Sequence record: DRR378314_790 | DNA: 64,000 nucleotides | Strand: one strand, 5' to 3' | Part shown: in pieces, positions 1 to 64,000 of the stretch | Numbering within the stretch: the stretch's first letter is position 1 | Layout: every line of letters starts with the position of its first letter | Made by a program: the position numbers and the translations under genes | Notes under the pieces: generated by a model | What the model was told of the DNA's origin: nothing | What the model saw: only the letters and a program-made list of their open reading frames with translations | The model's database searches: none

Positions 1-40
1 TGGCATTGATGCTGCGTTATCGCCTATTTACGAGGAATAA
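1..40 (+). CDS. Possible 3' end of an upstream CDS (…GIDAALSPIYEE*), truncated by the window edge
   Basis: Open frame from position 2 to TAA at 38-40; too short to identify. Confidence 0.35.
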   Translation, partial: GIDAALSPIYEE

Positions 41-158
41 TCACGCCACATAGGCGCTGCCTACCAACTACTAAACAGACTGCTGCAAACTTAACCTTGA
101 AAGGTAAACAGCCCCTAACAGTTTGCTTAACAGAATATGATGTTTTTTAGCTTTTTAT

Positions 159-175
159 AACTGGTCTGATGTGTT
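159..175 (+). promoter_or_regulatory. Putative FadR-type operator AACTGGTCTGATGTGTT
   Basis: 17-bp match to the FadR palindrome pattern AACTGGTCnGACCAGTT, just upstream of a hotdog-fold thioesterase-like gene. Confidence 0.55.
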
Positions 176-201
176 AGCTTTGTGATTATTAAAGCATTCA
201 C

Positions 202-687
202 ATGAGAAAAATAATGAGTGAACAATCTGCAGTTTTAAAAACATGGTTAAGATTAAAGAATATGCCGTTTGGTAATTGGTTATTTACTAAGGCTGTATGT
301 TTTAAAGCCCCTTATTTTGGTTCAATGAAACCCTATATTTTGGATTTGAAAGAGGGCTATTGTAGTGCAGTAGTAAAAAATAGGCGCAGCGTACATAATC
401 ATATCGGTACTATTCATGCGATTGCGCAATGTAATTTAGCTGAGCTATGCGCTGGCGTTATGGTTGATGCAACCGTCCCATACAAAACCCATCGCTGGAT
501 CCCTAAAGGGATGACTGTGAGTTACTTAGCTAAAGTAGATACTGACGTGACAGCTATTGCAGAAATTCAAATGCCAAGGCAATGGTTAGATAAAGAAGAT
601 TTAGTGGTACCGGTAAGGCTTTATAACACCCGTAACGAGCTAGTTTTTAGCGCAGATATAACAATGTACATTACAAAAAAGAAATAG
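202..687 (+). CDS. Hotdog-fold (PaaI/DUF4442-like) thioesterase-superfamily protein; start may be 214
   Basis: Motifs NHIGTIHAIAQCNLAEL and WIPKGMTVSYLAK are typical of this family. Confidence 0.8.
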   Translation: MRKIMSEQSAVLKTWLRLKNMPFGNWLFTKAVCFKAPYFGSMKPYILDLKEGYCSAVVKNRRSVHNHIGTIHAIAQCNLAELCAGVMVDATVPYKTHRWIPKGMTVSYLAKVDTDVTAIAEIQMPRQWLDKEDLVVPVRLYNTRNELVFSADITMYITKKK

Positions 688-1179
688 TTACTTTGTTTTC
701 TCGGCAGATTGTTTATTGAAAAATGACAAGTCACTGTCACCTGTATCTAACACGGAAGTAAGATCAGGTTTATCATTTTCGGTGCTCTTTAGCTCGACGG
801 TTTCTGCTTCATGGCGTTGTTTTAAGTTTCCTTCAATCGTTGCGCCAGCTTCGATACTCAGGGTATCTTGGTATATATCGCCATGTAATTCTGCGGTTTG
901 TTCAATAATAACTTTACCCGCATTGAGTGAACCGATGATCTTTCCTTTTACAACAACGCTATCAGCAACCACGCTACCTTCAACAACACCAGTAATACCA
1001 ATCACTAACAGGCTAACACGTACATCACCATCAATTCGGCCATCGAGCTGAACTTCACCTTGGCTGGTTAAACTACCAGTGAGGCGCATATCTTCAGAAA
1101 TAATAGAAGGTGTGTTGTTGGTTCTTTTTAATTGGTTACCAGTTAAACCAGTATTAGTTTGCTTTTTTTTACCGAACAC
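688..1179 (-). CDS. Bactofilin (polymer-forming cytoskeletal protein, CcmA/BacA family); likely GTG start at 1179 (MFGKKK…)
   Basis: Beta-helix repeats SIISEDMRLTGSL…VQLDGRIDGDV…LVIGITGVVEGSV…VKGKIIGSL…LSIEAGATIEG; overlaps the M23 gene stop. Confidence 0.9.
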   Translation of the reverse strand: MFGKKKQTNTGLTGNQLKRTNNTPSIISEDMRLTGSLTSQGEVQLDGRIDGDVRVSLLVIGITGVVEGSVVADSVVVKGKIIGSLNAGKVIIEQTAELHGDIYQDTLSIEAGATIEGNLKQRHEAETVELKSTENDKPDLTSVLDTGDSDLSFFNKQSAEKTK

Positions 1180-2317
1180 GTGCGAGCGCCTTAGTAATTT
1201 TAACAGGGTTAACATGCTTGTCATTGAGTAACACTTCATAATGCAAGTGCGTACTAGTACTTCGGCCAGTGCTACCCATCAAGCCAATTACGTCATTTTT
1301 AGTGACCGTTTGGCCTTTTTTAACTTTAATTTTATTAAGGTGGCCAAACCGAGTTACAAATCCATTCTTATGTTTTAATTCAATAAAATTACCATAACCG
1401 CCATTACGGCCAGCACGTAGGACTGTACCATCAGCAGGTGCGAAAATTTCGGTTTTATGCCAACCAGCTAAATCAACGCCTTTATGAAATGCTCTGCGAC
1501 CATTCATAGGATCTTTACGTAAACCGTAGCTGCTTGAAATATAATAATCTGCGGCAGGGAGAGATTGCGGTAACTCATTAAGTAAGCTTTCAAGGCTATT
1601 TAGCAGTAATAATTTATCAGCGATGGCTAAAAATTCACTCGGAATTTTTGATTCATCAAATACATTGAGTGGGCCACCCTGTGCGGTGTCATTCGAATTG
1701 ATGAGTAGTCGACTTGAAATGGCATCATCAATTCCCGCCACTTTAAGTGTTGCTAAAATACGTTGTTGGCGGTTTTCTATGTGTGCTTCAAGTGCGGTAA
1801 AATTGTTTTGATAGTGCTCACTTAAAAGAGCGAATCGTTGCTCTGCTGAGTAGTTGTTTAGGTGCGCCGTATTTTTACCACTAACCGGTTCATCAACAAG
1901 AGGCTCATGAAAATCACCTTGTTTTTTCTCTTCAATTTGAACAGCATCAGTCTCGCCTACTTTGCTAATAGACTCAGGTAACGATTCAATCATGCTTTGC
2001 AGTAAAGCATGCTTTTGCTCAAGTGCAGCTAATTGCTCCAATTGTTTTTCATGTAGTGCTTGTTGAGTTTGCTGTTGTTGTTGCCATTGTTGTTGCTTTG
2101 TTATTTGGCTTTTTTCAATGTCTGAAATTTTATTCGTTTGAGAGTAAACGTGAACGGTTGTTGTTACCAGCCACACTGTGGCTGCTAAAATAGCTAAAAC
2201 AATTGAAATTTGAAGCCAAGGCGCTAAAACCACATGTTTAACCTCGCCATTTTGACGGATCAATAGCTGTCGGGTAGGAAATAATTTGTGGTAAAAAGAC
2301 TTAATAAATACTGACAT
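1169..2317 (-). CDS. Membrane-anchored M23 family peptidoglycan endopeptidase (LmdC/Csd1-like) with coiled coil
   Basis: N-terminal TM, Q-rich coiled coil, Zn motifs HKGVD (HxxxD) and HLHYEV (HxH), GYGN motif. Confidence 0.9.
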   Translation of the reverse strand: MSVFIKSFYHKLFPTRQLLIRQNGEVKHVVLAPWLQISIVLAILAATVWLVTTTVHVYSQTNKISDIEKSQITKQQQWQQQQQTQQALHEKQLEQLAALEQKHALLQSMIESLPESISKVGETDAVQIEEKKQGDFHEPLVDEPVSGKNTAHLNNYSAEQRFALLSEHYQNNFTALEAHIENRQQRILATLKVAGIDDAISSRLLINSNDTAQGGPLNVFDESKIPSEFLAIADKLLLLNSLESLLNELPQSLPAADYYISSSYGLRKDPMNGRRAFHKGVDLAGWHKTEIFAPADGTVLRAGRNGGYGNFIELKHKNGFVTRFGHLNKIKVKKGQTVTKNDVIGLMGSTGRSTSTHLHYEVLLNDKHVNPVKITKALARVR

Positions 2318-2408
2318 GGCTCATAAATACTGGCTATTAACTGGTCCACGATAGCAATTTGAGATAAAAAAGCCAGAAAAAAATTGTAATTCTTACTCAT
2401 TTATATGT

Positions 2409-2432
2409 AAAAAGCGCCCAGTTGGGCGCTTT
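2409..2432 (-). terminator. Rho-independent terminator after fahA
   Basis: AAAAAGCGCCCA-GT-TGGGCGCTTT hairpin with U-tract on the minus strand. Confidence 0.8.
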
Positions 2433-2470
2433 AATTTGTTAACTTTTTATTAAAAATATTGGTTAATTAA

Positions 2471-3784
2471 TCACTTAGCTGGCAGGATAGTGCCTTCAAC
2501 TGAGCCAAAACCAATTCGTGCAAAACCTTCTTTTTCACACCAACCACGCATGATTACATTATCGCCATCTTCTAAGAAGCTACGTTGCTCACCGTTACTC
2601 AGGGTAATTTTTTCTTTACCACCGCGCGATAACTCAAGTAATGAACCGGCTTCTTCATGTGTTGGGCCTGATTGTGTACCAGAGCCAAGCATATCACCCG
2701 GCATAAAGTTACAGCCATTTACAGTGTGGTGAGTAACCATTTGCGCTACTGTCCAGTATGAATGTTTGAAGCTAGATTTAGATACTTGCTCTGGTGTGTG
2801 TTTTTCATCACGCATTTTTTGCGTTTCGATTTGTACATCCATCTGAATATCAAATGCGCCTAGTTCACGGTTTTGTGAAGACTCAAGGTAATCCATTGGT
2901 TGTGGATCATTCTCATCGCGTGTCCATGATGTTCTGTATGGAGCAAGCGCTTCAGTAGTGACGATCCAAGGCGAAACGGTAGAGGCAAAGTTTTTCGCAA
3001 GGAAAGGCCCTAGTGGTTGATATTCCCACGCTTGTAAGTCACGTGCAGACCAATCATTGAAAACACAGAAACCAAATACGTGGTTTTCAGCATTTTCGAT
3101 AGCAATTGCATCGCCAAGTTCATTGCCTTTACCTAGGTAGATACCTAGCTCTAATTCATAATCCAAGCGTTTACACGGACCAAATGATGGCACTTCTGCA
3201 TCGGGTGCTTTAGTTTGGCCATTAGGGCGATGGAAAGTTTGTCCTGATACATCGATTGATGATGAGCGACCATGGTAACCAATTGGCACCCATTTGTAGT
3301 TTGGCAGTAATGGGTTATCTGGGCGGAATAAGCTACCCACGGCTGTAGCGTGGTAAATTGACGTATAAAAGTCAGTGTAATCGCCAATACGACACGGTAA
3401 TGCGAATTCAATATCTGCTTGGGCAATTAACGCTTCAGATAATAAAGCTTGCTCCGATGCACCTTCGCGAAGTGCTTTTGAAAGCGCTAAACGTAGTGCT
3501 GACCAATATTGTTGGCCCAAGCCCATAAACTCATTGAGTGTCGGTTGGCTTGCCGCTGCAACAGCAGTTTGCGCATCACCTGAAAAAATAGCTAATTCGT
3601 TTACTTTTGCAAGGTCTATAACTTGATCGCCAATAGCAACAGCACCACGGAAAGCTTCGTCAGCGTTCTTACGACGTACTTCTGCAAATGGTAAGTTTTG
3701 AATAGGGAAGTCACAGTTTGCAACATTCGCTGAGGCTACCCAGCTAGTTAAATTTATATCATGGGTTTCGTTAATTAAACTCAT
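2471..3784 (-). CDS. fahA: Fumarylacetoacetase
   Basis: Motifs DFPIQNLPF, GDYTDFY, GYHGRSSS, LDYELE, NDWSARD, PLGPFLAKNF. Confidence 0.95.
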   Translation of the reverse strand: MSLINETHDINLTSWVASANVANCDFPIQNLPFAEVRRKNADEAFRGAVAIGDQVIDLAKVNELAIFSGDAQTAVAAASQPTLNEFMGLGQQYWSALRLALSKALREGASEQALLSEALIAQADIEFALPCRIGDYTDFYTSIYHATAVGSLFRPDNPLLPNYKWVPIGYHGRSSSIDVSGQTFHRPNGQTKAPDAEVPSFGPCKRLDYELELGIYLGKGNELGDAIAIENAENHVFGFCVFNDWSARDLQAWEYQPLGPFLAKNFASTVSPWIVTTEALAPYRTSWTRDENDPQPMDYLESSQNRELGAFDIQMDVQIETQKMRDEKHTPEQVSKSSFKHSYWTVAQMVTHHTVNGCNFMPGDMLGSGTQSGPTHEEAGSLLELSRGGKEKITLSNGEQRSFLEDGDNVIMRGWCEKEGFARIGFGSVEGTILPAK

Positions 3785-3892
3785 TACATTTCCTTTGGTT
3801 TAGTCAGTCGCGCTTTACAGTGGATATGGTGATGATTAGCGCGATTTAAACAGTGAAAATCAGATTGTGATTTATAAAATAGGTTAAACGAC

Positions 3893-3918
3893 AAAAAGCA
3901 GCGAGTTCGCTGCTTTTT
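3893..3918 (-). terminator. Rho-independent terminator between hppD and fahA
   Basis: AAAAAGCAGCGA-GT-TCGCTGCTTTTT perfect hairpin with T/A tails. Confidence 0.8.
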
Positions 3919-3936
3919 AATTTTATAGTCTAAAGC

Positions 3937-4983
3937 TTAAAGAACGCCGCGACGCTCTTGATCACGCTCAATCGATTCAAACAGTGCTTGGAAGTTACCT
4001 TCACCAAAACCACCATCATCCACACGTTGAATCATCTCAATAAAGATTGGACCAAATAAGTTTTTAGAGAAAATCTGTAGTAAGTAACAGTCTTCACTTT
4101 GGCTATCTACCAAAATTTGATGCTCACGGATTTTTTCTTTGTCTTCTTTAACCCACGGTACACGGTCAAAAATTGTCTCGTAGTACTCAGGGATAATATC
4201 AAGAGTTGCAATCGTTGATTTATCTAGCTTATCAAGTGAGCTTACAAGGTCATCAGTCAAAAATGCTAAATGCTGTACACCTGGGCCATTGTATTCACCT
4301 AGGTATTCATCAATTTGGTTATTATCGTTGCCTTTACCTTCATTGATTGGAATTGAGAAGGTGCCACATGGTGATTTAAGTGCATAAGATAATAGTGCTG
4401 TTTTCTGGCCTTTAATATCAAAATAACGTACTTCAGTGAAACCAAATACATCTTTATAAAAATTAGCCCATGTTTCCATAGTGCCTTTATAAACGTTATT
4501 GGTTAAATGATCGATACGTAGGAAGCCTTTATCAGCAACCACATTTTGCTCAGCTAAATCTTCAAAGTCGTTATCGTAGATAGAGCCGTCTTTACCAAAT
4601 TGTTCGATGAAGTAAATTAGGCTATCACCGATACCGTAGATTGCTGGGTATGGTAAGTCTTTATGTGTTGAGTCTGTTGCTGGTTTTGCACCACGCGCTA
4701 CGGCAGTTTCGAATGCATGTTGAGCATTCTCAACGCGCCAGCCCATTGAACAAATTGCAGGACCATGGCTTTTTGCAAATTCTGCTGAAAAACCACCACG
4801 TTCATTATTTAATAAAAAGTGGATATCGTTTTGGTTGTAGTAAACGATGTCTTTACCTTTGAATGTTTTTAACTTAGAAAAACCAAAATCGGTAAATACT
4901 TTATCCATGTAGTCAGCATCTGGTGTTGCGTATTCTGTAAACTCGATACCAACTAAACCTAAAGGGTTCTTTTCATCACTCAT
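3937..4983 (-). CDS. hppD: 4-hydroxyphenylpyruvate dioxygenase (start ATG 4983)
   Basis: NPLGLVGIEF start, IDHLTNNV, GVQHLAF, LLQIF, GFGEGNFQALFESIERDQ; GGAG RBS upstream of 4983. Confidence 0.95.
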   Translation of the reverse strand: MSDEKNPLGLVGIEFTEYATPDADYMDKVFTDFGFSKLKTFKGKDIVYYNQNDIHFLLNNERGGFSAEFAKSHGPAICSMGWRVENAQHAFETAVARGAKPATDSTHKDLPYPAIYGIGDSLIYFIEQFGKDGSIYDNDFEDLAEQNVVADKGFLRIDHLTNNVYKGTMETWANFYKDVFGFTEVRYFDIKGQKTALLSYALKSPCGTFSIPINEGKGNDNNQIDEYLGEYNGPGVQHLAFLTDDLVSSLDKLDKSTIATLDIIPEYYETIFDRVPWVKEDKEKIREHQILVDSQSEDCYLLQIFSKNLFGPIFIEMIQRVDDGGFGEGNFQALFESIERDQERRGVL

Positions 4984-5094
4984 TTTAATTCTCCCGCAAT
5001 TAAGCACTGCGTTTAGTGTTGTTTAATGAGTGGGATGATTAACCATAAATGTGATTAGGGGAAGAGGTTGCATTTATTTAGCCCAAAGCCAAAT

Positions 5095-5112
5095 TGTAAA
5101 TTAAATGGGACG
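5095..5112. promoter_or_regulatory. Putative TyrR/PhhR box upstream of hppD (TGTAAA-TTAAAT-GGGACG)
   Basis: Perfect TGTAAA half site, N6 spacer and a degenerate second half; a similar site lies upstream of tyrR. Confidence 0.5.
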
Positions 5113-5282
5113 GAATTTTTAATACCTAATAGCTTCCTACTTGCCTAGCTCATGTTATCAGCGTGCGTTTTATGGCGACATGTTCTTTTTATATGTAAGC
5201 GTTTAATTTTTAATGCTTTATAAGTGCTGTTAGTTAGGTAAATATGGAAACGTATTCCCTTATTCACCTAACGTAACTGTAA

Positions 5283-8024
5283 TTAATTATTTACACTGGC
5301 TCGGTTTTTGTTAAAAAATTGGCTGCGTTGTTGAAGCCACACGTTAGGTTTAATTACAGGTGCACTTTGATAATGACGTTTTACAGCTTCATTTAACTGT
5401 CGAGTTGACTGAGTAAATGAAAGCGAGTGTGTTGCTTCGCCAAGGGATGCGATTTCTTTGTCAGTCATAGTACGCCCAGCGAACAGCATAGCGTTTAAAA
5501 AACCGGCTTCGGTCTCATAATCGTTCTCTGTAAATAATAATGCGGCCTGATTAATTGCCCAGCGAGCGTCAATTTCTCCTTCATCTTTGACGCCAGTAAG
5601 TTTGCCGTTAATATATATTTTTAATACGCCATTAGCAGGGGCGGCGTAAAATACAAACGCAATACGATTCCATTCATTGCTGTTTAGCTCACCAAAGTAA
5701 CCGCTATCAGTGGTTGTTATGCCGATGCCATTACTTGTGTTGTAGTAAAGTTCAGCATCAGTGAGGTTTGTTAAATCTGTTTGCCATAACGAACGCCAAC
5801 TTTTGTCGCTGCCCTCAGGCCATAGCACATCCATTACTAATGTATAATCAGAAATGAGATTTTGTTCCTTAAAGTCGCCATTAGCGGGAGTATTGGCTGT
5901 TAATGTAAAGCCTTCTGTTGGGCTATGACGTGCAAATGCCATCACACCTGAAGGGCCTTCCTTTAGATCTGAAATGTTTAATTCGGTGGTTGTTTTAAAC
6001 TGTGTTTTCTCATCACCCCAATTATCAGATTCAGGGTCGTAATAACTCAGTACAGCTGGGCCGATGTCTGCTAATAATGGCGTTTCAGGATTATCAAAGT
6101 TCCAAATGGTAATACTGTCATCGACTTTACATGCGCTGAGTACTTCATCAACGTCAATATACATGCATTGACTGGTACGAAAGCGCGCGTAATTATCAAG
6201 TATGGCCCAAGCCTCGGCCAGTAAAGTTGGATCATTTAAGGTCACATTACCAAAAAATAAGTCGCCATTAAAAGCTGGCCCCTTATGTAAAGCTACCGTA
6301 TATAGTTGAGTGTCTAAGACGCTATCTGGTGCTATGTAAACCCATTCAGGCACAGCTGCTGCCATTACTTTGAGGTCTGAGCCGCTCACCATCACTTGAT
6401 ATATGGCATTAAAACCGGATGTATTAGAAGGCTGTCTTTCGACTTGAAATACATTATGAAAATCTTCCTGAGTCAGCGTGCCTGGGGTCCAACGATCTTG
6501 TACTTGAGTTGGATCGAACAACACGGCGTCTATATTCGAAAATTGATGTTGTGTAGCGAGTCCTGTTATGTGACTGAGCTCTTTAACAGTTGGGAAGTTT
6601 TGTGAAAGAGCTATCTCTGTTTGGGCATCTGGGGCATATTTACCCATGATCATATCAACTTCACGCTGAGTGTTGGAATCAATTGTTGAAACTGACGTTG
6701 TAGCAACCGTGTTGTAGTCTATATTTTTTACTGTTTTTGTTTGGGCATCAAATGTTAATGTTAAGTCTGTTAACCCTTGCGCGAAAAAGTTGGGTTGTAT
6801 AACAATGGTCCCGTTATCTAGTTGTTGATAACTCTCGCCACCGTGAGTATGTCCGCCTAAAACTAAATCAATGCCCGGAACATTTTGCGCAACACGTACA
6901 TCTGACCCTTCGCCTAAATGGCTCACCATAACCATATAGTCTACATCTTGGCGGTATTTATTGACCAGCTCTTGTGCGACATCCTGCCATAGCCAATTCA
7001 TTTTAAAGTTTGCGATGAAATCAGGGATAGGATCAGTTTCAAGTGGTTCATCCAGCTCATTCCAAGGCACTGAGGTCATACCAAAAAAACCAACTTTTAA
7101 GCACCCAACTTGGACAACAGAGAAGTCAACTGCGTCAAACGTTGTATCGGGTGCACCTTCATAGGTGGTGTTACTGGCCAGAACTATTGCGTTTTCGTCA
7201 CTTGCGTAATCGAGCAGTTGTTCAGGTCCCCATGCATAGTCATGATTACCAACAACTCTGACATCAAAAGCCATCGCTTTAATTGCCTCAACAGTTGCTT
7301 GTCCCATTGATGTTTGCTCTGCAACGGTCCCTTTTTCGTAATCATCACCACCATTGGTAAATAAAGTGAAAGGTTGTTCTGCGATGGCAGCATTGTAATA
7401 GCCTTTAATGCGACTAAAATATTGTTCTTTAAAACCAAAACGAGCATGCAAATCTGCAACGTGGATGAATCGCAACATTTGCTCGTTTTGATTATCAACA
7501 CATTGCGGTCCTATTGTTTTTGCAACGAGTGGCAAAGTTCGAGATTGTACGGCAAAAGTCCCAAATGCTGATATTTGTGCACTGATTTGGTTTAAATTAG
7601 TTGTTGTGCTCGCCAATGGCTGCCAAGATTCATCTACGAGCTGAACAATAGTATAAGCTTGTTGCTCGGTGGCATCAGGTACCGTAATAGTGACTGTTAG
7701 TGGATTAGTAAATATGATGTCGCTGGGTGTAAAAGTATAAAGAGGTGAAACAATATTAAGTGCCTTATTAGCCTCATCTACATCCATTTTACTATAGATA
7801 AAGCTGGTATCAGATGATACTGCATTGGCTGGTGCACTAAGCTCTATGAGATCATTATCAAAGCTTTCAGAGAGGCCTGATTCAACTGAAATGATTAAGT
7901 TTGATTCAGCAACTTCAAAGTTAGTCTCTTTTTTAGAGCTATCTCCGCCGCACCCGCTTACTAACATGAGTAATATGCTTACACTAAGCAACTTACTATT
8001 AGGAAAAAAACTCATAATATCCAT
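5283..8024 (-). CDS. Lipoprotein: bifunctional metallophosphatase/5'-nucleotidase-like domain with N-terminal ZU5-like and C-terminal LamG-like domains
   Basis: Lipobox LVSGC; calcineurin-like motifs HVADLH, GGDD, GNHD, SHLG, GGHTH; C-terminal WNRIAFV…KIYINGKL LamG pattern. Confidence 0.8.
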   Translation of the reverse strand: MDIMSFFPNSKLLSVSILLMLVSGCGGDSSKKETNFEVAESNLIISVESGLSESFDNDLIELSAPANAVSSDTSFIYSKMDVDEANKALNIVSPLYTFTPSDIIFTNPLTVTITVPDATEQQAYTIVQLVDESWQPLASTTTNLNQISAQISAFGTFAVQSRTLPLVAKTIGPQCVDNQNEQMLRFIHVADLHARFGFKEQYFSRIKGYYNAAIAEQPFTLFTNGGDDYEKGTVAEQTSMGQATVEAIKAMAFDVRVVGNHDYAWGPEQLLDYASDENAIVLASNTTYEGAPDTTFDAVDFSVVQVGCLKVGFFGMTSVPWNELDEPLETDPIPDFIANFKMNWLWQDVAQELVNKYRQDVDYMVMVSHLGEGSDVRVAQNVPGIDLVLGGHTHGGESYQQLDNGTIVIQPNFFAQGLTDLTLTFDAQTKTVKNIDYNTVATTSVSTIDSNTQREVDMIMGKYAPDAQTEIALSQNFPTVKELSHITGLATQHQFSNIDAVLFDPTQVQDRWTPGTLTQEDFHNVFQVERQPSNTSGFNAIYQVMVSGSDLKVMAAAVPEWVYIAPDSVLDTQLYTVALHKGPAFNGDLFFGNVTLNDPTLLAEAWAILDNYARFRTSQCMYIDVDEVLSACKVDDSITIWNFDNPETPLLADIGPAVLSYYDPESDNWGDEKTQFKTTTELNISDLKEGPSGVMAFARHSPTEGFTLTANTPANGDFKEQNLISDYTLVMDVLWPEGSDKSWRSLWQTDLTNLTDAELYYNTSNGIGITTTDSGYFGELNSNEWNRIAFVFYAAPANGVLKIYINGKLTGVKDEGEIDARWAINQAALLFTENDYETEAGFLNAMLFAGRTMTDKEIASLGEATHSLSFTQSTRQLNEAVKRHYQSAPVIKPNVWLQQRSQFFNKNRASVNN

Positions 8025-8134
8025 TTTACCACTAAGTCTAATAATCTCATGATAGCAGTAATAAATGCGTGGTTATAGGTACTTTATATAGAATATATTA
8101 ACGTGGAAGTAACATAGGCTCAAAAAGGGGAGGG

Positions 8135-8169
8135 AATAAAATAGGCAAGATATTACTACCTTGCCTATT
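8135..8169 (-). terminator. Probable terminator after the POT transporter
   Basis: AATAGGCAAG…CTTGCCTATT inverted repeat with adjacent A-run. Confidence 0.6.
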
Positions 8170-8223
8170 CGGGAGCTAAAGTTGATACGAGGGTATCAAT
8201 TTATAAAAACTAACGCTTTATTT

Positions 8224-9717
8224 TCAAACGTTGTTTTCAGTTAGCCCTTGTTTTTCCCAGATTTTAGCTTTGAAGCTCATTAGCACTAATATAATACCTA
8301 CGCCTATGCTAAAGAGTGCAATTTGTAAGTACAGGTAAGGAATTTCTTCCATGTTGTTCGGATCAAAACCACCAGCTAATAAGCCTGCGATGATATTACC
8401 GATAGAATAAGTTAATACGAATACACCCATCATCTGGCCAGAGAAACGCTTCGGTGACAAACGGCTTACTGCGCTTAATGCTACTGGGCTTAAACATAGT
8501 TCACCAACAGTGTGTAAGAAGTAGGTAGTAACTAGCCAGTATGGCGCTACTTTTAAACCCTCTGCAGCGTAATGAGCAGCCATAAACATCACTAAAAAGC
8601 CAGAAGCCATGATGATTAAGCCAATCGCGCATTTGACGCTGTATGAAGGTGAAATCATTTTTTTAGATAAGTTAATCCATAGCGCCGCAAAAAACGGTGA
8701 CAGAACAATAATAAAAATAGCGTTTAGTGATTGGAACCACGCGGTTGGGATTTCAAAAGAACCGATTAAACGGTCAGTGTAATCACGTGCAAATAAGTTT
8801 AGCGATGAGCCTGCTTGTTCAAAGCCAGACCAAAAACACGCTGAGGCTACACACACTAAAAACAGTGCCCACATACGGCGTTTTTCAGCTTCAGTCAGCT
8901 TGCCTTTGAAATAGATAATGCCAAAGTAAGCGAAGAAAATAAGTGTGAATGCGATTGCAACGTAGCCAGCTATAACAACAGGATCAATGATTAGGTGGCC
9001 AGTCATTGCAGCTGCAACGATTGATGCAACAACGATTATAAAAGTAGCGATACCAAACCAAGCACGTGTAATACCTCTTGCACTTAGCGGGTTAGCTGGC
9101 TGAGCACTATTACTCGGCAAGTGTTTGGTTGTTAAATGATATTGAATAAGACCAATACCCATACCCACAGCAGCAGCACCAAAAGCCCAGTGCCAGCCTA
9201 CATTTTCCATGAAGTAACCACACACATAATAACCGATGATTGAGCCTAAGTTGATGCCCATGTAGTAAATTGCATAACCACTGTCACGGCGCTCGTCTTC
9301 ACTGCTGTATAGCAATCCGACCATAGCACTTATATTTGGCTTTAATAGACCCGTACCTGTGGCAACAAAAACCAGGCCGATGAAAAATGAATATTCATGT
9401 GGGATAGCCAAAATAATATGGCCGATCATGATTATGATACCGCCATACCATACCGCTTTTTGGCCACCAAACAGACGGTCAGCTAGCCAACCACCGGGTA
9501 AACCTAAAAAGTAAACTGCACCTGTGTACAAACCATAAATTGCAGCGGCGGAGGCGACAGTAAAACCTAGTCCTTCTTCTTGCAAACTAGCGGTCATGAA
9601 AAGTACTAATAAGGCACGCATGCCGTAATAGCTCATTCGTTCCCACATTTCAGTGAAGAACAGTGTTGAAAGTCCTTTTGGGTGGCCAAAAAAGCCCCCA
9701 GTTGAAGATGAACTCAT
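8224..9717 (-). CDS. Proton-dependent oligopeptide transporter (POT/PTR, MFS)
   Basis: GHPKGL, EMWERMSYYGM (ExxER) motif, GTGLLKPN, GELCLSP; many TMs. Confidence 0.95.
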   Translation of the reverse strand: MSSSSTGGFFGHPKGLSTLFFTEMWERMSYYGMRALLVLFMTASLQEEGLGFTVASAAAIYGLYTGAVYFLGLPGGWLADRLFGGQKAVWYGGIIIMIGHIILAIPHEYSFFIGLVFVATGTGLLKPNISAMVGLLYSSEDERRDSGYAIYYMGINLGSIIGYYVCGYFMENVGWHWAFGAAAVGMGIGLIQYHLTTKHLPSNSAQPANPLSARGITRAWFGIATFIIVVASIVAAAMTGHLIIDPVVIAGYVAIAFTLIFFAYFGIIYFKGKLTEAEKRRMWALFLVCVASACFWSGFEQAGSSLNLFARDYTDRLIGSFEIPTAWFQSLNAIFIIVLSPFFAALWINLSKKMISPSYSVKCAIGLIIMASGFLVMFMAAHYAAEGLKVAPYWLVTTYFLHTVGELCLSPVALSAVSRLSPKRFSGQMMGVFVLTYSIGNIIAGLLAGGFDPNNMEEIPYLYLQIALFSIGVGIILVLMSFKAKIWEKQGLTENNV

Positions 9718-9974
9718 ATTTACTTCCTAACTTATATTATTATTGCGGCCTTATATTTATTGCTTTATTCGTTCGTGCTTTAACGCACTTTTTGAACGGG
9801 CGGCCATGAATGTTTTCTAATGCAGCTAAGGTAATGGTTTGCTAACTAAGCGATAACTTAGTGGTAAGAGTCACACCCTTATCCTAGCTACAATTGCGGG
9901 TAAGTATACATAGACCTTATGGTCAGGGGAAGTGATTGCGATAGTTAGTACTGGTTGTACCTCACCACCCTGCG

Positions 9975-12900
9975 TTAATAGCTAGCATAAGGTACAACAG
10001 GAGTGCCTGGGAAAACCATTTCAGTGTAAACCGGTTTAAAGTAATACCTGAAATAAAGCTGGCCAAAATTGGGTTCATAAAAATCAGCACGATCTAGGTT
10101 AAAAAAGCCACCAAAGAACCAATGGGGCGTAAATCGATATTCAAAACTTCCCCCTAAGCTATATGAAATACCGGCACTTTTATCTCCTTCAAAGAAAGGA
10201 TTAACGCCCGTGATTGATTCTCTTTGCATTGCCTGAGACTGTAAGAGTGGGTCATTGGGAAAGAACTCACTGTCATCATTTGTTGTGGTTGACCAAGAAA
10301 CACCAGCACGCAATCTATATATAAAGTCATTATTTAAGCGATGATCAAAAGTAATTGGAACAGAAGCGCCTAGATAACTTTGTGGGCTATAATACCCGCC
10401 ATGGCCAAAGGTCTCTTCACTTAAATTGTACTTATATGACCAATGTAAAAGGCTTGCACCTAAGGTTAATTCCATATCTTTTTCTTGAATGTAACGGTTG
10501 TATGCACCGCCCATGATGCTGTACTGCTGGTTATCTTTTACATTTTTGCCTTGTAGTAACTGAAAATCAGTAGAGCCCCAAAATCCCCACTCAAGACCTA
10601 GGTCGTGCGATACATTTAAGCGTAAACTCGTTGCTCGAACACCCCCCCAAACTTGGTTGGTGAACACATCTTCTAGTCCGCCATAGGATAAGACTGAGCT
10701 TGTAACTGGGCGCTTATTTAATGTCACACTGTAACCAAAGTCGCCAAAACTGTCGCTATAATCGACACCCCAAACAATATCTTCAACTAAAAAACCAATG
10801 GGGGTAGTACCAACGTCAAATCGCCAGGTGTCATTTTGCCAAGCTAAACCAATATCAATACCTTCTTGCTTGGGCTCAATACTATTTAATGGGCAGCCCA
10901 AAATACATAAGGCACCTTGCCCATAACGGCTGCCTGCAAATGTCTCGTCAAAGCGCGTTTCTTGGCTTGAAATTGCCACAGGGTCAAGCTTGATTATTGC
11001 TAAGCCATCCCATAATGGGAATCCCGCTTCTATAGGAATAGTACCAGCCCCAAGGCTTGATTGATTTTGTGTGCTTGTTTGACTACTAAAATTAATACCT
11101 GCTGTAATATAAGCCTGATTGTGTTCTACCATAGAGGCTAACTCACGTTTAGCATTATTAATATACCACGGGGCCTCGTCGTCTAATCTGTATAGCTTAT
11201 AATTAAGCGCAGGGTCGTTGCTTGCCTTTATGCTGCTGTGTGGCTCAATGGCCTCTTTGTACCAAGTTTCAGCATAAAAAGGCTGCTTTTTACTTTGTGC
11301 AACTTGGGCTGCTTGATAATACATTTCTTGATTATAATCAGATTTAACTAATAAGCTTTTTGCTAAATCAATTGCATTGGCATCATCATTTAAATCTACC
11401 AGCGCAGTCATTAAAAGCTGCTGTTGATACAACTGATCTGGTTGAACATTTTCGATTAGTGAGGCAATGATATTATCAGATAATGCGTAGTTACCTTGCT
11501 CTCGGCTAATTTGCGCTACCGCCAGCTGAGTGTCAGACGATAAAGTGCTTCCTGTTTGTTGCTGTTGTAAATATAAATCTATGGCTGCTTTCGAACGATT
11601 TAGCTCAATGTTTGCTGCAATCATAGCCTCAATGACGACTGGATTATTAGATGAGCTTTTGGCAAGGCTGTGTAACTTATTCAATCGTTGCTGCGGTTCG
11701 TTAAACTTATTTATATGAGCAACTTGCAATGATAACCAGCGCACCTGATCATCGGCGGTTGCCTGTTGAGGTAATTGATAATTGGTAAACCAGTGTTTTA
11801 TTTGCTGCTCGTTACCACTATCTAAAAGCCACTGCCCATAGGTCATATGCCAATATGGACTTAAGGTATTATCGCGCTCTAAGGCAATTTTTAGTTGCCG
11901 AGTGGCATATTGTAACTCGTTAATTTGTTGCCACTGAACGGCAAGTTCAGCTTGCATTAGTGGAGTTAATGGCTGAGCACCTAGCTCTGTGAGGTTGTAA
12001 ATTATTGTGGCTCTATCCACAGGGTTATTATTTTCAAGTTTATCGAGTTTTGCATTCACAGACAGTTGTTGGGCAAATTGCTCAATATCACTTGTTCGAG
12101 CGTTGTTGGGAATATATTGAAGCGTATCTAACGCGCCTTGATAATCATTAAGTGAACTAAGAAATATAGCATGGCTGTATCGTAATTCGGCATCAAGCGG
12201 AAATTGCCACAATGTTCTATTATAAAGCGCTTTTGCGTGAGTATTTAAACCTTGTTGTTGGTATACATTCGCTAAATCATAGTACAGCCAGCTTTCCCGA
12301 GGGGTTTGTTTAATCGCTACCAAAAGTAACTCAACCGCGTCGTCAAGTTGGCCTTGTTCGACTAACATAGTCGCTCTTTGACGCAATTGCTGGCTTTGTA
12401 ATACGGTATAATCTTCAATTATAGCTTGTTGTTGAGCCCGTGAAAGTTGGTAATAAAACTGATTAATTCTATCAAAGTTATTATCAACACTTAATATTTC
12501 TAACATACCACGCAATGCAGAGTTATTTATTGGGTCATTAGCTAACACTTTATTATAAAACTGCATGGCTTGCTGATAGTTGCCTTGTGCTTTAAATACT
12601 TCAGCTCTGTAATAATTAACGGTATCAGGACTCTCAGCTAAGGTATCTGCTAAATTTAGTTTCAGCTGGGCACGTTTAAATTGCTGTGCAGCAATAGCAA
12701 GTTGAGTTTGTTCTATGTATTGCCAAAACTTGGCCGTTTTAGCTAAGTTTCGGTATACAGATACTAAATCAACCTCAAGCGTACTTCGTTGTGCTTCTTT
12801 GAAATATTTATACGCTTTTTCATTTCTACCTTGGCGGAGGTTTAGTAAGCCTAAGCTATTTAATACTTCGTGATCATCAGGCCTACCTTGGTATGCACGA

Positions 12901-13811
12901 AGCAATAAGTTTTCAGCTTTCACATATTGCTTCTTTTCAAGTGCATTTGCACCTCTCACCCAAAGCTTATAAGCCGGATCTGCCTGTTTAATTAATTCGT
13001 TTTTTAAATCAGCTTTAAAGTCTGAAAACTGTAATTTACCTTTGCTGCTGTTAGGGTAGTGACTAATGTATTCACGGTAGGCGAGGCTAGTCTCTTTAGT
13101 AATTGGCAAATTTCTTAGTGCATCGAGCCAAGCAAACTCTGCTGCAACACTGTATTGATTACTGTGTGCATAGTGAGTATATATCTCAAACGCCTTTTTA
13201 CTTTGTGGATCACGCTTTAATAGGTGTCTTGCATAAGCAATATCATACCGGCCTATATTAGGGTAGCGCTTACGAAGTGACTGATACCCTTTAAGTGCCT
13301 CTTGCCAATTATTTGTATCTACTGCAATCCAGCTAATATGTTCAAATTCATATTCAGAATTAGGATAAACGGGGGAAAACAATACATCATATATTTTTAC
13401 AGCTTGCTGGTATTGCCCCGCTTTAGCCAATAAACGGGCTTTTTGAACTTGTTGCTTCTCTTTAGTGCTTACTTTAGCAAATACTTTCAGCTGTTTAACG
13501 CAATGCTGTGAGTTATCCAGCTTACTAAACTGATCTATAACTATTTGCGCTCTAGTTGGGTTGTTTAACGCTAAATATACGCGCGCCTGAGCGCATCTTG
13601 CCAGCACGTTATTGGGTGCAATACTCATTAACTTATCTAAGCTGTCAGTCATGAGTAAGGTGTTTTTTTGAATTTCACCTAACTCAATTTGGCTCACAAG
13701 CCAATTAATTGATTGCGTATCTAAATCTTTCGCTGATTGGGCAAGCAACGGGCCTGATGTAAAATAAAAGGTACTTAACAGTGAAACACCTATCAATCCT
13801 TTTAGCGACAT
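9975..13811 (-). CDS. bcsC: Cellulose export outer-membrane protein (TPR repeats + C-terminal beta-barrel)
   Basis: Signal peptide, TPR repeats, barrel motifs DVGTTPIGF, RPVTSSVLSYGG, WGGV, GHGGYYSPQSY; position after bcsZ. Confidence 0.93.
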   Translation of the reverse strand: MSLKGLIGVSLLSTFYFTSGPLLAQSAKDLDTQSINWLVSQIELGEIQKNTLLMTDSLDKLMSIAPNNVLARCAQARVYLALNNPTRAQIVIDQFSKLDNSQHCVKQLKVFAKVSTKEKQQVQKARLLAKAGQYQQAVKIYDVLFSPVYPNSEYEFEHISWIAVDTNNWQEALKGYQSLRKRYPNIGRYDIAYARHLLKRDPQSKKAFEIYTHYAHSNQYSVAAEFAWLDALRNLPITKETSLAYREYISHYPNSSKGKLQFSDFKADLKNELIKQADPAYKLWVRGANALEKKQYVKAENLLLRAYQGRPDDHEVLNSLGLLNLRQGRNEKAYKYFKEAQRSTLEVDLVSVYRNLAKTAKFWQYIEQTQLAIAAQQFKRAQLKLNLADTLAESPDTVNYYRAEVFKAQGNYQQAMQFYNKVLANDPINNSALRGMLEILSVDNNFDRINQFYYQLSRAQQQAIIEDYTVLQSQQLRQRATMLVEQGQLDDAVELLLVAIKQTPRESWLYYDLANVYQQQGLNTHAKALYNRTLWQFPLDAELRYSHAIFLSSLNDYQGALDTLQYIPNNARTSDIEQFAQQLSVNAKLDKLENNNPVDRATIIYNLTELGAQPLTPLMQAELAVQWQQINELQYATRQLKIALERDNTLSPYWHMTYGQWLLDSGNEQQIKHWFTNYQLPQQATADDQVRWLSLQVAHINKFNEPQQRLNKLHSLAKSSSNNPVVIEAMIAANIELNRSKAAIDLYLQQQQTGSTLSSDTQLAVAQISREQGNYALSDNIIASLIENVQPDQLYQQQLLMTALVDLNDDANAIDLAKSLLVKSDYNQEMYYQAAQVAQSKKQPFYAETWYKEAIEPHSSIKASNDPALNYKLYRLDDEAPWYINNAKRELASMVEHNQAYITAGINFSSQTSTQNQSSLGAGTIPIEAGFPLWDGLAIIKLDPVAISSQETRFDETFAGSRYGQGALCILGCPLNSIEPKQEGIDIGLAWQNDTWRFDVGTTPIGFLVEDIVWGVDYSDSFGDFGYSVTLNKRPVTSSVLSYGGLEDVFTNQVWGGVRATSLRLNVSHDLGLEWGFWGSTDFQLLQGKNVKDNQQYSIMGGAYNRYIQEKDMELTLGASLLHWSYKYNLSEETFGHGGYYSPQSYLGASVPITFDHRLNNDFIYRLRAGVSWSTTTNDDSEFFPNDPLLQSQAMQRESITGVNPFFEGDKSAGISYSLGGSFEYRFTPHWFFGGFFNLDRADFYEPNFGQLYFRYYFKPVYTEMVFPGTPVVPYASY

Positions 13812-14935
13812 TCAGTGCTCCAATGAGGTGTCATTTTCCCCATTTCATCGATAGCGAATTGCTTGTTTACGGTACTCGTACCAAATAAGTATAAAACACT
13901 GTCGTAGTAACGACTTTTTGTAAACGAAGTATCGATCATCAATTTTTGCTGCAACGCAGTCATTGCCTCATCTTCATTAAATACAGCGAGCAGGGGCAGT
14001 AGTGCCGCATCAAATCCTCGCGGGCCATATTTTTGTACTTTCCCTGTTTTTGCATAAGTATTTAGAGGGGAGCCAGATAATCTAACAACATGGTCTGACA
14101 TTGGTTTAAATTGTTTGACTAACACCTCTCTGTAAGGAGCATCTTCTGCCATAATACTGGCCCATAAATAAACACGTATAGCGTTATAGCTCCCTAGGTC
14201 AGAGGTTGTTTTATCGTAATAAAACCCTTTACTTGGTTGATACATTACCCAATCAGGGCTAACACCTTCTTTACTCGTTTCGAGTATCATTTGGGCGGAG
14301 TTATCATGCAGTTTTTGCCAAGGAGAGTGAGGGTACAATTGACTTAATTGACGAAGAATAAAAAGAGGGGCATAGCTTGGATTGAGTTTGTATTGATCAT
14401 TTTTATATTCAAAGCCACTTGGCGCAGGTAACAAAGACAGCCCCAAGTTAGGGATATATGCGGTTTCTTCACGCATGATCCGTTTGGCCATTACCGCAGC
14501 GAGTACACTGTAACGTCTATCTTGCCAAAGTATTCCCGCTTGAGAGAGCGCGTATGCAATCCATAAATCAGAATCCGATGCTGGGTTTGAGTCCAATATC
14601 GACTCTTGTCCATCATCATTAATACCCCATTGCCACGCTGGAAGACGCGTGCTCAAATCACCTTCAGCGAGATTAACCTCTGTCCAATCTAGCACTTTAT
14701 CAAACGTTACGCGGTCATTTGCTATTAATGCAAAAAATAACGCGTAGGATTGTCCTTCAGATGTGGTGATCGATTGTTTGCTGCCTAAGTCGATTACACG
14801 ACCATCCGAGGTGATAAAGTGATTTTTGAAGGTTTCCCATTGTGTCCAAGGTTCACACATTGTTTGCGCGAAGCTTGTTGTTGTGAACAGTAGAAAAGCC
14901 AATAATGAATAAACCTTAATGTACGTATTTTTCAT
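13802..14935 (-). CDS. bcsZ: Periplasmic GH8 endo-1,4-beta-glucanase
   Basis: TTSEGQSYALFFAL, LPAWQWG, ASDSDLWIA, YNAIRVYLW. Confidence 0.95.
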   Translation of the reverse strand: MKNTYIKVYSLLAFLLFTTTSFAQTMCEPWTQWETFKNHFITSDGRVIDLGSKQSITTSEGQSYALFFALIANDRVTFDKVLDWTEVNLAEGDLSTRLPAWQWGINDDGQESILDSNPASDSDLWIAYALSQAGILWQDRRYSVLAAVMAKRIMREETAYIPNLGLSLLPAPSGFEYKNDQYKLNPSYAPLFILRQLSQLYPHSPWQKLHDNSAQMILETSKEGVSPDWVMYQPSKGFYYDKTTSDLGSYNAIRVYLWASIMAEDAPYREVLVKQFKPMSDHVVRLSGSPLNTYAKTGKVQKYGPRGFDAALLPLLAVFNEDEAMTALQQKLMIDTSFTKSRYYDSVLYLFGTSTVNKQFAIDEMGKMTPHWSTECR

Positions 14936-17181
14936 TATTCGTCCCCTTCAGATAAACGTTTTTGAGTTAATATACCGAGTAATCGCCAAAGTAAAAATGA
15001 GATAAGCAGTAGTATTAAAATAGATAAAAAGGCCAAAACAAATGGATGATCAGAGAAATGAAACCAAATCAAAGTATGGATAGGGATCTGACCAACATAA
15101 TACAGGTCGTCAGTGTTTATTGTTTTAACTCCTTTGTTACTGATGACCGTTGCGCTGCCTTTAATTTGTGCCGTGATGGTGTCGTTAATTAACGAATCAC
15201 TTAACAGTGTATATGCACTATCTGAAGTCGCGATCATTGATACGACAGAACGATCTGAATTGAACGGCGATTGATACCCCGCAATTATCCCAAGTTTGCC
15301 TCTACTATTAATGCTTACATTAATTTTTTCAGGTTCATTATCATGATAGGCACCGTTATATATAGCCTGATTGACGATACGCTGATTGTTTTTTAATAGC
15401 ACGCTGATAGCTGTGTCTTTTGGTAGTTCAGAATTTAGTGCATCGGGTTTACCAATAATAAGAATATCGTTGTGTGATAAATCTAGATTACTAGTCGGAA
15501 ACGCGATGCTTAAGCGGTGTGCAGGGTAGCCTGTAATTTGGCCTAAGTGGCCAGTAAAATTAAGGAGTAGTTCGACAGCTTGCGCTGAACTATTTGGTTC
15601 AATAATAAGGGTTGTTTGGTGTAAATCAGCGTACTTAGTAAATGGAAAACCACTGTTTGCAAACACGTTTAGATTGGGTAAGGCAATGTAATGGTGAAAG
15701 TCACTCACGTCTATAGTTGAGCTTCCATCGATAACGCCGTATTCACCACCGGCAGGCACGGCGCTACATTTCCCTGCTTTTACAACACCAAATTTAAAGT
15801 CGTATGTTAGCTGGTTTTTCTTACTAAGATCTAATCCTGTTAGCTCAAAATCACGTTGCGTATGGGCCATATTGTTATTATTCAGCAGCGGCATAAAACT
15901 GTTTGATTCGACAATTTGCGAGCTGTCGGTTGCCAATACAAAACCGTTAATGAACTTTCCGTTGATAAGCATATTTAATCGTGAAAGTAATGCTTCATCG
16001 GCAGGTGCATTACGGTAATGTAAGTCAATAGGAATACCTTCTTTACGCCAGGTAAATAAATCTGGTGCAAAACGAACATCTAAATTTACTGGCCGTCCTT
16101 GAACGCCTTGAGATTGCAACTGATTGGGGTATTCGACAAACTCCTCAAAGGCAACCGGTCTATCTGAGCGAACCCAACGAGGTGCGTCGTAAGCTTTTCT
16201 CAAAGGTAATTGATTGATCGCATTAACGCTTGCAGTACGACCGGTCATAACTTTATGGCCGAATGCTAAACCAAGCGCGGCTTCTTTTAACTGATTAGTA
16301 TCCTTGCCTAGAATAAGTAACACTTTTGCGTATCGATTAATTGGGCTTGAAATAATCTCAATGGTTGGTTTAGTGACATCTGGGTAATCAAGTAAGAAAT
16401 CTGGTTTATTGTCATTTGTAGCAAATACAACGCTATGCTGAGTCGGTGTTTTATTAAATGAGACCGGAAAACTTGCTTTGCGCCAATCTGCTTTCGCTCC
16501 AAACCAGCTTGATAAAGTTGCCGCAGCTTCAAGCGTGTTCTTATCTGTTTTAGATGTAAAAATAAACGGCAGCGTGAGTTGAGTGTAATCTCGTTCATCA
16601 AAAAATGGCGCTGGTAGGTATTCCAGTAAGCTTTCAAGTGCAAGCGCTTGTTGGTCAAGCATGATAGCGCTATTTTGACTAAGTTCAGTCCAAATTGTTT
16701 TACTAAAATCGTCTTGGCAAATTAAATCGTAGTAGCCAACCAGCTCAAAGCGTACTTGGTTAAAGTCTTTGATGAACTTTGGGTTTAACTCAAGGCTGTG
16801 CGTTGCCAGTGACTCTATTTTTTTGTTGTGGTCATTAATGGGCATAACCGTGATTAGGTTGTCATTAAAGTATATTTTTAGATGCGATACTCTGCTAATT
16901 AATGCAGGGGAATGGCTATAAGAAAAGTTAAGCGTTAGCTTTTTACCAATTTTGTCTAATCGGTTAGTAAAATCAACAGTTGTCGCGTTGTTTATACCAT
17001 CGAGTTTGTATTTATTAACCCCTAAACGCTTAAAGCTCAGCGTCAAACTTTGCGTTGGTGCTTGTTCTGGGTACCCGGCATCAAAAATACTTTTATCTGC
17101 AAGTGGTTCTGATGCGGCTGCAAATAAAGAGCTGCACAATACTAATATTACAAAGGCAGGTTTAAATATATATTTAGTCAT
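14935..17181 (-). CDS. bcsB: Cellulose synthase periplasmic regulatory subunit
   Basis: Signal peptide, LPAPFFD, YDAPRW, LPNLNVFANSGFPFTKYADL, C-terminal TM. Confidence 0.95.
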   Translation of the reverse strand: MTKYIFKPAFVILVLCSSLFAAASEPLADKSIFDAGYPEQAPTQSLTLSFKRLGVNKYKLDGINNATTVDFTNRLDKIGKKLTLNFSYSHSPALISRVSHLKIYFNDNLITVMPINDHNKKIESLATHSLELNPKFIKDFNQVRFELVGYYDLICQDDFSKTIWTELSQNSAIMLDQQALALESLLEYLPAPFFDERDYTQLTLPFIFTSKTDKNTLEAAATLSSWFGAKADWRKASFPVSFNKTPTQHSVVFATNDNKPDFLLDYPDVTKPTIEIISSPINRYAKVLLILGKDTNQLKEAALGLAFGHKVMTGRTASVNAINQLPLRKAYDAPRWVRSDRPVAFEEFVEYPNQLQSQGVQGRPVNLDVRFAPDLFTWRKEGIPIDLHYRNAPADEALLSRLNMLINGKFINGFVLATDSSQIVESNSFMPLLNNNNMAHTQRDFELTGLDLSKKNQLTYDFKFGVVKAGKCSAVPAGGEYGVIDGSSTIDVSDFHHYIALPNLNVFANSGFPFTKYADLHQTTLIIEPNSSAQAVELLLNFTGHLGQITGYPAHRLSIAFPTSNLDLSHNDILIIGKPDALNSELPKDTAISVLLKNNQRIVNQAIYNGAYHDNEPEKINVSINSRGKLGIIAGYQSPFNSDRSVVSMIATSDSAYTLLSDSLINDTITAQIKGSATVISNKGVKTINTDDLYYVGQIPIHTLIWFHFSDHPFVLAFLSILILLLISFLLWRLLGILTQKRLSEGDE

Positions 17182-19840
17182 ATTGGTTATAATACTTTAT
17201 TGGTTTTTTCGGTAATAACGACACTACAAAGTTAATTATGTTTGCCATTAAAATTATAAATGGCTTAAATTGACTTGGCGCATGATAAATCAAATTGGTA
17301 AATCCTCCCAAGCTGGTAATAAAAACGTGTTTAAAGCTGTAAGAAGGTCTATCGTGTTTAAAGTTTTCTTGCCAATCTATCCAAGCATCCGCTCTTGAGA
17401 AGGTACATTGGATAAATGCTTTTTGTTTAGCTAAATCAAGATCGCGTAATGTTAAGCCAATTTGTGTTTTACGGGTGTTGCAAATATAAGTCGGAAATGA
17501 AAATTGCTTTTTGCCCCGGCTCATTAACAACTCAACTTTATCATTTTCACGACAAGGGTGGTCACTAATGGTTTCAATACCAACACCACTGTCAGAGTAA
17601 TCTGTAATTTTAACCTTAATCGTACGGCCGTTTTCTAACCGAATAGCCGCTGGGAAGTTTGCTTTAATTCGATGAGAGCTACGCACTTGTTTTGCTTCTG
17701 CTGCAACGGCAACCGCGGCGCCTAAAATAATGATGTTGTAGCTAACCCACAGCATACTGATCAGTAAAACGCCTATTTGTGAGACATCACCAAAAATCAA
17801 TCGAAAAATGGCGTAACACATACCCAGTACGTTTATTAATAATAACACGATATAGGGCTTTGATATTAGCCAGTCGTAACGAGCAGTGTCGTTCAAGCCA
17901 CCTTTCTCTGTAACATTAAATTTTCCTTTGTTGGGGTTAATAAGCGCTACAGTGGTCGGTTTTAATATGTACCATGCTAATACAGATTCATAAACTTCTC
18001 CCCAAAACGAATATCGGAATTTACCCTGGACTCTGGAGTTGGTTATTTTGACCTGCATTAAGGTGGGCACTATGTATAAAAAAATAGCTGTAAAAGGAGC
18101 GTATATAATGTAGGCATTGAAGTAAATTAACGCCAGCGGGGCTGTTAAAAAGACAATACGAGGAATGCCCGATAAAAAGTGCAACATTGCATTTATATAA
18201 CATAATCGTTGTACTAAGCTGAGCCCTTTGCCAAGTAATGGGTTATCAAGCCTAAAAATTTGCGCCATACCGCGGGCCCATCTTATTCGTTGGCCAACAT
18301 GCGCTGACAAACTGTCAGTTGCAAGTCCTGCAGCTTGTGGAATGTTAATATAGGCCGTTTTGTAACCTTCACGCTGCATGCGCAATGCTGTATGGGCATC
18401 TTCGGTGACCGTCTCCACGGCAAAACCACCAATATCGTCAAGCGCTTTACGCTTTAAAACGGCACACGAGCCACAAAAGAAGGTCGCATCCCACATGTCA
18501 TTGCCGTCTTGAATTAATCCATAGAACAACATATTTTCGTTCGGAATCTTGCGGTGGTTATCAAGGTTTCTTTCAAATGGGTCTGCTGAGAAAAAGTGAT
18601 GGGGTGTTTGCACTAAACACACTTTTTCATCATTCATAAACTGTCCCATGGTCATTTGTAAAAATGAACGAGCTGGAATATGGTCGCAATCAAAGATGGC
18701 AATATACTCGCCATCAGTGTATTTCATTGCGTGGTTCATGTTACCCGCTTTTGCGTGACTATTATCAGGCCTGTCTAAATAGCCAACGCCTATCTCTTTT
18801 GCTAACTGTGCAAATTCAGCGCGTTTACCATCATCTAAAATATAGATATTTAACTTATCTGATGGCCAATCAATGCTTTGTGCTGCAATAGCGGTGGGTT
18901 TAACCACGCTTAATGGTTCGTTGTATGTCGGGATATAAATATCAACAGTTGGCCACTTAGACGTGTCACTATCCATCGGGATTGGCTTACGCTGCAATGG
19001 ATTGATTGTCTGAAAGAAACCTAAAATTAGCACGAGCCAAGCGTACGTTTCAGCGAGTAGCAGGCCCAAACCTAAAGCCAGTGCAACAGGGTCCGCCCAA
19101 TTGAGTGTATCAGTATAGCGCCACCATAAATAACGTGTTGAGGTTGTGACAGCAAGCGTGATCATTGTAATTGTGGCAATTTGCCCTTTAACGCGTCTTA
19201 AGGAGTAGGCAACAATTAATATTAGGCTAATGTAGATTGCTTGTGCTTCAAGGCTAAATGGTACAGTAACAAATACAAAGACTGTAAAAGCAATGACAAA
19301 ATACAAGGTGATTTTGAGTAATTTACTATTCCAAATAGTTGCTTTTTTTACACGTTGATACGATTCGCTTTGAGTTCCTACTCTAAGCTGTAGCCATATT
19401 TTTTTGAATCGCCGAGTAAGCTTTCTGTCAGTAAAGCGTACTAACCTAACTGCTTTGCTAATGAGTTTGGTGCTGGTTTTTATCACAGCTTCACTAGGCT
19501 GGCGTTTAGTCGATACCTTAAATGTTGCTAAATAAAGGCTTTGTAATAACACTCTAACTATATTTGCTGGTGTCGAAACTGGCTCAGATACGTGAGGGTA
19601 TAAGTATTTTAACTTCGTTTTTATGCGTTTTTTCTTATTGTTATCCAACTTAATGAATAATGAAATAAACAATAAAGCAAAAGGCATTAAAACAGCACCA
19701 ATCACACTTACTTTGTGGTGATTAAAATAGCTATGAAATTTAAATAAAATAAACCGCACTAATTTTTTTGTAAAAAATAGGCTTAGAGTTAATGAGAATA
19801 ATCGTTCAGCCACATTTGTTTTGTTACTGTGATTAATCAT
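17174..19840 (-). CDS. bcsA: Cellulose synthase catalytic subunit (GT2 + PilZ)
   Basis: PTYNE, DDG, HAKAGN, FDCD, QTPH, FFCGS, TED, QRIRW; PilZ RSSHR and DYSDSG. Confidence 0.97.
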   Translation of the reverse strand: MINHSNKTNVAERLFSLTLSLFFTKKLVRFILFKFHSYFNHHKVSVIGAVLMPFALLFISLFIKLDNNKKKRIKTKLKYLYPHVSEPVSTPANIVRVLLQSLYLATFKVSTKRQPSEAVIKTSTKLISKAVRLVRFTDRKLTRRFKKIWLQLRVGTQSESYQRVKKATIWNSKLLKITLYFVIAFTVFVFVTVPFSLEAQAIYISLILIVAYSLRRVKGQIATITMITLAVTTSTRYLWWRYTDTLNWADPVALALGLGLLLAETYAWLVLILGFFQTINPLQRKPIPMDSDTSKWPTVDIYIPTYNEPLSVVKPTAIAAQSIDWPSDKLNIYILDDGKRAEFAQLAKEIGVGYLDRPDNSHAKAGNMNHAMKYTDGEYIAIFDCDHIPARSFLQMTMGQFMNDEKVCLVQTPHHFFSADPFERNLDNHRKIPNENMLFYGLIQDGNDMWDATFFCGSCAVLKRKALDDIGGFAVETVTEDAHTALRMQREGYKTAYINIPQAAGLATDSLSAHVGQRIRWARGMAQIFRLDNPLLGKGLSLVQRLCYINAMLHFLSGIPRIVFLTAPLALIYFNAYIIYAPFTAIFLYIVPTLMQVKITNSRVQGKFRYSFWGEVYESVLAWYILKPTTVALINPNKGKFNVTEKGGLNDTARYDWLISKPYIVLLLINVLGMCYAIFRLIFGDVSQIGVLLISMLWVSYNIIILGAAVAVAAEAKQVRSSHRIKANFPAAIRLENGRTIKVKITDYSDSGVGIETISDHPCRENDKVELLMSRGKKQFSFPTYICNTRKTQIGLTLRDLDLAKQKAFIQCTFSRADAWIDWQENFKHDRPSYSFKHVFITSLGGFTNLIYHAPSQFKPFIILMANIINFVVSLLPKKPIKYYNQYD

Positions 19841-20552
19841 TATCTGTTGCTCGAGTAACTAGCCAACTAGCAAGCGTTTCAAAGTCATCGTAGGCAACAC
19901 TATAAGGGGCGCAATTGACAGCTACATTTCTAAATGCAGTAGACTCTTTAATAACCTCATCTTTATTAATATGTACAGGTGCTAGCAAGGGGGTTTCAGA
20001 TTGCCATATTTGAAGCAAGTCAGATTCGAGCTCACTGGCGGAGTTGTAGTTATTTACTAAAAAATAATGTTGCCACTTTTTTGCTGATTGGTTTAATTGG
20101 AGCAAGCGTCTGTAAATAAGGCTATGGCACACTGCATCACAATTAATTACTTCTAAAACAATGTCATGAGATGACAAGTCATAATCTTGTATATCTTGGT
20201 GTGCAGGGCAGTCAAACAAAAGCCAAGCGTTGTCATTTACTTGCAGTTGTTGTGCTGATTCAATCGTTTTTTGGGTACGTTGTGTGTTGGCAGGTAATGT
20301 ACCAAAGGGTAAAAAAATCACACCGTCATCATCAATGTGAAACTCATCCAGTGCACTTTCAAACGACAGGTAATTACTCCAGCCAGAAGCATGCTCCCAC
20401 GGTAAACCAAAATGCAGGCCCAAGTCACTTTTAGGGTCGAGGTCAATAGCGATGACATCTTCGTCTGATTTTCTTAGCGCGCAGGCAAGATTAGCCACAA
20501 TCGAGGTTGCACCTGTACCGCCTTTAATTCCTTTGAGAAACACTTTTTTCAT
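19833..20552 (-). CDS. bcsQ: Cellulose biosynthesis ParA/MinD-like ATPase
   Basis: GIKGGTGATS Walker-A-like motif, IAIDL, LPFG; immediately upstream of bcsA. Confidence 0.9.
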   Translation of the reverse strand: MKKVFLKGIKGGTGATSIVANLACALRKSDEDVIAIDLDPKSDLGLHFGLPWEHASGWSNYLSFESALDEFHIDDDGVIFLPFGTLPANTQRTQKTIESAQQLQVNDNAWLLFDCPAHQDIQDYDLSSHDIVLEVINCDAVCHSLIYRRLLQLNQSAKKWQHYFLVNNYNSASELESDLLQIWQSETPLLAPVHINKDEVIKESTAFRNVAVNCAPYSVAYDDFETLASWLVTRATDND

Positions 20553-20566
20553 AATTTGATAAACGA

Positions 20567-20770
20567 TTATTTTGTATTTATTGCAATATCAAACATGTCG
20601 CAAGAACGTGATACATCGCTTAATAAAGGATATTTTTCAATTATTTGGTTATTCTTTTGCACATCAACAATTTCAATATAGGATGAAGTCTTGCCACCAA
20701 ATCGGTTTAATAAATTATCAATATCGTACTGGGTGAGGATATTTGATTTTTTTACTGCAAACTCATTCAT
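20567..20770 (-). CDS. bcsR: Small cellulose biosynthesis protein
   Basis: 67 aa upstream of bcsQ with DI..L..RF…YIEI…YPLL pattern. Confidence 0.75.
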   Translation of the reverse strand: MNEFAVKKSNILTQYDIDNLLNRFGGKTSSYIEIVDVQKNNQIIEKYPLLSDVSRSCDMFDIAINTK

Positions 20771-20886
20771 TAAGACTGTCTCTTGTAAATAAAACGCTAT
20801 AAATTTTGTTTCGATATGGACTTAGTTAACATTATATATAGAATGTTGGACAAAACTAGCTAAAAGTATTAATTATAGGATATGAC

Positions 20887-22506
20887 GTGCCTGAATTCGA
20901 TATAGAGGGGTTGCCGAGCTCATTTACCGAGCTCAAAGCCAATGCAATATATATATTTATATCTCCTCTAGATAATCAAGTTATAGAGTTTGCCTTGCAG
21001 GCTATCTCGAGCACTTCGTCAGCGCACCTGTTTATCTTATCATCTCAAATCGAACTGTTTTACGAATCGGCCCACGGCGCTAATTTAAACGCTCTTCATG
21101 AAAGAGGCAATGTACATTCTTTTTCATTTGATTACGCTGTCGCACAAAAAAAGCAGCTTAGTTTTACTAACAACCTACTGAATGAACTGAAAGTGTATGA
21201 TGAGCTTGCGGGCTCCACGGTTGTGCTTCACATTCATACCGACTTATTTACGCGACACTCTCAAGCGCAGTTAACTGAACGACTGAAGCAATACGATAAG
21301 TTTGCGAAAAAAAACCAACTGACATTCATCTTTATTGTTACAGGAATTGAAGTTGCGCAAGTACGCAGAGATGTGCAAGTGCTCAACAAATATTTTGATG
21401 GCATTGTTTATATTTCAAATGAGTCTGCTGTACGCACTATTGAGTATGATTATTGGAGTTACAGTGAGGGTGTTAAGGCGGGTGAGTCTGTTCAGCTAGA
21501 GGTCTTTGGCGATCGATTAAAAGCGGTCACAAAAAGTGAATTGAGTGAGCAAAATCCGCATCAAAATTTTGACGAAGATGATGTGTGGTTAGTTAAGACA
21601 GCAGTACCAGAAGGCACCAAATTACCGGTGTTTTATAAAACAGTCGCCGATAACGAAGCGCTGTTTAAGCATGGTAAAAAAGTTAAAGCGGCCACATTGG
21701 TATTTGCTGTGACGCGCTACACAGATTTAGCAACCTTAGCAAGCCAGTGCTTTTCGTTAAGGAACCACTGTGGTAAGAAGTTAAAATTAGTGGTGCAGAA
21801 CGTAGATGGTATTATCCGCCACCAAGACGAATGTTTGTTTTTGACTTTGGGTGTTAACCTTATTTTATACAGTTTCTCAGAACCATCTCGTTTGCTTTCT
21901 CAGATTCAGTCAATACAGGGGTTTCAGTTTTCAAGGCCTTTGCCTAGCAACATTGAAGAGGTTTTGAAATATTCAGAAAGCTCGCTCTCAAAAGGGTTTT
22001 TACCGCTAAAAAAGTTTGCAAAACAGGTATTGAATTACAGTGATTCTGCTGCGAATATGGGCGTAAGTGGCGTGTTAGTAGTATTACGGTTATTGCCCCG
22101 TATAGAGGCGATACACCCTTTACAGCTGTTCCATGTTAAGCGCGAGGGGGATGTGTTTAGTACTGTCGATGATCAAGTATACTTATACCTGCATGCATGT
22201 CGTGAACATGATGTTGAAAATGCAATTAAACATCTATTTAGGTTAAAAGTGGCTGATTTCTTCGATTCAAAAATTGTAATCGCCGACCACTTCTTTATTC
22301 AGCAAGAATGTAGGCGTTTAAAAAATAAGTACGATGCTGTTGAAGTGCCTGATTATACAATGCAATTACAAGATAATACTCGTCATATATTTGATAAACG
22401 ACCTGCCGATAATACAAAAGCCAAGGTAGATTCACCTGAATTTAGAAAAGTAACTAGGCCTTTTGCAACGCGTTGTTTAATGAGTTTGAAGGAATCGATG
22501 AAATGA
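20887..22506 (+). CDS. bcsE: c-di-GMP-binding cellulose biosynthesis protein
   Basis: Divergent from bcsR; AATLVF, LRNHCG, IQGFQFSR and the I-site-like REGD motif (KREGDVF), LHACR. Confidence 0.88.
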   Translation: MPEFDIEGLPSSFTELKANAIYIFISPLDNQVIEFALQAISSTSSAHLFILSSQIELFYESAHGANLNALHERGNVHSFSFDYAVAQKKQLSFTNNLLNELKVYDELAGSTVVLHIHTDLFTRHSQAQLTERLKQYDKFAKKNQLTFIFIVTGIEVAQVRRDVQVLNKYFDGIVYISNESAVRTIEYDYWSYSEGVKAGESVQLEVFGDRLKAVTKSELSEQNPHQNFDEDDVWLVKTAVPEGTKLPVFYKTVADNEALFKHGKKVKAATLVFAVTRYTDLATLASQCFSLRNHCGKKLKLVVQNVDGIIRHQDECLFLTLGVNLILYSFSEPSRLLSQIQSIQGFQFSRPLPSNIEEVLKYSESSLSKGFLPLKKFAKQVLNYSDSAANMGVSGVLVVLRLLPRIEAIHPLQLFHVKREGDVFSTVDDQVYLYLHACREHDVENAIKHLFRLKVADFFDSKIVIADHFFIQQECRRLKNKYDAVEVPDYTMQLQDNTRHIFDKRPADNTKAKVDSPEFRKVTRPFATRCLMSLKESMK

Positions 22507-22679
22507 ACCTAAATCAGTTTTTTATTACTTTTGTTGTTGCGTTAATCTTTGGGGTCGTTTTGAGCAATATCGCAAAAACACTTTTTGTTCATTTTATGAG
22601 GTTTTATCGAAAGCTGACATTCAGGCATGTATTACTTAAGCCGTATGAGCCGAGTATTAAAAAGAAGGATAAAATGTGA
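22503..22679 (+). CDS. bcsF: Small single-TM cellulose biosynthesis protein (ATG 22503 overlaps the bcsE stop)
   Basis: Short protein with N-terminal TM and basic tail ending …LKP…, located between bcsE and bcsG. Confidence 0.75.
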   Translation: MNLNQFFITFVVALIFGVVLSNIAKTLFVHFMRFYRKLTFRHVLLKPYEPSIKKKDKM

Positions 22680-24255
22680 AAATAACAGGTTTAGGTATTT
22701 GGAATGTCTATTTTTTAATTAAAATTGCTTTATATGCGCGTGGCGAAATTTCATTTCATTTTATAGAAAATTTAGCTTTCTTTGCTTTTTTGGCATTGTC
22801 ATTTAATCACCCTTTAGTGCAGCGTGCTAAGCACGTTTTGGCAGGGGGACTTGCGATTATTTTATTTTATTTTATTATGATTCATGGTTACCGCCTATAT
22901 CGCGTTTACTGAAGCAGGTTGGCAATGTACAAGATTTTAGCCTAGATTATTTTATTGAAATAAGCGCGCGCGTGGTTAGCTTAGAATTGTTTTTAAGCCT
23001 CTTCATAGTGTGTGTGTTTTACCGATACACTCATCAATGGCTTCGCTATACTACGCTTTCATTGGTTGGGTTTGGCTATGCTTATTGGCTGGCTTCAGCG
23101 AGCGTTGATGTTGAGGTCGTCCCAGCTCAAGTATCACAAAAACAATCTCGGGTTGCTGCAAAGCAATTAGTTGATGTGGGAGCATCACTTTCTCCACAAC
23201 AACAGCTTACACGTTTTTATCAAGAGCAAAGCCAATTAACCAGTGTGTTTCCTGAACAATTGCCAGAAAACCCTTTTGATGTATTAATTCTCAATGTGTG
23301 CTCTTTATCAACAGCAGACCTAAATGCAATTGATGTAGATCCGCGTGAGCTATTTAGTAATTTTGATGTCTTGTTTAGTGATTTTAATTCAGCCACATCC
23401 TACAGTGGCCCTGCAGCTATTAGGTTATTGCGAGCAAGCTGTGGGCAAACCAGTCAACCACAACTCTTTGAGTCGGTGCCTAAGCAGTGCTACTTGTTTG
23501 AAAATTTAGCTGAACTGGGGTTTGATACCTCAGTTGCTATGAACCACGATGGGCACTTTGATGATTTTAAAGGGTTAATAAATTCATATGGTGGCATAAA
23601 TATTCCTAAATTAAATTTTACGAATTATTCACCCTTTCAATTCGGGTTTGATGGAAAACCTATTTACTCAGATCAAGAAGTACTAACCAACTGGCTTTCA
23701 TCCCAGCAAAAGAGCAATAAACCACGTGCGCTTTATTACAATACGATCAGCTTACATGATGGTAATCAAATTGCAGGTTATGAGCGCATGAGCAGCCCAC
23801 AAAGTTACCCAATTAGACAAAAACAGCTTTTTAGTGATATTAATCAGTTTATTGATAAGCTTGAGAGTGCAAAGCGTAATACGTTATTAGTGCTCGTGCC
23901 TGAGCATGGTGCAGCCTTAGAGGGTGATAAGGTTCAATTTTCAGGATTACGAGAAATACCAAGTCCTAAGATAGTTTCAGTTCCTAGTGCGATTAAGTTT
24001 ATTGGGCCTAATATAACTCACTCGGGGTTAATTGAGATCAGTGAGTCAACGAGCTATTTTGCCCTATCTGAAATCATCAGCCGTGCACTACGAACTAATG
24101 TGTTCTCAGGAAATACATCAATTGGTTCACTACTTAACGATTTGCCACGGGCACCTAAAGTAGCTGAGAATGAAGACACTATAATGATGTATATCAATGA
24201 GCGACCGTATATTCAGCTTGATGGTGGGGAGTGGACTGAATATCCTCAAGGTTAA
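22676..24255 (+). pseudogene. bcsG: Cellulose phosphoethanolamine transferase, frameshifted at ~22859-22873
   Basis: The 5' ORF begins like BcsG (GLGIWNVYFLIK). The conserved YDSWLPP continues in another frame and runs into the 427-aa ORF with FDVLILNVCSLS, FNSATSYSGPAAIRLLRASCG, LHDGN and PEHG. Confidence 0.88.
22859..22873 (+). repeat. (ATTTT)3 simple sequence repeat at the bcsG frameshift
   Basis: Sequence …GATT ATTTT ATTTT ATTTT ATT ATGATTCATGG; removing one 5-bp unit restores the frame. Confidence 0.8.
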
Positions 24256-24329
24256 TATGAAATAAGGCTAAGGCACTTTGTTTTGTGTGGACTATTAGGG
24301 GAAATTAGCGGGGATTACGCTTTTTACAT

Positions 24330-24365
24330 AAAAAATCGGGCAACTTACATTGCCCGATACTTTTT
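24330..24365. terminator. Likely bidirectional terminator between bcsG and the convergent 404-aa gene
   Basis: AAAAAATCGGGCAA-CTTACA-TTGCCCGATACTTTTT. Confidence 0.75.
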
Positions 24366-24375
24366 CTAGTCGGTA

Positions 24376-25590
24376 TTAATTACAATAATTACCATCAACA
24401 AATGTCAAATCATTTAGGTGTGAAGGTCCTTCCATTACAAAAGTAGCCTCAGCGGTATTCTGATTTAATTGATAAATTTTAGCGTTCTCGCCACTTTCGC
24501 GTCCAGATACATAAATAGCCCCATCATCTGCAATAGCGATACCTGAAGCCCAATTTACGTTGTGCTCACCAATCAGAGAAAGCTCCAGCGAACCCTGATC
24601 AACAGTATAAAGTGCTTTACCTGTTAACACATAAAGCACATTGTTATCTGCAGAGTAAGCAATATCACCGTGAGAGAAAGAGTCACCCGGGTAAGTTAAT
24701 TTGCCTAACACTGTTTTATCACCCGTCGCTAAATCAAAGTCATACATGTATGTTTTACTGGTTGCACGAAGTGTCGTGCCATCAGCGCTCATTGCAGAGC
24801 GATAGATTGGGTATGATTTAGTCGGTGATACTAACGATTGTTGGTTGTTAGCAAGATCAAGCGAAAGAATTTGCGATACTTTTGTTGAGCGGTCTAATTG
24901 CTCCATGAAATAAAGCACACCATTATGTGAGGCGATATTTGATGCTGTATTATTCAAGCCAGCTACTGTTGAGTAAGTATTTGTATCTGTGTTGAAAAAG
25001 TAAACGTAACCTTCTTCGTTAGAACCAAAGTTATTAATACCATATAGACCAGAGGCGCAAGCCGTCGATACTTTTACATCATCAATAAAAGCACCATAAG
25101 AATCAGATTTCCCAGCTCCAACGAACTTAAGTTCTGAGCTATTTGAGTTAGCTTTAACAGTGTAAGTAAACTTCTGCCAGCCTCGGCTTGTTGCGTTTAA
25201 TGTATCAAGAAGTTCACCATCCCAGTAAACTTTAGCTTTATTTGTTGTTTCATCACCATCTCTACGGGCTGAATAATAAAAGCTAATCTCATAGTTTTGC
25301 TGTGCTTGTGTTTCAAGTGTCTGAAACACACTGTAGTTGGCTGTTGAATCTAGTTCGATATACTGAGTACCATCTTGTGAAGGGACGATATTGAGTGCTG
25401 TTGTTTGAATTTCAAACTTCGCATTATCAGAACGTTGCCAGCCAGGTACTTTGTTGAATAAGCTCCAAGTTCCTGAAACTTGTGCTGTATCTTCAAATGA
25501 ACCATTTACAACTAAGTTGCTGCTGGCCATTGTAAAGCTAGATGCTAAAAGTAGAGGTAGAGCAGCAAGCTTAAAGGTTGAGTTTTTCAT
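24376..25590 (-). CDS. Secreted protein: DUF642/CBM-like galactose-binding-fold domain + beta-propeller-like C-terminus
   Basis: Signal peptide; NLVVNGSFE…GTQYIELD…Q…YEISFYYS…GAFIDDVKV jelly-roll pattern; repeated GDIAY/SGIAI/NDLTF blades. Confidence 0.7.
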   Translation of the reverse strand: MKNSTFKLAALPLLLASSFTMASSNLVVNGSFEDTAQVSGTWSLFNKVPGWQRSDNAKFEIQTTALNIVPSQDGTQYIELDSTANYSVFQTLETQAQQNYEISFYYSARRDGDETTNKAKVYWDGELLDTLNATSRGWQKFTYTVKANSNSSELKFVGAGKSDSYGAFIDDVKVSTACASGLYGINNFGSNEEGYVYFFNTDTNTYSTVAGLNNTASNIASHNGVLYFMEQLDRSTKVSQILSLDLANNQQSLVSPTKSYPIYRSAMSADGTTLRATSKTYMYDFDLATGDKTVLGKLTYPGDSFSHGDIAYSADNNVLYVLTGKALYTVDQGSLELSLIGEHNVNWASGIAIADDGAIYVSGRESGENAKIYQLNQNTAEATFVMEGPSHLNDLTFVDGNYCN

Positions 25591-25909
25591 AAAGTATCTC
25601 CTACAAGATGACTAGTAATGATTCTGTTAACATTTTGTTTAACTTTAATTGGTACTATTTTGCTATTTTTTGGTGGTTTGGTCAAATGTAGAACACTCGG
25701 AATTTTCGTATTATTACGTTGGATTTTTCTCTACAAAATATTATTTATTATTTTTTAGTGACTTATAATTTTTTGATGGGTGTGAACAATTTAAATCACT
25801 TATCTGGTAGTAATTGAACGTTGGCTTGAATTAGTGCATAAGTCTAAATAATTATCAGGGGTCTAATAAAAAAGAATTTAGCAACTTTTATACTCAAGTC
25901 TTATCAATA

Positions 25910-28900
25910 TCATTTATTTTTTTCGTTTGAAAAAGAAAGCCAACCAGGTTTCTGGTTTCGGTTTAGCTTAGCGAGGATTTCAATCGCTTTTTCCAAGGTT
26001 ATGCGATTGTTTGCAATATCTTTATAAACACGGATAGCGATTTTTTTACGTTTTACCGCAGCGCCGGCTTCTAAGAAAGACTCTACGACTTGAGTAGCGA
26101 AACGCTTAATTGTACTTTTTTGCTTTTTAACTGATTGGCCGTTCTTTATTTTTGCGCGTTTACTTAGGCGCTCAGTGATATGTTGAAGTTCAGCTTGGCT
26201 ATATTCATTTTGTGCGTGATGGGCTTTTCTGATTTGAATAATCGCATTCGTTAAATAGGTGGCCTCAAGTTCTGAAAATTGATTAATGAGTGATAGACGT
26301 GCTAACGCTTGCCTAAAGTGATCGGCAGAGCAACTTTCATCAAGTAATGTTTTAATATTATCGTAAATACGTTGCCACTGCTGCCAGCTGTAAACGTAAC
26401 CAAGGCCTGTCCCTTTGATGTTCTGCATTCCTACAATAACTTGATGGCAGTTAGGCCTAGCATAAGTCGATAATTCGATAGTCAATTCGTTGGCAGAAAT
26501 TTGAGAGTCATCTATGAGCACACACTTACTGTGTGCAAGGCTAAGTAAAGTTTGTTTTAATTGTTGTTGGTTTTTTTCAATGTTATCAAATAAAGGCTGA
26601 ATTTTTTTATAACTTATATAATGCTCAAATACATCTTTTAAACTTGTTTTGCGTTGTTCAGGTAAGTCAAAATCTTGATTTTTAAACCAAGAATCTAAGC
26701 GTGCTTGGTTGGTTATTCCCTCAAGCTCATGCGCTGGCAAAGTAGACTCTAGCGCACTATTAAATAGCGTAATAAGTGAGTCAAAATCCTTAATACAATG
26801 TAATTGCGAGCATAATAATTCTAACTCTTGGCGATCATTGTTCTTGATTATTCGCTCTAAACGAGCTGTAAATGCTTGAATATAGTAACTATAAAACCCA
26901 TCTACATTTGTTCCTATCACGACCATTTTATCGAATGGTAAATCGTTAGCGAGAATTTCAGCAAACACCTTAGAACGGGCAACGCGGTCATTACGATTAT
27001 TTATAAGTGCTATGGTCTGTTTTGTTGGATCGTTTGATAATTCAAATAGGTTTAAACGCTTCCAATTTTCAAGAGTTGCTAAACGTTCGTTGGCAGACAT
27101 GCTATTAACAAATGACATGTTAAAGCCATTAAATGGTGCTGCTGTGAAGTGTTGTAAAACACCAATATCTGGAACGATACGTTGTGATGTTTCTTTAAAT
27201 ACAAAGTCTTTATCTAGGCCAATATGCGCCGCCATCTTGCACACTAAAGCGATATTGTCTGGGTGCTCCTGGTAAGGGTAAAGTGCTCTTATATCAGGGG
27301 GGATTTGATAACCATCCCCCCAATGAACTTGCACAAGGGTGCTTTTCTTTAGCGTGGCATCCTTTTCTAGAATGGGCATCATCGTTTGTTCGCTGGTAAA
27401 TACTAAGTTATTTGGTGCGATAAAATTAGCCATTTCTTTAGCAACATCAATACCTGTAGGCCCTAAAATGTCTTCATGATCAGGGTATGCATTGGTAATA
27501 GTAGAAAAGTTATCTTGCATCCATTGGCGTAAAATCCTCACGTATCGAGGTGTTAGCCCCATGCACTCCCATAAAAAAACATCGGCTTTTACATTTTTTG
27601 CAAAATGTAAAATATCACTTTGTTCCCAAATACTCGCTTTATCAAAAGGGCGAAATATAGGTACTTCAAATTGATCACCGTTTGAACGTGCAAATATCAT
27701 CGTGGCTTCACAGCCAGTTGTTTTGGTTATAACTTTAAGTGCTAGGCCACTAAAAAGAGCTGCTTTGAGCCTTTCTGTGCCTGACTTACCTCGTGTTCCC
27801 CAGCCTCCAATACTAACGGGAATTGCTTTTCTATCTCTTTTTATACGTTGACTGACATGGACATGGCGGCCCCAAAAATACAGCATAAAACCCAGTACAA
27901 AAAATATTAGCTGGCCAATACTGTTTTGATAAATAGAATATAAATATTCTTTAAAGCTAAGCCACACATTCACAAAGAGCGGAGAAACACTTAATTTTTT
28001 ATAAAGGTTACTAATTCCTTCTTCAACCTCAAAGTGACAACCAAGTTGTTCACCATAAGCCTTAAACTCAAGTTTAAAGCCGTTTTTTTCGAGTTTTGAT
28101 AAATAGTTTTTTTGTTCAATATCGTTACCTTTTCGCAAGTTATCTAGTTGCTCAAGGTTAAGTGACAACCAAATGTATGTCTTTACGCGTTGAAAAAGTG
28201 TTGCAGGTGGAGTGACACATAAAATACCGTCAGGTGTGTATGTTTTTGCTGCTTGCTTTAAATCGTCTTGACTTAACACTGATAATAAAAAATCAGGTAA
28301 GGGAAGGTGAGGGCGTGTTGAATGCTCTTTATCATCAAACAGAGGCTCTCCTGGAACGCTTGTTGTACTTATCTCAGCAACCGTGCAGCTAGGAACATGC
28401 ATAAATGCAGAAGGCTTTCTCGCTACGCTGTGGTTAAAGCTTTGACGTTTATCAGTACTTGGATTTCGCCATTCATGAATAAAGCGCCAAATGCGAAACG
28501 CGCTGTGATAACCATTACGAATGTGCCAATGATGTTTTTTATTGGTTACATTGTAGCCTTCATTTTGCTGTGCTTTACGGCTAAGTAAGCGCCCTAATAG
28601 CTCTTCATCTAATGACTTTTGGTCTATCAGAGTTTTATCAGATTGTGGGAGTGAATGCTCCAAAGATGCCACTTTAGTTTGGTGTGCAAATGAAACCAGT
28701 TGTTCGCGCGTTCTTGTGATGTATCGACGAACGGCGCGGTTAGGTTCTTGATTAAGTTGGTCATTTAAACACGCTATAAACTGCTTGAAGATTGCGTCTG
28801 GATCATCTGTTTCAAGTTGTAAGTTGAGCATTATTCTAGCGCTGAGCTCTAAGGTTAAACGTTTAATTTGTATACTGTGTTTGGACTTTAATAGCTCCTT

Positions 28901-30022
28901 CCATAAGCTAAAGGCTATCCCGTCTGTGCTCATGCGTGCATTGCTTAATTGTTTTACTAATGTAAAACGTACTGAATCTTCTGTTTCGTGCTTGAGGCGC
29001 TCGGTGATCAGCCTTTGTAAAAAAGGCAGATCAAAATACAACGACTGCTCAACAACACTTTGCCTTACTCTTGGGTAAGTGTGGCAAGCAAGGCGTTGCA
29101 GTAAATCTTCGCAATGCTTGGTTAAATGCAATTGACTGACTAAAATTTTTGGTAAAGCGGCTAATAGAAATAAACGCTGATCATCTTTGAGTTGAAATTG
29201 ATCTTGATTTTTGATGATTTGTGCCATAAATGCACGAATGTATGTAGGGCGTTGATGAATCAAGATTTCTAAAATATCTAATCGGGCTAAATGTGGTGTA
29301 TGAGGCTGCTCTAATGCTAACACTAATGTTTCCACTAAATTTGCGCTGAGCTCATGTTCATCCACTGTGTTATGTATAAGTTGTACTTGATTGGCTAACG
29401 CGCGATATAGCGCATTTTTTACATGTTCGCTTTTTGTTTGCGACAAGACATTTAGGAAAAAGCTTTCTAAATCGAGAGATTGCCATGCACTAGAAATATT
29501 TTTGGCATAATTTAGTAGATAGCGGTTACTCAAATCGCCTAGTTTACCAATTAAAAATTTTAATGTTTGTTCAATATCGGCAATGCTGTCTTGGTAGCGG
29601 TTAATGACAGCGCCTTCATCAAACCAACGAGAAAATGCTTGTTTGTCTTGTTTTAATTGTTCATCAGTTGCACCGAGCTGTTTTGCATAATCAAGAATAT
29701 GAAACTCTCTCTCAGCACTTATTTCAGCATGACTGATACGTTCAATAAATAACAGGTAGCCGGCATCTAGCTGCTGTAGATTCTGTTGCTTTTGCTCTAC
29801 TTGATGACGCAAAAATCCAATAGACTGGCGCAGTAGCCAATCGTTCTCGTCTTCTTGTTCTGGGATCGTTTGTAACAGCTCCCATTTTGCTAAATCATCA
29901 ACGAGCTGGCGATATTTTTGACGGTACAAGTCGAGCCAAAAATTGGCAATGTCAGCAAAAAGCACATGCTCTAAACGTTGCTTTAATTCTTGCTGTGTCA
30001 TTTGTTTATTTGCAGATGCCAT
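25910..30022 (-). CDS. capB: Giant CapB/PgsB-like poly-gamma-glutamate synthase (Mur/FolC-type ligase) with ~700-aa helical (HEAT-like) N-terminal extension
   Basis: P-loop GWGTRGKS, TKTTG, WECMGLTP, ITNAYPDHEDILGPT, FVNSMSAN, INNRNDRVARS, GMQNIKG all parallel PgsB motifs; TM just before the ligase domain. Confidence 0.85.
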   Translation of the reverse strand: MASANKQMTQQELKQRLEHVLFADIANFWLDLYRQKYRQLVDDLAKWELLQTIPEQEDENDWLLRQSIGFLRHQVEQKQQNLQQLDAGYLLFIERISHAEISAEREFHILDYAKQLGATDEQLKQDKQAFSRWFDEGAVINRYQDSIADIEQTLKFLIGKLGDLSNRYLLNYAKNISSAWQSLDLESFFLNVLSQTKSEHVKNALYRALANQVQLIHNTVDEHELSANLVETLVLALEQPHTPHLARLDILEILIHQRPTYIRAFMAQIIKNQDQFQLKDDQRLFLLAALPKILVSQLHLTKHCEDLLQRLACHTYPRVRQSVVEQSLYFDLPFLQRLITERLKHETEDSVRFTLVKQLSNARMSTDGIAFSLWKELLKSKHSIQIKRLTLELSARIMLNLQLETDDPDAIFKQFIACLNDQLNQEPNRAVRRYITRTREQLVSFAHQTKVASLEHSLPQSDKTLIDQKSLDEELLGRLLSRKAQQNEGYNVTNKKHHWHIRNGYHSAFRIWRFIHEWRNPSTDKRQSFNHSVARKPSAFMHVPSCTVAEISTTSVPGEPLFDDKEHSTRPHLPLPDFLLSVLSQDDLKQAAKTYTPDGILCVTPPATLFQRVKTYIWLSLNLEQLDNLRKGNDIEQKNYLSKLEKNGFKLEFKAYGEQLGCHFEVEEGISNLYKKLSVSPLFVNVWLSFKEYLYSIYQNSIGQLIFFVLGFMLYFWGRHVHVSQRIKRDRKAIPVSIGGWGTRGKSGTERLKAALFSGLALKVITKTTGCEATMIFARSNGDQFEVPIFRPFDKASIWEQSDILHFAKNVKADVFLWECMGLTPRYVRILRQWMQDNFSTITNAYPDHEDILGPTGIDVAKEMANFIAPNNLVFTSEQTMMPILEKDATLKKSTLVQVHWGDGYQIPPDIRALYPYQEHPDNIALVCKMAAHIGLDKDFVFKETSQRIVPDIGVLQHFTAAPFNGFNMSFVNSMSANERLATLENWKRLNLFELSNDPTKQTIALINNRNDRVARSKVFAEILANDLPFDKMVVIGTNVDGFYSYYIQAFTARLERIIKNNDRQELELLCSQLHCIKDFDSLITLFNSALESTLPAHELEGITNQARLDSWFKNQDFDLPEQRKTSLKDVFEHYISYKKIQPLFDNIEKNQQQLKQTLLSLAHSKCVLIDDSQISANELTIELSTYARPNCHQVIVGMQNIKGTGLGYVYSWQQWQRIYDNIKTLLDESCSADHFRQALARLSLINQFSELEATYLTNAIIQIRKAHHAQNEYSQAELQHITERLSKRAKIKNGQSVKKQKSTIKRFATQVVESFLEAGAAVKRKKIAIRVYKDIANNRITLEKAIEILAKLNRNQKPGWLSFSNEKNK

Positions 30023-30023
30023 A

Positions 30024-33000
30024 CTAATCTTGCTCTAAAAAGTGATTGAGTTGCAGTGATTCAAAGATGATTTCATCATGGGAGAAAACACTTAAACCAG
30101 TGTCTGATATATTGCCAGTAGAGAACTCTAAGCTCACATTGTGATCATTTCGAAACCAATCCTGATCCCAACGTAATTTTATCCAGCCTTGAGAAAAGTT
30201 ACCTAAATGCACTTGTTTGCGCCAACCTAGGCTGGTGATATATTGCCACGTGCTATTCGGCCTATCATCATCGGCAAATTTATAATAACTGGTTAAGCCT
30301 GCCTGAAAGATGTGGCCTCGGTAAAATTGATTCCATGAGCTTCCAAAGCGTAATAAATCTAAGCTCGTCCAATCAGCGTTACTGGTGCTGCCCGCCATAA
30401 AGTTAACATAACCATCAACCCAAGGTTGATAGCGATATTGGTATTCTCCTCGCCATCCATAAGGGTGATCCTCACGGTAAAAATTATAGATGTCGGAGTT
30501 TAAATTCGAATCAAATAAAAAGTCATCAAGGGAGGCACTGCTATAACTATAAAAAGGGCTCACTTGCCATTGGTGCCGGTGGCTTTGGTCTATTCGCCAA
30601 ATTTGACCAATTTGAATATAGGCATTTATACCGTATTGACTTGAAAGTTTACCTTTACTAGGTTGCCAAGAGGTTTGTAATGCACTGTCTATATACCACG
30701 GGCTATCATGGTCTTGCCAAGCGTGGTAGCCGTCGATAGAAAGTATGTCAGCGTCTTGCTCGCTGAATGAATATGTTAAGTCTAAACGATACCAGTTTTC
30801 ATCGTCGGCTAGGCGAAGTCGCGCTCCGAGATCTAAACTATGGCGAGTTGGAATGTCTTCACTGGTTTCAAATATACCACGGCGGTTATACTTAACAAAC
30901 GCTTGCCAGTTTATTTCTTCAGGCTTAAAGGTGGCGATTTCGCTGTGCAAAGTGTGTGTTTGCTCAGGTAATATATAGGTCAATATGTCACCTTCAAGCT
31001 GGGGTTGGGGTTGATAACTTGAAATTTTATGGTGTGAGTCTCTCAATTGCCATGTGTAGAGTCTGACGTATTTTAATTTATCTGTAGTGACTTCGACTTT
31101 TCCAGCTGGATGAAAAAAAGTTCGCTCAATACGTTGCTTATACCCATTACCCTCATTGCCCTTAAGCATTTGCTCAAGCTTTACCAATCTATCCGCAGGT
31201 AGTTTTGCAATTAACGGTTGGTTTGGTAGTACCGTGTAAAAGAGTAGCTTTTTTGGTAGAGGAAGATCATACCAATGCCCATGACGATACTCCTGTGCAT
31301 TCAAGGTTATAATCTGCGATAAGTAAGGATTGAGCCAATGCAATGAAATGACATTGTTTACAAGTTCCGATTTATTGAACCCAAATGCAGTCACCTTGTC
31401 TGGCTCAACAGACCATGTTTTTGTAGTATCACCTAGATTGATTGCAATATTAGCTATATTTCCTTGTGATAGCTCTGCATTAGAAAAGTGAAAATTCAAA
31501 CGTATTTGATCTGAACGGGTTTGCGATAAGTCTAAATGTAGGCTGTGTAATGGGCGCAGCAATAACCCGCTCTTAAAGTCATGCTTACTACTGCTGCGTG
31601 ATAACTGATCGCTAAAACTTGCTTCACTGAGCGAATCAACCGTAAGCAACTGGGTGCCAGCAAAGTCCGCGTATTCCTCAAGGGGTGTCCATTGACCATA
31701 ACTTTGCACCCGAGATAGTAGTGGTTCAAGGCTTTCAGGCAAAGTGACAGTTCTTAATTTGGCGAGCGCTTGTGTATACTCATTTATACCAAGAGTATTA
31801 CCAGATAGTTTGAATAAGGTGCTGTTTAGTAATGCTTTTTCATTTTTAGAGGGATCGTAAACCAAATCAAGAAATGGCTGTTGCCAATAATGAGCCGTAG
31901 CCATGTCTTGAAAAACAAAATCTGCTAATAAAGGCGCCGGTAAAACCTTTAAACTTATATATGCAGGGTTATCACTGTGTAGTCGAACAGACTCGCCTGG
32001 CTGTAAAGTAACTAAGCTTTCACTGGCAATAGATAGCAATTGCCCAGTATCTTCTCGTGCTGTCGTTGAGCTTATATCTGAATAAATGGGCAATATGCTT
32101 TGTTGTTGACCTTTGGTGGCGAACATCCAGCTCATTTTATATTGACCATTTTGGACGCTCTGACTGCGGGCTCTTATGGCGAATGTCACCGGTTTATCTG
32201 ATGCACTTACAGTAACTCCTTGTTGGTTGTTTAAAACATAAGTCTGAAATAAACCATTTGGGCTAATTAAGGTGTTGCTGCCTATATGTGCTAAAGAATA
32301 AGCTGTTTGATTACTATCTGCTTTAGCGTACTTACGCCAATTCAAACGCGCGTAACTATTTTTTAATTTTGGATCAGTTATTAGATTGTGGCTAAGCCAC
32401 AGTGCTAGCAGGTGGCGCTGCTGTTTAATGGCAAGCTTTACCATAGTATGTTGACACGTATTTATTGTATTGGCTGCATCAGCACACAAGCCTAGCAGTT
32501 TATAGTCTTGCTTTAGGTTGGTGTATTTTTCTAGTAGCGCTTGTGCGGCATATTTTTTAAGTGTTGGCGTTGCGGTGCTTTTATATAATCCCTCAAGATA
32601 GCTTTTAGCCAGTACACCTCTGCCTTGTTGTGATAATAATGCAATGCGCAGTTGCCATGCTTTTATTGCAATGGTTGGGTTTGTTGCATTTACTAATGAT
32701 TTTAGTAATTGTAGTGATTTTAACGGGTCACTTTTACTTAAGTCATGTGCTTTTGCAAGCTGGTTATGCCAATGCACTTGTTGCTGTTGCGTTTCTTTTA
32801 CACTTACAATTTGCGGGTTGTAGGGGACTAAAGTGTTAATGTATTCGTCGCCCATTAAAGCCAGCTTATCTTTAAGGAGTTGGCTGATAATAGGGCTTTT
32901 TTCTATTAACTTACCAGGTTGCAAATAAAGTAGCTCATTGTTTGGTAAGTCTAACAATTGTGAACTTTGCATTACATATTCTATGGGCTTACGTTGTGGT

Positions 33001-34325
33001 TGCAGGTTTTGGATTTTTATTGAGCTGGTGGTTAAGGGGATAGCTAATTCAAATGTTGCAAACTTGTCGCTTTTTAATAGGTTTAAATGCCATTGTTGAT
33101 TACCACTGCTAACTAAAATATGGGTGTCAATGTGACTGCGGGCATGCAATGTGATTGTAGGCTTGACGCGTTGTTTTGTTTTAAGATCAAAATGATGAGG
33201 TTGTGCTTTTAGAGAATGTACTTGAGCATACTCTTTTGTTAGTACAGGGTAGCCAGTATCATCAACAATACGCATGCCACTTAAGCTATCAAAGTGTTCG
33301 AATCGGCTATTAAAAATAATGTTATTATGGGCGTTGGGCATTAAGTAATGACTGGTTGAAATTGTTTTTAAAAGGTCTAGATAACGACGCTGGGCAAGCG
33401 CGTTATTTTTTTGATAAACACTCGAATTAACAGCCGATAAATCGTGATTTACATATATTTTTTTCAGTGTTTTATCTAAATTATTGATCCAAAAGGGTTG
33501 GAAGTACTTTTCCTCTAATTTATCCAATGCTTGATCGTCATATAGAGCGTGATGACTTTGTTCGACCTTTATGTAAGCAGCCGTTTCGCTTCGAAGTGTT
33601 AAATATTCACCTTTTTCAATGGCGATATAATCAGCATTGGCTAATCCAATGTGCTGTGACGGGTATTCATTCGCTTTACTGGCTAATACACTAATAATTG
33701 CAGCGGGCCTCTCATTAATAGAAGCATATACTTTGCCGTTAGTATCATGACTGAGTAAATCTTTACGCACTGATATTTTTAGTTTTTTAGCATGTTGAAA
33801 GTATAACTTAACCTGTTCACCAGCTTTAAAGTGATAATAATACTCAATATTTTGACCATAAGTAAGACGTGTTATATGCCTAGGGAGTTTTATTGCGTGG
33901 AGAAAGCTATCGCTGTGCCGCAAATTTTTACCCACCATGACATTAAACGTTTTACCAACATCTAAATGATTCGTTATTTTAATAATTCGGTTGTATGGTT
34001 GGCTAGGCAGCTGGCAGCGTGATTTTTTACAGGTAAAATCACGCTGTTGGTTCAACCTTTGTTGCGCAAGGTGACTGGTACCGGCGCTAAGAATAAATAT
34101 ATTAAAGTGACTACTTTCAAGTTCAAGCCATTGTCCTTTAGGTAACCACAAATGCTGGCTCTGCTTCGCTTCAAAAAAGTTTGAATGTTGTTTTTCTTTT
34201 AGTGTGAGTTCTGAACCAACATTTACCCAAGTCGGAGAGTTTAAGATGTTGTCGTTACTAGCAAATGCATACGTGCTCACTAAAGAGAAAAAGCTAAAAA
34301 TACAGACAATCACAGTGAAATACAT
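30024..34325 (-). CDS. Large exported protein (1433 aa): beta-rich periplasmic domains, TPR-like helical segment and probable C-terminal outer-membrane beta-barrel
   Basis: Signal peptide (…TYAFA-S); helical segment QLAKAHDLSKSDPLKSLQLLKSL…; last ~290 aa are alternating aromatic-rich strands (WYRLDLTYSFS, WRGEYQYRYQPW, GWIKLRWDQ). Confidence 0.7.
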   Translation of the reverse strand: MYFTVIVCIFSFFSLVSTYAFASNDNILNSPTWVNVGSELTLKEKQHSNFFEAKQSQHLWLPKGQWLELESSHFNIFILSAGTSHLAQQRLNQQRDFTCKKSRCQLPSQPYNRIIKITNHLDVGKTFNVMVGKNLRHSDSFLHAIKLPRHITRLTYGQNIEYYYHFKAGEQVKLYFQHAKKLKISVRKDLLSHDTNGKVYASINERPAAIISVLASKANEYPSQHIGLANADYIAIEKGEYLTLRSETAAYIKVEQSHHALYDDQALDKLEEKYFQPFWINNLDKTLKKIYVNHDLSAVNSSVYQKNNALAQRRYLDLLKTISTSHYLMPNAHNNIIFNSRFEHFDSLSGMRIVDDTGYPVLTKEYAQVHSLKAQPHHFDLKTKQRVKPTITLHARSHIDTHILVSSGNQQWHLNLLKSDKFATFELAIPLTTSSIKIQNLQPQRKPIEYVMQSSQLLDLPNNELLYLQPGKLIEKSPIISQLLKDKLALMGDEYINTLVPYNPQIVSVKETQQQQVHWHNQLAKAHDLSKSDPLKSLQLLKSLVNATNPTIAIKAWQLRIALLSQQGRGVLAKSYLEGLYKSTATPTLKKYAAQALLEKYTNLKQDYKLLGLCADAANTINTCQHTMVKLAIKQQRHLLALWLSHNLITDPKLKNSYARLNWRKYAKADSNQTAYSLAHIGSNTLISPNGLFQTYVLNNQQGVTVSASDKPVTFAIRARSQSVQNGQYKMSWMFATKGQQQSILPIYSDISSTTAREDTGQLLSIASESLVTLQPGESVRLHSDNPAYISLKVLPAPLLADFVFQDMATAHYWQQPFLDLVYDPSKNEKALLNSTLFKLSGNTLGINEYTQALAKLRTVTLPESLEPLLSRVQSYGQWTPLEEYADFAGTQLLTVDSLSEASFSDQLSRSSSKHDFKSGLLLRPLHSLHLDLSQTRSDQIRLNFHFSNAELSQGNIANIAINLGDTTKTWSVEPDKVTAFGFNKSELVNNVISLHWLNPYLSQIITLNAQEYRHGHWYDLPLPKKLLFYTVLPNQPLIAKLPADRLVKLEQMLKGNEGNGYKQRIERTFFHPAGKVEVTTDKLKYVRLYTWQLRDSHHKISSYQPQPQLEGDILTYILPEQTHTLHSEIATFKPEEINWQAFVKYNRRGIFETSEDIPTRHSLDLGARLRLADDENWYRLDLTYSFSEQDADILSIDGYHAWQDHDSPWYIDSALQTSWQPSKGKLSSQYGINAYIQIGQIWRIDQSHRHQWQVSPFYSYSSASLDDFLFDSNLNSDIYNFYREDHPYGWRGEYQYRYQPWVDGYVNFMAGSTSNADWTSLDLLRFGSSWNQFYRGHIFQAGLTSYYKFADDDRPNSTWQYITSLGWRKQVHLGNFSQGWIKLRWDQDWFRNDHNVSLEFSTGNISDTGLSVFSHDEIIFESLQLNHFLEQD

Positions 34326-35074
34326 TTTTTTAGTCCACTCATTAATTTAGGCTGTTGAATAAGTTTTTTACGTAATGAATAACTAAGTTCAATATGGAAA
34401 AATTCATTTTTTGGCAATGTAATACTATTTAAAATATTTTTAGTGCCACCTAGCTCGGCTACTTCTAATGGGTAGACGGCGCTTTTGAGTTTTAAGCGGT
34501 CATTGAAGCAACGGCTTATTTTTTTCACTTTTGCCGAAGGCGGCCGTGCCCCCTGACTGATAATGATATCAAGAGCTTGAGCTTGCTCTGTGCGACGTTT
34601 CTTTTCATCAAAACCATGAATTTGATAAATACGGGTCGCTGGCACAGTACTGGCGTACGATTCGATGAATGCATTTGCAACACTGTAACGGGACTTACCT
34701 AAATCGGCTTTAACTCCCAGCTTGTTTAGGGTATTTCGGTGTTTTGTATTGGCTATGAGTACTTGGCACTGTGCGGATAATGCCTCTGCAATGTCAAAAG
34801 TGTATTTGTCAAAATAACGGTGTGGTGCATAGATAATACAGGGTTCTTCGTGCATGCTATAGCGTATGAGAGCGCCGGAAATTAATTCATGTTTATCATC
34901 CAAGATTATTTCTGCATTTAGATGATAATTTAACTGCATCACTCTTTGATTTGTCAGCCACTGACTAAGCTGTTGTTTTAAAGTGGCATACTTATCGGCA
35001 ACACTAGGTCCTGTTGCGCTTAATGCAAAGCTCAAAAATAAGCTTAAAAGTAGGGTTGGTTTAAAGAGTTTCAT
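34310..35074 (-). CDS. Exported Zn-carboxypeptidase-fold protein, putative poly-gamma-glutamate hydrolase-like enzyme
   Basis: Signal peptide; IYAPHRYFD, QIHGF, LGGTKNILN and FFHIELSYSLR resemble the APH…E, LHG and QLELS…LR motifs of phage-type gamma-PGA hydrolases. Confidence 0.55.
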   Translation of the reverse strand: MKLFKPTLLLSLFLSFALSATGPSVADKYATLKQQLSQWLTNQRVMQLNYHLNAEIILDDKHELISGALIRYSMHEEPCIIYAPHRYFDKYTFDIAEALSAQCQVLIANTKHRNTLNKLGVKADLGKSRYSVANAFIESYASTVPATRIYQIHGFDEKKRRTEQAQALDIIISQGARPPSAKVKKISRCFNDRLKLKSAVYPLEVAELGGTKNILNSITLPKNEFFHIELSYSLRKKLIQQPKLMSGLKKCISL

Positions 35075-37331
35075 CGTTCCACCACCTTATTCTTTGTTCT
35101 TCATTTTCATACTCTTCAAGTATGGCAATCCAAATCGTTTTATCACTGCTCAACGTAATATCATTGATAGCCCTTATATCACTGGTGATTTGATTTGTGA
35201 TAGCAGGGTAAGCATATAGTGTGCTGTCTTTAGGGTGTATCAGGAATGCATCACTCAGAGCGCTTGGTAATAAACGTAACCGTTTGCTTTTTAGGCTATA
35301 TTCATCTGTTAAACCTCGTTGATAACGAGCACTTTGTGCAATATTAAGTATGATGGGCTGATTTATTTTTGAGCTATAGGCTTTCACTACAACACTTTTT
35401 GGTCGAAGTGACGGGTAGTTCAAGGTGAGCGTTTTATTCGCTGCTAATTTATATAAGCGTTGTTTAATCCATGGTCTTGGACCTTGCCAGTTTTGATAAA
35501 TAGCTTTAGCTGTTGTTTTAATGTGGGTTAAGTTATTAAAATCAGTGTCTTTTAAATCAATCTCTTTAGCGCTATTTTTATTTTCTTGATACACAATATT
35601 GGCGGCAATAGTATCCGGGGCTTGTGCTGATGTTTGTATCAACAGGTGTGATTGCATTTTTGCGTAGTTAAAAGGGGTAGGTTCAGTTAACGGTGCAAAG
35701 TATTTTTTGGGGTTATTTACTAAGGCCACATTGGATATTGGTAGAACTGAAAAAAGCTCTCTTGATTGGTAAAAGGTGTCTTCGATAATGACTTCTGGTG
35801 GTTCTTCAAAAACGCGGATGTTTATGTAAGCGTCGTTATCAGTGAAGCTATAATGATTATCTGCTTGTTGCTCATACCAAGCAGCAATATCGTAAAAGTC
35901 TGGTGTTTCTTCACAAACGGTGTGACACACAGTTCGTTGGTAATTAAAATCACTATTACGGGACTTGACTCTTATCAGAGCAGGTTGATTTGAAATAACT
36001 TCTAGGCTGGCCGCTTTTTCCCCAACACGTAAATATAATGCTTTGGCTTTTTTAGTTAGTTGGCGCTGTGTTGTATCAAGAATAATTCGGTCAAATTGTG
36101 AAGTTTCGCCGTCATAAAATACGTTAAACCTTTCTATTTCCTTTTTATTTATATCATATACCACGACTATCGCTTGGCTGTTTCGGGGGGCCCGTAGCTC
36201 AATATTAATGTCACTATTTGCTTCAAGGGTGTAGCGAGCGTTAATTGTTTCGCTGATTTTATAAAAACCATCTTGCGATGTGAGTAGCGGCTGCATTGAT
36301 TTAAATGACCAGTTAGTCAATGTGCTTTGAGTACTGCAAATAGTCACTAAGCCTGGCAGTAGAGGTTCGGTAATGAACTGAGTTGTTTGCTCATATTGTC
36401 CAAAGCTAACTGTTTTCGGTGCAACAAATTGATGCAAATCGTACCAAACCAGGTCGATTTTTGCCGTGTTGTTTTGCGTGAAAATTAAACTATCTGGATG
36501 TTCTATTTTGATACTTGCACAAAGGTGCTGATCGGTATAGTAATCGTCTAGATTTAGTTGTTGTTGGCTGAAATCATACGTTACGACATTGTAAGGTAAG
36601 GTTTCGTATAAAATATCTGATTTAAAATCGATGCTTGGTATTCCTTGTGGCGCAAGCTTTAACCACTTGAACGCAACTGCACTACTCATTTCTGACTCTG
36701 ATAAAGCATTAACACCAAGACTTAAATAATTTGTAGCTCGCTCACGTCTTTCTATTGGTAGTTTTAACCAAGCGCTATCTTGATCTTGGGCATTATTGAT
36801 GGTCTTTGCATGCACTCTGACGACAACACCTTTGACGTTAGGATCCTCTGGGATTAATCTTAAGGAAATTGAAAAAACACCCTCAAGTTGTTGTGAGCTA
36901 ATATAAAACGATTGCCCAGATGAAACGTGCAAAGCCTCACGCTGTTCAATAATTTGCTTTATTTGGTGCTCGTCATCGGCTGGCGTTAATTTAGTTGCAT
37001 GATGGTAAATACGGGTTTTAATAGGTTTGTTTTGCTCGTCATTTAATGAGTACTCAATGGCATAATTGATAGGTGTATCGAGATTGAGCTGTTGCTGAAA
37101 AATGGCATTTGAGAGCACTCGAATAGAGCGGGTACGTGATGGTGAGTATGCAAAAATTAAGGGCTTTTCAGTGGATAGCCACTGGACATTAGAGCGAGTT
37201 TCATCGTCTGAGCGAGCGGTTATAGGCTCGGCAGATTTTAACCAAAGATAAAAGCTAAACAATGAAAAGCCAGCGGTAATTAACAATGTTAATAATACTA
37301 TAAGCTTAAAAAAGCGCTTAATAAATTGCAT
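35061..37331 (-). CDS. N-terminally membrane-anchored, beta-rich periplasmic protein of unknown function (756 aa)
   Basis: Long ORF translationally coupled to both neighbours; single N-terminal TM (LIVLLTLLITAGFSLFSFYLWL). Confidence 0.75.
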   Translation of the reverse strand: MQFIKRFFKLIVLLTLLITAGFSLFSFYLWLKSAEPITARSDDETRSNVQWLSTEKPLIFAYSPSRTRSIRVLSNAIFQQQLNLDTPINYAIEYSLNDEQNKPIKTRIYHHATKLTPADDEHQIKQIIEQREALHVSSGQSFYISSQQLEGVFSISLRLIPEDPNVKGVVVRVHAKTINNAQDQDSAWLKLPIERRERATNYLSLGVNALSESEMSSAVAFKWLKLAPQGIPSIDFKSDILYETLPYNVVTYDFSQQQLNLDDYYTDQHLCASIKIEHPDSLIFTQNNTAKIDLVWYDLHQFVAPKTVSFGQYEQTTQFITEPLLPGLVTICSTQSTLTNWSFKSMQPLLTSQDGFYKISETINARYTLEANSDINIELRAPRNSQAIVVVYDINKKEIERFNVFYDGETSQFDRIILDTTQRQLTKKAKALYLRVGEKAASLEVISNQPALIRVKSRNSDFNYQRTVCHTVCEETPDFYDIAAWYEQQADNHYSFTDNDAYINIRVFEEPPEVIIEDTFYQSRELFSVLPISNVALVNNPKKYFAPLTEPTPFNYAKMQSHLLIQTSAQAPDTIAANIVYQENKNSAKEIDLKDTDFNNLTHIKTTAKAIYQNWQGPRPWIKQRLYKLAANKTLTLNYPSLRPKSVVVKAYSSKINQPIILNIAQSARYQRGLTDEYSLKSKRLRLLPSALSDAFLIHPKDSTLYAYPAITNQITSDIRAINDITLSSDKTIWIAILEEYENEEQRIRWWNDETL

Positions 37332-40300
37332 AAGTGCCTTCCATCATCATGGTGTTAAAACGTGATTGATCGGTTAATCGGTTTGTCACTGGATTAAAAA
37401 TAGCGAGCAACTTTGAATTTAAGAGTATAGCGAGGGCATATTCTTGTTGGCCTTCAAACTCTATAGTTTGTAAGGTGCAGTTATTAATGGGCTTACATAG
37501 TTGTGCCAGTACTGTTAAGCGTTGTGAACTACCATACTGTTGCAGTACGTCATTAAAATGCTGTTCTTGATTAAAGCTTAAATCGGCCCAGTCATTTGGT
37601 GACAGTGTGCTGATATTTATTGTTTTTACATAGGGTTGAGCAGATATTGCCAGCAAGCGTTGTAATAAACTTTGCTGATTAACTGAAAATTGTTTTTTAA
37701 AGTCAGATGCTAGCCACAATGTTGCAAGTTCACTTTGTGACGTAAATACTTGATAGCCAGATTGTGGTGAAGTGCCTAATTCAAGCCCTCTTGTTGCAGT
37801 TTGACCTAATACTGTTTGATAGTTTACCGACAAAGTGTTTAGGCCACTATCAAGTGCATCAATAAGTGGCTTATAGCTACTGCCTGCTTGAGTATACTGA
37901 AATGCCAGTGCTGTGGGTCTAATCCACGATGGAGCACTATGACTACGAATTTGTAAACTAAGTACATGCTGGTTTTGTGCATACCTAAGGTAGCTTTGAT
38001 GAACAACATTAAAAAGTGCGTCAATATTGTTTGGCGCTAATACATTTGCTTGCGGATGCGCATATGGATGAGCGCCCGCAATCATAAGCTGTTCAGCTTT
38101 ACTGGCAATAAATAACTCAGTCGCAAACTTAAGTGTATTACTTTCAAATAATGGCCGAGGGACTTGGATATTTAATCGCTCACTATTGTTGAGATTTAAA
38201 AAATATACTCCTTGACCATACCCAAGTGCAGGGCCTTCTAAACTAGGCGCAATTAGGAGGAAGCGGCCTTGGCCATTACGAACCAAACTTAACTGGTAGC
38301 CCATTAACCTAACCGTCGAATTAACCTGCTTGAGTAGATTTACTACATCACCATCGACCATTTTTTCTCTTAGGCTGGCTTTTAAATTGTACAGCGGGCG
38401 TAAAATTTCAAACTCCCATAAAGCCGCTTGATTAGGTGATAATGGTTTATACTGGCCACTTCCTTTTGCGGTAATATAGTCTGAATAAAAATCCACCAAT
38501 TCGTTTAGCGATTTATTGACGTAGGCGATTTCATTTTTTGCTTCTCCTTGATTATCGCGAGCAATATTAGCTAATAACGTAGTGTAGTTTTCACGACTTA
38601 AGAAAGCTTCAAATAATTGACCTTTAAAATTTTGATCGGGCAAGGAGCTTGTTGTTGCTAGACCGAAGAATGTCCCTTGGTAACCAAGCAGCTGCTGAAC
38701 TAATCGTTGGCTCAATTCGCTGGGGATCTGGTTATATATCCAATATTGGCTCGACGCACCTAACGTGGTTTTTGCTAGTAAGCGGCTGCTGCGGTTATTT
38801 ACCTCGCGCACTTGAAATATTTGCTCAAGATCCATCGCCTCAATGAATGCATAATAATAATCACTCTGCTGATTATTTTGAGAGAGTTTTGCACTGGGTG
38901 TTAAGCTTGTACCAAATACCATAGCTTGAGCTGAAAAATGCTCAAAAATATGACCTGCGGAATCACTTGCAAGGCTTTCCGACGTTGGATAAGGCACTGT
39001 GACTATAAAGTTTGCTGAAGGGTTGCGCGCAATAACAAAAAATCCTCGTTGAGAGGTTTTTCTCGTATCACGGATATAAATAAACCGTTCATCAAATTGA
39101 AGTTGAAAACCGAGTTTAGCGAAACGTAGTAGGTTATTTTGTATGTTCTGTAAATTATCGGGGGCTTTGTTTATTTCATTAATTGCGTACTTAAAATTGT
39201 TTTTGTCTTGGTTTACTTGGTAAAGGCTCAATTCTACACTGTCTTTGCTATCGGTGTACAAATAGCTTTTATACTCACTAATTTGTTGGCTCAAGGTACT
39301 CGTTTGTTGGGTTGGGCTAAAGCTATTAACGCCCGTATCTATAAATAAAGAAGGGATAAACATAATAAGAAAACCAATGGCAATTGCTAACGAACCACCA
39401 ACAATTGACGTTTGAAACGTCGCTCTTATGACGAGACCTAACGCACTTTTTTGGTATATTTTTAAAGCTAATAAAGTAGATAACATATAACCAAAGGCAA
39501 AGGTGTCAGTTACTTTTATCTCAGGGTAATAATGGACAACAAAATAGTTTAAAAAGAGCTTATAAATAAAACCAATGTTAAAGAAAAACAATAAAAGTCG
39601 AGCGCCTTCAATATTGGCATTCCTTAATCTTGTATAGTTAAGCAATGATGCGCCAATAATTAATATAATGGCCGTTTCGGCAAAAGAGGTGAGTAACTTG
39701 GTTGGTTGCATCAATTGTAAAGCAAGTAAAGCAGGCAACATGATGCCATTAAACTCCCAGCCATATTTTATATTCGCTCTGGATGCAAAAAAGGCCGTTA
39801 TTACTAGAATGATGTACGCTTTAGGGGCAGCGATAATTGAAGCCGCAACCGCTTCATACATTATAGCAAGGTTAGCAATGCTAAAATTGGTCATTGGCAT
39901 GAGTGCATAGCGTACTAGTAAATAGGTAATAACAAGCTGAATAATGGTCACTTTCATGCCGTATTTAAAACCGCCGTTCCACATTACGTTTGCGGTTAAC
40001 GCGATAATAACTAAGCCAAGTGAATAAAGCTGTGAAGAGTAGTCAAAAGTAATATCCCAACCGCTTAGGATATTGGCAATTAATGGCCAAAAAAGGGTGT
40101 CCATAACTACACGGACTAAAATACTAATTAAGATAATAGCGAAAAACCGATCTCGGCCAAACATTTCCCCGTAGCCAAATTTTTCCATAATGTATTTAGC
40201 GCTAAAGCGCATCAAGCCATACACCACGACAGATTCAATAATAATAACGCCAGCAGAGGTAGGGCTTACAATAAGAAGTGGTACAAGGTAACCCGGAACA

Positions 40301-40434
40301 ACTAACCCAGTTAAAGGGAAGCCAAAGCGTAAGTTGAGTAAACATACAACGGTGATACCAATCCATACAGTGGTAATCACCGACTGACCAAGTCCACCTC
40401 CAGATGGAAACAAGTGTAAAATTAAATCACCCAC
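37318..40434 (-). CDS. capC: CapC/PgsC-family membrane protein with two tandem CapC units and a large soluble C-terminal region containing an internal repeat (1038 aa)
   Basis: Unit 1 RFGFPLTGLVVPGYL…MFGRDRF…SLGLVIIALTAN; unit 2 KYGWEFNGIMLPALLAL…IEGARLL…AFGYMLSTLLAL; both match PgsC GLVVPGYL/LYGRRKF. Confidence 0.82.
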   Translation of the reverse strand: MGDLILHLFPSGGGLGQSVITTVWIGITVVCLLNLRFGFPLTGLVVPGYLVPLLIVSPTSAGVIIIESVVVYGLMRFSAKYIMEKFGYGEMFGRDRFFAIILISILVRVVMDTLFWPLIANILSGWDITFDYSSQLYSLGLVIIALTANVMWNGGFKYGMKVTIIQLVITYLLVRYALMPMTNFSIANLAIMYEAVAASIIAAPKAYIILVITAFFASRANIKYGWEFNGIMLPALLALQLMQPTKLLTSFAETAIILIIGASLLNYTRLRNANIEGARLLLFFFNIGFIYKLFLNYFVVHYYPEIKVTDTFAFGYMLSTLLALKIYQKSALGLVIRATFQTSIVGGSLAIAIGFLIMFIPSLFIDTGVNSFSPTQQTSTLSQQISEYKSYLYTDSKDSVELSLYQVNQDKNNFKYAINEINKAPDNLQNIQNNLLRFAKLGFQLQFDERFIYIRDTRKTSQRGFFVIARNPSANFIVTVPYPTSESLASDSAGHIFEHFSAQAMVFGTSLTPSAKLSQNNQQSDYYYAFIEAMDLEQIFQVREVNNRSSRLLAKTTLGASSQYWIYNQIPSELSQRLVQQLLGYQGTFFGLATTSSLPDQNFKGQLFEAFLSRENYTTLLANIARDNQGEAKNEIAYVNKSLNELVDFYSDYITAKGSGQYKPLSPNQAALWEFEILRPLYNLKASLREKMVDGDVVNLLKQVNSTVRLMGYQLSLVRNGQGRFLLIAPSLEGPALGYGQGVYFLNLNNSERLNIQVPRPLFESNTLKFATELFIASKAEQLMIAGAHPYAHPQANVLAPNNIDALFNVVHQSYLRYAQNQHVLSLQIRSHSAPSWIRPTALAFQYTQAGSSYKPLIDALDSGLNTLSVNYQTVLGQTATRGLELGTSPQSGYQVFTSQSELATLWLASDFKKQFSVNQQSLLQRLLAISAQPYVKTINISTLSPNDWADLSFNQEQHFNDVLQQYGSSQRLTVLAQLCKPINNCTLQTIEFEGQQEYALAILLNSKLLAIFNPVTNRLTDQSRFNTMMMEGTYAIY

Positions 40435-40442
40435 AGGTTAAA

Positions 40443-42410
40443 TTACTCCATTAAACTTGTTGTTAATGGTTGCTGCCTATTTAGGGCATCAATTAACTGT
40501 TTGCTGTTAGGCATTTGAGATATTAAAGAGGCAATGTCGACAAATTCAAACAATATCCCTGAGACTTGAAATGGCTCCCCTGATGCGCTCTGCACGCTGG
40601 CAGAGTCCACAGCTCTAACATTAAGGATGTAAACTTGATTATCGAGTTGAGCTTCTAGGTAAATTTCGCCCTTTTGAAGTGTGATGTAACGTAACTTTCC
40701 TTTTGCAGTTTCAATATCTAAATTAGTTACTTGGCAAAGTAAATCTAATGCTGTCATTTCAAATATTGAAAATTGATGACGTGAAGCTAGCTCCTCTAAT
40801 GCTTTATTTATTTGTACGACTTGGCCAAATAAATTAAAGAGTATAGTGGCAGATCGAATATGATTAAAAACATGCTCTAGGGTTGTTAACTTTTGCTCCA
40901 TTTCAGTAATCGACGTTTTTACTTTTTGGCTTAAAGGCTCTTGAAGAGTTAGAGTAAGTAATCGCGATAGGGTACTATTATTGATACTCGTTTGTGATTC
41001 ATATATCCGATAATGGAACAGTAATTCACCTACTTGACCTGCAAATGCATTAACATTTTTTTCAAAGGCTTGTTGATTAAAATCCTCATTAGGGGTTACG
41101 GTCATTGCCCAAAAACCGCGAACGTCGCCTGCATAAGTTAATGGCACTATGTATTGAACTTCACCCTCACCTAATTCTTCAAAGAATGGTCTTTCTATGG
41201 CGATGACGGTCAATGCTTTTAAAGCGTCAGAGTATGGAGGGCGTTTGTAGTCACGTCGCATCTCTTGTATATCAGTAAGGTGGCAGTTGACAGCTCTGAT
41301 CTCTGACAGGCGATGTTCACCCTCTTTACGGGCTAAAAAAATTGATTTGTTTAATGCTAATTGTTGACTAATTAAGCGCGTGATTGAGTCCCACGGTGAA
41401 CTTTGCGAGATAAACGATTGAGGTAAATATCGGCCAATCATTTTTTGCTGTATGTTTCCAATTAAATTAACAAGCTCATATTCTTCATTTAGTTTTCTTA
41501 TAACGACAACCCAAAGCAAGGTATAAAATGTCAAAACAATCATTTGACCTACAGGCAGAAAAACGTACTGAAAAAATAAAACAAAATAACTAAGTCCAAA
41601 CCACGCAACACTCAATACAGAGGCTAAAACTAGGCTGTAAACAATTGATAGCTTTTGAAAAGCAAATAACAGCGTGATAGAAAGGCATAAAAATAACAAT
41701 GTACTTTGCCACGGTTGAACAATTAGCACTGCGTTTTCTTTTTGCAGTGTGTCTGCAATATAGGCCACAAGTAAAAGGTAATTTGTGCTCTGCGAAAGCT
41801 TAGGTGCATTAAGTGAAACCCCTAACCCTGCATTTTTTTGCCCTAAAATTATGAACTTATTTTGTAATTGACTGGCCATAATGTCCATTGCCATAAGGCG
41901 TTCAGCTGAAAACTTAGGTAATGCAGCCGGGGCTAGTTCAAAATTGACTAATGCAGTCGTATTTTGGGTTTTAAATAGAAGGGGCCAAATAGAATGACAG
42001 CGAGTCTTATCCGATGATGTAATTTCAATGTTATACCCAGCCCAATCATTTAAAGTGGGCAGGCAGTAGTCATTATATGGGTGCGGATAATAAACAGTCT
42101 TTTGATCAGATTTGCTCACATCGTTATTTAATTGTAGCTGCTCATTTGACACAACAATGATATGGCTTGGTTCATAGGTTTGTAATTGTTTAACTATTTC
42201 AGTGTGTTCACGGCTCAAGTGCTCGCTTTCAATAAGCACGACTTCACTTTGCTGACTCTGTGTTAAATGTGCAAGTTGGCTATATAACAACGCATTCACA
42301 GAATGAAAAAGTGAGAGTGAATTGGCAACTATAATGGTGCTAAATAACATCATTATTAGCCAGAAATTTTTCTGGCGTTGCAATAGTGATAGTTGGTGCT
42401 TTAAAGCCAC
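40443..42410 (-). CDS. Inner-membrane CHASE2-like sensor protein with 3 following TMs and cytoplasmic GAF/PAS-like domains, no output domain
   Basis: N-terminal TM; EVVLIE…, LVNF…PKFSAERLM…LQNKFIILG CHASE2-like pattern; IVPLTYAGDVRGFWAM GAF-like; ATILFNLFGQVVQINKA PAS-like. Confidence 0.65.
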   Translation of the reverse strand: MALKHQLSLLQRQKNFWLIMMLFSTIIVANSLSLFHSVNALLYSQLAHLTQSQQSEVVLIESEHLSREHTEIVKQLQTYEPSHIIVVSNEQLQLNNDVSKSDQKTVYYPHPYNDYCLPTLNDWAGYNIEITSSDKTRCHSIWPLLFKTQNTTALVNFELAPAALPKFSAERLMAMDIMASQLQNKFIILGQKNAGLGVSLNAPKLSQSTNYLLLVAYIADTLQKENAVLIVQPWQSTLLFLCLSITLLFAFQKLSIVYSLVLASVLSVAWFGLSYFVLFFQYVFLPVGQMIVLTFYTLLWVVVIRKLNEEYELVNLIGNIQQKMIGRYLPQSFISQSSPWDSITRLISQQLALNKSIFLARKEGEHRLSEIRAVNCHLTDIQEMRRDYKRPPYSDALKALTVIAIERPFFEELGEGEVQYIVPLTYAGDVRGFWAMTVTPNEDFNQQAFEKNVNAFAGQVGELLFHYRIYESQTSINNSTLSRLLTLTLQEPLSQKVKTSITEMEQKLTTLEHVFNHIRSATILFNLFGQVVQINKALEELASRHQFSIFEMTALDLLCQVTNLDIETAKGKLRYITLQKGEIYLEAQLDNQVYILNVRAVDSASVQSASGEPFQVSGILFEFVDIASLISQMPNSKQLIDALNRQQPLTTSLME

Positions 42411-42431
42411 AGAAGATCCAATGAAAGTACG

Positions 42432-44657
42432 TTAGTTAAAAGTGCTAAATGTAAGCTTGTATGTGACAGGTGTGCTGGAATCGGCGTATAAAAAATCAAA
42501 CCCATGCATTTTTTTTGTTTGCCAAACGCCTTCATCAATTACGAGCTTATCTTGCCACGACACCATCGCAATATCGTCTAATGCTAAGCTGGCTTCATCG
42601 TTGCTGGGAGGAAAATGTCTAAAGGTTACTTTCACCCCACGTGCTGGCAGATTTTCTGGACCCAATGTAGTTGTGTCTGCTGGTAACGTAAAATTGTAAT
42701 TAAATGCTTGCCATGAGTATGTTCCTGCTTGTGCGATATCGCTATACTCTGTAGAGAACTCTAGCGCATCTTCTGCAGTAGTCGTGACTAACTTTAGCTC
42801 TAATCTACCTGCGTTTTCGCCTTTCATATAGCCAATTAAGCTGAAGTCTTTAAATGCTTGTGTTTGACCATTGTTATCATAAAATTCCATTGTACGTATT
42901 GTTTGTCTGAACGGAATTATTGAAGGCGTATTATCAAACTGTGTTCGTGATGAACACAAGGCTTGAAGACCACTTCGAACATTACTTATACAGGGCGTGA
43001 CGCTATCGCCACTGTGATCCCATCTTGCAACCTCAAGTTGTTCATCATCATTATCCCAATCTTCAAAGTCGCCAAATATCATCATGTCACGGCCGAACTT
43101 AAGGGATGTGGGGGCATCGCCTTCGATTATTTCTATTTTAGATAAAAAAGCGGCTGTTGAGGGGGCATAATCGCGTAAATCAATCATACTCTGCTCTGCG
43201 CTTAGTGAAACTGTTTCAGTGTGTTGAGTTACTTGCATTTGGTTTTTACTAAAGTATAAATCAGCATAACCATCTCTAGGGATTAAAGTGATGTTATCGT
43301 CCGAAAGGCTTGCGAGCCGGCGGATTAAATAGTTACTTAAAAACCCATGTGTGAATTTAGGTTGATACCCTTCTACATAAACAGGATAAACTACCCCACG
43401 TTTTGTCGGGGTACTACTGTCTGTGTCAACCTTAACCATCACGGCAACACCCAATAAGGTTTCCAATCGGTCTTGATCAAACATAAAGTTACCAAGGCCT
43501 AAAATAGCAGGTACACCATCATACATTGCAAAGCCTTGAGCAACGTGCGGGTGGTGTGCGATCAAAAGATTAACGCCGTATTTAGCTATCGTTTCAAATC
43601 GACTTTCAATATAAGGGGTAGGAGAGTAAGAATACTCATCGCCGCCATGCATTTGTATAATTGAGTAATCGCTGTTGGTTATCGTATCTTCAACCGCATT
43701 AATCACTAATGGTGTATTGGTTAAATCAGCAGCCCCTCCTTTCGTTTCGCTGGAAACATAGTTTATTTCGTGTTCGTTCCCAGGAATTGATGTAGCTGAA
43801 AATAAACCTAATTTAATCGTGCCAACATCCAGTAACTTTGGCGCATAAGACTCCTGATTATTCTTACCAGCACCACTGTGAGCAACCCCAGCGTTATTGA
43901 CTTCAATAATTGTGTCATCAAGTCCGTCTTCTAAAAAGTCGTAAACGTGATTATTACCAAGAGCTACGTAGTCGATCCCTATGTCTGTTAATCCTTGCAA
44001 TGTTTCAGGTAACGAGAAAAAAGCAAACTCTTTAGTTGGATGTACTGTTTGTGGAGTCCCAGTAACAGGACTTTCTAAATTAACAGAGGCAAAGTCAGCA
44101 GCTAAAAATAAAGGGGCTACGTATTGTGATAGCTTTTTAGCATCTTCACTTGCACTAGAAGGTCTAATTAACGCTTCATCTATATTTGGAATATCAGCTG
44201 ACATTGTTGAAAGTGAGGGGTCGAGGTAGCGACGACCAAACATTGTGTCGCCAGCAAAGAGTAGCTCTACTTCATTTGTTTTTTTGCTAAGGAGTGTGAT
44301 TGTTTTTGAATTGGAAGTGTTACTTATACTCAGTGTTTCAATATGGGGCAAATAATTAGATGCATTTATATCTAACCGGTAATTTCCATAAGGCATGTTT
44401 TTAAGCGATATTTTGCCTGCATTGTCACTTATATACACAACACCATTTAATTTTACGGAAACATTACTCGCAGCTTCATTATTTTCATTCAAAATAGTGA
44501 CGGTAACAGAGTCTGTATTTTGAAAGTATTGCTTGCGCAGTTGAATTTCAGTTTGTTGACTCTGAGTTTCCTCAGTCTCGTAAGGGTCTTCTACCTTACA
44601 TGCACTGATAAAAATAATAATAAGACAAGGCAGAGTTATAGTTCGTATATTGTGCAA
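42432..44657 (-). CDS. capA: CapA/PgsA-family (PGA_cap metallophosphatase) lipoprotein with N-terminal beta-sandwich and C-terminal CBM-like domain; likely TTG start at 44657 (ORF track starts at 44744)
   Basis: Lipobox IFISAC; FAGDTMFGR, VNLES, ALGNNHVYD, MHGGDEY, AHHPHVAQG, GLGNFMFDQ. Confidence 0.88.
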   Translation of the reverse strand: MHNIRTITLPCLIIIFISACKVEDPYETEETQSQQTEIQLRKQYFQNTDSVTVTILNENNEAASNVSVKLNGVVYISDNAGKISLKNMPYGNYRLDINASNYLPHIETLSISNTSNSKTITLLSKKTNEVELLFAGDTMFGRRYLDPSLSTMSADIPNIDEALIRPSSASEDAKKLSQYVAPLFLAADFASVNLESPVTGTPQTVHPTKEFAFFSLPETLQGLTDIGIDYVALGNNHVYDFLEDGLDDTIIEVNNAGVAHSGAGKNNQESYAPKLLDVGTIKLGLFSATSIPGNEHEINYVSSETKGGAADLTNTPLVINAVEDTITNSDYSIIQMHGGDEYSYSPTPYIESRFETIAKYGVNLLIAHHPHVAQGFAMYDGVPAILGLGNFMFDQDRLETLLGVAVMVKVDTDSSTPTKRGVVYPVYVEGYQPKFTHGFLSNYLIRRLASLSDDNITLIPRDGYADLYFSKNQMQVTQHTETVSLSAEQSMIDLRDYAPSTAAFLSKIEIIEGDAPTSLKFGRDMMIFGDFEDWDNDDEQLEVARWDHSGDSVTPCISNVRSGLQALCSSRTQFDNTPSIIPFRQTIRTMEFYDNNGQTQAFKDFSLIGYMKGENAGRLELKLVTTTAEDALEFSTEYSDIAQAGTYSWQAFNYNFTLPADTTTLGPENLPARGVKVTFRHFPPSNDEASLALDDIAMVSWQDKLVIDEGVWQTKKMHGFDFLYADSSTPVTYKLTFSTFN

Positions 44658-44830
44658 ATTAGTCTCGTTAACATTAATATATTGTTGTTGTATGTTTTTC
44701 AAGTGTAAATTATTTTGCTTATTCTTAAAATGGCAATAAATCACAAAGTGTGAAAATGTACCTTTAAGGTTAGTACTAAAACTACATGAAGCCTATAGGA
44801 AATGGCTTAATTTAAAATATAAAGTGTAAT

Positions 44831-44848
44831 CGTCCAAAAATCTTTACG
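44831..44848. promoter_or_regulatory. Putative TyrR/PhhR box in the capA-tyrR intergenic region (reverse complement CGTAAA-GATTTT-TGGACG)
   Basis: Same YGTAAA-N6-KGGACG pattern as the site upstream of hppD. Confidence 0.5.
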
Positions 44849-44919
44849 ATATACTATCCTCATTCGCTTTGTTCGCGTATTATTCGCGGAATATTGGTTT
44901 TCTCTTTTTTGAGGGTGAA

Positions 44920-46476
44920 ATGCGTTTAGATATACACTGTGCAGACCGGATTGGTATTGCTCAAGAAATACTTAATATTTTAGTGAACTACCAAGTTGAC
45001 TTAAAAGGTATTGAGGTTGATTCAGTTAACTGCCGTATGTATGTAAGTTTCCCGCCTATTGAATTTGAACAATTTCAAAAAATCATGCCTTCAATTCGTT
45101 TGATTGACGGCGTTATGGATGTTCGAACAACTGCATTCTTACCTTCTGAGCGTGAACATAACGAACTAAATACGCTCTTAAGAGCCTTGCCTGACGGAGT
45201 AATTTCAATTGATGCCAAAGGCTGGGTTAGACTTTGCAATGACGCTGCATGTAAAGATTTACAATTAACAGAGAAAGAAGTTATTGGCTCAAATATTAAT
45301 AACTTACTTAAAGGGTTTAATTTTACCCGTTGGCTAGAAAGTAAAGAAGTGCTTGGCCAAACAACGCGCGTTGAAGTTGCTGGTGAAGACTTTATTGCCG
45401 ATATCTTACCAATTTCAGTGCCGCAAGGTGCTGAAGGCGATGTGCTTGCCGGTGCTGTAATAAACATAAAATCTCAAAGTCGTCTAGGCCAGCAAGTCAG
45501 TGCGTTTAGACGTTATGGTCAAGAGAGCTTTGCAACTATTCATAACTTTAGTACTGCAATGCGCAGAGTTGTGCGAGAAGCCCGTAAAATGGCGCAACTT
45601 GAAGCCCCCATATTGATCACAGGTGAAACGGGCACAGGTAAAGAGTTGTTAGCTCGTGCGTGTCATTATGCTTCCAACCGTTCAGTTAAACCGTTTATTG
45701 CGTTGTCGTGTGCGTCTTTGCCTGATGATGTTGCAGAGTCGGAGCTCTTTGGTTATGCAGGCTATGAAGAAAATGCTGCACCTAAGCGTGGTGTATTAGA
45801 GCAGGCTGACGGCGGTACGGTGTTTTTAGATGAAGTTGGAGAAATGTCGACTCAGTTGCAAACTAAATTGCTCCGATTTTTACAAGACGGTACGTTTAGA
45901 AAAGTAGGCGATGAGAATGAAGTAAAAGTAAATGTTCGCATCATTGCTGCAACCCAAAAAGATTTGCCCGCGATGGTTCAAGAAGGTGCGTTTAGAGAAG
46001 ACTTATATTATCGGATAAACGTATTAACCCTTGAGATAGCTCCGCTGCGTGATAGAAAAGCCGATGTTGGCCCGCTTGCTGAACACTTTATACAAAAGTA
46101 TGCACAGCAAAATGGCCATGCAATACCTGAATTATCGGCAGAATGTTTAACGTTTTTACAAGATTACCCGTGGCCAGGTAATGTACGCCAACTCGAAAAT
46201 GCGATTTACAGAGCTGTATCACTTTTAGATGATAATGAACTCAGAGTTGAGCATTTGCAATTACCTACGTTTACTCACGATTTAGGGTATTTGGAATCGG
46301 ATTTCGAGGGGTCGCTTGATCAAGCTGTTAAACGATTTGAGGCGACGTTGCTTCGTAAACTTTATCCGGCTTACCCAAGCTCACGTCAACTCGCAAAACG
46401 CTTAGGTTTGAGCCATACCGCTGTTGCAAACAAACTGCGCGACTATGGAATTAACCGTAAAACAGTAAAAGTTTAA
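44920..46476 (+). CDS. tyrR: Aromatic amino acid regulator TyrR/PhhR (ACT-PAS-AAA+-HTH); start ATG 44920
   Basis: MRLDIHCADRIG N-terminus, GETGTGKE, ESELFG without the GAFTGA loop, FLDEVGEM, WPGNVRQL, YPSSRQLAKRLGLSHTAVANKLRDYG. Confidence 0.95.
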   Translation: MRLDIHCADRIGIAQEILNILVNYQVDLKGIEVDSVNCRMYVSFPPIEFEQFQKIMPSIRLIDGVMDVRTTAFLPSEREHNELNTLLRALPDGVISIDAKGWVRLCNDAACKDLQLTEKEVIGSNINNLLKGFNFTRWLESKEVLGQTTRVEVAGEDFIADILPISVPQGAEGDVLAGAVINIKSQSRLGQQVSAFRRYGQESFATIHNFSTAMRRVVREARKMAQLEAPILITGETGTGKELLARACHYASNRSVKPFIALSCASLPDDVAESELFGYAGYEENAAPKRGVLEQADGGTVFLDEVGEMSTQLQTKLLRFLQDGTFRKVGDENEVKVNVRIIAATQKDLPAMVQEGAFREDLYYRINVLTLEIAPLRDRKADVGPLAEHFIQKYAQQNGHAIPELSAECLTFLQDYPWPGNVRQLENAIYRAVSLLDDNELRVEHLQLPTFTHDLGYLESDFEGSLDQAVKRFEATLLRKLYPAYPSSRQLAKRLGLSHTAVANKLRDYGINRKTVKV

Positions 46477-46490
46477 CCCTTTAATGGGCG

Positions 46491-46979
46491 CTATTGTTTA
46501 GTGCCCATGTCTTTTGTTACACCATCAATAGCAATTCTATCAATGCCATCATTGTTAAACTTAACAGTTATACTGATATTATTACGTGCAAAAAAGTAAT
46601 CTTTATTATCAAGGCTAATTACATAATCACCTTTTACAGGATCCTTGAATTTACTCTTTTTAAGTTGTAGTGAATGCTCACCAATTTGCCAATTAAATGT
46701 TTCGATGAAGCCATTGTTAAATTCTTGAACCCAAATTTGCTCTTCGTCTTTAGATAGAGTTATAGCGATAGAGTACGACTCAGGTAACTGCATCGCATAG
46801 CTTTTACTACCAATCTTAAATTTACCCTCGGCTTCATTCCAACCAAAGCCAAATGAAAATGGCTTTTCTACACCCGTTGGGTAGCGAACTTGACCTTCAC
46901 CAAGGTAATCAAAGTCAGCCCAAACAGAACTGCTAAACATTACACAAGCTATCGCGGTCGTGAAAGTTAATTTAGTCAT
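46491..46979 (-). CDS. Exported hypothetical beta-rich protein
   Basis: Signal peptide ending SVWA-D; RBS-like GAG upstream. Confidence 0.7.
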   Translation of the reverse strand: MTKLTFTTAIACVMFSSSVWADFDYLGEGQVRYPTGVEKPFSFGFGWNEAEGKFKIGSKSYAMQLPESYSIAITLSKDEEQIWVQEFNNGFIETFNWQIGEHSLQLKKSKFKDPVKGDYVISLDNKDYFFARNNISITVKFNNDGIDRIAIDGVTKDMGTKQ

Positions 46980-47087
46980 TTTTATGTATACTCTTTCTCA
47001 TCATATAGTTGAGATTAGAGTAGATTATTCTCCAATGCAACTTACTGTGCTACACTCGAGCTATTCTTGACTGGTAAGACCTTTATC

Positions 47088-47624
47088 GTGAACCTTTATT
47101 TTCGCCTTTTATTGCTGTTTTTTAAGATTAAACGTAACCGACACTACCAATCGTTATTGGATACTGTTGATATCGAGTATAAAGCGCTCCCTACCGACTG
47201 TGATATAAACTTACACCTCACTAATTCTCGCTACTTAGCTATGATGGACTTAGCGCGTACGTGGATGACAGAGCGAGTCGGTTTATTAGGGCCTATATTG
47301 AAAAAGCGCTGGTTTCCAATAGTTAATGCAACTGCCATTACATATATACGTGATATTAAGCCGATGCAGCGTTATACCATTAGCACGCGCTTAGTTGGTT
47401 GGGACCACAAATACTTTTATATTGAACAGAAGTTTCATTCTAAAAGTGGGTTACATGCAATTGCTTATGTCCGTGGTGTGTTTAAGCGTAAAAAAGGAGT
47501 TGTGAGTGTTGAGGAAATGCTCGAAGTGGCTGGGTTTAATGATGTTGCTCCAATTTTACCTGCTGAGGTAATGCATTGGAAAGAAATGCTAGAGCAAAAG
47601 AAGGTAACAAACTTGCCTTCTTAA
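47088..47624 (+). CDS. Thioesterase family (4HBT-like/FcbC) protein; likely GTG start at 47088
   Basis: PTDCDINLHLTNSRYLAMMDLAR, TRLVGWDHKYFYIEQ. Confidence 0.85.
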   Translation: MNLYFRLLLLFFKIKRNRHYQSLLDTVDIEYKALPTDCDINLHLTNSRYLAMMDLARTWMTERVGLLGPILKKRWFPIVNATAITYIRDIKPMQRYTISTRLVGWDHKYFYIEQKFHSKSGLHAIAYVRGVFKRKKGVVSVEEMLEVAGFNDVAPILPAEVMHWKEMLEQKKVTNLPS

Positions 47625-47630
47625 TTGCAT

Positions 47631-47656
47631 AAAAAAAGGCCTTGCGGCCTTTTTTT
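47631..47656. terminator. Bidirectional Rho-independent terminator
   Basis: AAAAAAAGGCC-TTGC-GGCCTTTTTTT between convergent genes. Confidence 0.9.
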
Positions 47657-47670
47657 GTTAGTGCGTAATC

Positions 47671-48324
47671 TTAGAAGCTGTACTTTACACCTAGCATAGC
47701 TACCACAGGGTCAATCTTAACTGTTGAGGTAAGTGCCTTTGCGCCATTTGCATACACAGTAGCATCAGTTTCAATATCCATTACAGACACCATCGCGTGT
47801 AGGCCCCAGTTTTTATCAAACATGTAATTAAAGCCTGCTTGTGCTGCTAAACCAAATGAGTTATCAAGTTTTACTTCAACATCATCTGTGGCAAGTACTG
47901 ATTTGAGTGCTGCTGATGGCTCTTCATCAAAAAACACTGTGTAGTTAACACCAACGCCTACAAATGGACGAAATGCTGATTGACTGTCTAAAAAATGATA
48001 TTGAGCAAACAATGAAGGTGGTAGATGCTTGATTGTTGCAATTTTATTGCCTGCTAAACCGCCTGCGCCATTTACGTCATGAGAGAAAGGGGTTGCAGCC
48101 ACTAACTCTAACACCCAGTTATCATTTAATGCGTAATCAACAGTAATACCTAACTGGGTATCTGAGTCTGCTTTTAAGCCTAATGCTGTATTTTCATTAA
48201 TCGCTGAGTTGGTATTGTCAGGGTTTACATTAATAGCACCGACATTAACACTCAGGTTTGCACTTGCAAAAGGAGACGCGATTAATAGTGATGTAAATAA
48301 CGCTGCGCTAAGTTGTTTTTTCAT
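47671..48324 (-). CDS. ompW: Outer membrane protein OmpW
   Basis: Signal peptide, ELVAATPFSH, LPPSLFAQYHF, RPFVGVGVNYTVFF, IDP…, terminal YSF. Confidence 0.93.
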   Translation of the reverse strand: MKKQLSAALFTSLLIASPFASANLSVNVGAINVNPDNTNSAINENTALGLKADSDTQLGITVDYALNDNWVLELVAATPFSHDVNGAGGLAGNKIATIKHLPPSLFAQYHFLDSQSAFRPFVGVGVNYTVFFDEEPSAALKSVLATDDVEVKLDNSFGLAAQAGFNYMFDKNWGLHAMVSVMDIETDATVYANGAKALTSTVKIDPVVAMLGVKYSF

Positions 48325-48388
48325 GCTGTTCTCCGAGAACGACTATTTTTGAATTGAGACCATTATCAATCAACTTAAAAATAAAAAA

Positions 48389-48452
48389 CTGTTCTAGATC
48401 AAGGTTTATTAAGCACAATTGCGACGTCATAAGTTTGTTTGATTTAGATTAA
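48389..48452. promoter_or_regulatory. Two FNR-like boxes upstream of ompW (CTGTT-CTAG-ATCAA at 48389-48402; TTGAT-TTAG-ATTAA at 48439-48452)
   Basis: Near matches to TTGAT-N4-ATCAA; ompW is an FNR-regulated gene in enterobacteria. Confidence 0.55.
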
Positions 48453-48558
48453 GTTTTTGTCCACTTGTTATAGAAATATATTGACGTCGATGGATTTCGA
48501 ACTGTTCATCTTTAGGTCATGGTTTTGCGTTATAATAAGCGCCTAAATAAGGCATGCT

Positions 48559-49977
48559 ATGAATCAAACCACTTCACTTTTTCTCAATGGGTCTATCGCC
48601 AAAGCGCTTACAAAGCTCGCGATACCGATTATTCTTATCAATATCTTGCAGTCAGCTTATCAATTGACAGATGCGTTTTGGGTTGGCCGATTAGGCGCCG
48701 CTCAAGTGGCTGCTGTATCGGTGAGTATGCCAGTTACATTTTTAGTTATTGCGATAGGTTCTGGACTGGCAATGGCTGGTGCTATTTTATCTGCTCAATA
48801 TATGGGAGCGGGGCAACAAGAAAAAGTAAATCATGTTGCTGCTCAAACTATGCTAATGGTGACAATCACCGCCAGTGTATTGGGTCTGATTGGATACACT
48901 TTATCGCCATATTTTTTAACGTTGTTAGGAGTTGACGAAGTTGTTTACAACGATGCGTTGAAGTTTATGCATGTATCCTTTATTGGTGTAGTTTTTGTTT
49001 TTATTTATGCCATGTTCCAAGCATTAATGCGGGGGATTGGCCAAACGAAGGTGCCTTTAATCATTGTTAGTTGTACAGTTTTACTAAACTTTGTGCTTGA
49101 CCCTTTATTTATTTTTGGTTTTGGTGATTTTAAGGGATATGGCGTAATGGGCGCAGCGTTAGCAACGCTCGTTACGCAAAGCCTTGCTGCATTGACTGGT
49201 GTTATTATATTTATGCGCGGTCGCCATGGTATTCAATTAAGCTTATCAAGCTTTATTCCTGATTTAGCCTATATAAAGCAGGCTTTTGTTTTAGGTGCGC
49301 CAGGCTCTGTTGAGTTATCTACCCGTGCATTTGGTTTAATTATTATGTCATTTTTGGTAGCGAGCTTTGGTACTCAAACCATCGCGGCGTATGGCGTGGG
49401 TTCGAATGTGCTACAAATGATAATGATCCCAGCCATGGGATTGTCGATGGCTGTATCGACCTTGGTTGGGCAAAACATGGGGGCTGGCAATGTGAAACGT
49501 GCAGCGCAAATTACCAAACTTGCCGTCTTATGGGGGTTAATTGGATTATCAATCATTGGTGGGCTTGCTTACTTTTTTGCTTCAGCGCTGGTGGCATTTT
49601 TTATTCCTGATGATCCAGATGTTATAAACCAAGGTGCACATTTCATAAGGGTAATGAGCTTAACATGGGGTGGGATTGGGGTGCAGCTTTGTGTAGTCGC
49701 GGCATTTAGAGCGTCGGGCAATATGTTAAACGCGATGTTACTGGCCTTATTCTCTCAGTGTGTGGTTCAGTTTCCTGTTGCATATATTTTATCAAAGCAC
49801 ACACTATTAGGTGATCACGGTATTTGGTACTCGTTTGCTGTGACCAATATTGCTGTAGCTTTATTATCTTACCTGTGGTTTTGCAATGGGCGCTGGCAAC
49901 GAACACGCCTAACCAAAGAAGATAAAAATATTGCTAAAGTTACGCAAGAAGCCTTTATAGAAGAGGGGAGTCATTAA
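48559..49977 (+). CDS. MATE family efflux transporter
   Basis: LAIPIIL…DAFWVGRLG, RGIGQTKVP, NFVLDPLFIFG, GVMGAALAT; ~12 TMs. Confidence 0.92.
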   Translation: MNQTTSLFLNGSIAKALTKLAIPIILINILQSAYQLTDAFWVGRLGAAQVAAVSVSMPVTFLVIAIGSGLAMAGAILSAQYMGAGQQEKVNHVAAQTMLMVTITASVLGLIGYTLSPYFLTLLGVDEVVYNDALKFMHVSFIGVVFVFIYAMFQALMRGIGQTKVPLIIVSCTVLLNFVLDPLFIFGFGDFKGYGVMGAALATLVTQSLAALTGVIIFMRGRHGIQLSLSSFIPDLAYIKQAFVLGAPGSVELSTRAFGLIIMSFLVASFGTQTIAAYGVGSNVLQMIMIPAMGLSMAVSTLVGQNMGAGNVKRAAQITKLAVLWGLIGLSIIGGLAYFFASALVAFFIPDDPDVINQGAHFIRVMSLTWGGIGVQLCVVAAFRASGNMLNAMLLALFSQCVVQFPVAYILSKHTLLGDHGIWYSFAVTNIAVALLSYLWFCNGRWQRTRLTKEDKNIAKVTQEAFIEEGSH

Positions 49978-50032
49978 GCGGTCATAAAATCACGGTGTAA
50001 TAAACACTTCTATGTTAATAGGTGTGATTCTG

Positions 50033-51214
50033 ATGACGTTATCTATTCAACCTACATTATTTGCTAAAGAGAATGAAGCCCAAGCAGTTGTTGATTACTT
50101 ACAGACGCTGATTAAATTTAATTCTGTGACTCCGTACCAAGCGGGTGCTATTGATTGGTTAGAAAGCCAACTAGATAGACTTGGTTTTGAGTGTGAGCAA
50201 TTTACGTTTAATAATGTGACTAATTTAATCGCTAAAATACATTTTGGTGACGGGCCTATTTATGCTTTTTCGGGGCATATTGATGTTGTTCCAGCCACAG
50301 CTGAACATTGGTGTGTGGCACCTTTCTCTGGCGCTATTTTAAACGACGCTGTTTATGGACGCGGTGCTGCTGACATGAAAGGAGGTGTGGCTGCTATGCT
50401 GCGTGCGACTGAGCAGTTAGTTGTTAATAAAGAAGCTAAAAAAGGCACCTTTTATTGGCTAATTACCTCAGATGAAGAGGGGGAGGCCGAATATGGCTCT
50501 TTATTAATTGCGGAGCGTCTAGCTCAACAAGGAGTTAAGTTAGATGGATGTATTGTGGGTGAACCAACGAGCAATTTACATGTTGGTGACACAATAAAGA
50601 ATGGACGACGTGGTGCGCTGTCAGCGCGTTTAAATATAAAAGGAAAGGCTGGTCATGTTGCCTATCCCGAAAATACGATTAATGCAGCTCACTTAAGTGC
50701 AGACGTAGTTAAACGCCTAACTAACATTGATTGGTCTTGCGATGAGCCAGGTTCCAATACTAGTCTACAAATTACCGGGATCAACATCGACAATGTGGTT
50801 GATAATATGGTGCCAGCTCAGTGTGAGGTAACGTTTAATGTGCGATACAGCCACGGCTATAAAAGCGCTGATATAAAAAATGAAATTCAATTTGCGCTTG
50901 GCGATTTAGCGCAAAACCTCAATATAGAATGGGAGCGTCCGTGTGAATCATTTTATACCAGCCACCAGTCTAAAAATTGTTTATTAGCGCATGTCGAGCA
51001 AGCAGTATTGAGTGTGACAGGAAGCTATCCTCTATTAAGCACCAGTGGTGGCACATCTGATGGGCGCTTTTTTGCTAATAATCATACTCAAGTGATTGAA
51101 TGCGGGGTCCGAAATAATACAATTCATCAAGTCAATGAACATGTGCCAATTGACGACTTAGTTAAAATTGAATCCATTTATACTACTTTGTTAACTACTC
51201 TTTTTCGATGTTAG
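50033..51214 (+). CDS. dapE: Succinyl-diaminopimelate desuccinylase-like M20 peptidase (possibly a paralog)
   Basis: SGHIDVVP, GRGAADMKG, SDEEG, VGEP, KNGRRG, GHVAYP, GGTSDGRF, TIHQVNE. Confidence 0.85.
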   Translation: MTLSIQPTLFAKENEAQAVVDYLQTLIKFNSVTPYQAGAIDWLESQLDRLGFECEQFTFNNVTNLIAKIHFGDGPIYAFSGHIDVVPATAEHWCVAPFSGAILNDAVYGRGAADMKGGVAAMLRATEQLVVNKEAKKGTFYWLITSDEEGEAEYGSLLIAERLAQQGVKLDGCIVGEPTSNLHVGDTIKNGRRGALSARLNIKGKAGHVAYPENTINAAHLSADVVKRLTNIDWSCDEPGSNTSLQITGINIDNVVDNMVPAQCEVTFNVRYSHGYKSADIKNEIQFALGDLAQNLNIEWERPCESFYTSHQSKNCLLAHVEQAVLSVTGSYPLLSTSGGTSDGRFFANNHTQVIECGVRNNTIHQVNEHVPIDDLVKIESIYTTLLTTLFRC

Positions 51215-51598
51215 CCAGTTTGACAGTTGCTTACATCTTTGTTACTTTTTTGGGTAAGCTTTCTGTAAGTAATCAGATATTTTCTAGTTACAAAATCAGA
51301 AATACCTGTTCTCACTCATTACTATTTTGGCTTTATAGTCAATTTTGTAAAACTCAGCAAAAGTATAATGTTTATCACAAAAATGAGAACCGAGTATGTG
51401 AGAGTCGGAGTTAGTTTAAAGAAAAGTTAAATTCTATTATTGGTGAGTATGTAGTCTCTAAACAGATTGACTCCATAGTTTATCTGATACGACTAATTTT
51501 TCTGCAAGTAGACTTAAGCTTAACTTTACATACATATGAAGCGTATCGATCAAAAGATGCGCTTTATTTTAGTTCATTATACAAATAAAGGTTATCGT

Positions 51599-51754
51599 AT
51601 GGGCATATCAGGTTTAGGTGTTTTAGGTACGTTGCTCGTTTTAGTTTCAATATTTTTGGTTGCACTGATACCATTTTATATTGTCTATATCATAGTAAAA
51701 AAAGCTGTGAAGAGTGGAATAGAAGAATCCTTGAATAAACACAAAGATGCATAA
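51599..51754 (+). CDS. Small single-TM membrane protein (51 aa)
   Basis: AAAGG RBS before ATG 51599, hydrophobic helix followed by KKAVKSGIEE, terminator downstream. Confidence 0.6.
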   Translation: MGISGLGVLGTLLVLVSIFLVALIPFYIVYIIVKKAVKSGIEESLNKHKDA

Positions 51755-51781
51755 AAGATATTTGAACATTGTTTCTGAGTT

Positions 51782-51809
51782 ACCCCACAACATTAGGTTG
51801 TGGGGTTTT
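51782..51809. terminator. Terminator hairpin between convergent genes
   Basis: ACCCCACAAC-ATTAG-GTTGTGGGGTTTT. Confidence 0.75.
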
Positions 51810-51812
51810 AAA

Positions 51813-53531
51813 TTATAAGGTCGCTTTGCCCAAATAGCGTTTTGCTTTACTTGCTTTGACTTTTTTAAGATCCACTAATACCAGCCCATCAATACAGTTA
51901 TTGAACTCTGGGTCTACGCTAAAACTTAAAAACTGCACGCCACCAGGCTCACACAATTCTGTGTATTGCTTAAACAAGGTAGGAACTTGTGCCCCCATGT
52001 TGGCAAGAATATGTTTAAGCTCAACAAAGTCCTCTTTGATATCATCACCGCAAAAAATGCTTTGGCATTGTTTAAGCTGCTGCTCTGTCGGTTTAAATTC
52101 ATTGTTTGGCGTGGCAATTATGTCTTTTGTACCATAGTAATGCTGGTAGTAATGAACCAACATGGCTTTAGCCTGATCAGGTAGTGCATTAGATACACTG
52201 ACAGCACCATAGAGATAACGATACTGGGGGTAGTTTTGTATAAATGCCCCGATACCGTACCATAAATAATCTAAGCTTTTGCGTCCCCAATATTTAGGTT
52301 GCACGAAACTACGACCAAGCTCAATGCCTGCTGCAAAATAAGGGGTCATCTCATCACTATAAGAAAATAAGCTATCCGTGTATAACCCTTTTCGTCCCTG
52401 TTTATCAATAACTTCCTGAGCACATGCTAGACGGTATGCTCCTACTAACTCGAGTTGGTTTGGATCCCATAATACGAGATGCTGATAGTCCATATCATAT
52501 TTATCGATATCACGGCGCTTTCCACTGCCTTCACCCACTGTGCGAAACGATATTTCGCGCAAACGACCCAACTCTCTAAAAATGGCGGAGCTTCCTTGGT
52601 ATTGGTACAAATATATTTTCATACCGTCGCTCGTTGTTCCGAGTAACTGACAAGCCTCAATGGCCTTTTTAAGTTCTTTTTTACACTCAGATGATGCAAT
52701 TGGGGTTTGTGTTTTTAGAGGAAGTGTTTTTTTACTTACCAATCGATATAGCTGCTTTCTAATGAGGTTAACGACTTCTTTATCTTTCAAATTTTCAATT
52801 AAATACGATTCAGGAGGAATTGATGCGCCTATTTCAAACTCAAGAGATTTTTGTCGTTGTTTAAACATTTCCTTCACTAACAATAAGCTAGCCAATGGCT
52901 TGTAGATCATGGATGTGCCATAAAATAATGGACTATTTTTTGCTTTGATAAAAATGGGTAAAATGGCGCAGTTCGCTTTTTTAGCTATGCGAAGAAAGCC
53001 GCTATTCCACTTGCAATCTTTGATGCCCGTTGGGCTTAGGCGAGAGACTTCCCCAGCAGGAAAAATTAAAATAGCGCCCTCATCTTTAAGATGCTTATGA
53101 ATATTGCTTAGTTCTTTCTTTTTACTGGTGCCAGAGAGGTTATCGACAGGTAACAGTAAAGAGTGCATAGGCGTTACTGACATCAACATTCGATTAGCGA
53201 CTACTTTTAAATCTTTTCGGGCACTAAATAAAACTTTGATCAACGCTAAAGCATCTAATGATCCGATAGGGTGGTTAGCAACAATTACTAGCTTGCCCTC
53301 ACTGGGAATATTCTCGATTTGCTTAGGCTTATAGCGGGTATCAAAGTCAAGCTCATCTAATACTTGCTCTACAAACTCGATACCTTCTAAATGTGGGTAA
53401 GCATCGCCAAATGCAACAAACTCTTGCTCATGGAGTAAGTAACCCAACCCTTTTTTAACTAACCCTTTTACCTTCGGAGAGTTTTCTAATTGTGGAAGGT
53501 TAGCCGCAATAACTTTATCAACACTGATCAT
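51813..53531 (-). CDS. Bifunctional PlsC-type acyltransferase + GNAT N-acyltransferase (OlsF-like ornithine/aminolipid synthase); start ATG 53531
   Basis: ANHPIGSLD (HxxxxD), IFPAGEVS; GNAT region GRLREISFR, DIDKYD, VGAYRL, ELGRSFV, LWYGIG. Confidence 0.85.
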   Translation of the reverse strand: MISVDKVIAANLPQLENSPKVKGLVKKGLGYLLHEQEFVAFGDAYPHLEGIEFVEQVLDELDFDTRYKPKQIENIPSEGKLVIVANHPIGSLDALALIKVLFSARKDLKVVANRMLMSVTPMHSLLLPVDNLSGTSKKKELSNIHKHLKDEGAILIFPAGEVSRLSPTGIKDCKWNSGFLRIAKKANCAILPIFIKAKNSPLFYGTSMIYKPLASLLLVKEMFKQRQKSLEFEIGASIPPESYLIENLKDKEVVNLIRKQLYRLVSKKTLPLKTQTPIASSECKKELKKAIEACQLLGTTSDGMKIYLYQYQGSSAIFRELGRLREISFRTVGEGSGKRRDIDKYDMDYQHLVLWDPNQLELVGAYRLACAQEVIDKQGRKGLYTDSLFSYSDEMTPYFAAGIELGRSFVQPKYWGRKSLDYLWYGIGAFIQNYPQYRYLYGAVSVSNALPDQAKAMLVHYYQHYYGTKDIIATPNNEFKPTEQQLKQCQSIFCGDDIKEDFVELKHILANMGAQVPTLFKQYTELCEPGGVQFLSFSVDPEFNNCIDGLVLVDLKKVKASKAKRYLGKATL

Positions 53532-53583
53532 AATTACCTCATTGTCTTTGGTGATCAATATACGAACAGATTAAAAGTTTGCT

Positions 53584-53612
53584 ATGACAGTTAGGTTGCA
53601 GTTGTATGACTT
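53584..53612 (-). promoter_or_regulatory. Pho box (three 11-bp direct repeats) upstream of the OlsF-like gene
   Basis: Minus strand reads AAGTCAT-ACAA-CTGCAAC-CTAA-CTGTCAT, matching the PhoB CTGTCAT-N4 repeat. Confidence 0.7.
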
Positions 53613-53684
53613 TTTAAAGAGGGTATTTAACATTGGTGTTTATTGAAGTGTTTAATATAATGAAAAAAAACGGTAGAGAAAAAT

Positions 53685-54605
53685 ATGCACTTACTCATCG
53701 CGATTAGTAACCGAGACTGCACAAAGTTAGTTAAAACACTGCAAACATACTTACCCGATGTGGAAATCTCACTGTGGCCACATTGTCGTAATTTACATAC
53801 TGTAGAATTTGTCGTTGCATGGCTTGCGCCTGAGCAAATGTGGCAACAATTACCCAATCTTAAAGCTGTCTCATCATTCGGCGCTGGGGTTGATAGTATA
53901 AACTTAGACTTGTTAGCTGATGATGTTGTGGTTACACGAATCGTTGATGACGCATTAGCCGATGATATGGCTGAATACGTGTTAACTCACATTCTAGCGC
54001 AAAAACTGAAATTAAAAGAGTATTTTAGTAAGCAGCAAGCTCAGCTTTGGCAACCCAAACGAGCACATAAATTTAACCATGTAGTATTTTTGGGCTTTGG
54101 CCAATTAGGCCAGCACTGCGCTAAACGCTTACTTGCCAATAAATTAGTCGTAAGTGCTTTTTCACAAAGCCCGAAACAATTTACTGATGTAACCTGCGTT
54201 CATAGCCAAGAAGGACTGACAAATATTTTATCTAAAGCAGATTACCTCGTATGCTTATTACCTTTAACGGCCCACACTGAAAATATTATTGATAAAGCGC
54301 TATTAACTCAGCTTCCTGAGCATGGCGTTGTGATCAATGTGGCTCGTGGTCAGCATGTTGTTGAAGAGGACTTAATTTGGGCACTTGACAATAACGTTAT
54401 ACGCGCAGCGACCTTAGATGTTTTTAGGCAAGAACCATTGCCGAAAGAGCATCCATTTTGGTCTCATGATGCAATTACAGTCACTCCACACTGCGCTGCT
54501 TTGTCGAGTATTGCCAATGTAGCAAAGCAAATAGCAGACAATGTCCAACTCCTCGATAAAGGGTTAGAACTAAATCATCAGGTTGATAGAACAAAAGGTT
54601 ATTAA
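53685..54605 (+). CDS. ghrA: Glyoxylate/hydroxypyruvate reductase A (D-2-hydroxyacid dehydrogenase)
   Basis: FGAGVD, MAEYV, LGFGQLG, LLPLT, INVARG, LDVF..EPLP, TPHCAA, VDRTKGY. Confidence 0.88.
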   Translation: MHLLIAISNRDCTKLVKTLQTYLPDVEISLWPHCRNLHTVEFVVAWLAPEQMWQQLPNLKAVSSFGAGVDSINLDLLADDVVVTRIVDDALADDMAEYVLTHILAQKLKLKEYFSKQQAQLWQPKRAHKFNHVVFLGFGQLGQHCAKRLLANKLVVSAFSQSPKQFTDVTCVHSQEGLTNILSKADYLVCLLPLTAHTENIIDKALLTQLPEHGVVINVARGQHVVEEDLIWALDNNVIRAATLDVFRQEPLPKEHPFWSHDAITVTPHCAALSSIANVAKQIADNVQLLDKGLELNHQVDRTKGY

Positions 54606-54703
54606 AATTTGAACAATTCATGGTGTATACATGTTGTTAACATGTGTGATTTTAGTTATTGTAGATGTGTTGCGAAAAAATAATAATAAAAACAAGGTTA
54701 ACT

Positions 54704-54835
54704 ATGAAACACCAACAAGGCGGCGTTAAATTTAGTCTCATTGTTCTATCAGTCATCCTTATGGGTGTATCAGCATGGTTTAATCAGGCTAATGCCGATG
54801 AGCCAAATCAAGCTGAAATCACCCAACAGGATTAA
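54704..54835 (+). CDS. Unannotated 43-aa small protein (MKHQQGGVKFSLIVLSVILMGVSAWFNQANADEPNQAEITQQD)
   Basis: AACAAGG RBS; hydrophobic core and A-N-A cleavage-like motif; below the ORF track cutoff. Confidence 0.6.
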   Translation: MKHQQGGVKFSLIVLSVILMGVSAWFNQANADEPNQAEITQQD

Positions 54836-54854
54836 TCATACCCGTTGCGAGAGC

Positions 54855-55433
54855 TCAGCGCTTAGCATGGCGCTCTCGATTCTCATGTTTTTTCTCATCA
54901 CTCTTTTTCAGTAAAACATAGGTAGCACCTATACCGCCGTGCTGCTTTAATGCTGTGTGAAATGCTAAAATGTAATCTAGCTCTTGTAACCATTTGTTGG
55001 TGTAACTTTTTAATATACCAGGTGTTTTCTTATTTTTAATACCGATACCGTGACGTATTAAAACTACGCGGATATTTCTTGCTTGGCAGTCAGTGATAAA
55101 ATCGAATAATGATTCTCTAGCGGACTTTAACGGCTGCCCGTGTAGATCTAGCGTGGCGTCAACTTGGTACTTCGCTAAGCGTAGATTTTTAAATACACCA
55201 TCCTGGACACCCGCATTTTTATAACTTAAAAGTGAATCTGGGGGTAAAAGCTCTACACGCTCACTGCGAAGGTAATTCTCATCAACCGATAAATCTGCTT
55301 CAGCTGCTTTTCTCTTTTCTTGCTGTGATAAAGAAGGGGCCGTCTTTGAGTGTTGTAATTTGACCGTGTCATGATTTAACGGCTTTACATCTTCCATGGA
55401 TGATAAAAATAAATCAAAATCAGATACTGACAT
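54855..55433 (-). CDS. smrA: Smr-domain DNA endonuclease
   Basis: LDLHG, VLIRHGIG, LKSY..KWL, AFHTA…HGGIGATYVLL. Confidence 0.88.
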   Translation of the reverse strand: MSVSDFDLFLSSMEDVKPLNHDTVKLQHSKTAPSLSQQEKRKAAEADLSVDENYLRSERVELLPPDSLLSYKNAGVQDGVFKNLRLAKYQVDATLDLHGQPLKSARESLFDFITDCQARNIRVVLIRHGIGIKNKKTPGILKSYTNKWLQELDYILAFHTALKQHGGIGATYVLLKKSDEKKHENRERHAKR

Positions 55434-55503
55434 AGGTCACCTTAAATTAGCCTTATACGTAGCGGATTTTAGCCTAGTTCACCTTTTTAGTCATTGAGCA
55501 GAT

Positions 55504-55542
55504 AAAAAAATACCTCGGTGAGTCATCTCAGCGAGGTATAAA
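55504..55542 (-). terminator. Probable terminator after the small membrane protein gene
   Basis: AAAAAAATACCTCG…CGAGGTAT inverted repeat with A-run. Confidence 0.6.
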
Positions 55543-55560
55543 ATTATCTTGGGAGAGATA

Positions 55561-55806
55561 TTAATTCGTCGTTACATTTAGTTGCCCAAAAGTATAAACT
55601 TTGAACAGGTAGAATGTATTGATCAACACTAAGCTCATATTTGAAATAACACTCGAAGACATTAAGTCTAAACTAAACGATAAAAACAGTAATACGCAGG
55701 CGCTAACAGCTGCAATACGTAGTAAAGTTAGTTGATTGATAAATAGCGCCCCTAATCCAAGGGCTAACAGAATAAAATTTAAAAGCCAATCTAGCTCGTT
55801 TAACAT
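55561..55806 (-). CDS. Small hydrophobic membrane protein (~81 aa)
   Basis: Three hydrophobic segments; likely start ATG 55806. Confidence 0.6.
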   Translation of the reverse strand: MLNELDWLLNFILLALGLGALFINQLTLLRIAAVSACVLLFLSFSLDLMSSSVISNMSLVLINTFYLFKVYTFGQLNVTTN

Positions 55807-55905
55807 GGTCGTTTCAGTGTACTTGTGGTGAAAAAGGAGCGCCATTATGGTGATCTTTTACACAGCTTTCAACCAAGTAATTTTGTAATTTTCAGATTAG
55901 TTTTA

Positions 55906-56352
55906 TTAATCCAAAATAAGTTTTTTCATCGCGGCAAAAAAGCCACTTTTTTCTGTTACTCGGTACTTTTGGCATGTAGCTGGTTGCTTAAGGTCTTGGC
56001 AAAGGTAAATTGTATTGCGCTCCAGATCGGCTCTAGGCTGCAAGCTAGAGTCAAATAGATTAGCACCATAGCCGAATAGGCCTGGCCAATAGACACTCTG
56101 GGTAACTAAACCTAGCTTCTGATAAGTTATCAATTGTGGTTTTGGCGTAATTAAAAAGCCTAATACGATAACAATTAAACTTATTATTAATTTTCGGCTT
56201 TTTGGCTTGTTTTCATCCGCACTCACATTATTCGCTGTATTGGCAGTACTTTGAGCTGTGGCTGCGGTTGTTTTCTTCGCTGAAGACTTTTGCGTTTTAT
56301 TTCGCTGTGGCGTTTTCCCCAACAGAGATTGTTTTTTTATTTTATTTGACAT
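55906..56352 (-). CDS. Hypothetical single-TM protein with basic low-complexity N-terminus
   Basis: ORF with TM LIISLIVIVLGFLI and a C-terminal Cys pair. Confidence 0.65.
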   Translation of the reverse strand: MSNKIKKQSLLGKTPQRNKTQKSSAKKTTAATAQSTANTANNVSADENKPKSRKLIISLIVIVLGFLITPKPQLITYQKLGLVTQSVYWPGLFGYGANLFDSSLQPRADLERNTIYLCQDLKQPATCQKYRVTEKSGFFAAMKKLILD

Positions 56353-56460
56353 AAAGCAAATCTGGCCTTTTAAGCAGGTGTCTCTATAATGAGATCAGTG
56401 TATTAAAAAATTCTTAAGTATAATAACTTAAACCTAGCGGATAGCCTATGGGGATCAAGT

Positions 56461-56844
56461 ATGAATGCGCAGCTTTCAATTTTAATAGTCGATGATGTAG
56501 GTACGGTTCGTAGCTTTTTGCATCAAACACTTATGCATTTAGGGATAGAGAAGGTAAGAGAAGCGTCTACAGCAGCCCAATGCATTAGCGCTTGCCAAGA
56601 GGCCGATTACAATATTATTTTTTTAGACATTGAGTTGCCAGATGGCGATGGCAAAGAAATAATTGCGAAGATAAATGAAATCAACCCCGCTTCGAATGTT
56701 GTGATGGTTTCAGCACACTCAACAGTTGAGAACGTTAAAGACGCTATTGATAAGGGAGCAAAGGGGTTTGTAGTTAAACCTTTTACACCAAAGAAAATAG
56801 CAGCCATGCTGAAAAAGTTTTATCCAGACCTTGAAATAGCCTGA
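56461..56844 (+). CDS. Single-domain CheY-like response regulator
   Basis: ILIVDD, FLDIELPDGDG (phospho-Asp), MVSA, VKPF. Confidence 0.9.
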   Translation: MNAQLSILIVDDVGTVRSFLHQTLMHLGIEKVREASTAAQCISACQEADYNIIFLDIELPDGDGKEIIAKINEINPASNVVMVSAHSTVENVKDAIDKGAKGFVVKPFTPKKIAAMLKKFYPDLEIA

Positions 56845-56853
56845 TTCAGATAC

Positions 56854-56880
56854 AAAAAAACCGGCCAAGGCCGGTTTTTT
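56854..56880. terminator. Bidirectional terminator after rpsT and the response regulator
   Basis: AAAAAAACCGGCC-AA-GGCCGGTTTTTT. Confidence 0.9.
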
Positions 56881-56898
56881 ATATTCTACAAAAACAAA

Positions 56899-57159
56899 TT
56901 ATAGTGCTTTGATCTTAGCAGCTAAACGGCTCTTATGACGAGCAGCTTTGTTTTTGTGAATTAGACCTTTAGTTGCGTAACGGTCTAAAATTGGTGTAGC
57001 AACTGCGAAAGCTTGCTGTGCAGCTTCCTTGTCGCCCGCTTCAATAGCAACAACTACTTTTTTGAAGTATGTACGCATCATTGAACGACGGCTTGCGTTA
57101 TGCTGACGGTTTTTTTCGCTAGTGATAGCGCGTTTTTTTGCAGACTTGATGTTAGCCAA
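56899..57159 (-). CDS. rpsT: 30S ribosomal protein S20
   Basis: [11 protein letters not shown]…[16 protein letters not shown]. Confidence 0.99.
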
Positions 57160-57413
57160 GGTTTGCTCCTAACAATCTTAAAATAAGCTTAATTTAAAGG
57201 CCGTGGAATATGCCTTTTTTAATCATGATTGTCAATAAAAAATTGACAAAACAAGAAAAACTGCTCCTTTGTAACGAACATCAATTTGCCGCTCTAGCAG
57301 TTAATATCCCTATTGTAACAAAGCCCATGCACTGAGCCTAGTGCTTTAGAGCGATTTATAAAAAAGACTGTGGCATAATTAACTTTCTCATTGGTTTTTA
57401 AGCAGGTTTTAGT

Positions 57414-58994
57414 GTGGCAAAAGGATTATTTCGTTCAGGTATGATTGTAAGTGCAATGACCATGATTTCGCGTGTTTTAGGTCTTGTGCGTGATGCCGTT
57501 GTAGCAAATTTACTGGGTGCTAATGCTGCCGCAGATGTATTTTTATTTGCTAATAGAATACCTAACTTTTTACGTCGCTTGTTTGCAGAAGGTGCCTTTG
57601 CCCAAGCATTTGTGCCTGTATTGTCTGATATTAAAGAGCAACAGGGCGATGATAAAGTCAGGCTTTTTGTTGCTCAAGCCGCAGGCACACTAGGAACCAT
57701 TTTATTAATTGTCACAGTGTTAGGTGTTATCGCTTCACCCGTGATTGCAGGGTTATTTGGAGCCGGTTGGTTTATCGATTGGTATCAAGGCAACCCCGAC
57801 GGTGAAAAGTTCATTCTTGCCAGTGAATTGTTAAAGTGGACATTCCCTTACTTATTTTTTGTAAGTTTAGTGGCATTAAGTGGTGCAGTTATGAATGTCT
57901 ACAATCGTTTTGCTGTTGCTGCATTTACACCTGTGTTACTTAATATTTCAATCATTAGTTGTGCTATGTTATTGCACGATAAATTTAACGTTGGAGCGTA
58001 TTCACTTGCCATTGGCGTGTTTGTTGGTGGGGTCGTGCAATTATTGTTTCAACTGCCGTTTTTGTATCGCGCAAAAATGCTTAGTAAGCCCCGCTGGGCT
58101 TGGCAAGATAGCAATGTAAAGAAAGTACGTAAACTGATGATTCCAGCGTTGTTTGGTGTTTCTATTAGCCAAATCAATTTACTACTCGATACCCTGATTG
58201 CCTCGCTATTGATGACCGGTTCTATCGCATGGCTGTATTACTCAGATCGATTGATTGAGTTCCCACTAGGGCTGTTTGGCATTGGTATAGCCACAGTCAT
58301 CTTACCTGCGTTATCTAAGTTACATAGCACTAAAAGTAGTGGTGATTTTCAGCATACACTGGATTGGGGGGTGCGGTTTGTAATTTTTTTAGGTTTGCCC
58401 GCAATGGTTGGCTTAATACTTATCAGCCCGTTAATTATTTCAGTGTTGTTCGATCATGGTGCTTTTAAAAATGGTGAGGTTGACCATGTGCACGCGGTAA
58501 GCTTGGGCGTTACAGCTTATTCGGTTGGCCTGGTGAGCTTTATGTTGATTAAAGTTCTAGCGCCAGGTTTTTATGCTCGCCAAGATACCAAAACCCCCGT
58601 TCGAATTGGTATTATTACGCTCGTACTTAATATGGTTTTCAATATAATGCTTGCCCCATTTATTGGTTATTTGGGGCTTGCTTTGGCCACTTCAATGTCC
58701 GCTAGTTGCAATGCTTACTTGCTATATAGACAATTGAAGAAAGAAAAAGTATACAGCTTTTCAAGTTTTAGTAGTTGGTTTACCGTTAAGTGTCTTATTT
58801 CTAGTGCGGTCATGGGATTGAGTGTTTGGTATATTTCAAACCAGTTTTTATGGCGTGAGTGGCACTTTAGTCAACAAGTTGTTTTACTATGCAGCCTATT
58901 AGCGCTAGCAGGGGCTGCCTATTTCTTGTCGATGTTTTTGCTAGGTGTAAGACTAAATACGATAAAAAACGTAGCAACTACTGAATCAAATTAA
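57414..58994 (+). CDS. murJ: Lipid II flippase
   Basis: SRVLGLVRD, RIPNFLRRLFAEGAF, DRLIEFPLG, FYARQDTKTPV. Confidence 0.97.
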   Translation: MAKGLFRSGMIVSAMTMISRVLGLVRDAVVANLLGANAAADVFLFANRIPNFLRRLFAEGAFAQAFVPVLSDIKEQQGDDKVRLFVAQAAGTLGTILLIVTVLGVIASPVIAGLFGAGWFIDWYQGNPDGEKFILASELLKWTFPYLFFVSLVALSGAVMNVYNRFAVAAFTPVLLNISIISCAMLLHDKFNVGAYSLAIGVFVGGVVQLLFQLPFLYRAKMLSKPRWAWQDSNVKKVRKLMIPALFGVSISQINLLLDTLIASLLMTGSIAWLYYSDRLIEFPLGLFGIGIATVILPALSKLHSTKSSGDFQHTLDWGVRFVIFLGLPAMVGLILISPLIISVLFDHGAFKNGEVDHVHAVSLGVTAYSVGLVSFMLIKVLAPGFYARQDTKTPVRIGIITLVLNMVFNIMLAPFIGYLGLALATSMSASCNAYLLYRQLKKEKVYSFSSFSSWFTVKCLISSAVMGLSVWYISNQFLWREWHFSQQVVLLCSLLALAGAAYFLSMFLLGVRLNTIKNVATTESN

Positions 58995-59067
58995 AAAAAA
59001 GATTATAATCGGCCATTCTACGGCTGAAATAAATTTTCGGGCGGGTTAGCAAAGGCAATTAGGTGGT

Positions 59068-59994
59068 ATGGAGTTAATTAGAGGTATTCACAACATTCGT
59101 ACGCAGCATAACGGCTGTGTATTAACCATTGGTAATTTTGATGGTGTTCATTTAGGTCATGCCGAAGTTTTAAAAGGCTTGCTGAAAGACGCTAAAAAGC
59201 ATAATTTGCCAAGCACAGTGATGTTATTCGAACCCCAGCCGCAAGAATTTTTTGCAAAAAATAACGCACCTGCTCGACTTACACGTTTACGTGATAAACT
59301 TAAGCTGCTAGATAATCTTGGTATTGAACGCGTTATTTGTATTAGTTTTAATCAACAATTTGCGAACATGCAAGCAGAGCAGTTTGTTAGTGAAATTTTG
59401 ATTAATAAGTTAGGCGTAAAAGCATTAACTGTGGGTGATGACTTTAGATTTGGTAAACAGCGTAGAGGTAACTTTAAGTTACTTACCCAAATGGGTGAAG
59501 CTGCGCAAATGGACGTGAAAAGCACTGCGAGTTTTCGTCAATTAAATGCTAGAGTAAGCAGCACATTAATACGTGAAGCATTGGCTAACGGTGAACTTGG
59601 GCAAGCAAAATTAATGCTTGGTCATAACTACGCTATTTCAGGGCGAGTTATTCATGGTTGGAAACGTGGTCGAGAGCTTGGCTTTAGAACTGCTAACATA
59701 GCTTTAAAGCGCCAAGTATGCCCTGTAAACGGGGTGTTTGCAGTGCAAATAACACTGGGTGATAAAACACTGCATGGGGTTGCAAACATTGGTAACAAGC
59801 CCACATTTAATGGAACACGCGCATTATTAGAGGTACATTTATTTAGTTTTGCGCAAGATATTTACGGACAGTTTATGCATGTGGAGTTAATAAAAAAACT
59901 TCGCGATGAGCAAAAATTCGAGACATTAACACAATTGACGGCACAAATAGCAACTGATGTTGCTGCCGCTAAACAGTGTTTTGGTTTAAATTAG
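59068..59994 (+). CDS. ribF: Bifunctional riboflavin kinase/FAD synthetase
   Basis: TIGNFDGVHLGH, VGDDFRFG, SSTLIR, GRELGFRTAN, LEVHL. Confidence 0.97.
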   Translation: MELIRGIHNIRTQHNGCVLTIGNFDGVHLGHAEVLKGLLKDAKKHNLPSTVMLFEPQPQEFFAKNNAPARLTRLRDKLKLLDNLGIERVICISFNQQFANMQAEQFVSEILINKLGVKALTVGDDFRFGKQRRGNFKLLTQMGEAAQMDVKSTASFRQLNARVSSTLIREALANGELGQAKLMLGHNYAISGRVIHGWKRGRELGFRTANIALKRQVCPVNGVFAVQITLGDKTLHGVANIGNKPTFNGTRALLEVHLFSFAQDIYGQFMHVELIKKLRDEQKFETLTQLTAQIATDVAAAKQCFGLN

Positions 59995-60019
59995 GTAGCC
60001 GATACGGAAAGTAGGATTA

Positions 60020-62848
60020 ATGAGCGACTACAAACATACTTTGAATTTACCGGAAACAATGTTTCCAATGCGCGGCAATTTGGCACAACGTGAACCAAAA
60101 ATGCTTAAAACATGGTATGAAGACGACCTATACGGTCAAATTCGCAACGCTAAAAAAGGTAAGAAAACTTTTATTTTGCATGACGGTCCTCCGTATGCAA
60201 ACGGCGATATCCATTTAGGCCATTCAGTTAATAAAATATTAAAAGACATTATTGTTAAGGCAAAAACGTTGTCTGACTTCGATGCCCCTTATGTACCAGG
60301 TTGGGACTGTCATGGTCTTCCAATTGAACTAATGGTTGAGAAGAAAGTTGGTAAGCCTGGCGTTAAAGTAACTGCGAGCGAATTTCGTGAAAAATGCCGT
60401 GCTTACGCTAAAAAGCAAGTTGAAGGCCAAAAGGTTGATTTTAAACGCTTAGGTGTTTTTGCCGATTGGGATAAACCTTACTTAACAATGAATTTTGATT
60501 TTGAAGCCAACGCTATTCGCGTGCTTGGTCGCATTATCGAAAAAGGCCATTTACACAAAGGTGCAAAGCCGGTTCATTGGTGCACAGATTGTGGTTCAGC
60601 ATTAGCTGAAGCAGAAGTAGAATACCAAGATAAACAATCACCCGCTATTGACGTACGCTTTGAGTTTACTGATCAAGCCGCGGTCGTAAACGCATTTGAT
60701 TTAAAAGCAGGTCATGAAGGTACTGGTACGGTAAGTACAGCTATCTGGACAACAACACCATGGACGCTACCAGCTAACCGAGCTGTTGCTGTTCATGCTG
60801 ACCTAGAGTATGCCCTTGTTCAAGTTGACGATGAAGGCGCGCAGCAGCGTTTGATCTTAGGCTCAGAGCTTGTCAAAGATGCCATGGATCGTTATGGCTT
60901 TAATCATTACCACGTTTTGGGTTATGTAAAAGGTGCTGCAATTGAGAACTTACACGTTGCGCATCCATTTTATGACTTTAACGTGCCTGTTATTGTTGCT
61001 GAACACGTAACCACAGATTCTGGTACAGGTATTGTTCATACAGCACCAGGACATGGTCAGGAAGATTTCGTGGCAGGTTTACAGTACGGCCTAGAAGTTG
61101 CCAATCCGGTGGGTGCTAATGGCGTATATCTACCTGATACAGAGTTATTTGCAGGTCAGCATGTATTTAAAGCTAATGCGAGCGTTATAGATGTGCTTAC
61201 TGAGCGAAATGCGCTAATGCATCACCATGCACTAACACATAGCTACCCGCATTGCTGGCGTCATAAAACGCCAATTATTTTCCGTGCTACGCCACAATGG
61301 TTTGTCAGCATGGATCAGGCTAATTTGCGTCAAGACTCGTTATCTGAAATTAAAAATACCCAGTGGTTACCTGAGTGGGGCGAAAGCCGCATTGCTAACA
61401 TGGTAGAAGGGCGTCCTGACTGGTGTATTTCACGCCAACGTACGTGGGGTGTGCCAATTGCTTTATTTGTTGATAAAGACACTGGTGCATTGCACCCTAA
61501 TACGCAATCACTGATTGAAGAAGCTGCTAAACTGGTTGAAAAATCAGGTATTCAAGCTTGGTATGACTTAGACCCTGCAACACTATTAGGTGAAGCTGAT
61601 GCTCAGCAATACATGAAAGTGCAAGATACACTTGATGTATGGTTTGACTCAGGCGTGACACATGCTTGTGTTGTTGATGCACGTGAAGAGTTAACTGGCC
61701 CAGCTGATTTATACCTAGAGGGATCGGATCAGCATCGAGGTTGGTTTATGTCATCAATGATGACGTCAGTTGCAATTAATGGTCATGCACCTTATCGCCA
61801 AGTACTTACGCACGGTTTCACCGTGGATGAGAATGGTCGTAAGATGTCAAAATCATTAGGCAATGTTATTTCTCCGCAAAATGTGATGAACAAACTAGGG
61901 GCTGATATTTTACGCTTGTGGGTTGCTTCAACGGATTACACTGCTGAAATGACCGTCTCTGATGAAATTTTTAAGCGTTCAGCAGATCGTTACCGTCGCA
62001 TTCGTAACACCAGCCGCTACTTATTGGCTAACTTAAGTGGCTTTGATCCAAAAACAGATCAAGTTGCTATTGAAGACATGGTTGAGCTCGACCGTTGGAT
62101 TGTGAGTCGTGCGGCACAGCTACAAGATGAAATTGTCACGGCTTATGATAGCTACCAAATGCTACAAGTGACGCAAAAGCTGATGAACTTCTGTACAGGT
62201 GAGCTTGGTTCGTTCTACTTGGATGTAATCAAAGACCGTCAATACACAGCTAAAAGTGACAGCCACGCTCGTCGCTCTTGTCAAACTGCGCTTTATCATA
62301 TTGCAGAGGCAATGACGCGCTGGATGGCACCAATAATGAGCTTTACAGCTCAAGAAATTTGGGAAGCTTTACCTGGTGAACGTGGGCAATACGTGTTTAC
62401 GTCGGTTTGGTATGATGGCTTAGAGGCAGTAAGTGAAGGTCAGTTTAGTAATGATGATTGGCTCACTATCTTAACTGTTCGTGATGAAGTGAACCGCGTT
62501 CTAGAAGCTGCACGTAAAGAAGAAACTATAGGTGCAACATTACAAGCAGATGTAAGCATTTATACGACAGCAGAGCTTGCTCAAAAGCTAGCCGCTTTAG
62601 GTGATGAGTTACGCTTTGTATTATTAACATCAAAGGTAACGGTTACAGTAGTCGATGCACAGCCTGATGAGACTCATGCAACTGAAATCGAAGGGTTATA
62701 CATTAGCGTTGCGACAACGGATGCACAAAAGTGTGAACGTTGTTGGCATTACTGTGATGATGTAGGAAGTAATCCTGCTCATCCTGAAATCTGTGGTCGT
62801 TGTGTAAGCAACGTAGATGGCGAAGGCGAAACTCGTCAATTCGCATAG
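60020..62848 (+). CDS. ileS: Isoleucine--tRNA ligase
   Basis: [36 protein letters not shown]-terminal Zn finger. Confidence 0.99.
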
Positions 62849-62857
62849 GAGTAGTAA

Positions 62858-63358
62858 GTGAGCAAGCTAGCCCAAAAAAGTGGTTTAGTGTGGCTTTGGT
62901 TGAGTCTGCTATTTTTAGTAGCAGACTTCGCTAGTAAAACACTGGTCGTGAATACTATGAATCTTAGAGATTCAATTGATATCTTACCGTTTTTTAATCT
63001 AACTTATGTACATAACTACGGTGCGGCATTTAGTTTTTTGAGTGACGAAAGCGGTTGGCAGCGTTGGTTTTTAAGTGCAATCGCAATCACGATTAGCGCA
63101 CTATTAATTTGGTGGTTAAAACGCTTGCCTGCATCAAATAAAGTCTTGTGTGGTGCTTATTCTTTAGTATTAGCTGGCGCGATAGGTAATCTTTACGATC
63201 GTATGTATTACGGCTACGTTATCGACTTTTTACATTTCTATTATGAAAACTGGCACTTCCCTGCGTTCAATATTGCTGATAGCGCAATTTGTGTCGGTGC
63301 TGCGTTGTTATTATTTGATGCCTTTACTGGCGAAAGTCCAAAGGAGCATAAAGCATGA
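62858..63358 (+). CDS. lspA: Lipoprotein signal peptidase II
   Basis: NYGAAFS, GAIGNLYDR, VIDF, FPAFNIAD. Confidence 0.97.
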   Translation: MSKLAQKSGLVWLWLSLLFLVADFASKTLVVNTMNLRDSIDILPFFNLTYVHNYGAAFSFLSDESGWQRWFLSAIAITISALLIWWLKRLPASNKVLCGAYSLVLAGAIGNLYDRMYYGYVIDFLHFYYENWHFPAFNIADSAICVGAALLLFDAFTGESPKEHKA

Positions 63359-63813
63359 GCCAAACAGTTATTACTGAAAACTCAGAAGTCATTTTTCATT
63401 TTTCAATAAAGCTATCTGATGGCTCTGCGGCTGACTCGACCAAGGTCCATAACAAGCCAGCAAAGCTTGTGATGGGGGATGGTAGCTTAACTGCTAATTT
63501 TGAAAAGTGTTTATTTGGTTTAGCACCAGGCGATAGTAAATCATTTGAACTAGAGCCTGAAGACGCGTTTGGTCAGCCAAACCCAGATAACATTTATTAT
63601 GTTGACCGTAGCAAATTTGGTTCTGAGACTCCTGCGACTGTTGGTTCTATTATTGCGTTTACTCAACCTGATGGTACCGAGTTACCAGGACTTGTTCGTG
63701 AAGTGCAAGGCGAGTCAGTTACTATCGACTTTAATCATCCTCTTGCAGGTCAGAAACTGACTTTTGAAGTGGAAATTTTAGAAGTTGATAATACGGCTAA
63801 GGTAAGTGATTAA
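63355..63813 (+). CDS. fkpB: FKBP-type peptidyl-prolyl isomerase (SlpA)
   Basis: [25 protein letters not shown]; conserved position between lspA and ispH. Confidence 0.93.
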
Positions 63814-64000
63814 TGGATATTTTATTAGCTAACCCGCGTGGTTTTTGTGCCGGTGTTGACCGTGCTATTAGCATTGTAGAGCGCGCGCTGGATATTTTTG
63901 AAAAACCAATTTATGTACGTCATGAAGTTGTTCATAACCGTTATGTAGTGGATGGTTTAAAGCGGCGCGGCGCGGTATTTGTTGAAGAACTCGATCAAGT
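63813..64000 (+). CDS. ispH: 4-hydroxy-3-methylbut-2-enyl diphosphate reductase, 5' part (truncated by the window)
   Basis: ATG 63813: [26 protein letters not shown]…YVRHEVVHN. Confidence 0.95.

Follow-up and report, generated by a model that had tools for sequence, protein, structure and literature searches.

A six-gene core within a row of seven genes in sequence record DRR378314_790 is probably a dedicated machine for making a gamma-glutamyl polyamide and exporting it across both membranes, similar to the Bcs, Pel and Pga systems but with ligase chemistry. Joined at the inner membrane, glutamate units would form a gamma-linked polyamide that is then carried out through both membranes, and the cluster probably shows how two-membrane bacteria make and export a glutamate polymer. 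That this product would be poly-gamma-glutamate (PGA) we infer from the sequences. We favor this reading because the order and content of the core are conserved across phyla, because three independent signals of glutamate-amide chemistry (a PgsB-type ligase, CapC, and a PghP-like hydrolase) fall in one operon, because the hydrolase occurs in the same genomes of the genus as capB, because an outer-membrane barrel is predicted, and because a glycosyltransferase is absent from the operon. In the 64,000-nucleotide stretch of DNA analysed, here called the window, the seven open reading frames (ORFs) form a single co-oriented row on the minus strand at positions 25910-44657:

25910..30022, minus strand: long CapB/PgsB, 1370 aa (TIGR04012, motifs, HEAT_2)
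30024..34325, minus strand: 1433-aa envelope protein, candidate export channel (predicted structure, VIA)
34310..35074, minus strand: exported zinc amidohydrolase, 254 aa, with a predicted PghP/N-formylglutamate-amidohydrolase fold (predicted structure, Foldseek)
35061..37331, minus strand: 756-aa protein, candidate inner-membrane-anchored periplasmic scaffold (one N-terminal hydrophobic segment)
37318..40434, minus strand: double CapC/PgsC fused to two predicted inactive hydrolase copies, 1038 aa (PF14102 twice, HHalign)
40443..42410, minus strand: CHASE2-type membrane sensor, 655 aa (orthologues with a CHASE2 match; position beside capC)
42432..44657, minus strand: CapA-family metallophosphoesterase lipoprotein, accessory (741 aa from TTG; 770 aa from GTG at 44744)

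From the end of capA to the end of capB, the spacings are +21, +8, -14, -14, -16 and +1 bp, in exact agreement with the gaps and overlaps of the preliminary description, which had also recognised homologues of CapA, CapB and CapC. Profile searches show the corresponding domains (PF09587, 171 bits; PF14102, 104 bits in two stretches; TIGR04012, 211 bits). The start given there for the first gene, 44657, is an in-frame TTG that yields a 741-aa protein with a lipobox, but the ORF reaches 44744, where a GTG would give 770 aa. The same seven-gene order is found in 17 of 18 capB-positive Pseudoalteromonas genomes. The unit conserved more widely comprises six genes, in the order sensor, double CapC, 756-aa protein, hydrolase, barrel protein and long CapB, and this order is kept from Pseudoalteromonas to Desulfobacterota, Myxococcota and Spirochaetota, with each neighbor present in 95-97% of informative loci (the sensor adjoining capC in 65/68 and the 756-aa gene following it in 71/73; hydrolase, 52/55; barrel protein, 52/54; capB, 38/40). 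Therefore, the arrangement is not due to chance. The four additional genes do travel with capB and capC in other diderm genomes, well beyond the marine gammaproteobacteria to which the system had been assigned, and the cluster is real and widely conserved. Exceptions that count against our reading are one alphaproteobacterial locus that lacks the barrel gene (L142) and two loci that lack the hydrolase (L080 and L154). Hosts of core loci include the sulfur-oxidising symbionts Thiodiazotropha, and half of Pseudoalteromonas lacks the operon, with capB in 18 of 37 genomes. A fixed link to bcs was considered and rejected, as bcs genes follow the operon in 5 of 8 genus genomes checked. Long CapC had no match in 72,556 plasmids, a promoter scan at the 3' end of the operon stayed at chance level, and no terminator-like site was seen between capB and the next gene; the RNA data comprise six contigs of 153-414 bases from one metatranscriptome.

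CapA had been counted as part of a seven-gene unit, but it is an accessory, genus-level addition and not a core component: it adjoins the core in 17 of 18 genus genomes and in 0 of 80 loci elsewhere, of which 42 had at least 6 kb upstream of capC, with DNA downstream of capB coming from seven genomes only. Among 36 non-genus genomes with the core, any PF09587 protein was found in 13 and none in 23, several of which are incomplete MAGs; three of the 36 carry full-length CapA orthologues unlinked to the core, two of them with no core gene nearby and one on a short contig. The protein has a lipobox, a carboxypeptidase-regulatory-like domain, a PGA_cap domain (PF09587, E 4e-50) and a C-terminal extension. 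The lipobox cysteine and the GD-M, NLE, GNNH-D, HGG and HHPH motifs are invariant in 18/18 genus sequences, and there is a weak match to the MslH epimerase. In Pseudoalteromonas, this lipoprotein could perhaps epimerise, tailor or release the polymer.

The long CapB consists of a HEAT-repeat helper (residues ~1-680), an internal membrane anchor (~703-718), an ATP-dependent amide ligase (~724-1061) and a 300-aa tail. HEAT_2 was detected in 14 of 18 helpers, and in several genomes helper and ligase are separate genes; the hydrophobic anchor directly precedes the ligase in both arrangements, being internal in long CapB and N-terminal in ligases encoded by split genes. The TIGR04012 score compares with 19 bits for FolC and lies below the curated cut-off of 222.7, as do the scores of all 30 long orthologues (184-219 bits). 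Long CapB and short PgsB share the P-loop GTRGKS, KTTG, ECM, PDH-D, F-N--AN and N-R-DR--RS motifs, and the ligase motifs (P-loop, ECM glutamate, DH, N-R-DR) are conserved in 41 long and 6 short forms; the ligase domain is 29.6% identical to Bacillus CapB over 83%. In a quick, midpoint-rooted tree without a Bacillus row, from which we claim no evolutionary direction, the long CapBs form their own clade far from short PgsB, with several motif residues changed. Because of this separation and the scores below the PgsB cut-off, the substrate of CapB may differ from that of PgsB. A mutation table for P. lipolytica lists CapB L166S without further study (PMC10634453); residue 166 here is Asn, and we made no connection between that protein and the long-CapB family.

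The model of the 254-aa hydrolase (pLDDT 85.9) has the phage PGA hydrolase 3a9l as its best Foldseek match (E 3.8e-6), and its four best structural matches, with VIA Z-scores of 14.0 (2odf), 12.4 (2q7s), 11.6 (3a9l) and 11.2 (5onj), include two PGA hydrolases and an N-formylglutamate amidohydrolase. The PghP-type zinc site consists of His/Glu/His and a catalytic Glu (PMC6506827). The protein shares with PghP/PghL (PF05908) and the N-formylglutamate amidohydrolases both the predicted fold and the order His-acid-His plus catalytic Glu, a correspondence made by motif order in which Asp stands where PghP has its Glu ligand. This site, H85-D89-H153-E207, is intact, with H85, D89 and H153 present in 83/83 members and E207 in 80/83; 71 of 81 members are net positive. 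Unlike these enzymes, to which its identity is 12-15%, the hydrolase has a signal peptide and sits in a synthase operon with two inactive-looking copies on CapC. Its Z-scores put it at least as near to FGase-like proteins as to PghP, only 1 of 17 family members scores against PF05908 (E 0.013), and homologues also stand alone (2/8), all of which counts against our reading. The distribution of the hydrolase among the 37 Pseudoalteromonas genomes coincides with that of capB: both occur in the same 18, and the remaining 19 lack the hydrolase. No homologue was found in 50,697 phage records or in PHROGs, PDB profile searches gave no match for the hydrolase, the 756-aa protein or the ligase domain, and a search for longer fused hydrolases found none, although this search was weak since it also missed the known CapC fusions. 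The earlier proposal of a trimming hydrolase is upheld in that the protein is a hydrolase, of a fold that cuts glutamate amide bonds, while the BcsZ-like role is an extrapolation. No PgsS match was found in the operon, and the predicted PghP-type fold of a hydrolase unrelated to PgsS suggests a polymer that is trimmed or set free, less a capsule that stays anchored.

CapC comprises a membrane domain (~20-345), two hydrolase copies (~370-610 and ~640-900) and a 130-aa tail. It greatly exceeds the PF14102 gathering cut-off of 27 bits and falls below the TIGR04011 equivalog cut-off, which describes a small single-domain protein (49.2 against 96.45 bits). The fused copies match the 254-aa hydrolase family by HHalign at 97.4% and 97.0%, and each other at 99.4%. 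Judged by their residues both are inactive: the second zinc His is Arg in 93/97 (copy 1) and 97/97 (copy 2), and the first is Arg in 94/97 for copy 2. These His-to-Arg conversions, together with the basic surfaces of the barrel and hydrolase, fit a polyanionic product.

A different product is a reading that we think unlikely but deserving of weight: the export architecture could serve a short or mixed polyamide, for example one that includes glutamine or some other amino acid, or it could serve gamma-glutamyl chains on a surface glycan, lipid or protein. The separate CapB clade with its altered motif residues, the scores under both the PgsB and PgsC equivalog cut-offs, the Asp in place of the PghP zinc ligand (PMC6506827), and beta-rich domains in the 756- and 1433-aa proteins that could bind glycan would all fit such a product. 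According to a review, Francisella has capBC but there is no evidence that it forms a polyglutamate capsule (PMC3925715), which likewise counts against PGA. On the other side, release of PGA is reported for a gammaproteobacterium, Chromohalobacter canadensis, with no genes named (available text of PMC7401248). However, ligase, CapC and hydrolase all indicate glutamyl amides, and in the neighborhood survey no acceptor, glycosyltransferase or other monomer-supply gene recurred beside the core, only a receiver domain (29/68 loci). No glycosyltransferase profile matched any of the seven proteins, in a search that did detect the BcsA adjoining the operon.

The 1433-aa protein has a signal peptide, beta-rich periplasmic domains, a helical stretch (~464-660), a barrel (~1138-1404) and a short C-terminal extension. 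In the model of residues 234-1433 (pLDDT 85.7) the C-terminal barrel is predicted to have 14 strands, and its inferred lumen face carries 15 K/R against 9 D/E. VIA Z-scores were 18.9 for CymA, 17.9 for OmpG, 15.3 for PelB, 14.7 for 4y25 and 14.6 for BcsC; Cry proteins, the top Foldseek matches of the 1200-residue model, were rejected at a TM of 0.08. In 7 loci the gene is split into genes of ~1100 and 700 aa. The proposed BcsC-like exporter with TPRs and a barrel holds for the predicted outer-membrane barrel but probably not for a long TPR region: the protein is mostly beta-rich and nearest to CymA/OmpG, no TPR profile matched it or five orthologues, the model contains ~200 residues of helices, and Atlas leads reached 0.80-0.81 only. 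The 756-aa protein has its hydrophobic segment at residues 7-25, had no match in Pfam or the PDB and none named in the Atlas, and belongs to a family of 1287 clusters at 50% identity (752 at E<=1e-30). Its profile resembles those of several beta-rich regions in the barrel protein, though weakly (21% and below). A complex prediction for its N-terminal part with the periplasmic part of CapC, run without alignments, scored 0.00 and weighs neither way.

That the barrel's best matches are the uptake channels CymA and OmpG counts against export, and raises the improbable alternative that the outer parts work inwards, with barrel and hydrolase taking up and cutting environmental PGA, the sensor detecting it, and the ligase making an internal or periplasmic nitrogen store. 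Stand-alone hydrolases and a sensor in the core would suit such a role. However, PelB, BcsC and a further polysaccharide secretin rank not far behind, a barrel fold gives no direction, CapC belongs to a synthase that secretes during polymerisation (PMC4497714), and no inner-membrane importer, TonB receptor or gamma-glutamyl transpeptidase recurred in the unit in the neighborhood survey.

The sensor has four hydrophobic segments, at residues 16-34 and within 238-304; two orthologues match CHASE2 (E 1e-14) and three long ones weakly match HATPase_c. Most orthologues are ~840-970 aa long with a degenerate histidine-kinase tail in which the H-box His is not conserved (at most 4/60 at the expected column) and the G1-box Asp is Asn in 54/60, so that DxGxG reads NxGxG. 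The locus protein ends before the kinase region, and neither a phospho-accepting His nor intact ATP-binding boxes were found. By sequence, then, the sensor is a pseudo-kinase remnant: the sensory subunit proposed earlier does belong to the unit, but its kinase chemistry has been lost. PilZ and GGDEF profiles matched none of the operon proteins or orthologues searched. PgsB is a member of the Mur ligase superfamily, and the frequency of sensor and receiver genes and the three or more pseudo-enzyme domains could also be accommodated if the unit served chiefly for trans-envelope signalling or envelope maintenance, with CapB-CapC producing a small gamma-glutamyl signal or modifying the cell wall. 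We regard this as very improbable, given that the sensor is incapable of autophosphorylation and in Pseudoalteromonas no longer has a kinase tail, that absence from half of the genus argues against a housekeeping function, and that a large channel and polymer-type hydrolase exceed the needs of a small signal.

Polymer synthesis and export remains our preferred reading, and the operon can be compared with known systems on that basis. Like PgsBCA(E) of Bacillus subtilis and CapBCADE of Bacillus, the Pseudoalteromonas operon has a PgsB-type ligase with the main motifs and membrane anchor, CapC domains, and a CapA-family protein. In contrast to them, its 1370-aa ligase carries a HEAT helper and tail, its CapC is doubled and fused to two apparently dead hydrolases, CapA is dispensable, four extra conserved genes are present, gene order is reversed with capB last, and scores lie under both equivalog cut-offs. 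Short Gram-negative clusters of capB, capC and a third gene (Francisella capBCA type), found in 6 of 400 gammaproteobacterial genomes, likewise have diderm hosts and PgsB and PgsC homologues. However, those at L074 and L075 encode a ~400-aa CapB that scores above the cut-off and lies in a separate clade, a small CapC and a 380-aa third gene, without the sensor, scaffold, hydrolase and barrel genes. The export systems for Bcs, Pel, Pga and alginate also combine an inner-membrane polymerase, periplasmic scaffold, hydrolase, outer-membrane barrel with a helical part, and regulatory subunit, but they use a GT2 glycosyltransferase instead of an ATP-dependent amide ligase, and we found no sequence homology to them and no PilZ/GGDEF match. 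The barrels of BcsC, PgaA, PelB and AlgE have 16 or more strands, compared with the 14 predicted here, where no TPR profile matched and the helical stretch is short. The CapsuleFinder model for PGA capsules makes CapB and CapC mandatory, CapA accessory and PgsS forbidden (PMC5542703), and both mandatory domains occur here in one operon. PGA has also been reported in Fusobacterium nucleatum (cited in the available text of PMC4497714). The literature searched contained no description of the six-gene system.

In the mechanism we propose, the CapB ligase, by analogy with the PgsB family, would use ATP to add glutamate to the chain, scaffolded or controlled by its HEAT helper. The doubled CapC would form the membrane passage, one gene supplying what a small-PgsC dimer may supply in Bacillus, and its two dead hydrolase domains could hold the polyanion on its entry into the periplasm. 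This compartment may be spanned by the 756-aa protein together with the beta-rich and helical regions of the 1433-aa protein, as far as the net positive, 14-stranded barrel, through which the chain would cross the outer membrane. The active PghP-like hydrolase would trim or release chains and clear stray polymer, as BcsZ does for cellulose, and the CHASE2 pseudo-kinase, often with a lone receiver, may switch the machine by contact, without phosphorylation of its own.

The known synthase-dependent export systems handle polysaccharides, and the literature searched offered no explanation of how PGA crosses the Gram-negative outer membrane. As a candidate route the operon is complete, its parts can be tested, and the genus includes cultured members that are amenable to genetics. 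We give an even chance to the full picture: a first synthase-coupled polyamide secretion system, in hundreds of Gram-negative species from at least six phyla, that threads PGA through pseudo-hydrolases lined with arginine, a periplasmic scaffold from a new family and a 14-stranded channel of its own, with a pseudo-kinase in control. BLAST surveys with small PgsC missed these systems: long CapBs were filed as unpaired in 2015 (PMC4497714, S2 Table). If the picture is true, it would define two large unnamed protein families and offer a clear case of enzyme copies turned polymer guides. The matrix chemistry of marine and sediment biofilms and of sulfur-oxidising symbionts would then gain a nitrogen-rich polyanion, and PGA would be not a Bacillus speciality but a matrix polymer that has been overlooked in marine, sediment and symbiotic bacteria.

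The seven minus-strand genes at 25910..44657 of the window (or to 44744, with CapA read from a GTG) run in the order capA, sensor, double capC (1038 aa), a gene for a 756-aa protein, hydrolase (254 aa), barrel protein (1433 aa) and long capB (1370 aa). An ORF listing reproduced the seven lengths and the spacings of +21, +8, -14, -14, -16 and +1 of the preliminary description, and a domain search found the PGA_cap, CapC and PgsB domains that it had recognised. The GC content of the operon (37-41%) is the same as in the remainder of the window, and the nearest genome, G001, encodes all seven proteins at 98-99% identity. In Pseudoalteromonas relatives, capB and capC are annotated automatically and the remaining four genes of the six-gene core, which is the operon minus capA, are mostly hypothetical. 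Long CapB occurs in 18 of 37 genomes of the genus and in 1 of 24 other genomes of the order, and hydrolase profile matches fall in the same 18 genus genomes and in none of the remaining 19. All seven genes stand in identical order in 17 of these 18; the exception, locus L028, lacks capA, which was not found elsewhere in its genome either. Three features flank the operon.

Features flanking the operon in the window
44869-46476, divergent from the operon: TyrR/PhhR-type regulator gene, its slot conserved at 15 of the 18 loci of the genus
24376-25590, co-oriented with the operon, 320 bases after capB: gene for a 404-aa secreted protein
22676-24255: bcsG split over two frames (78 aa + 427 aa), with a total length 5 bases above that of the single 524-525-aa gene of three relatives

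The 404-aa protein has a choice-of-anchor C/DUF642-like domain and a propeller-like part. In many genomes of the genus a homologue comes after the operon, and L219 has several copies; the protein is possibly a matrix protein tied to the polymer. The two-frame state of bcsG would be a frameshift or an assembly error, and would affect cellulose modification.

The system is real and conserved. Among 400 gammaproteobacterial genomes drawn evenly and searched for PgsB, the short form (~400 aa) scored above the cut-off in six and the long type below it in nine, G001 included. Six of the eight long-CapB cases outside the genus had long enough contigs, and all six carry the six-gene core. When GTDB was scanned with the alignment of CapC, 393 stretches were confirmed, and the best 80 of these, which were the loci analysed, come from Gamma-, Beta-, Zeta- and Alphaproteobacteria, Magnetococcus, Desulfobacterota, Campylobacterota, Myxococcota, Acidobacteriota and Spirochaetota, so that the system extends beyond marine gammaproteobacteria, the kind of host considered at first. 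Among these best 80 of 393, counting only loci with enough flank, the sensor adjoins capC in 65 of 68, the gene for the 756-aa protein comes next in 71 of 73, and the hydrolase, barrel and capB genes are in place in 52 of 55, 52 of 54 and 38 of 40, respectively; since the loci were chosen by similarity to a single query, and some of them are related to one another, these counts are descriptive rather than a test. The seven-gene order expected in diderms thus stands across phyla for the six-gene core and falls for capA, which is present at none of the best 80 of 393 loci. With the hydrolase as a second anchor, eight new matches came from 400 genomes drawn by phylum, five in the operon, one with the barrel gene only and two alone. 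A single PgsB-like ligase was found in all 30 operon-bearing genomes searched, and PF09587 in 13 of 36 operon-bearing genomes outside the genus. The hydrolase and barrel genes occur together without the other operon genes at L204:6280-12410, and double capC occurs alone at L095 and L134.

Residues 724-1061 of long CapB score 211 bits on TIGR04012 versus 19 on FolC, and the P-loop, KTTG, ECM, PDH-D and later motifs are common to 41 long and 6 short sequences, but in a quickly built tree without Bacillus rows very long branches lie between the two sets. The long form still has, at an internal position, the hydrophobic anchor of short PgsB, and in several genomes helper and ligase are two genes, split just ahead of the anchor. 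HEAT repeats were detected in 14 of 18 helpers, and the C-terminal part of the helper is conserved. At 27870-27960 of the window (CapB residues ~690-718) the anchor is preceded by a fused helper without a signal peptide. For both helper and ligase to be in the cytoplasm, the anchor would have to form a hairpin or run along the membrane. In all forms an amphipathic aromatic helix comes before the anchor.

The model of the 254-aa protein is confident (pLDDT 85.9), and its top Foldseek match is a phage PGA hydrolase. PGA hydrolases and N-formylglutamate amidohydrolases both cut an amide bond at the glutamate amino group.

Structural matches to the hydrolase model
Atu2144: Z 14.0, rmsd 2.8, 175 aligned
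N-formylglutamate amidohydrolase: Z 12.4, rmsd 3.0, 177 aligned
PghP: Z 11.6, rmsd 3.8, 165 aligned
PghL: Z 11.2, rmsd 3.8, 168 aligned

All 83 hydrolase sequences have H85, D89 and H153, and 80 of them have E207; matched by motif order, the four follow the site residues His40, Glu45, His103 and Glu165 of PghP (PMC6506827). Fold and conserved site residues together support the proposed hydrolase. A second, unlinked secreted paralogue occurs in 7 of 18 operon-bearing genus genomes and in none of the 19 genus genomes without the operon; it keeps the zinc ligands and is altered at the catalytic Glu position.

Unlinked hydrolase paralogues
L156:5560-6624
L157:5481-6542
L158:6099-7151
L159:5944-7077

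The same hydrolase recurs within CapC. The N-terminal 345 residues of this protein are two CapC copies, and the remainder is two copies of the operon hydrolase (HHalign 97.4% and 97.0%) followed by a tail. Arg replaces the second zinc His in 93 of 97 sequences in copy 1 and in 97 of 97 in copy 2, and the first in 94 of 97 in copy 2; the acidic ligand stays, as Glu, in the 97 sequences. The fixed arginines would fit a polyanion binding site. At L098 (myxobacterial) and L129 (spirochaete) only the first 250-290 residues of the 756-aa protein remain, and CapC simultaneously lacks its 130-aa tail, a joint loss hinting that the two missing parts act together.

We consider it probable that the operon exports a gamma-glutamyl polyamide. 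The main caution is that capBC does not necessarily yield a PGA capsule, as in Francisella (PMC3925715), and a different product made through the same machine is a distinctly less probable reading, with perhaps a one-in-several chance.

Export of a gamma-glutamyl polyamide would pass through the barrel protein. The model of its residues 234-1433 (61 sequences; pLDDT 85.7, pTM 0.67) comprises beta-rich domains, a helical stretch at ~464-660, fourteen long strands at 1138-1404 and then short helices.

Structural matches to the barrel model
CymA: Z 18.9, rmsd 3.9, 256 aligned
OmpG: Z 17.9, rmsd 3.5, 233 aligned
PelB: Z 15.3
Polysaccharide secretin 4y25: Z 14.7
BcsC: Z 14.6

Of the TPR-plus-barrel exporter proposed initially, the outer-membrane barrel is present in the model, whereas no TPR profile matches the protein. 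The inferred pore-lining face carries 15 K/R against 9 D/E, with family means of 16.9 and 10.6, respectively, an excess of basic residues that is a faint hint. Seven loci have two genes in place of the barrel gene, encoding ~1100 and ~700 residues; the second product has a signal of its own and, in three of the seven, a lipobox-like Cys. The barrel protein is therefore a periplasmic protein and an outer-membrane protein fused into one. That the operon serves uptake or storage is very unlikely beside polyamide export.

The 756-aa protein has a single N-terminal hydrophobic segment and forms 1287 clusters at 50% identity; family, structure and protein-cluster searches returned no named relative, and its position and location suggest a scaffold. 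The sensor has a CHASE2 domain, found in its orthologues, another three hydrophobic segments and, at ~330-470, a highly conserved block in the cytoplasm that may be GAF-like. Sixty long sensor forms carry a kinase-like C-terminal tail without a conserved His and with an altered G1 box; judged by sequence, the genus sensors have lost this tail. In 29 of 68 informative loci among the best 80 of 393 (for example L076:2882-3253), sensor and capC have a solitary receiver-domain gene between them, although the sensor has no phospho-His. A signalling role for the operon is the least probable of the readings.

CapA, a lipoprotein, has kept its metal motifs intact. One CapA-family protein, MslH, is a peptide epimerase (PMC9266682), and capsule models rank CapA as accessory (PMC5542703); a tailoring role is plausible. 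In five genomes of the genus that lack the operon, a different secreted CapA-domain protein of ~690 aa is present; CapA by itself therefore does not mark PGA genes.

CapA-domain proteins of ~690 aa
L160:5455-7485
L161:5974-8061

A full-text literature search, in which subscription journals were largely missing, gave no description of the operon, in keeping with the view that the architecture had not been characterised, and the system is apparently undescribed so far. Table S2 of PMC4497714 places Pseudoalteromonas PgsB matches under unpaired bacteria, among the first 30 of 45 places, and some of its accessions are those seen here among relatives. In the available text of the respective papers, CapB of P. 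lipolytica is named only in a mutation table (PMC10634453), and Chromohalobacter canadensis is reported to yield PGA, with no genes named (PMC7401248). The operon's proteins lie outside the PgsB and PgsC equivalogs by score, and the operon lies outside polysaccharide secretion systems by its enzyme. It most plausibly works as a hybrid of PGA synthase and polysaccharide secretion, joining a known polymer chemistry to a new export apparatus, and comes near to being a secretion machine of a new class.
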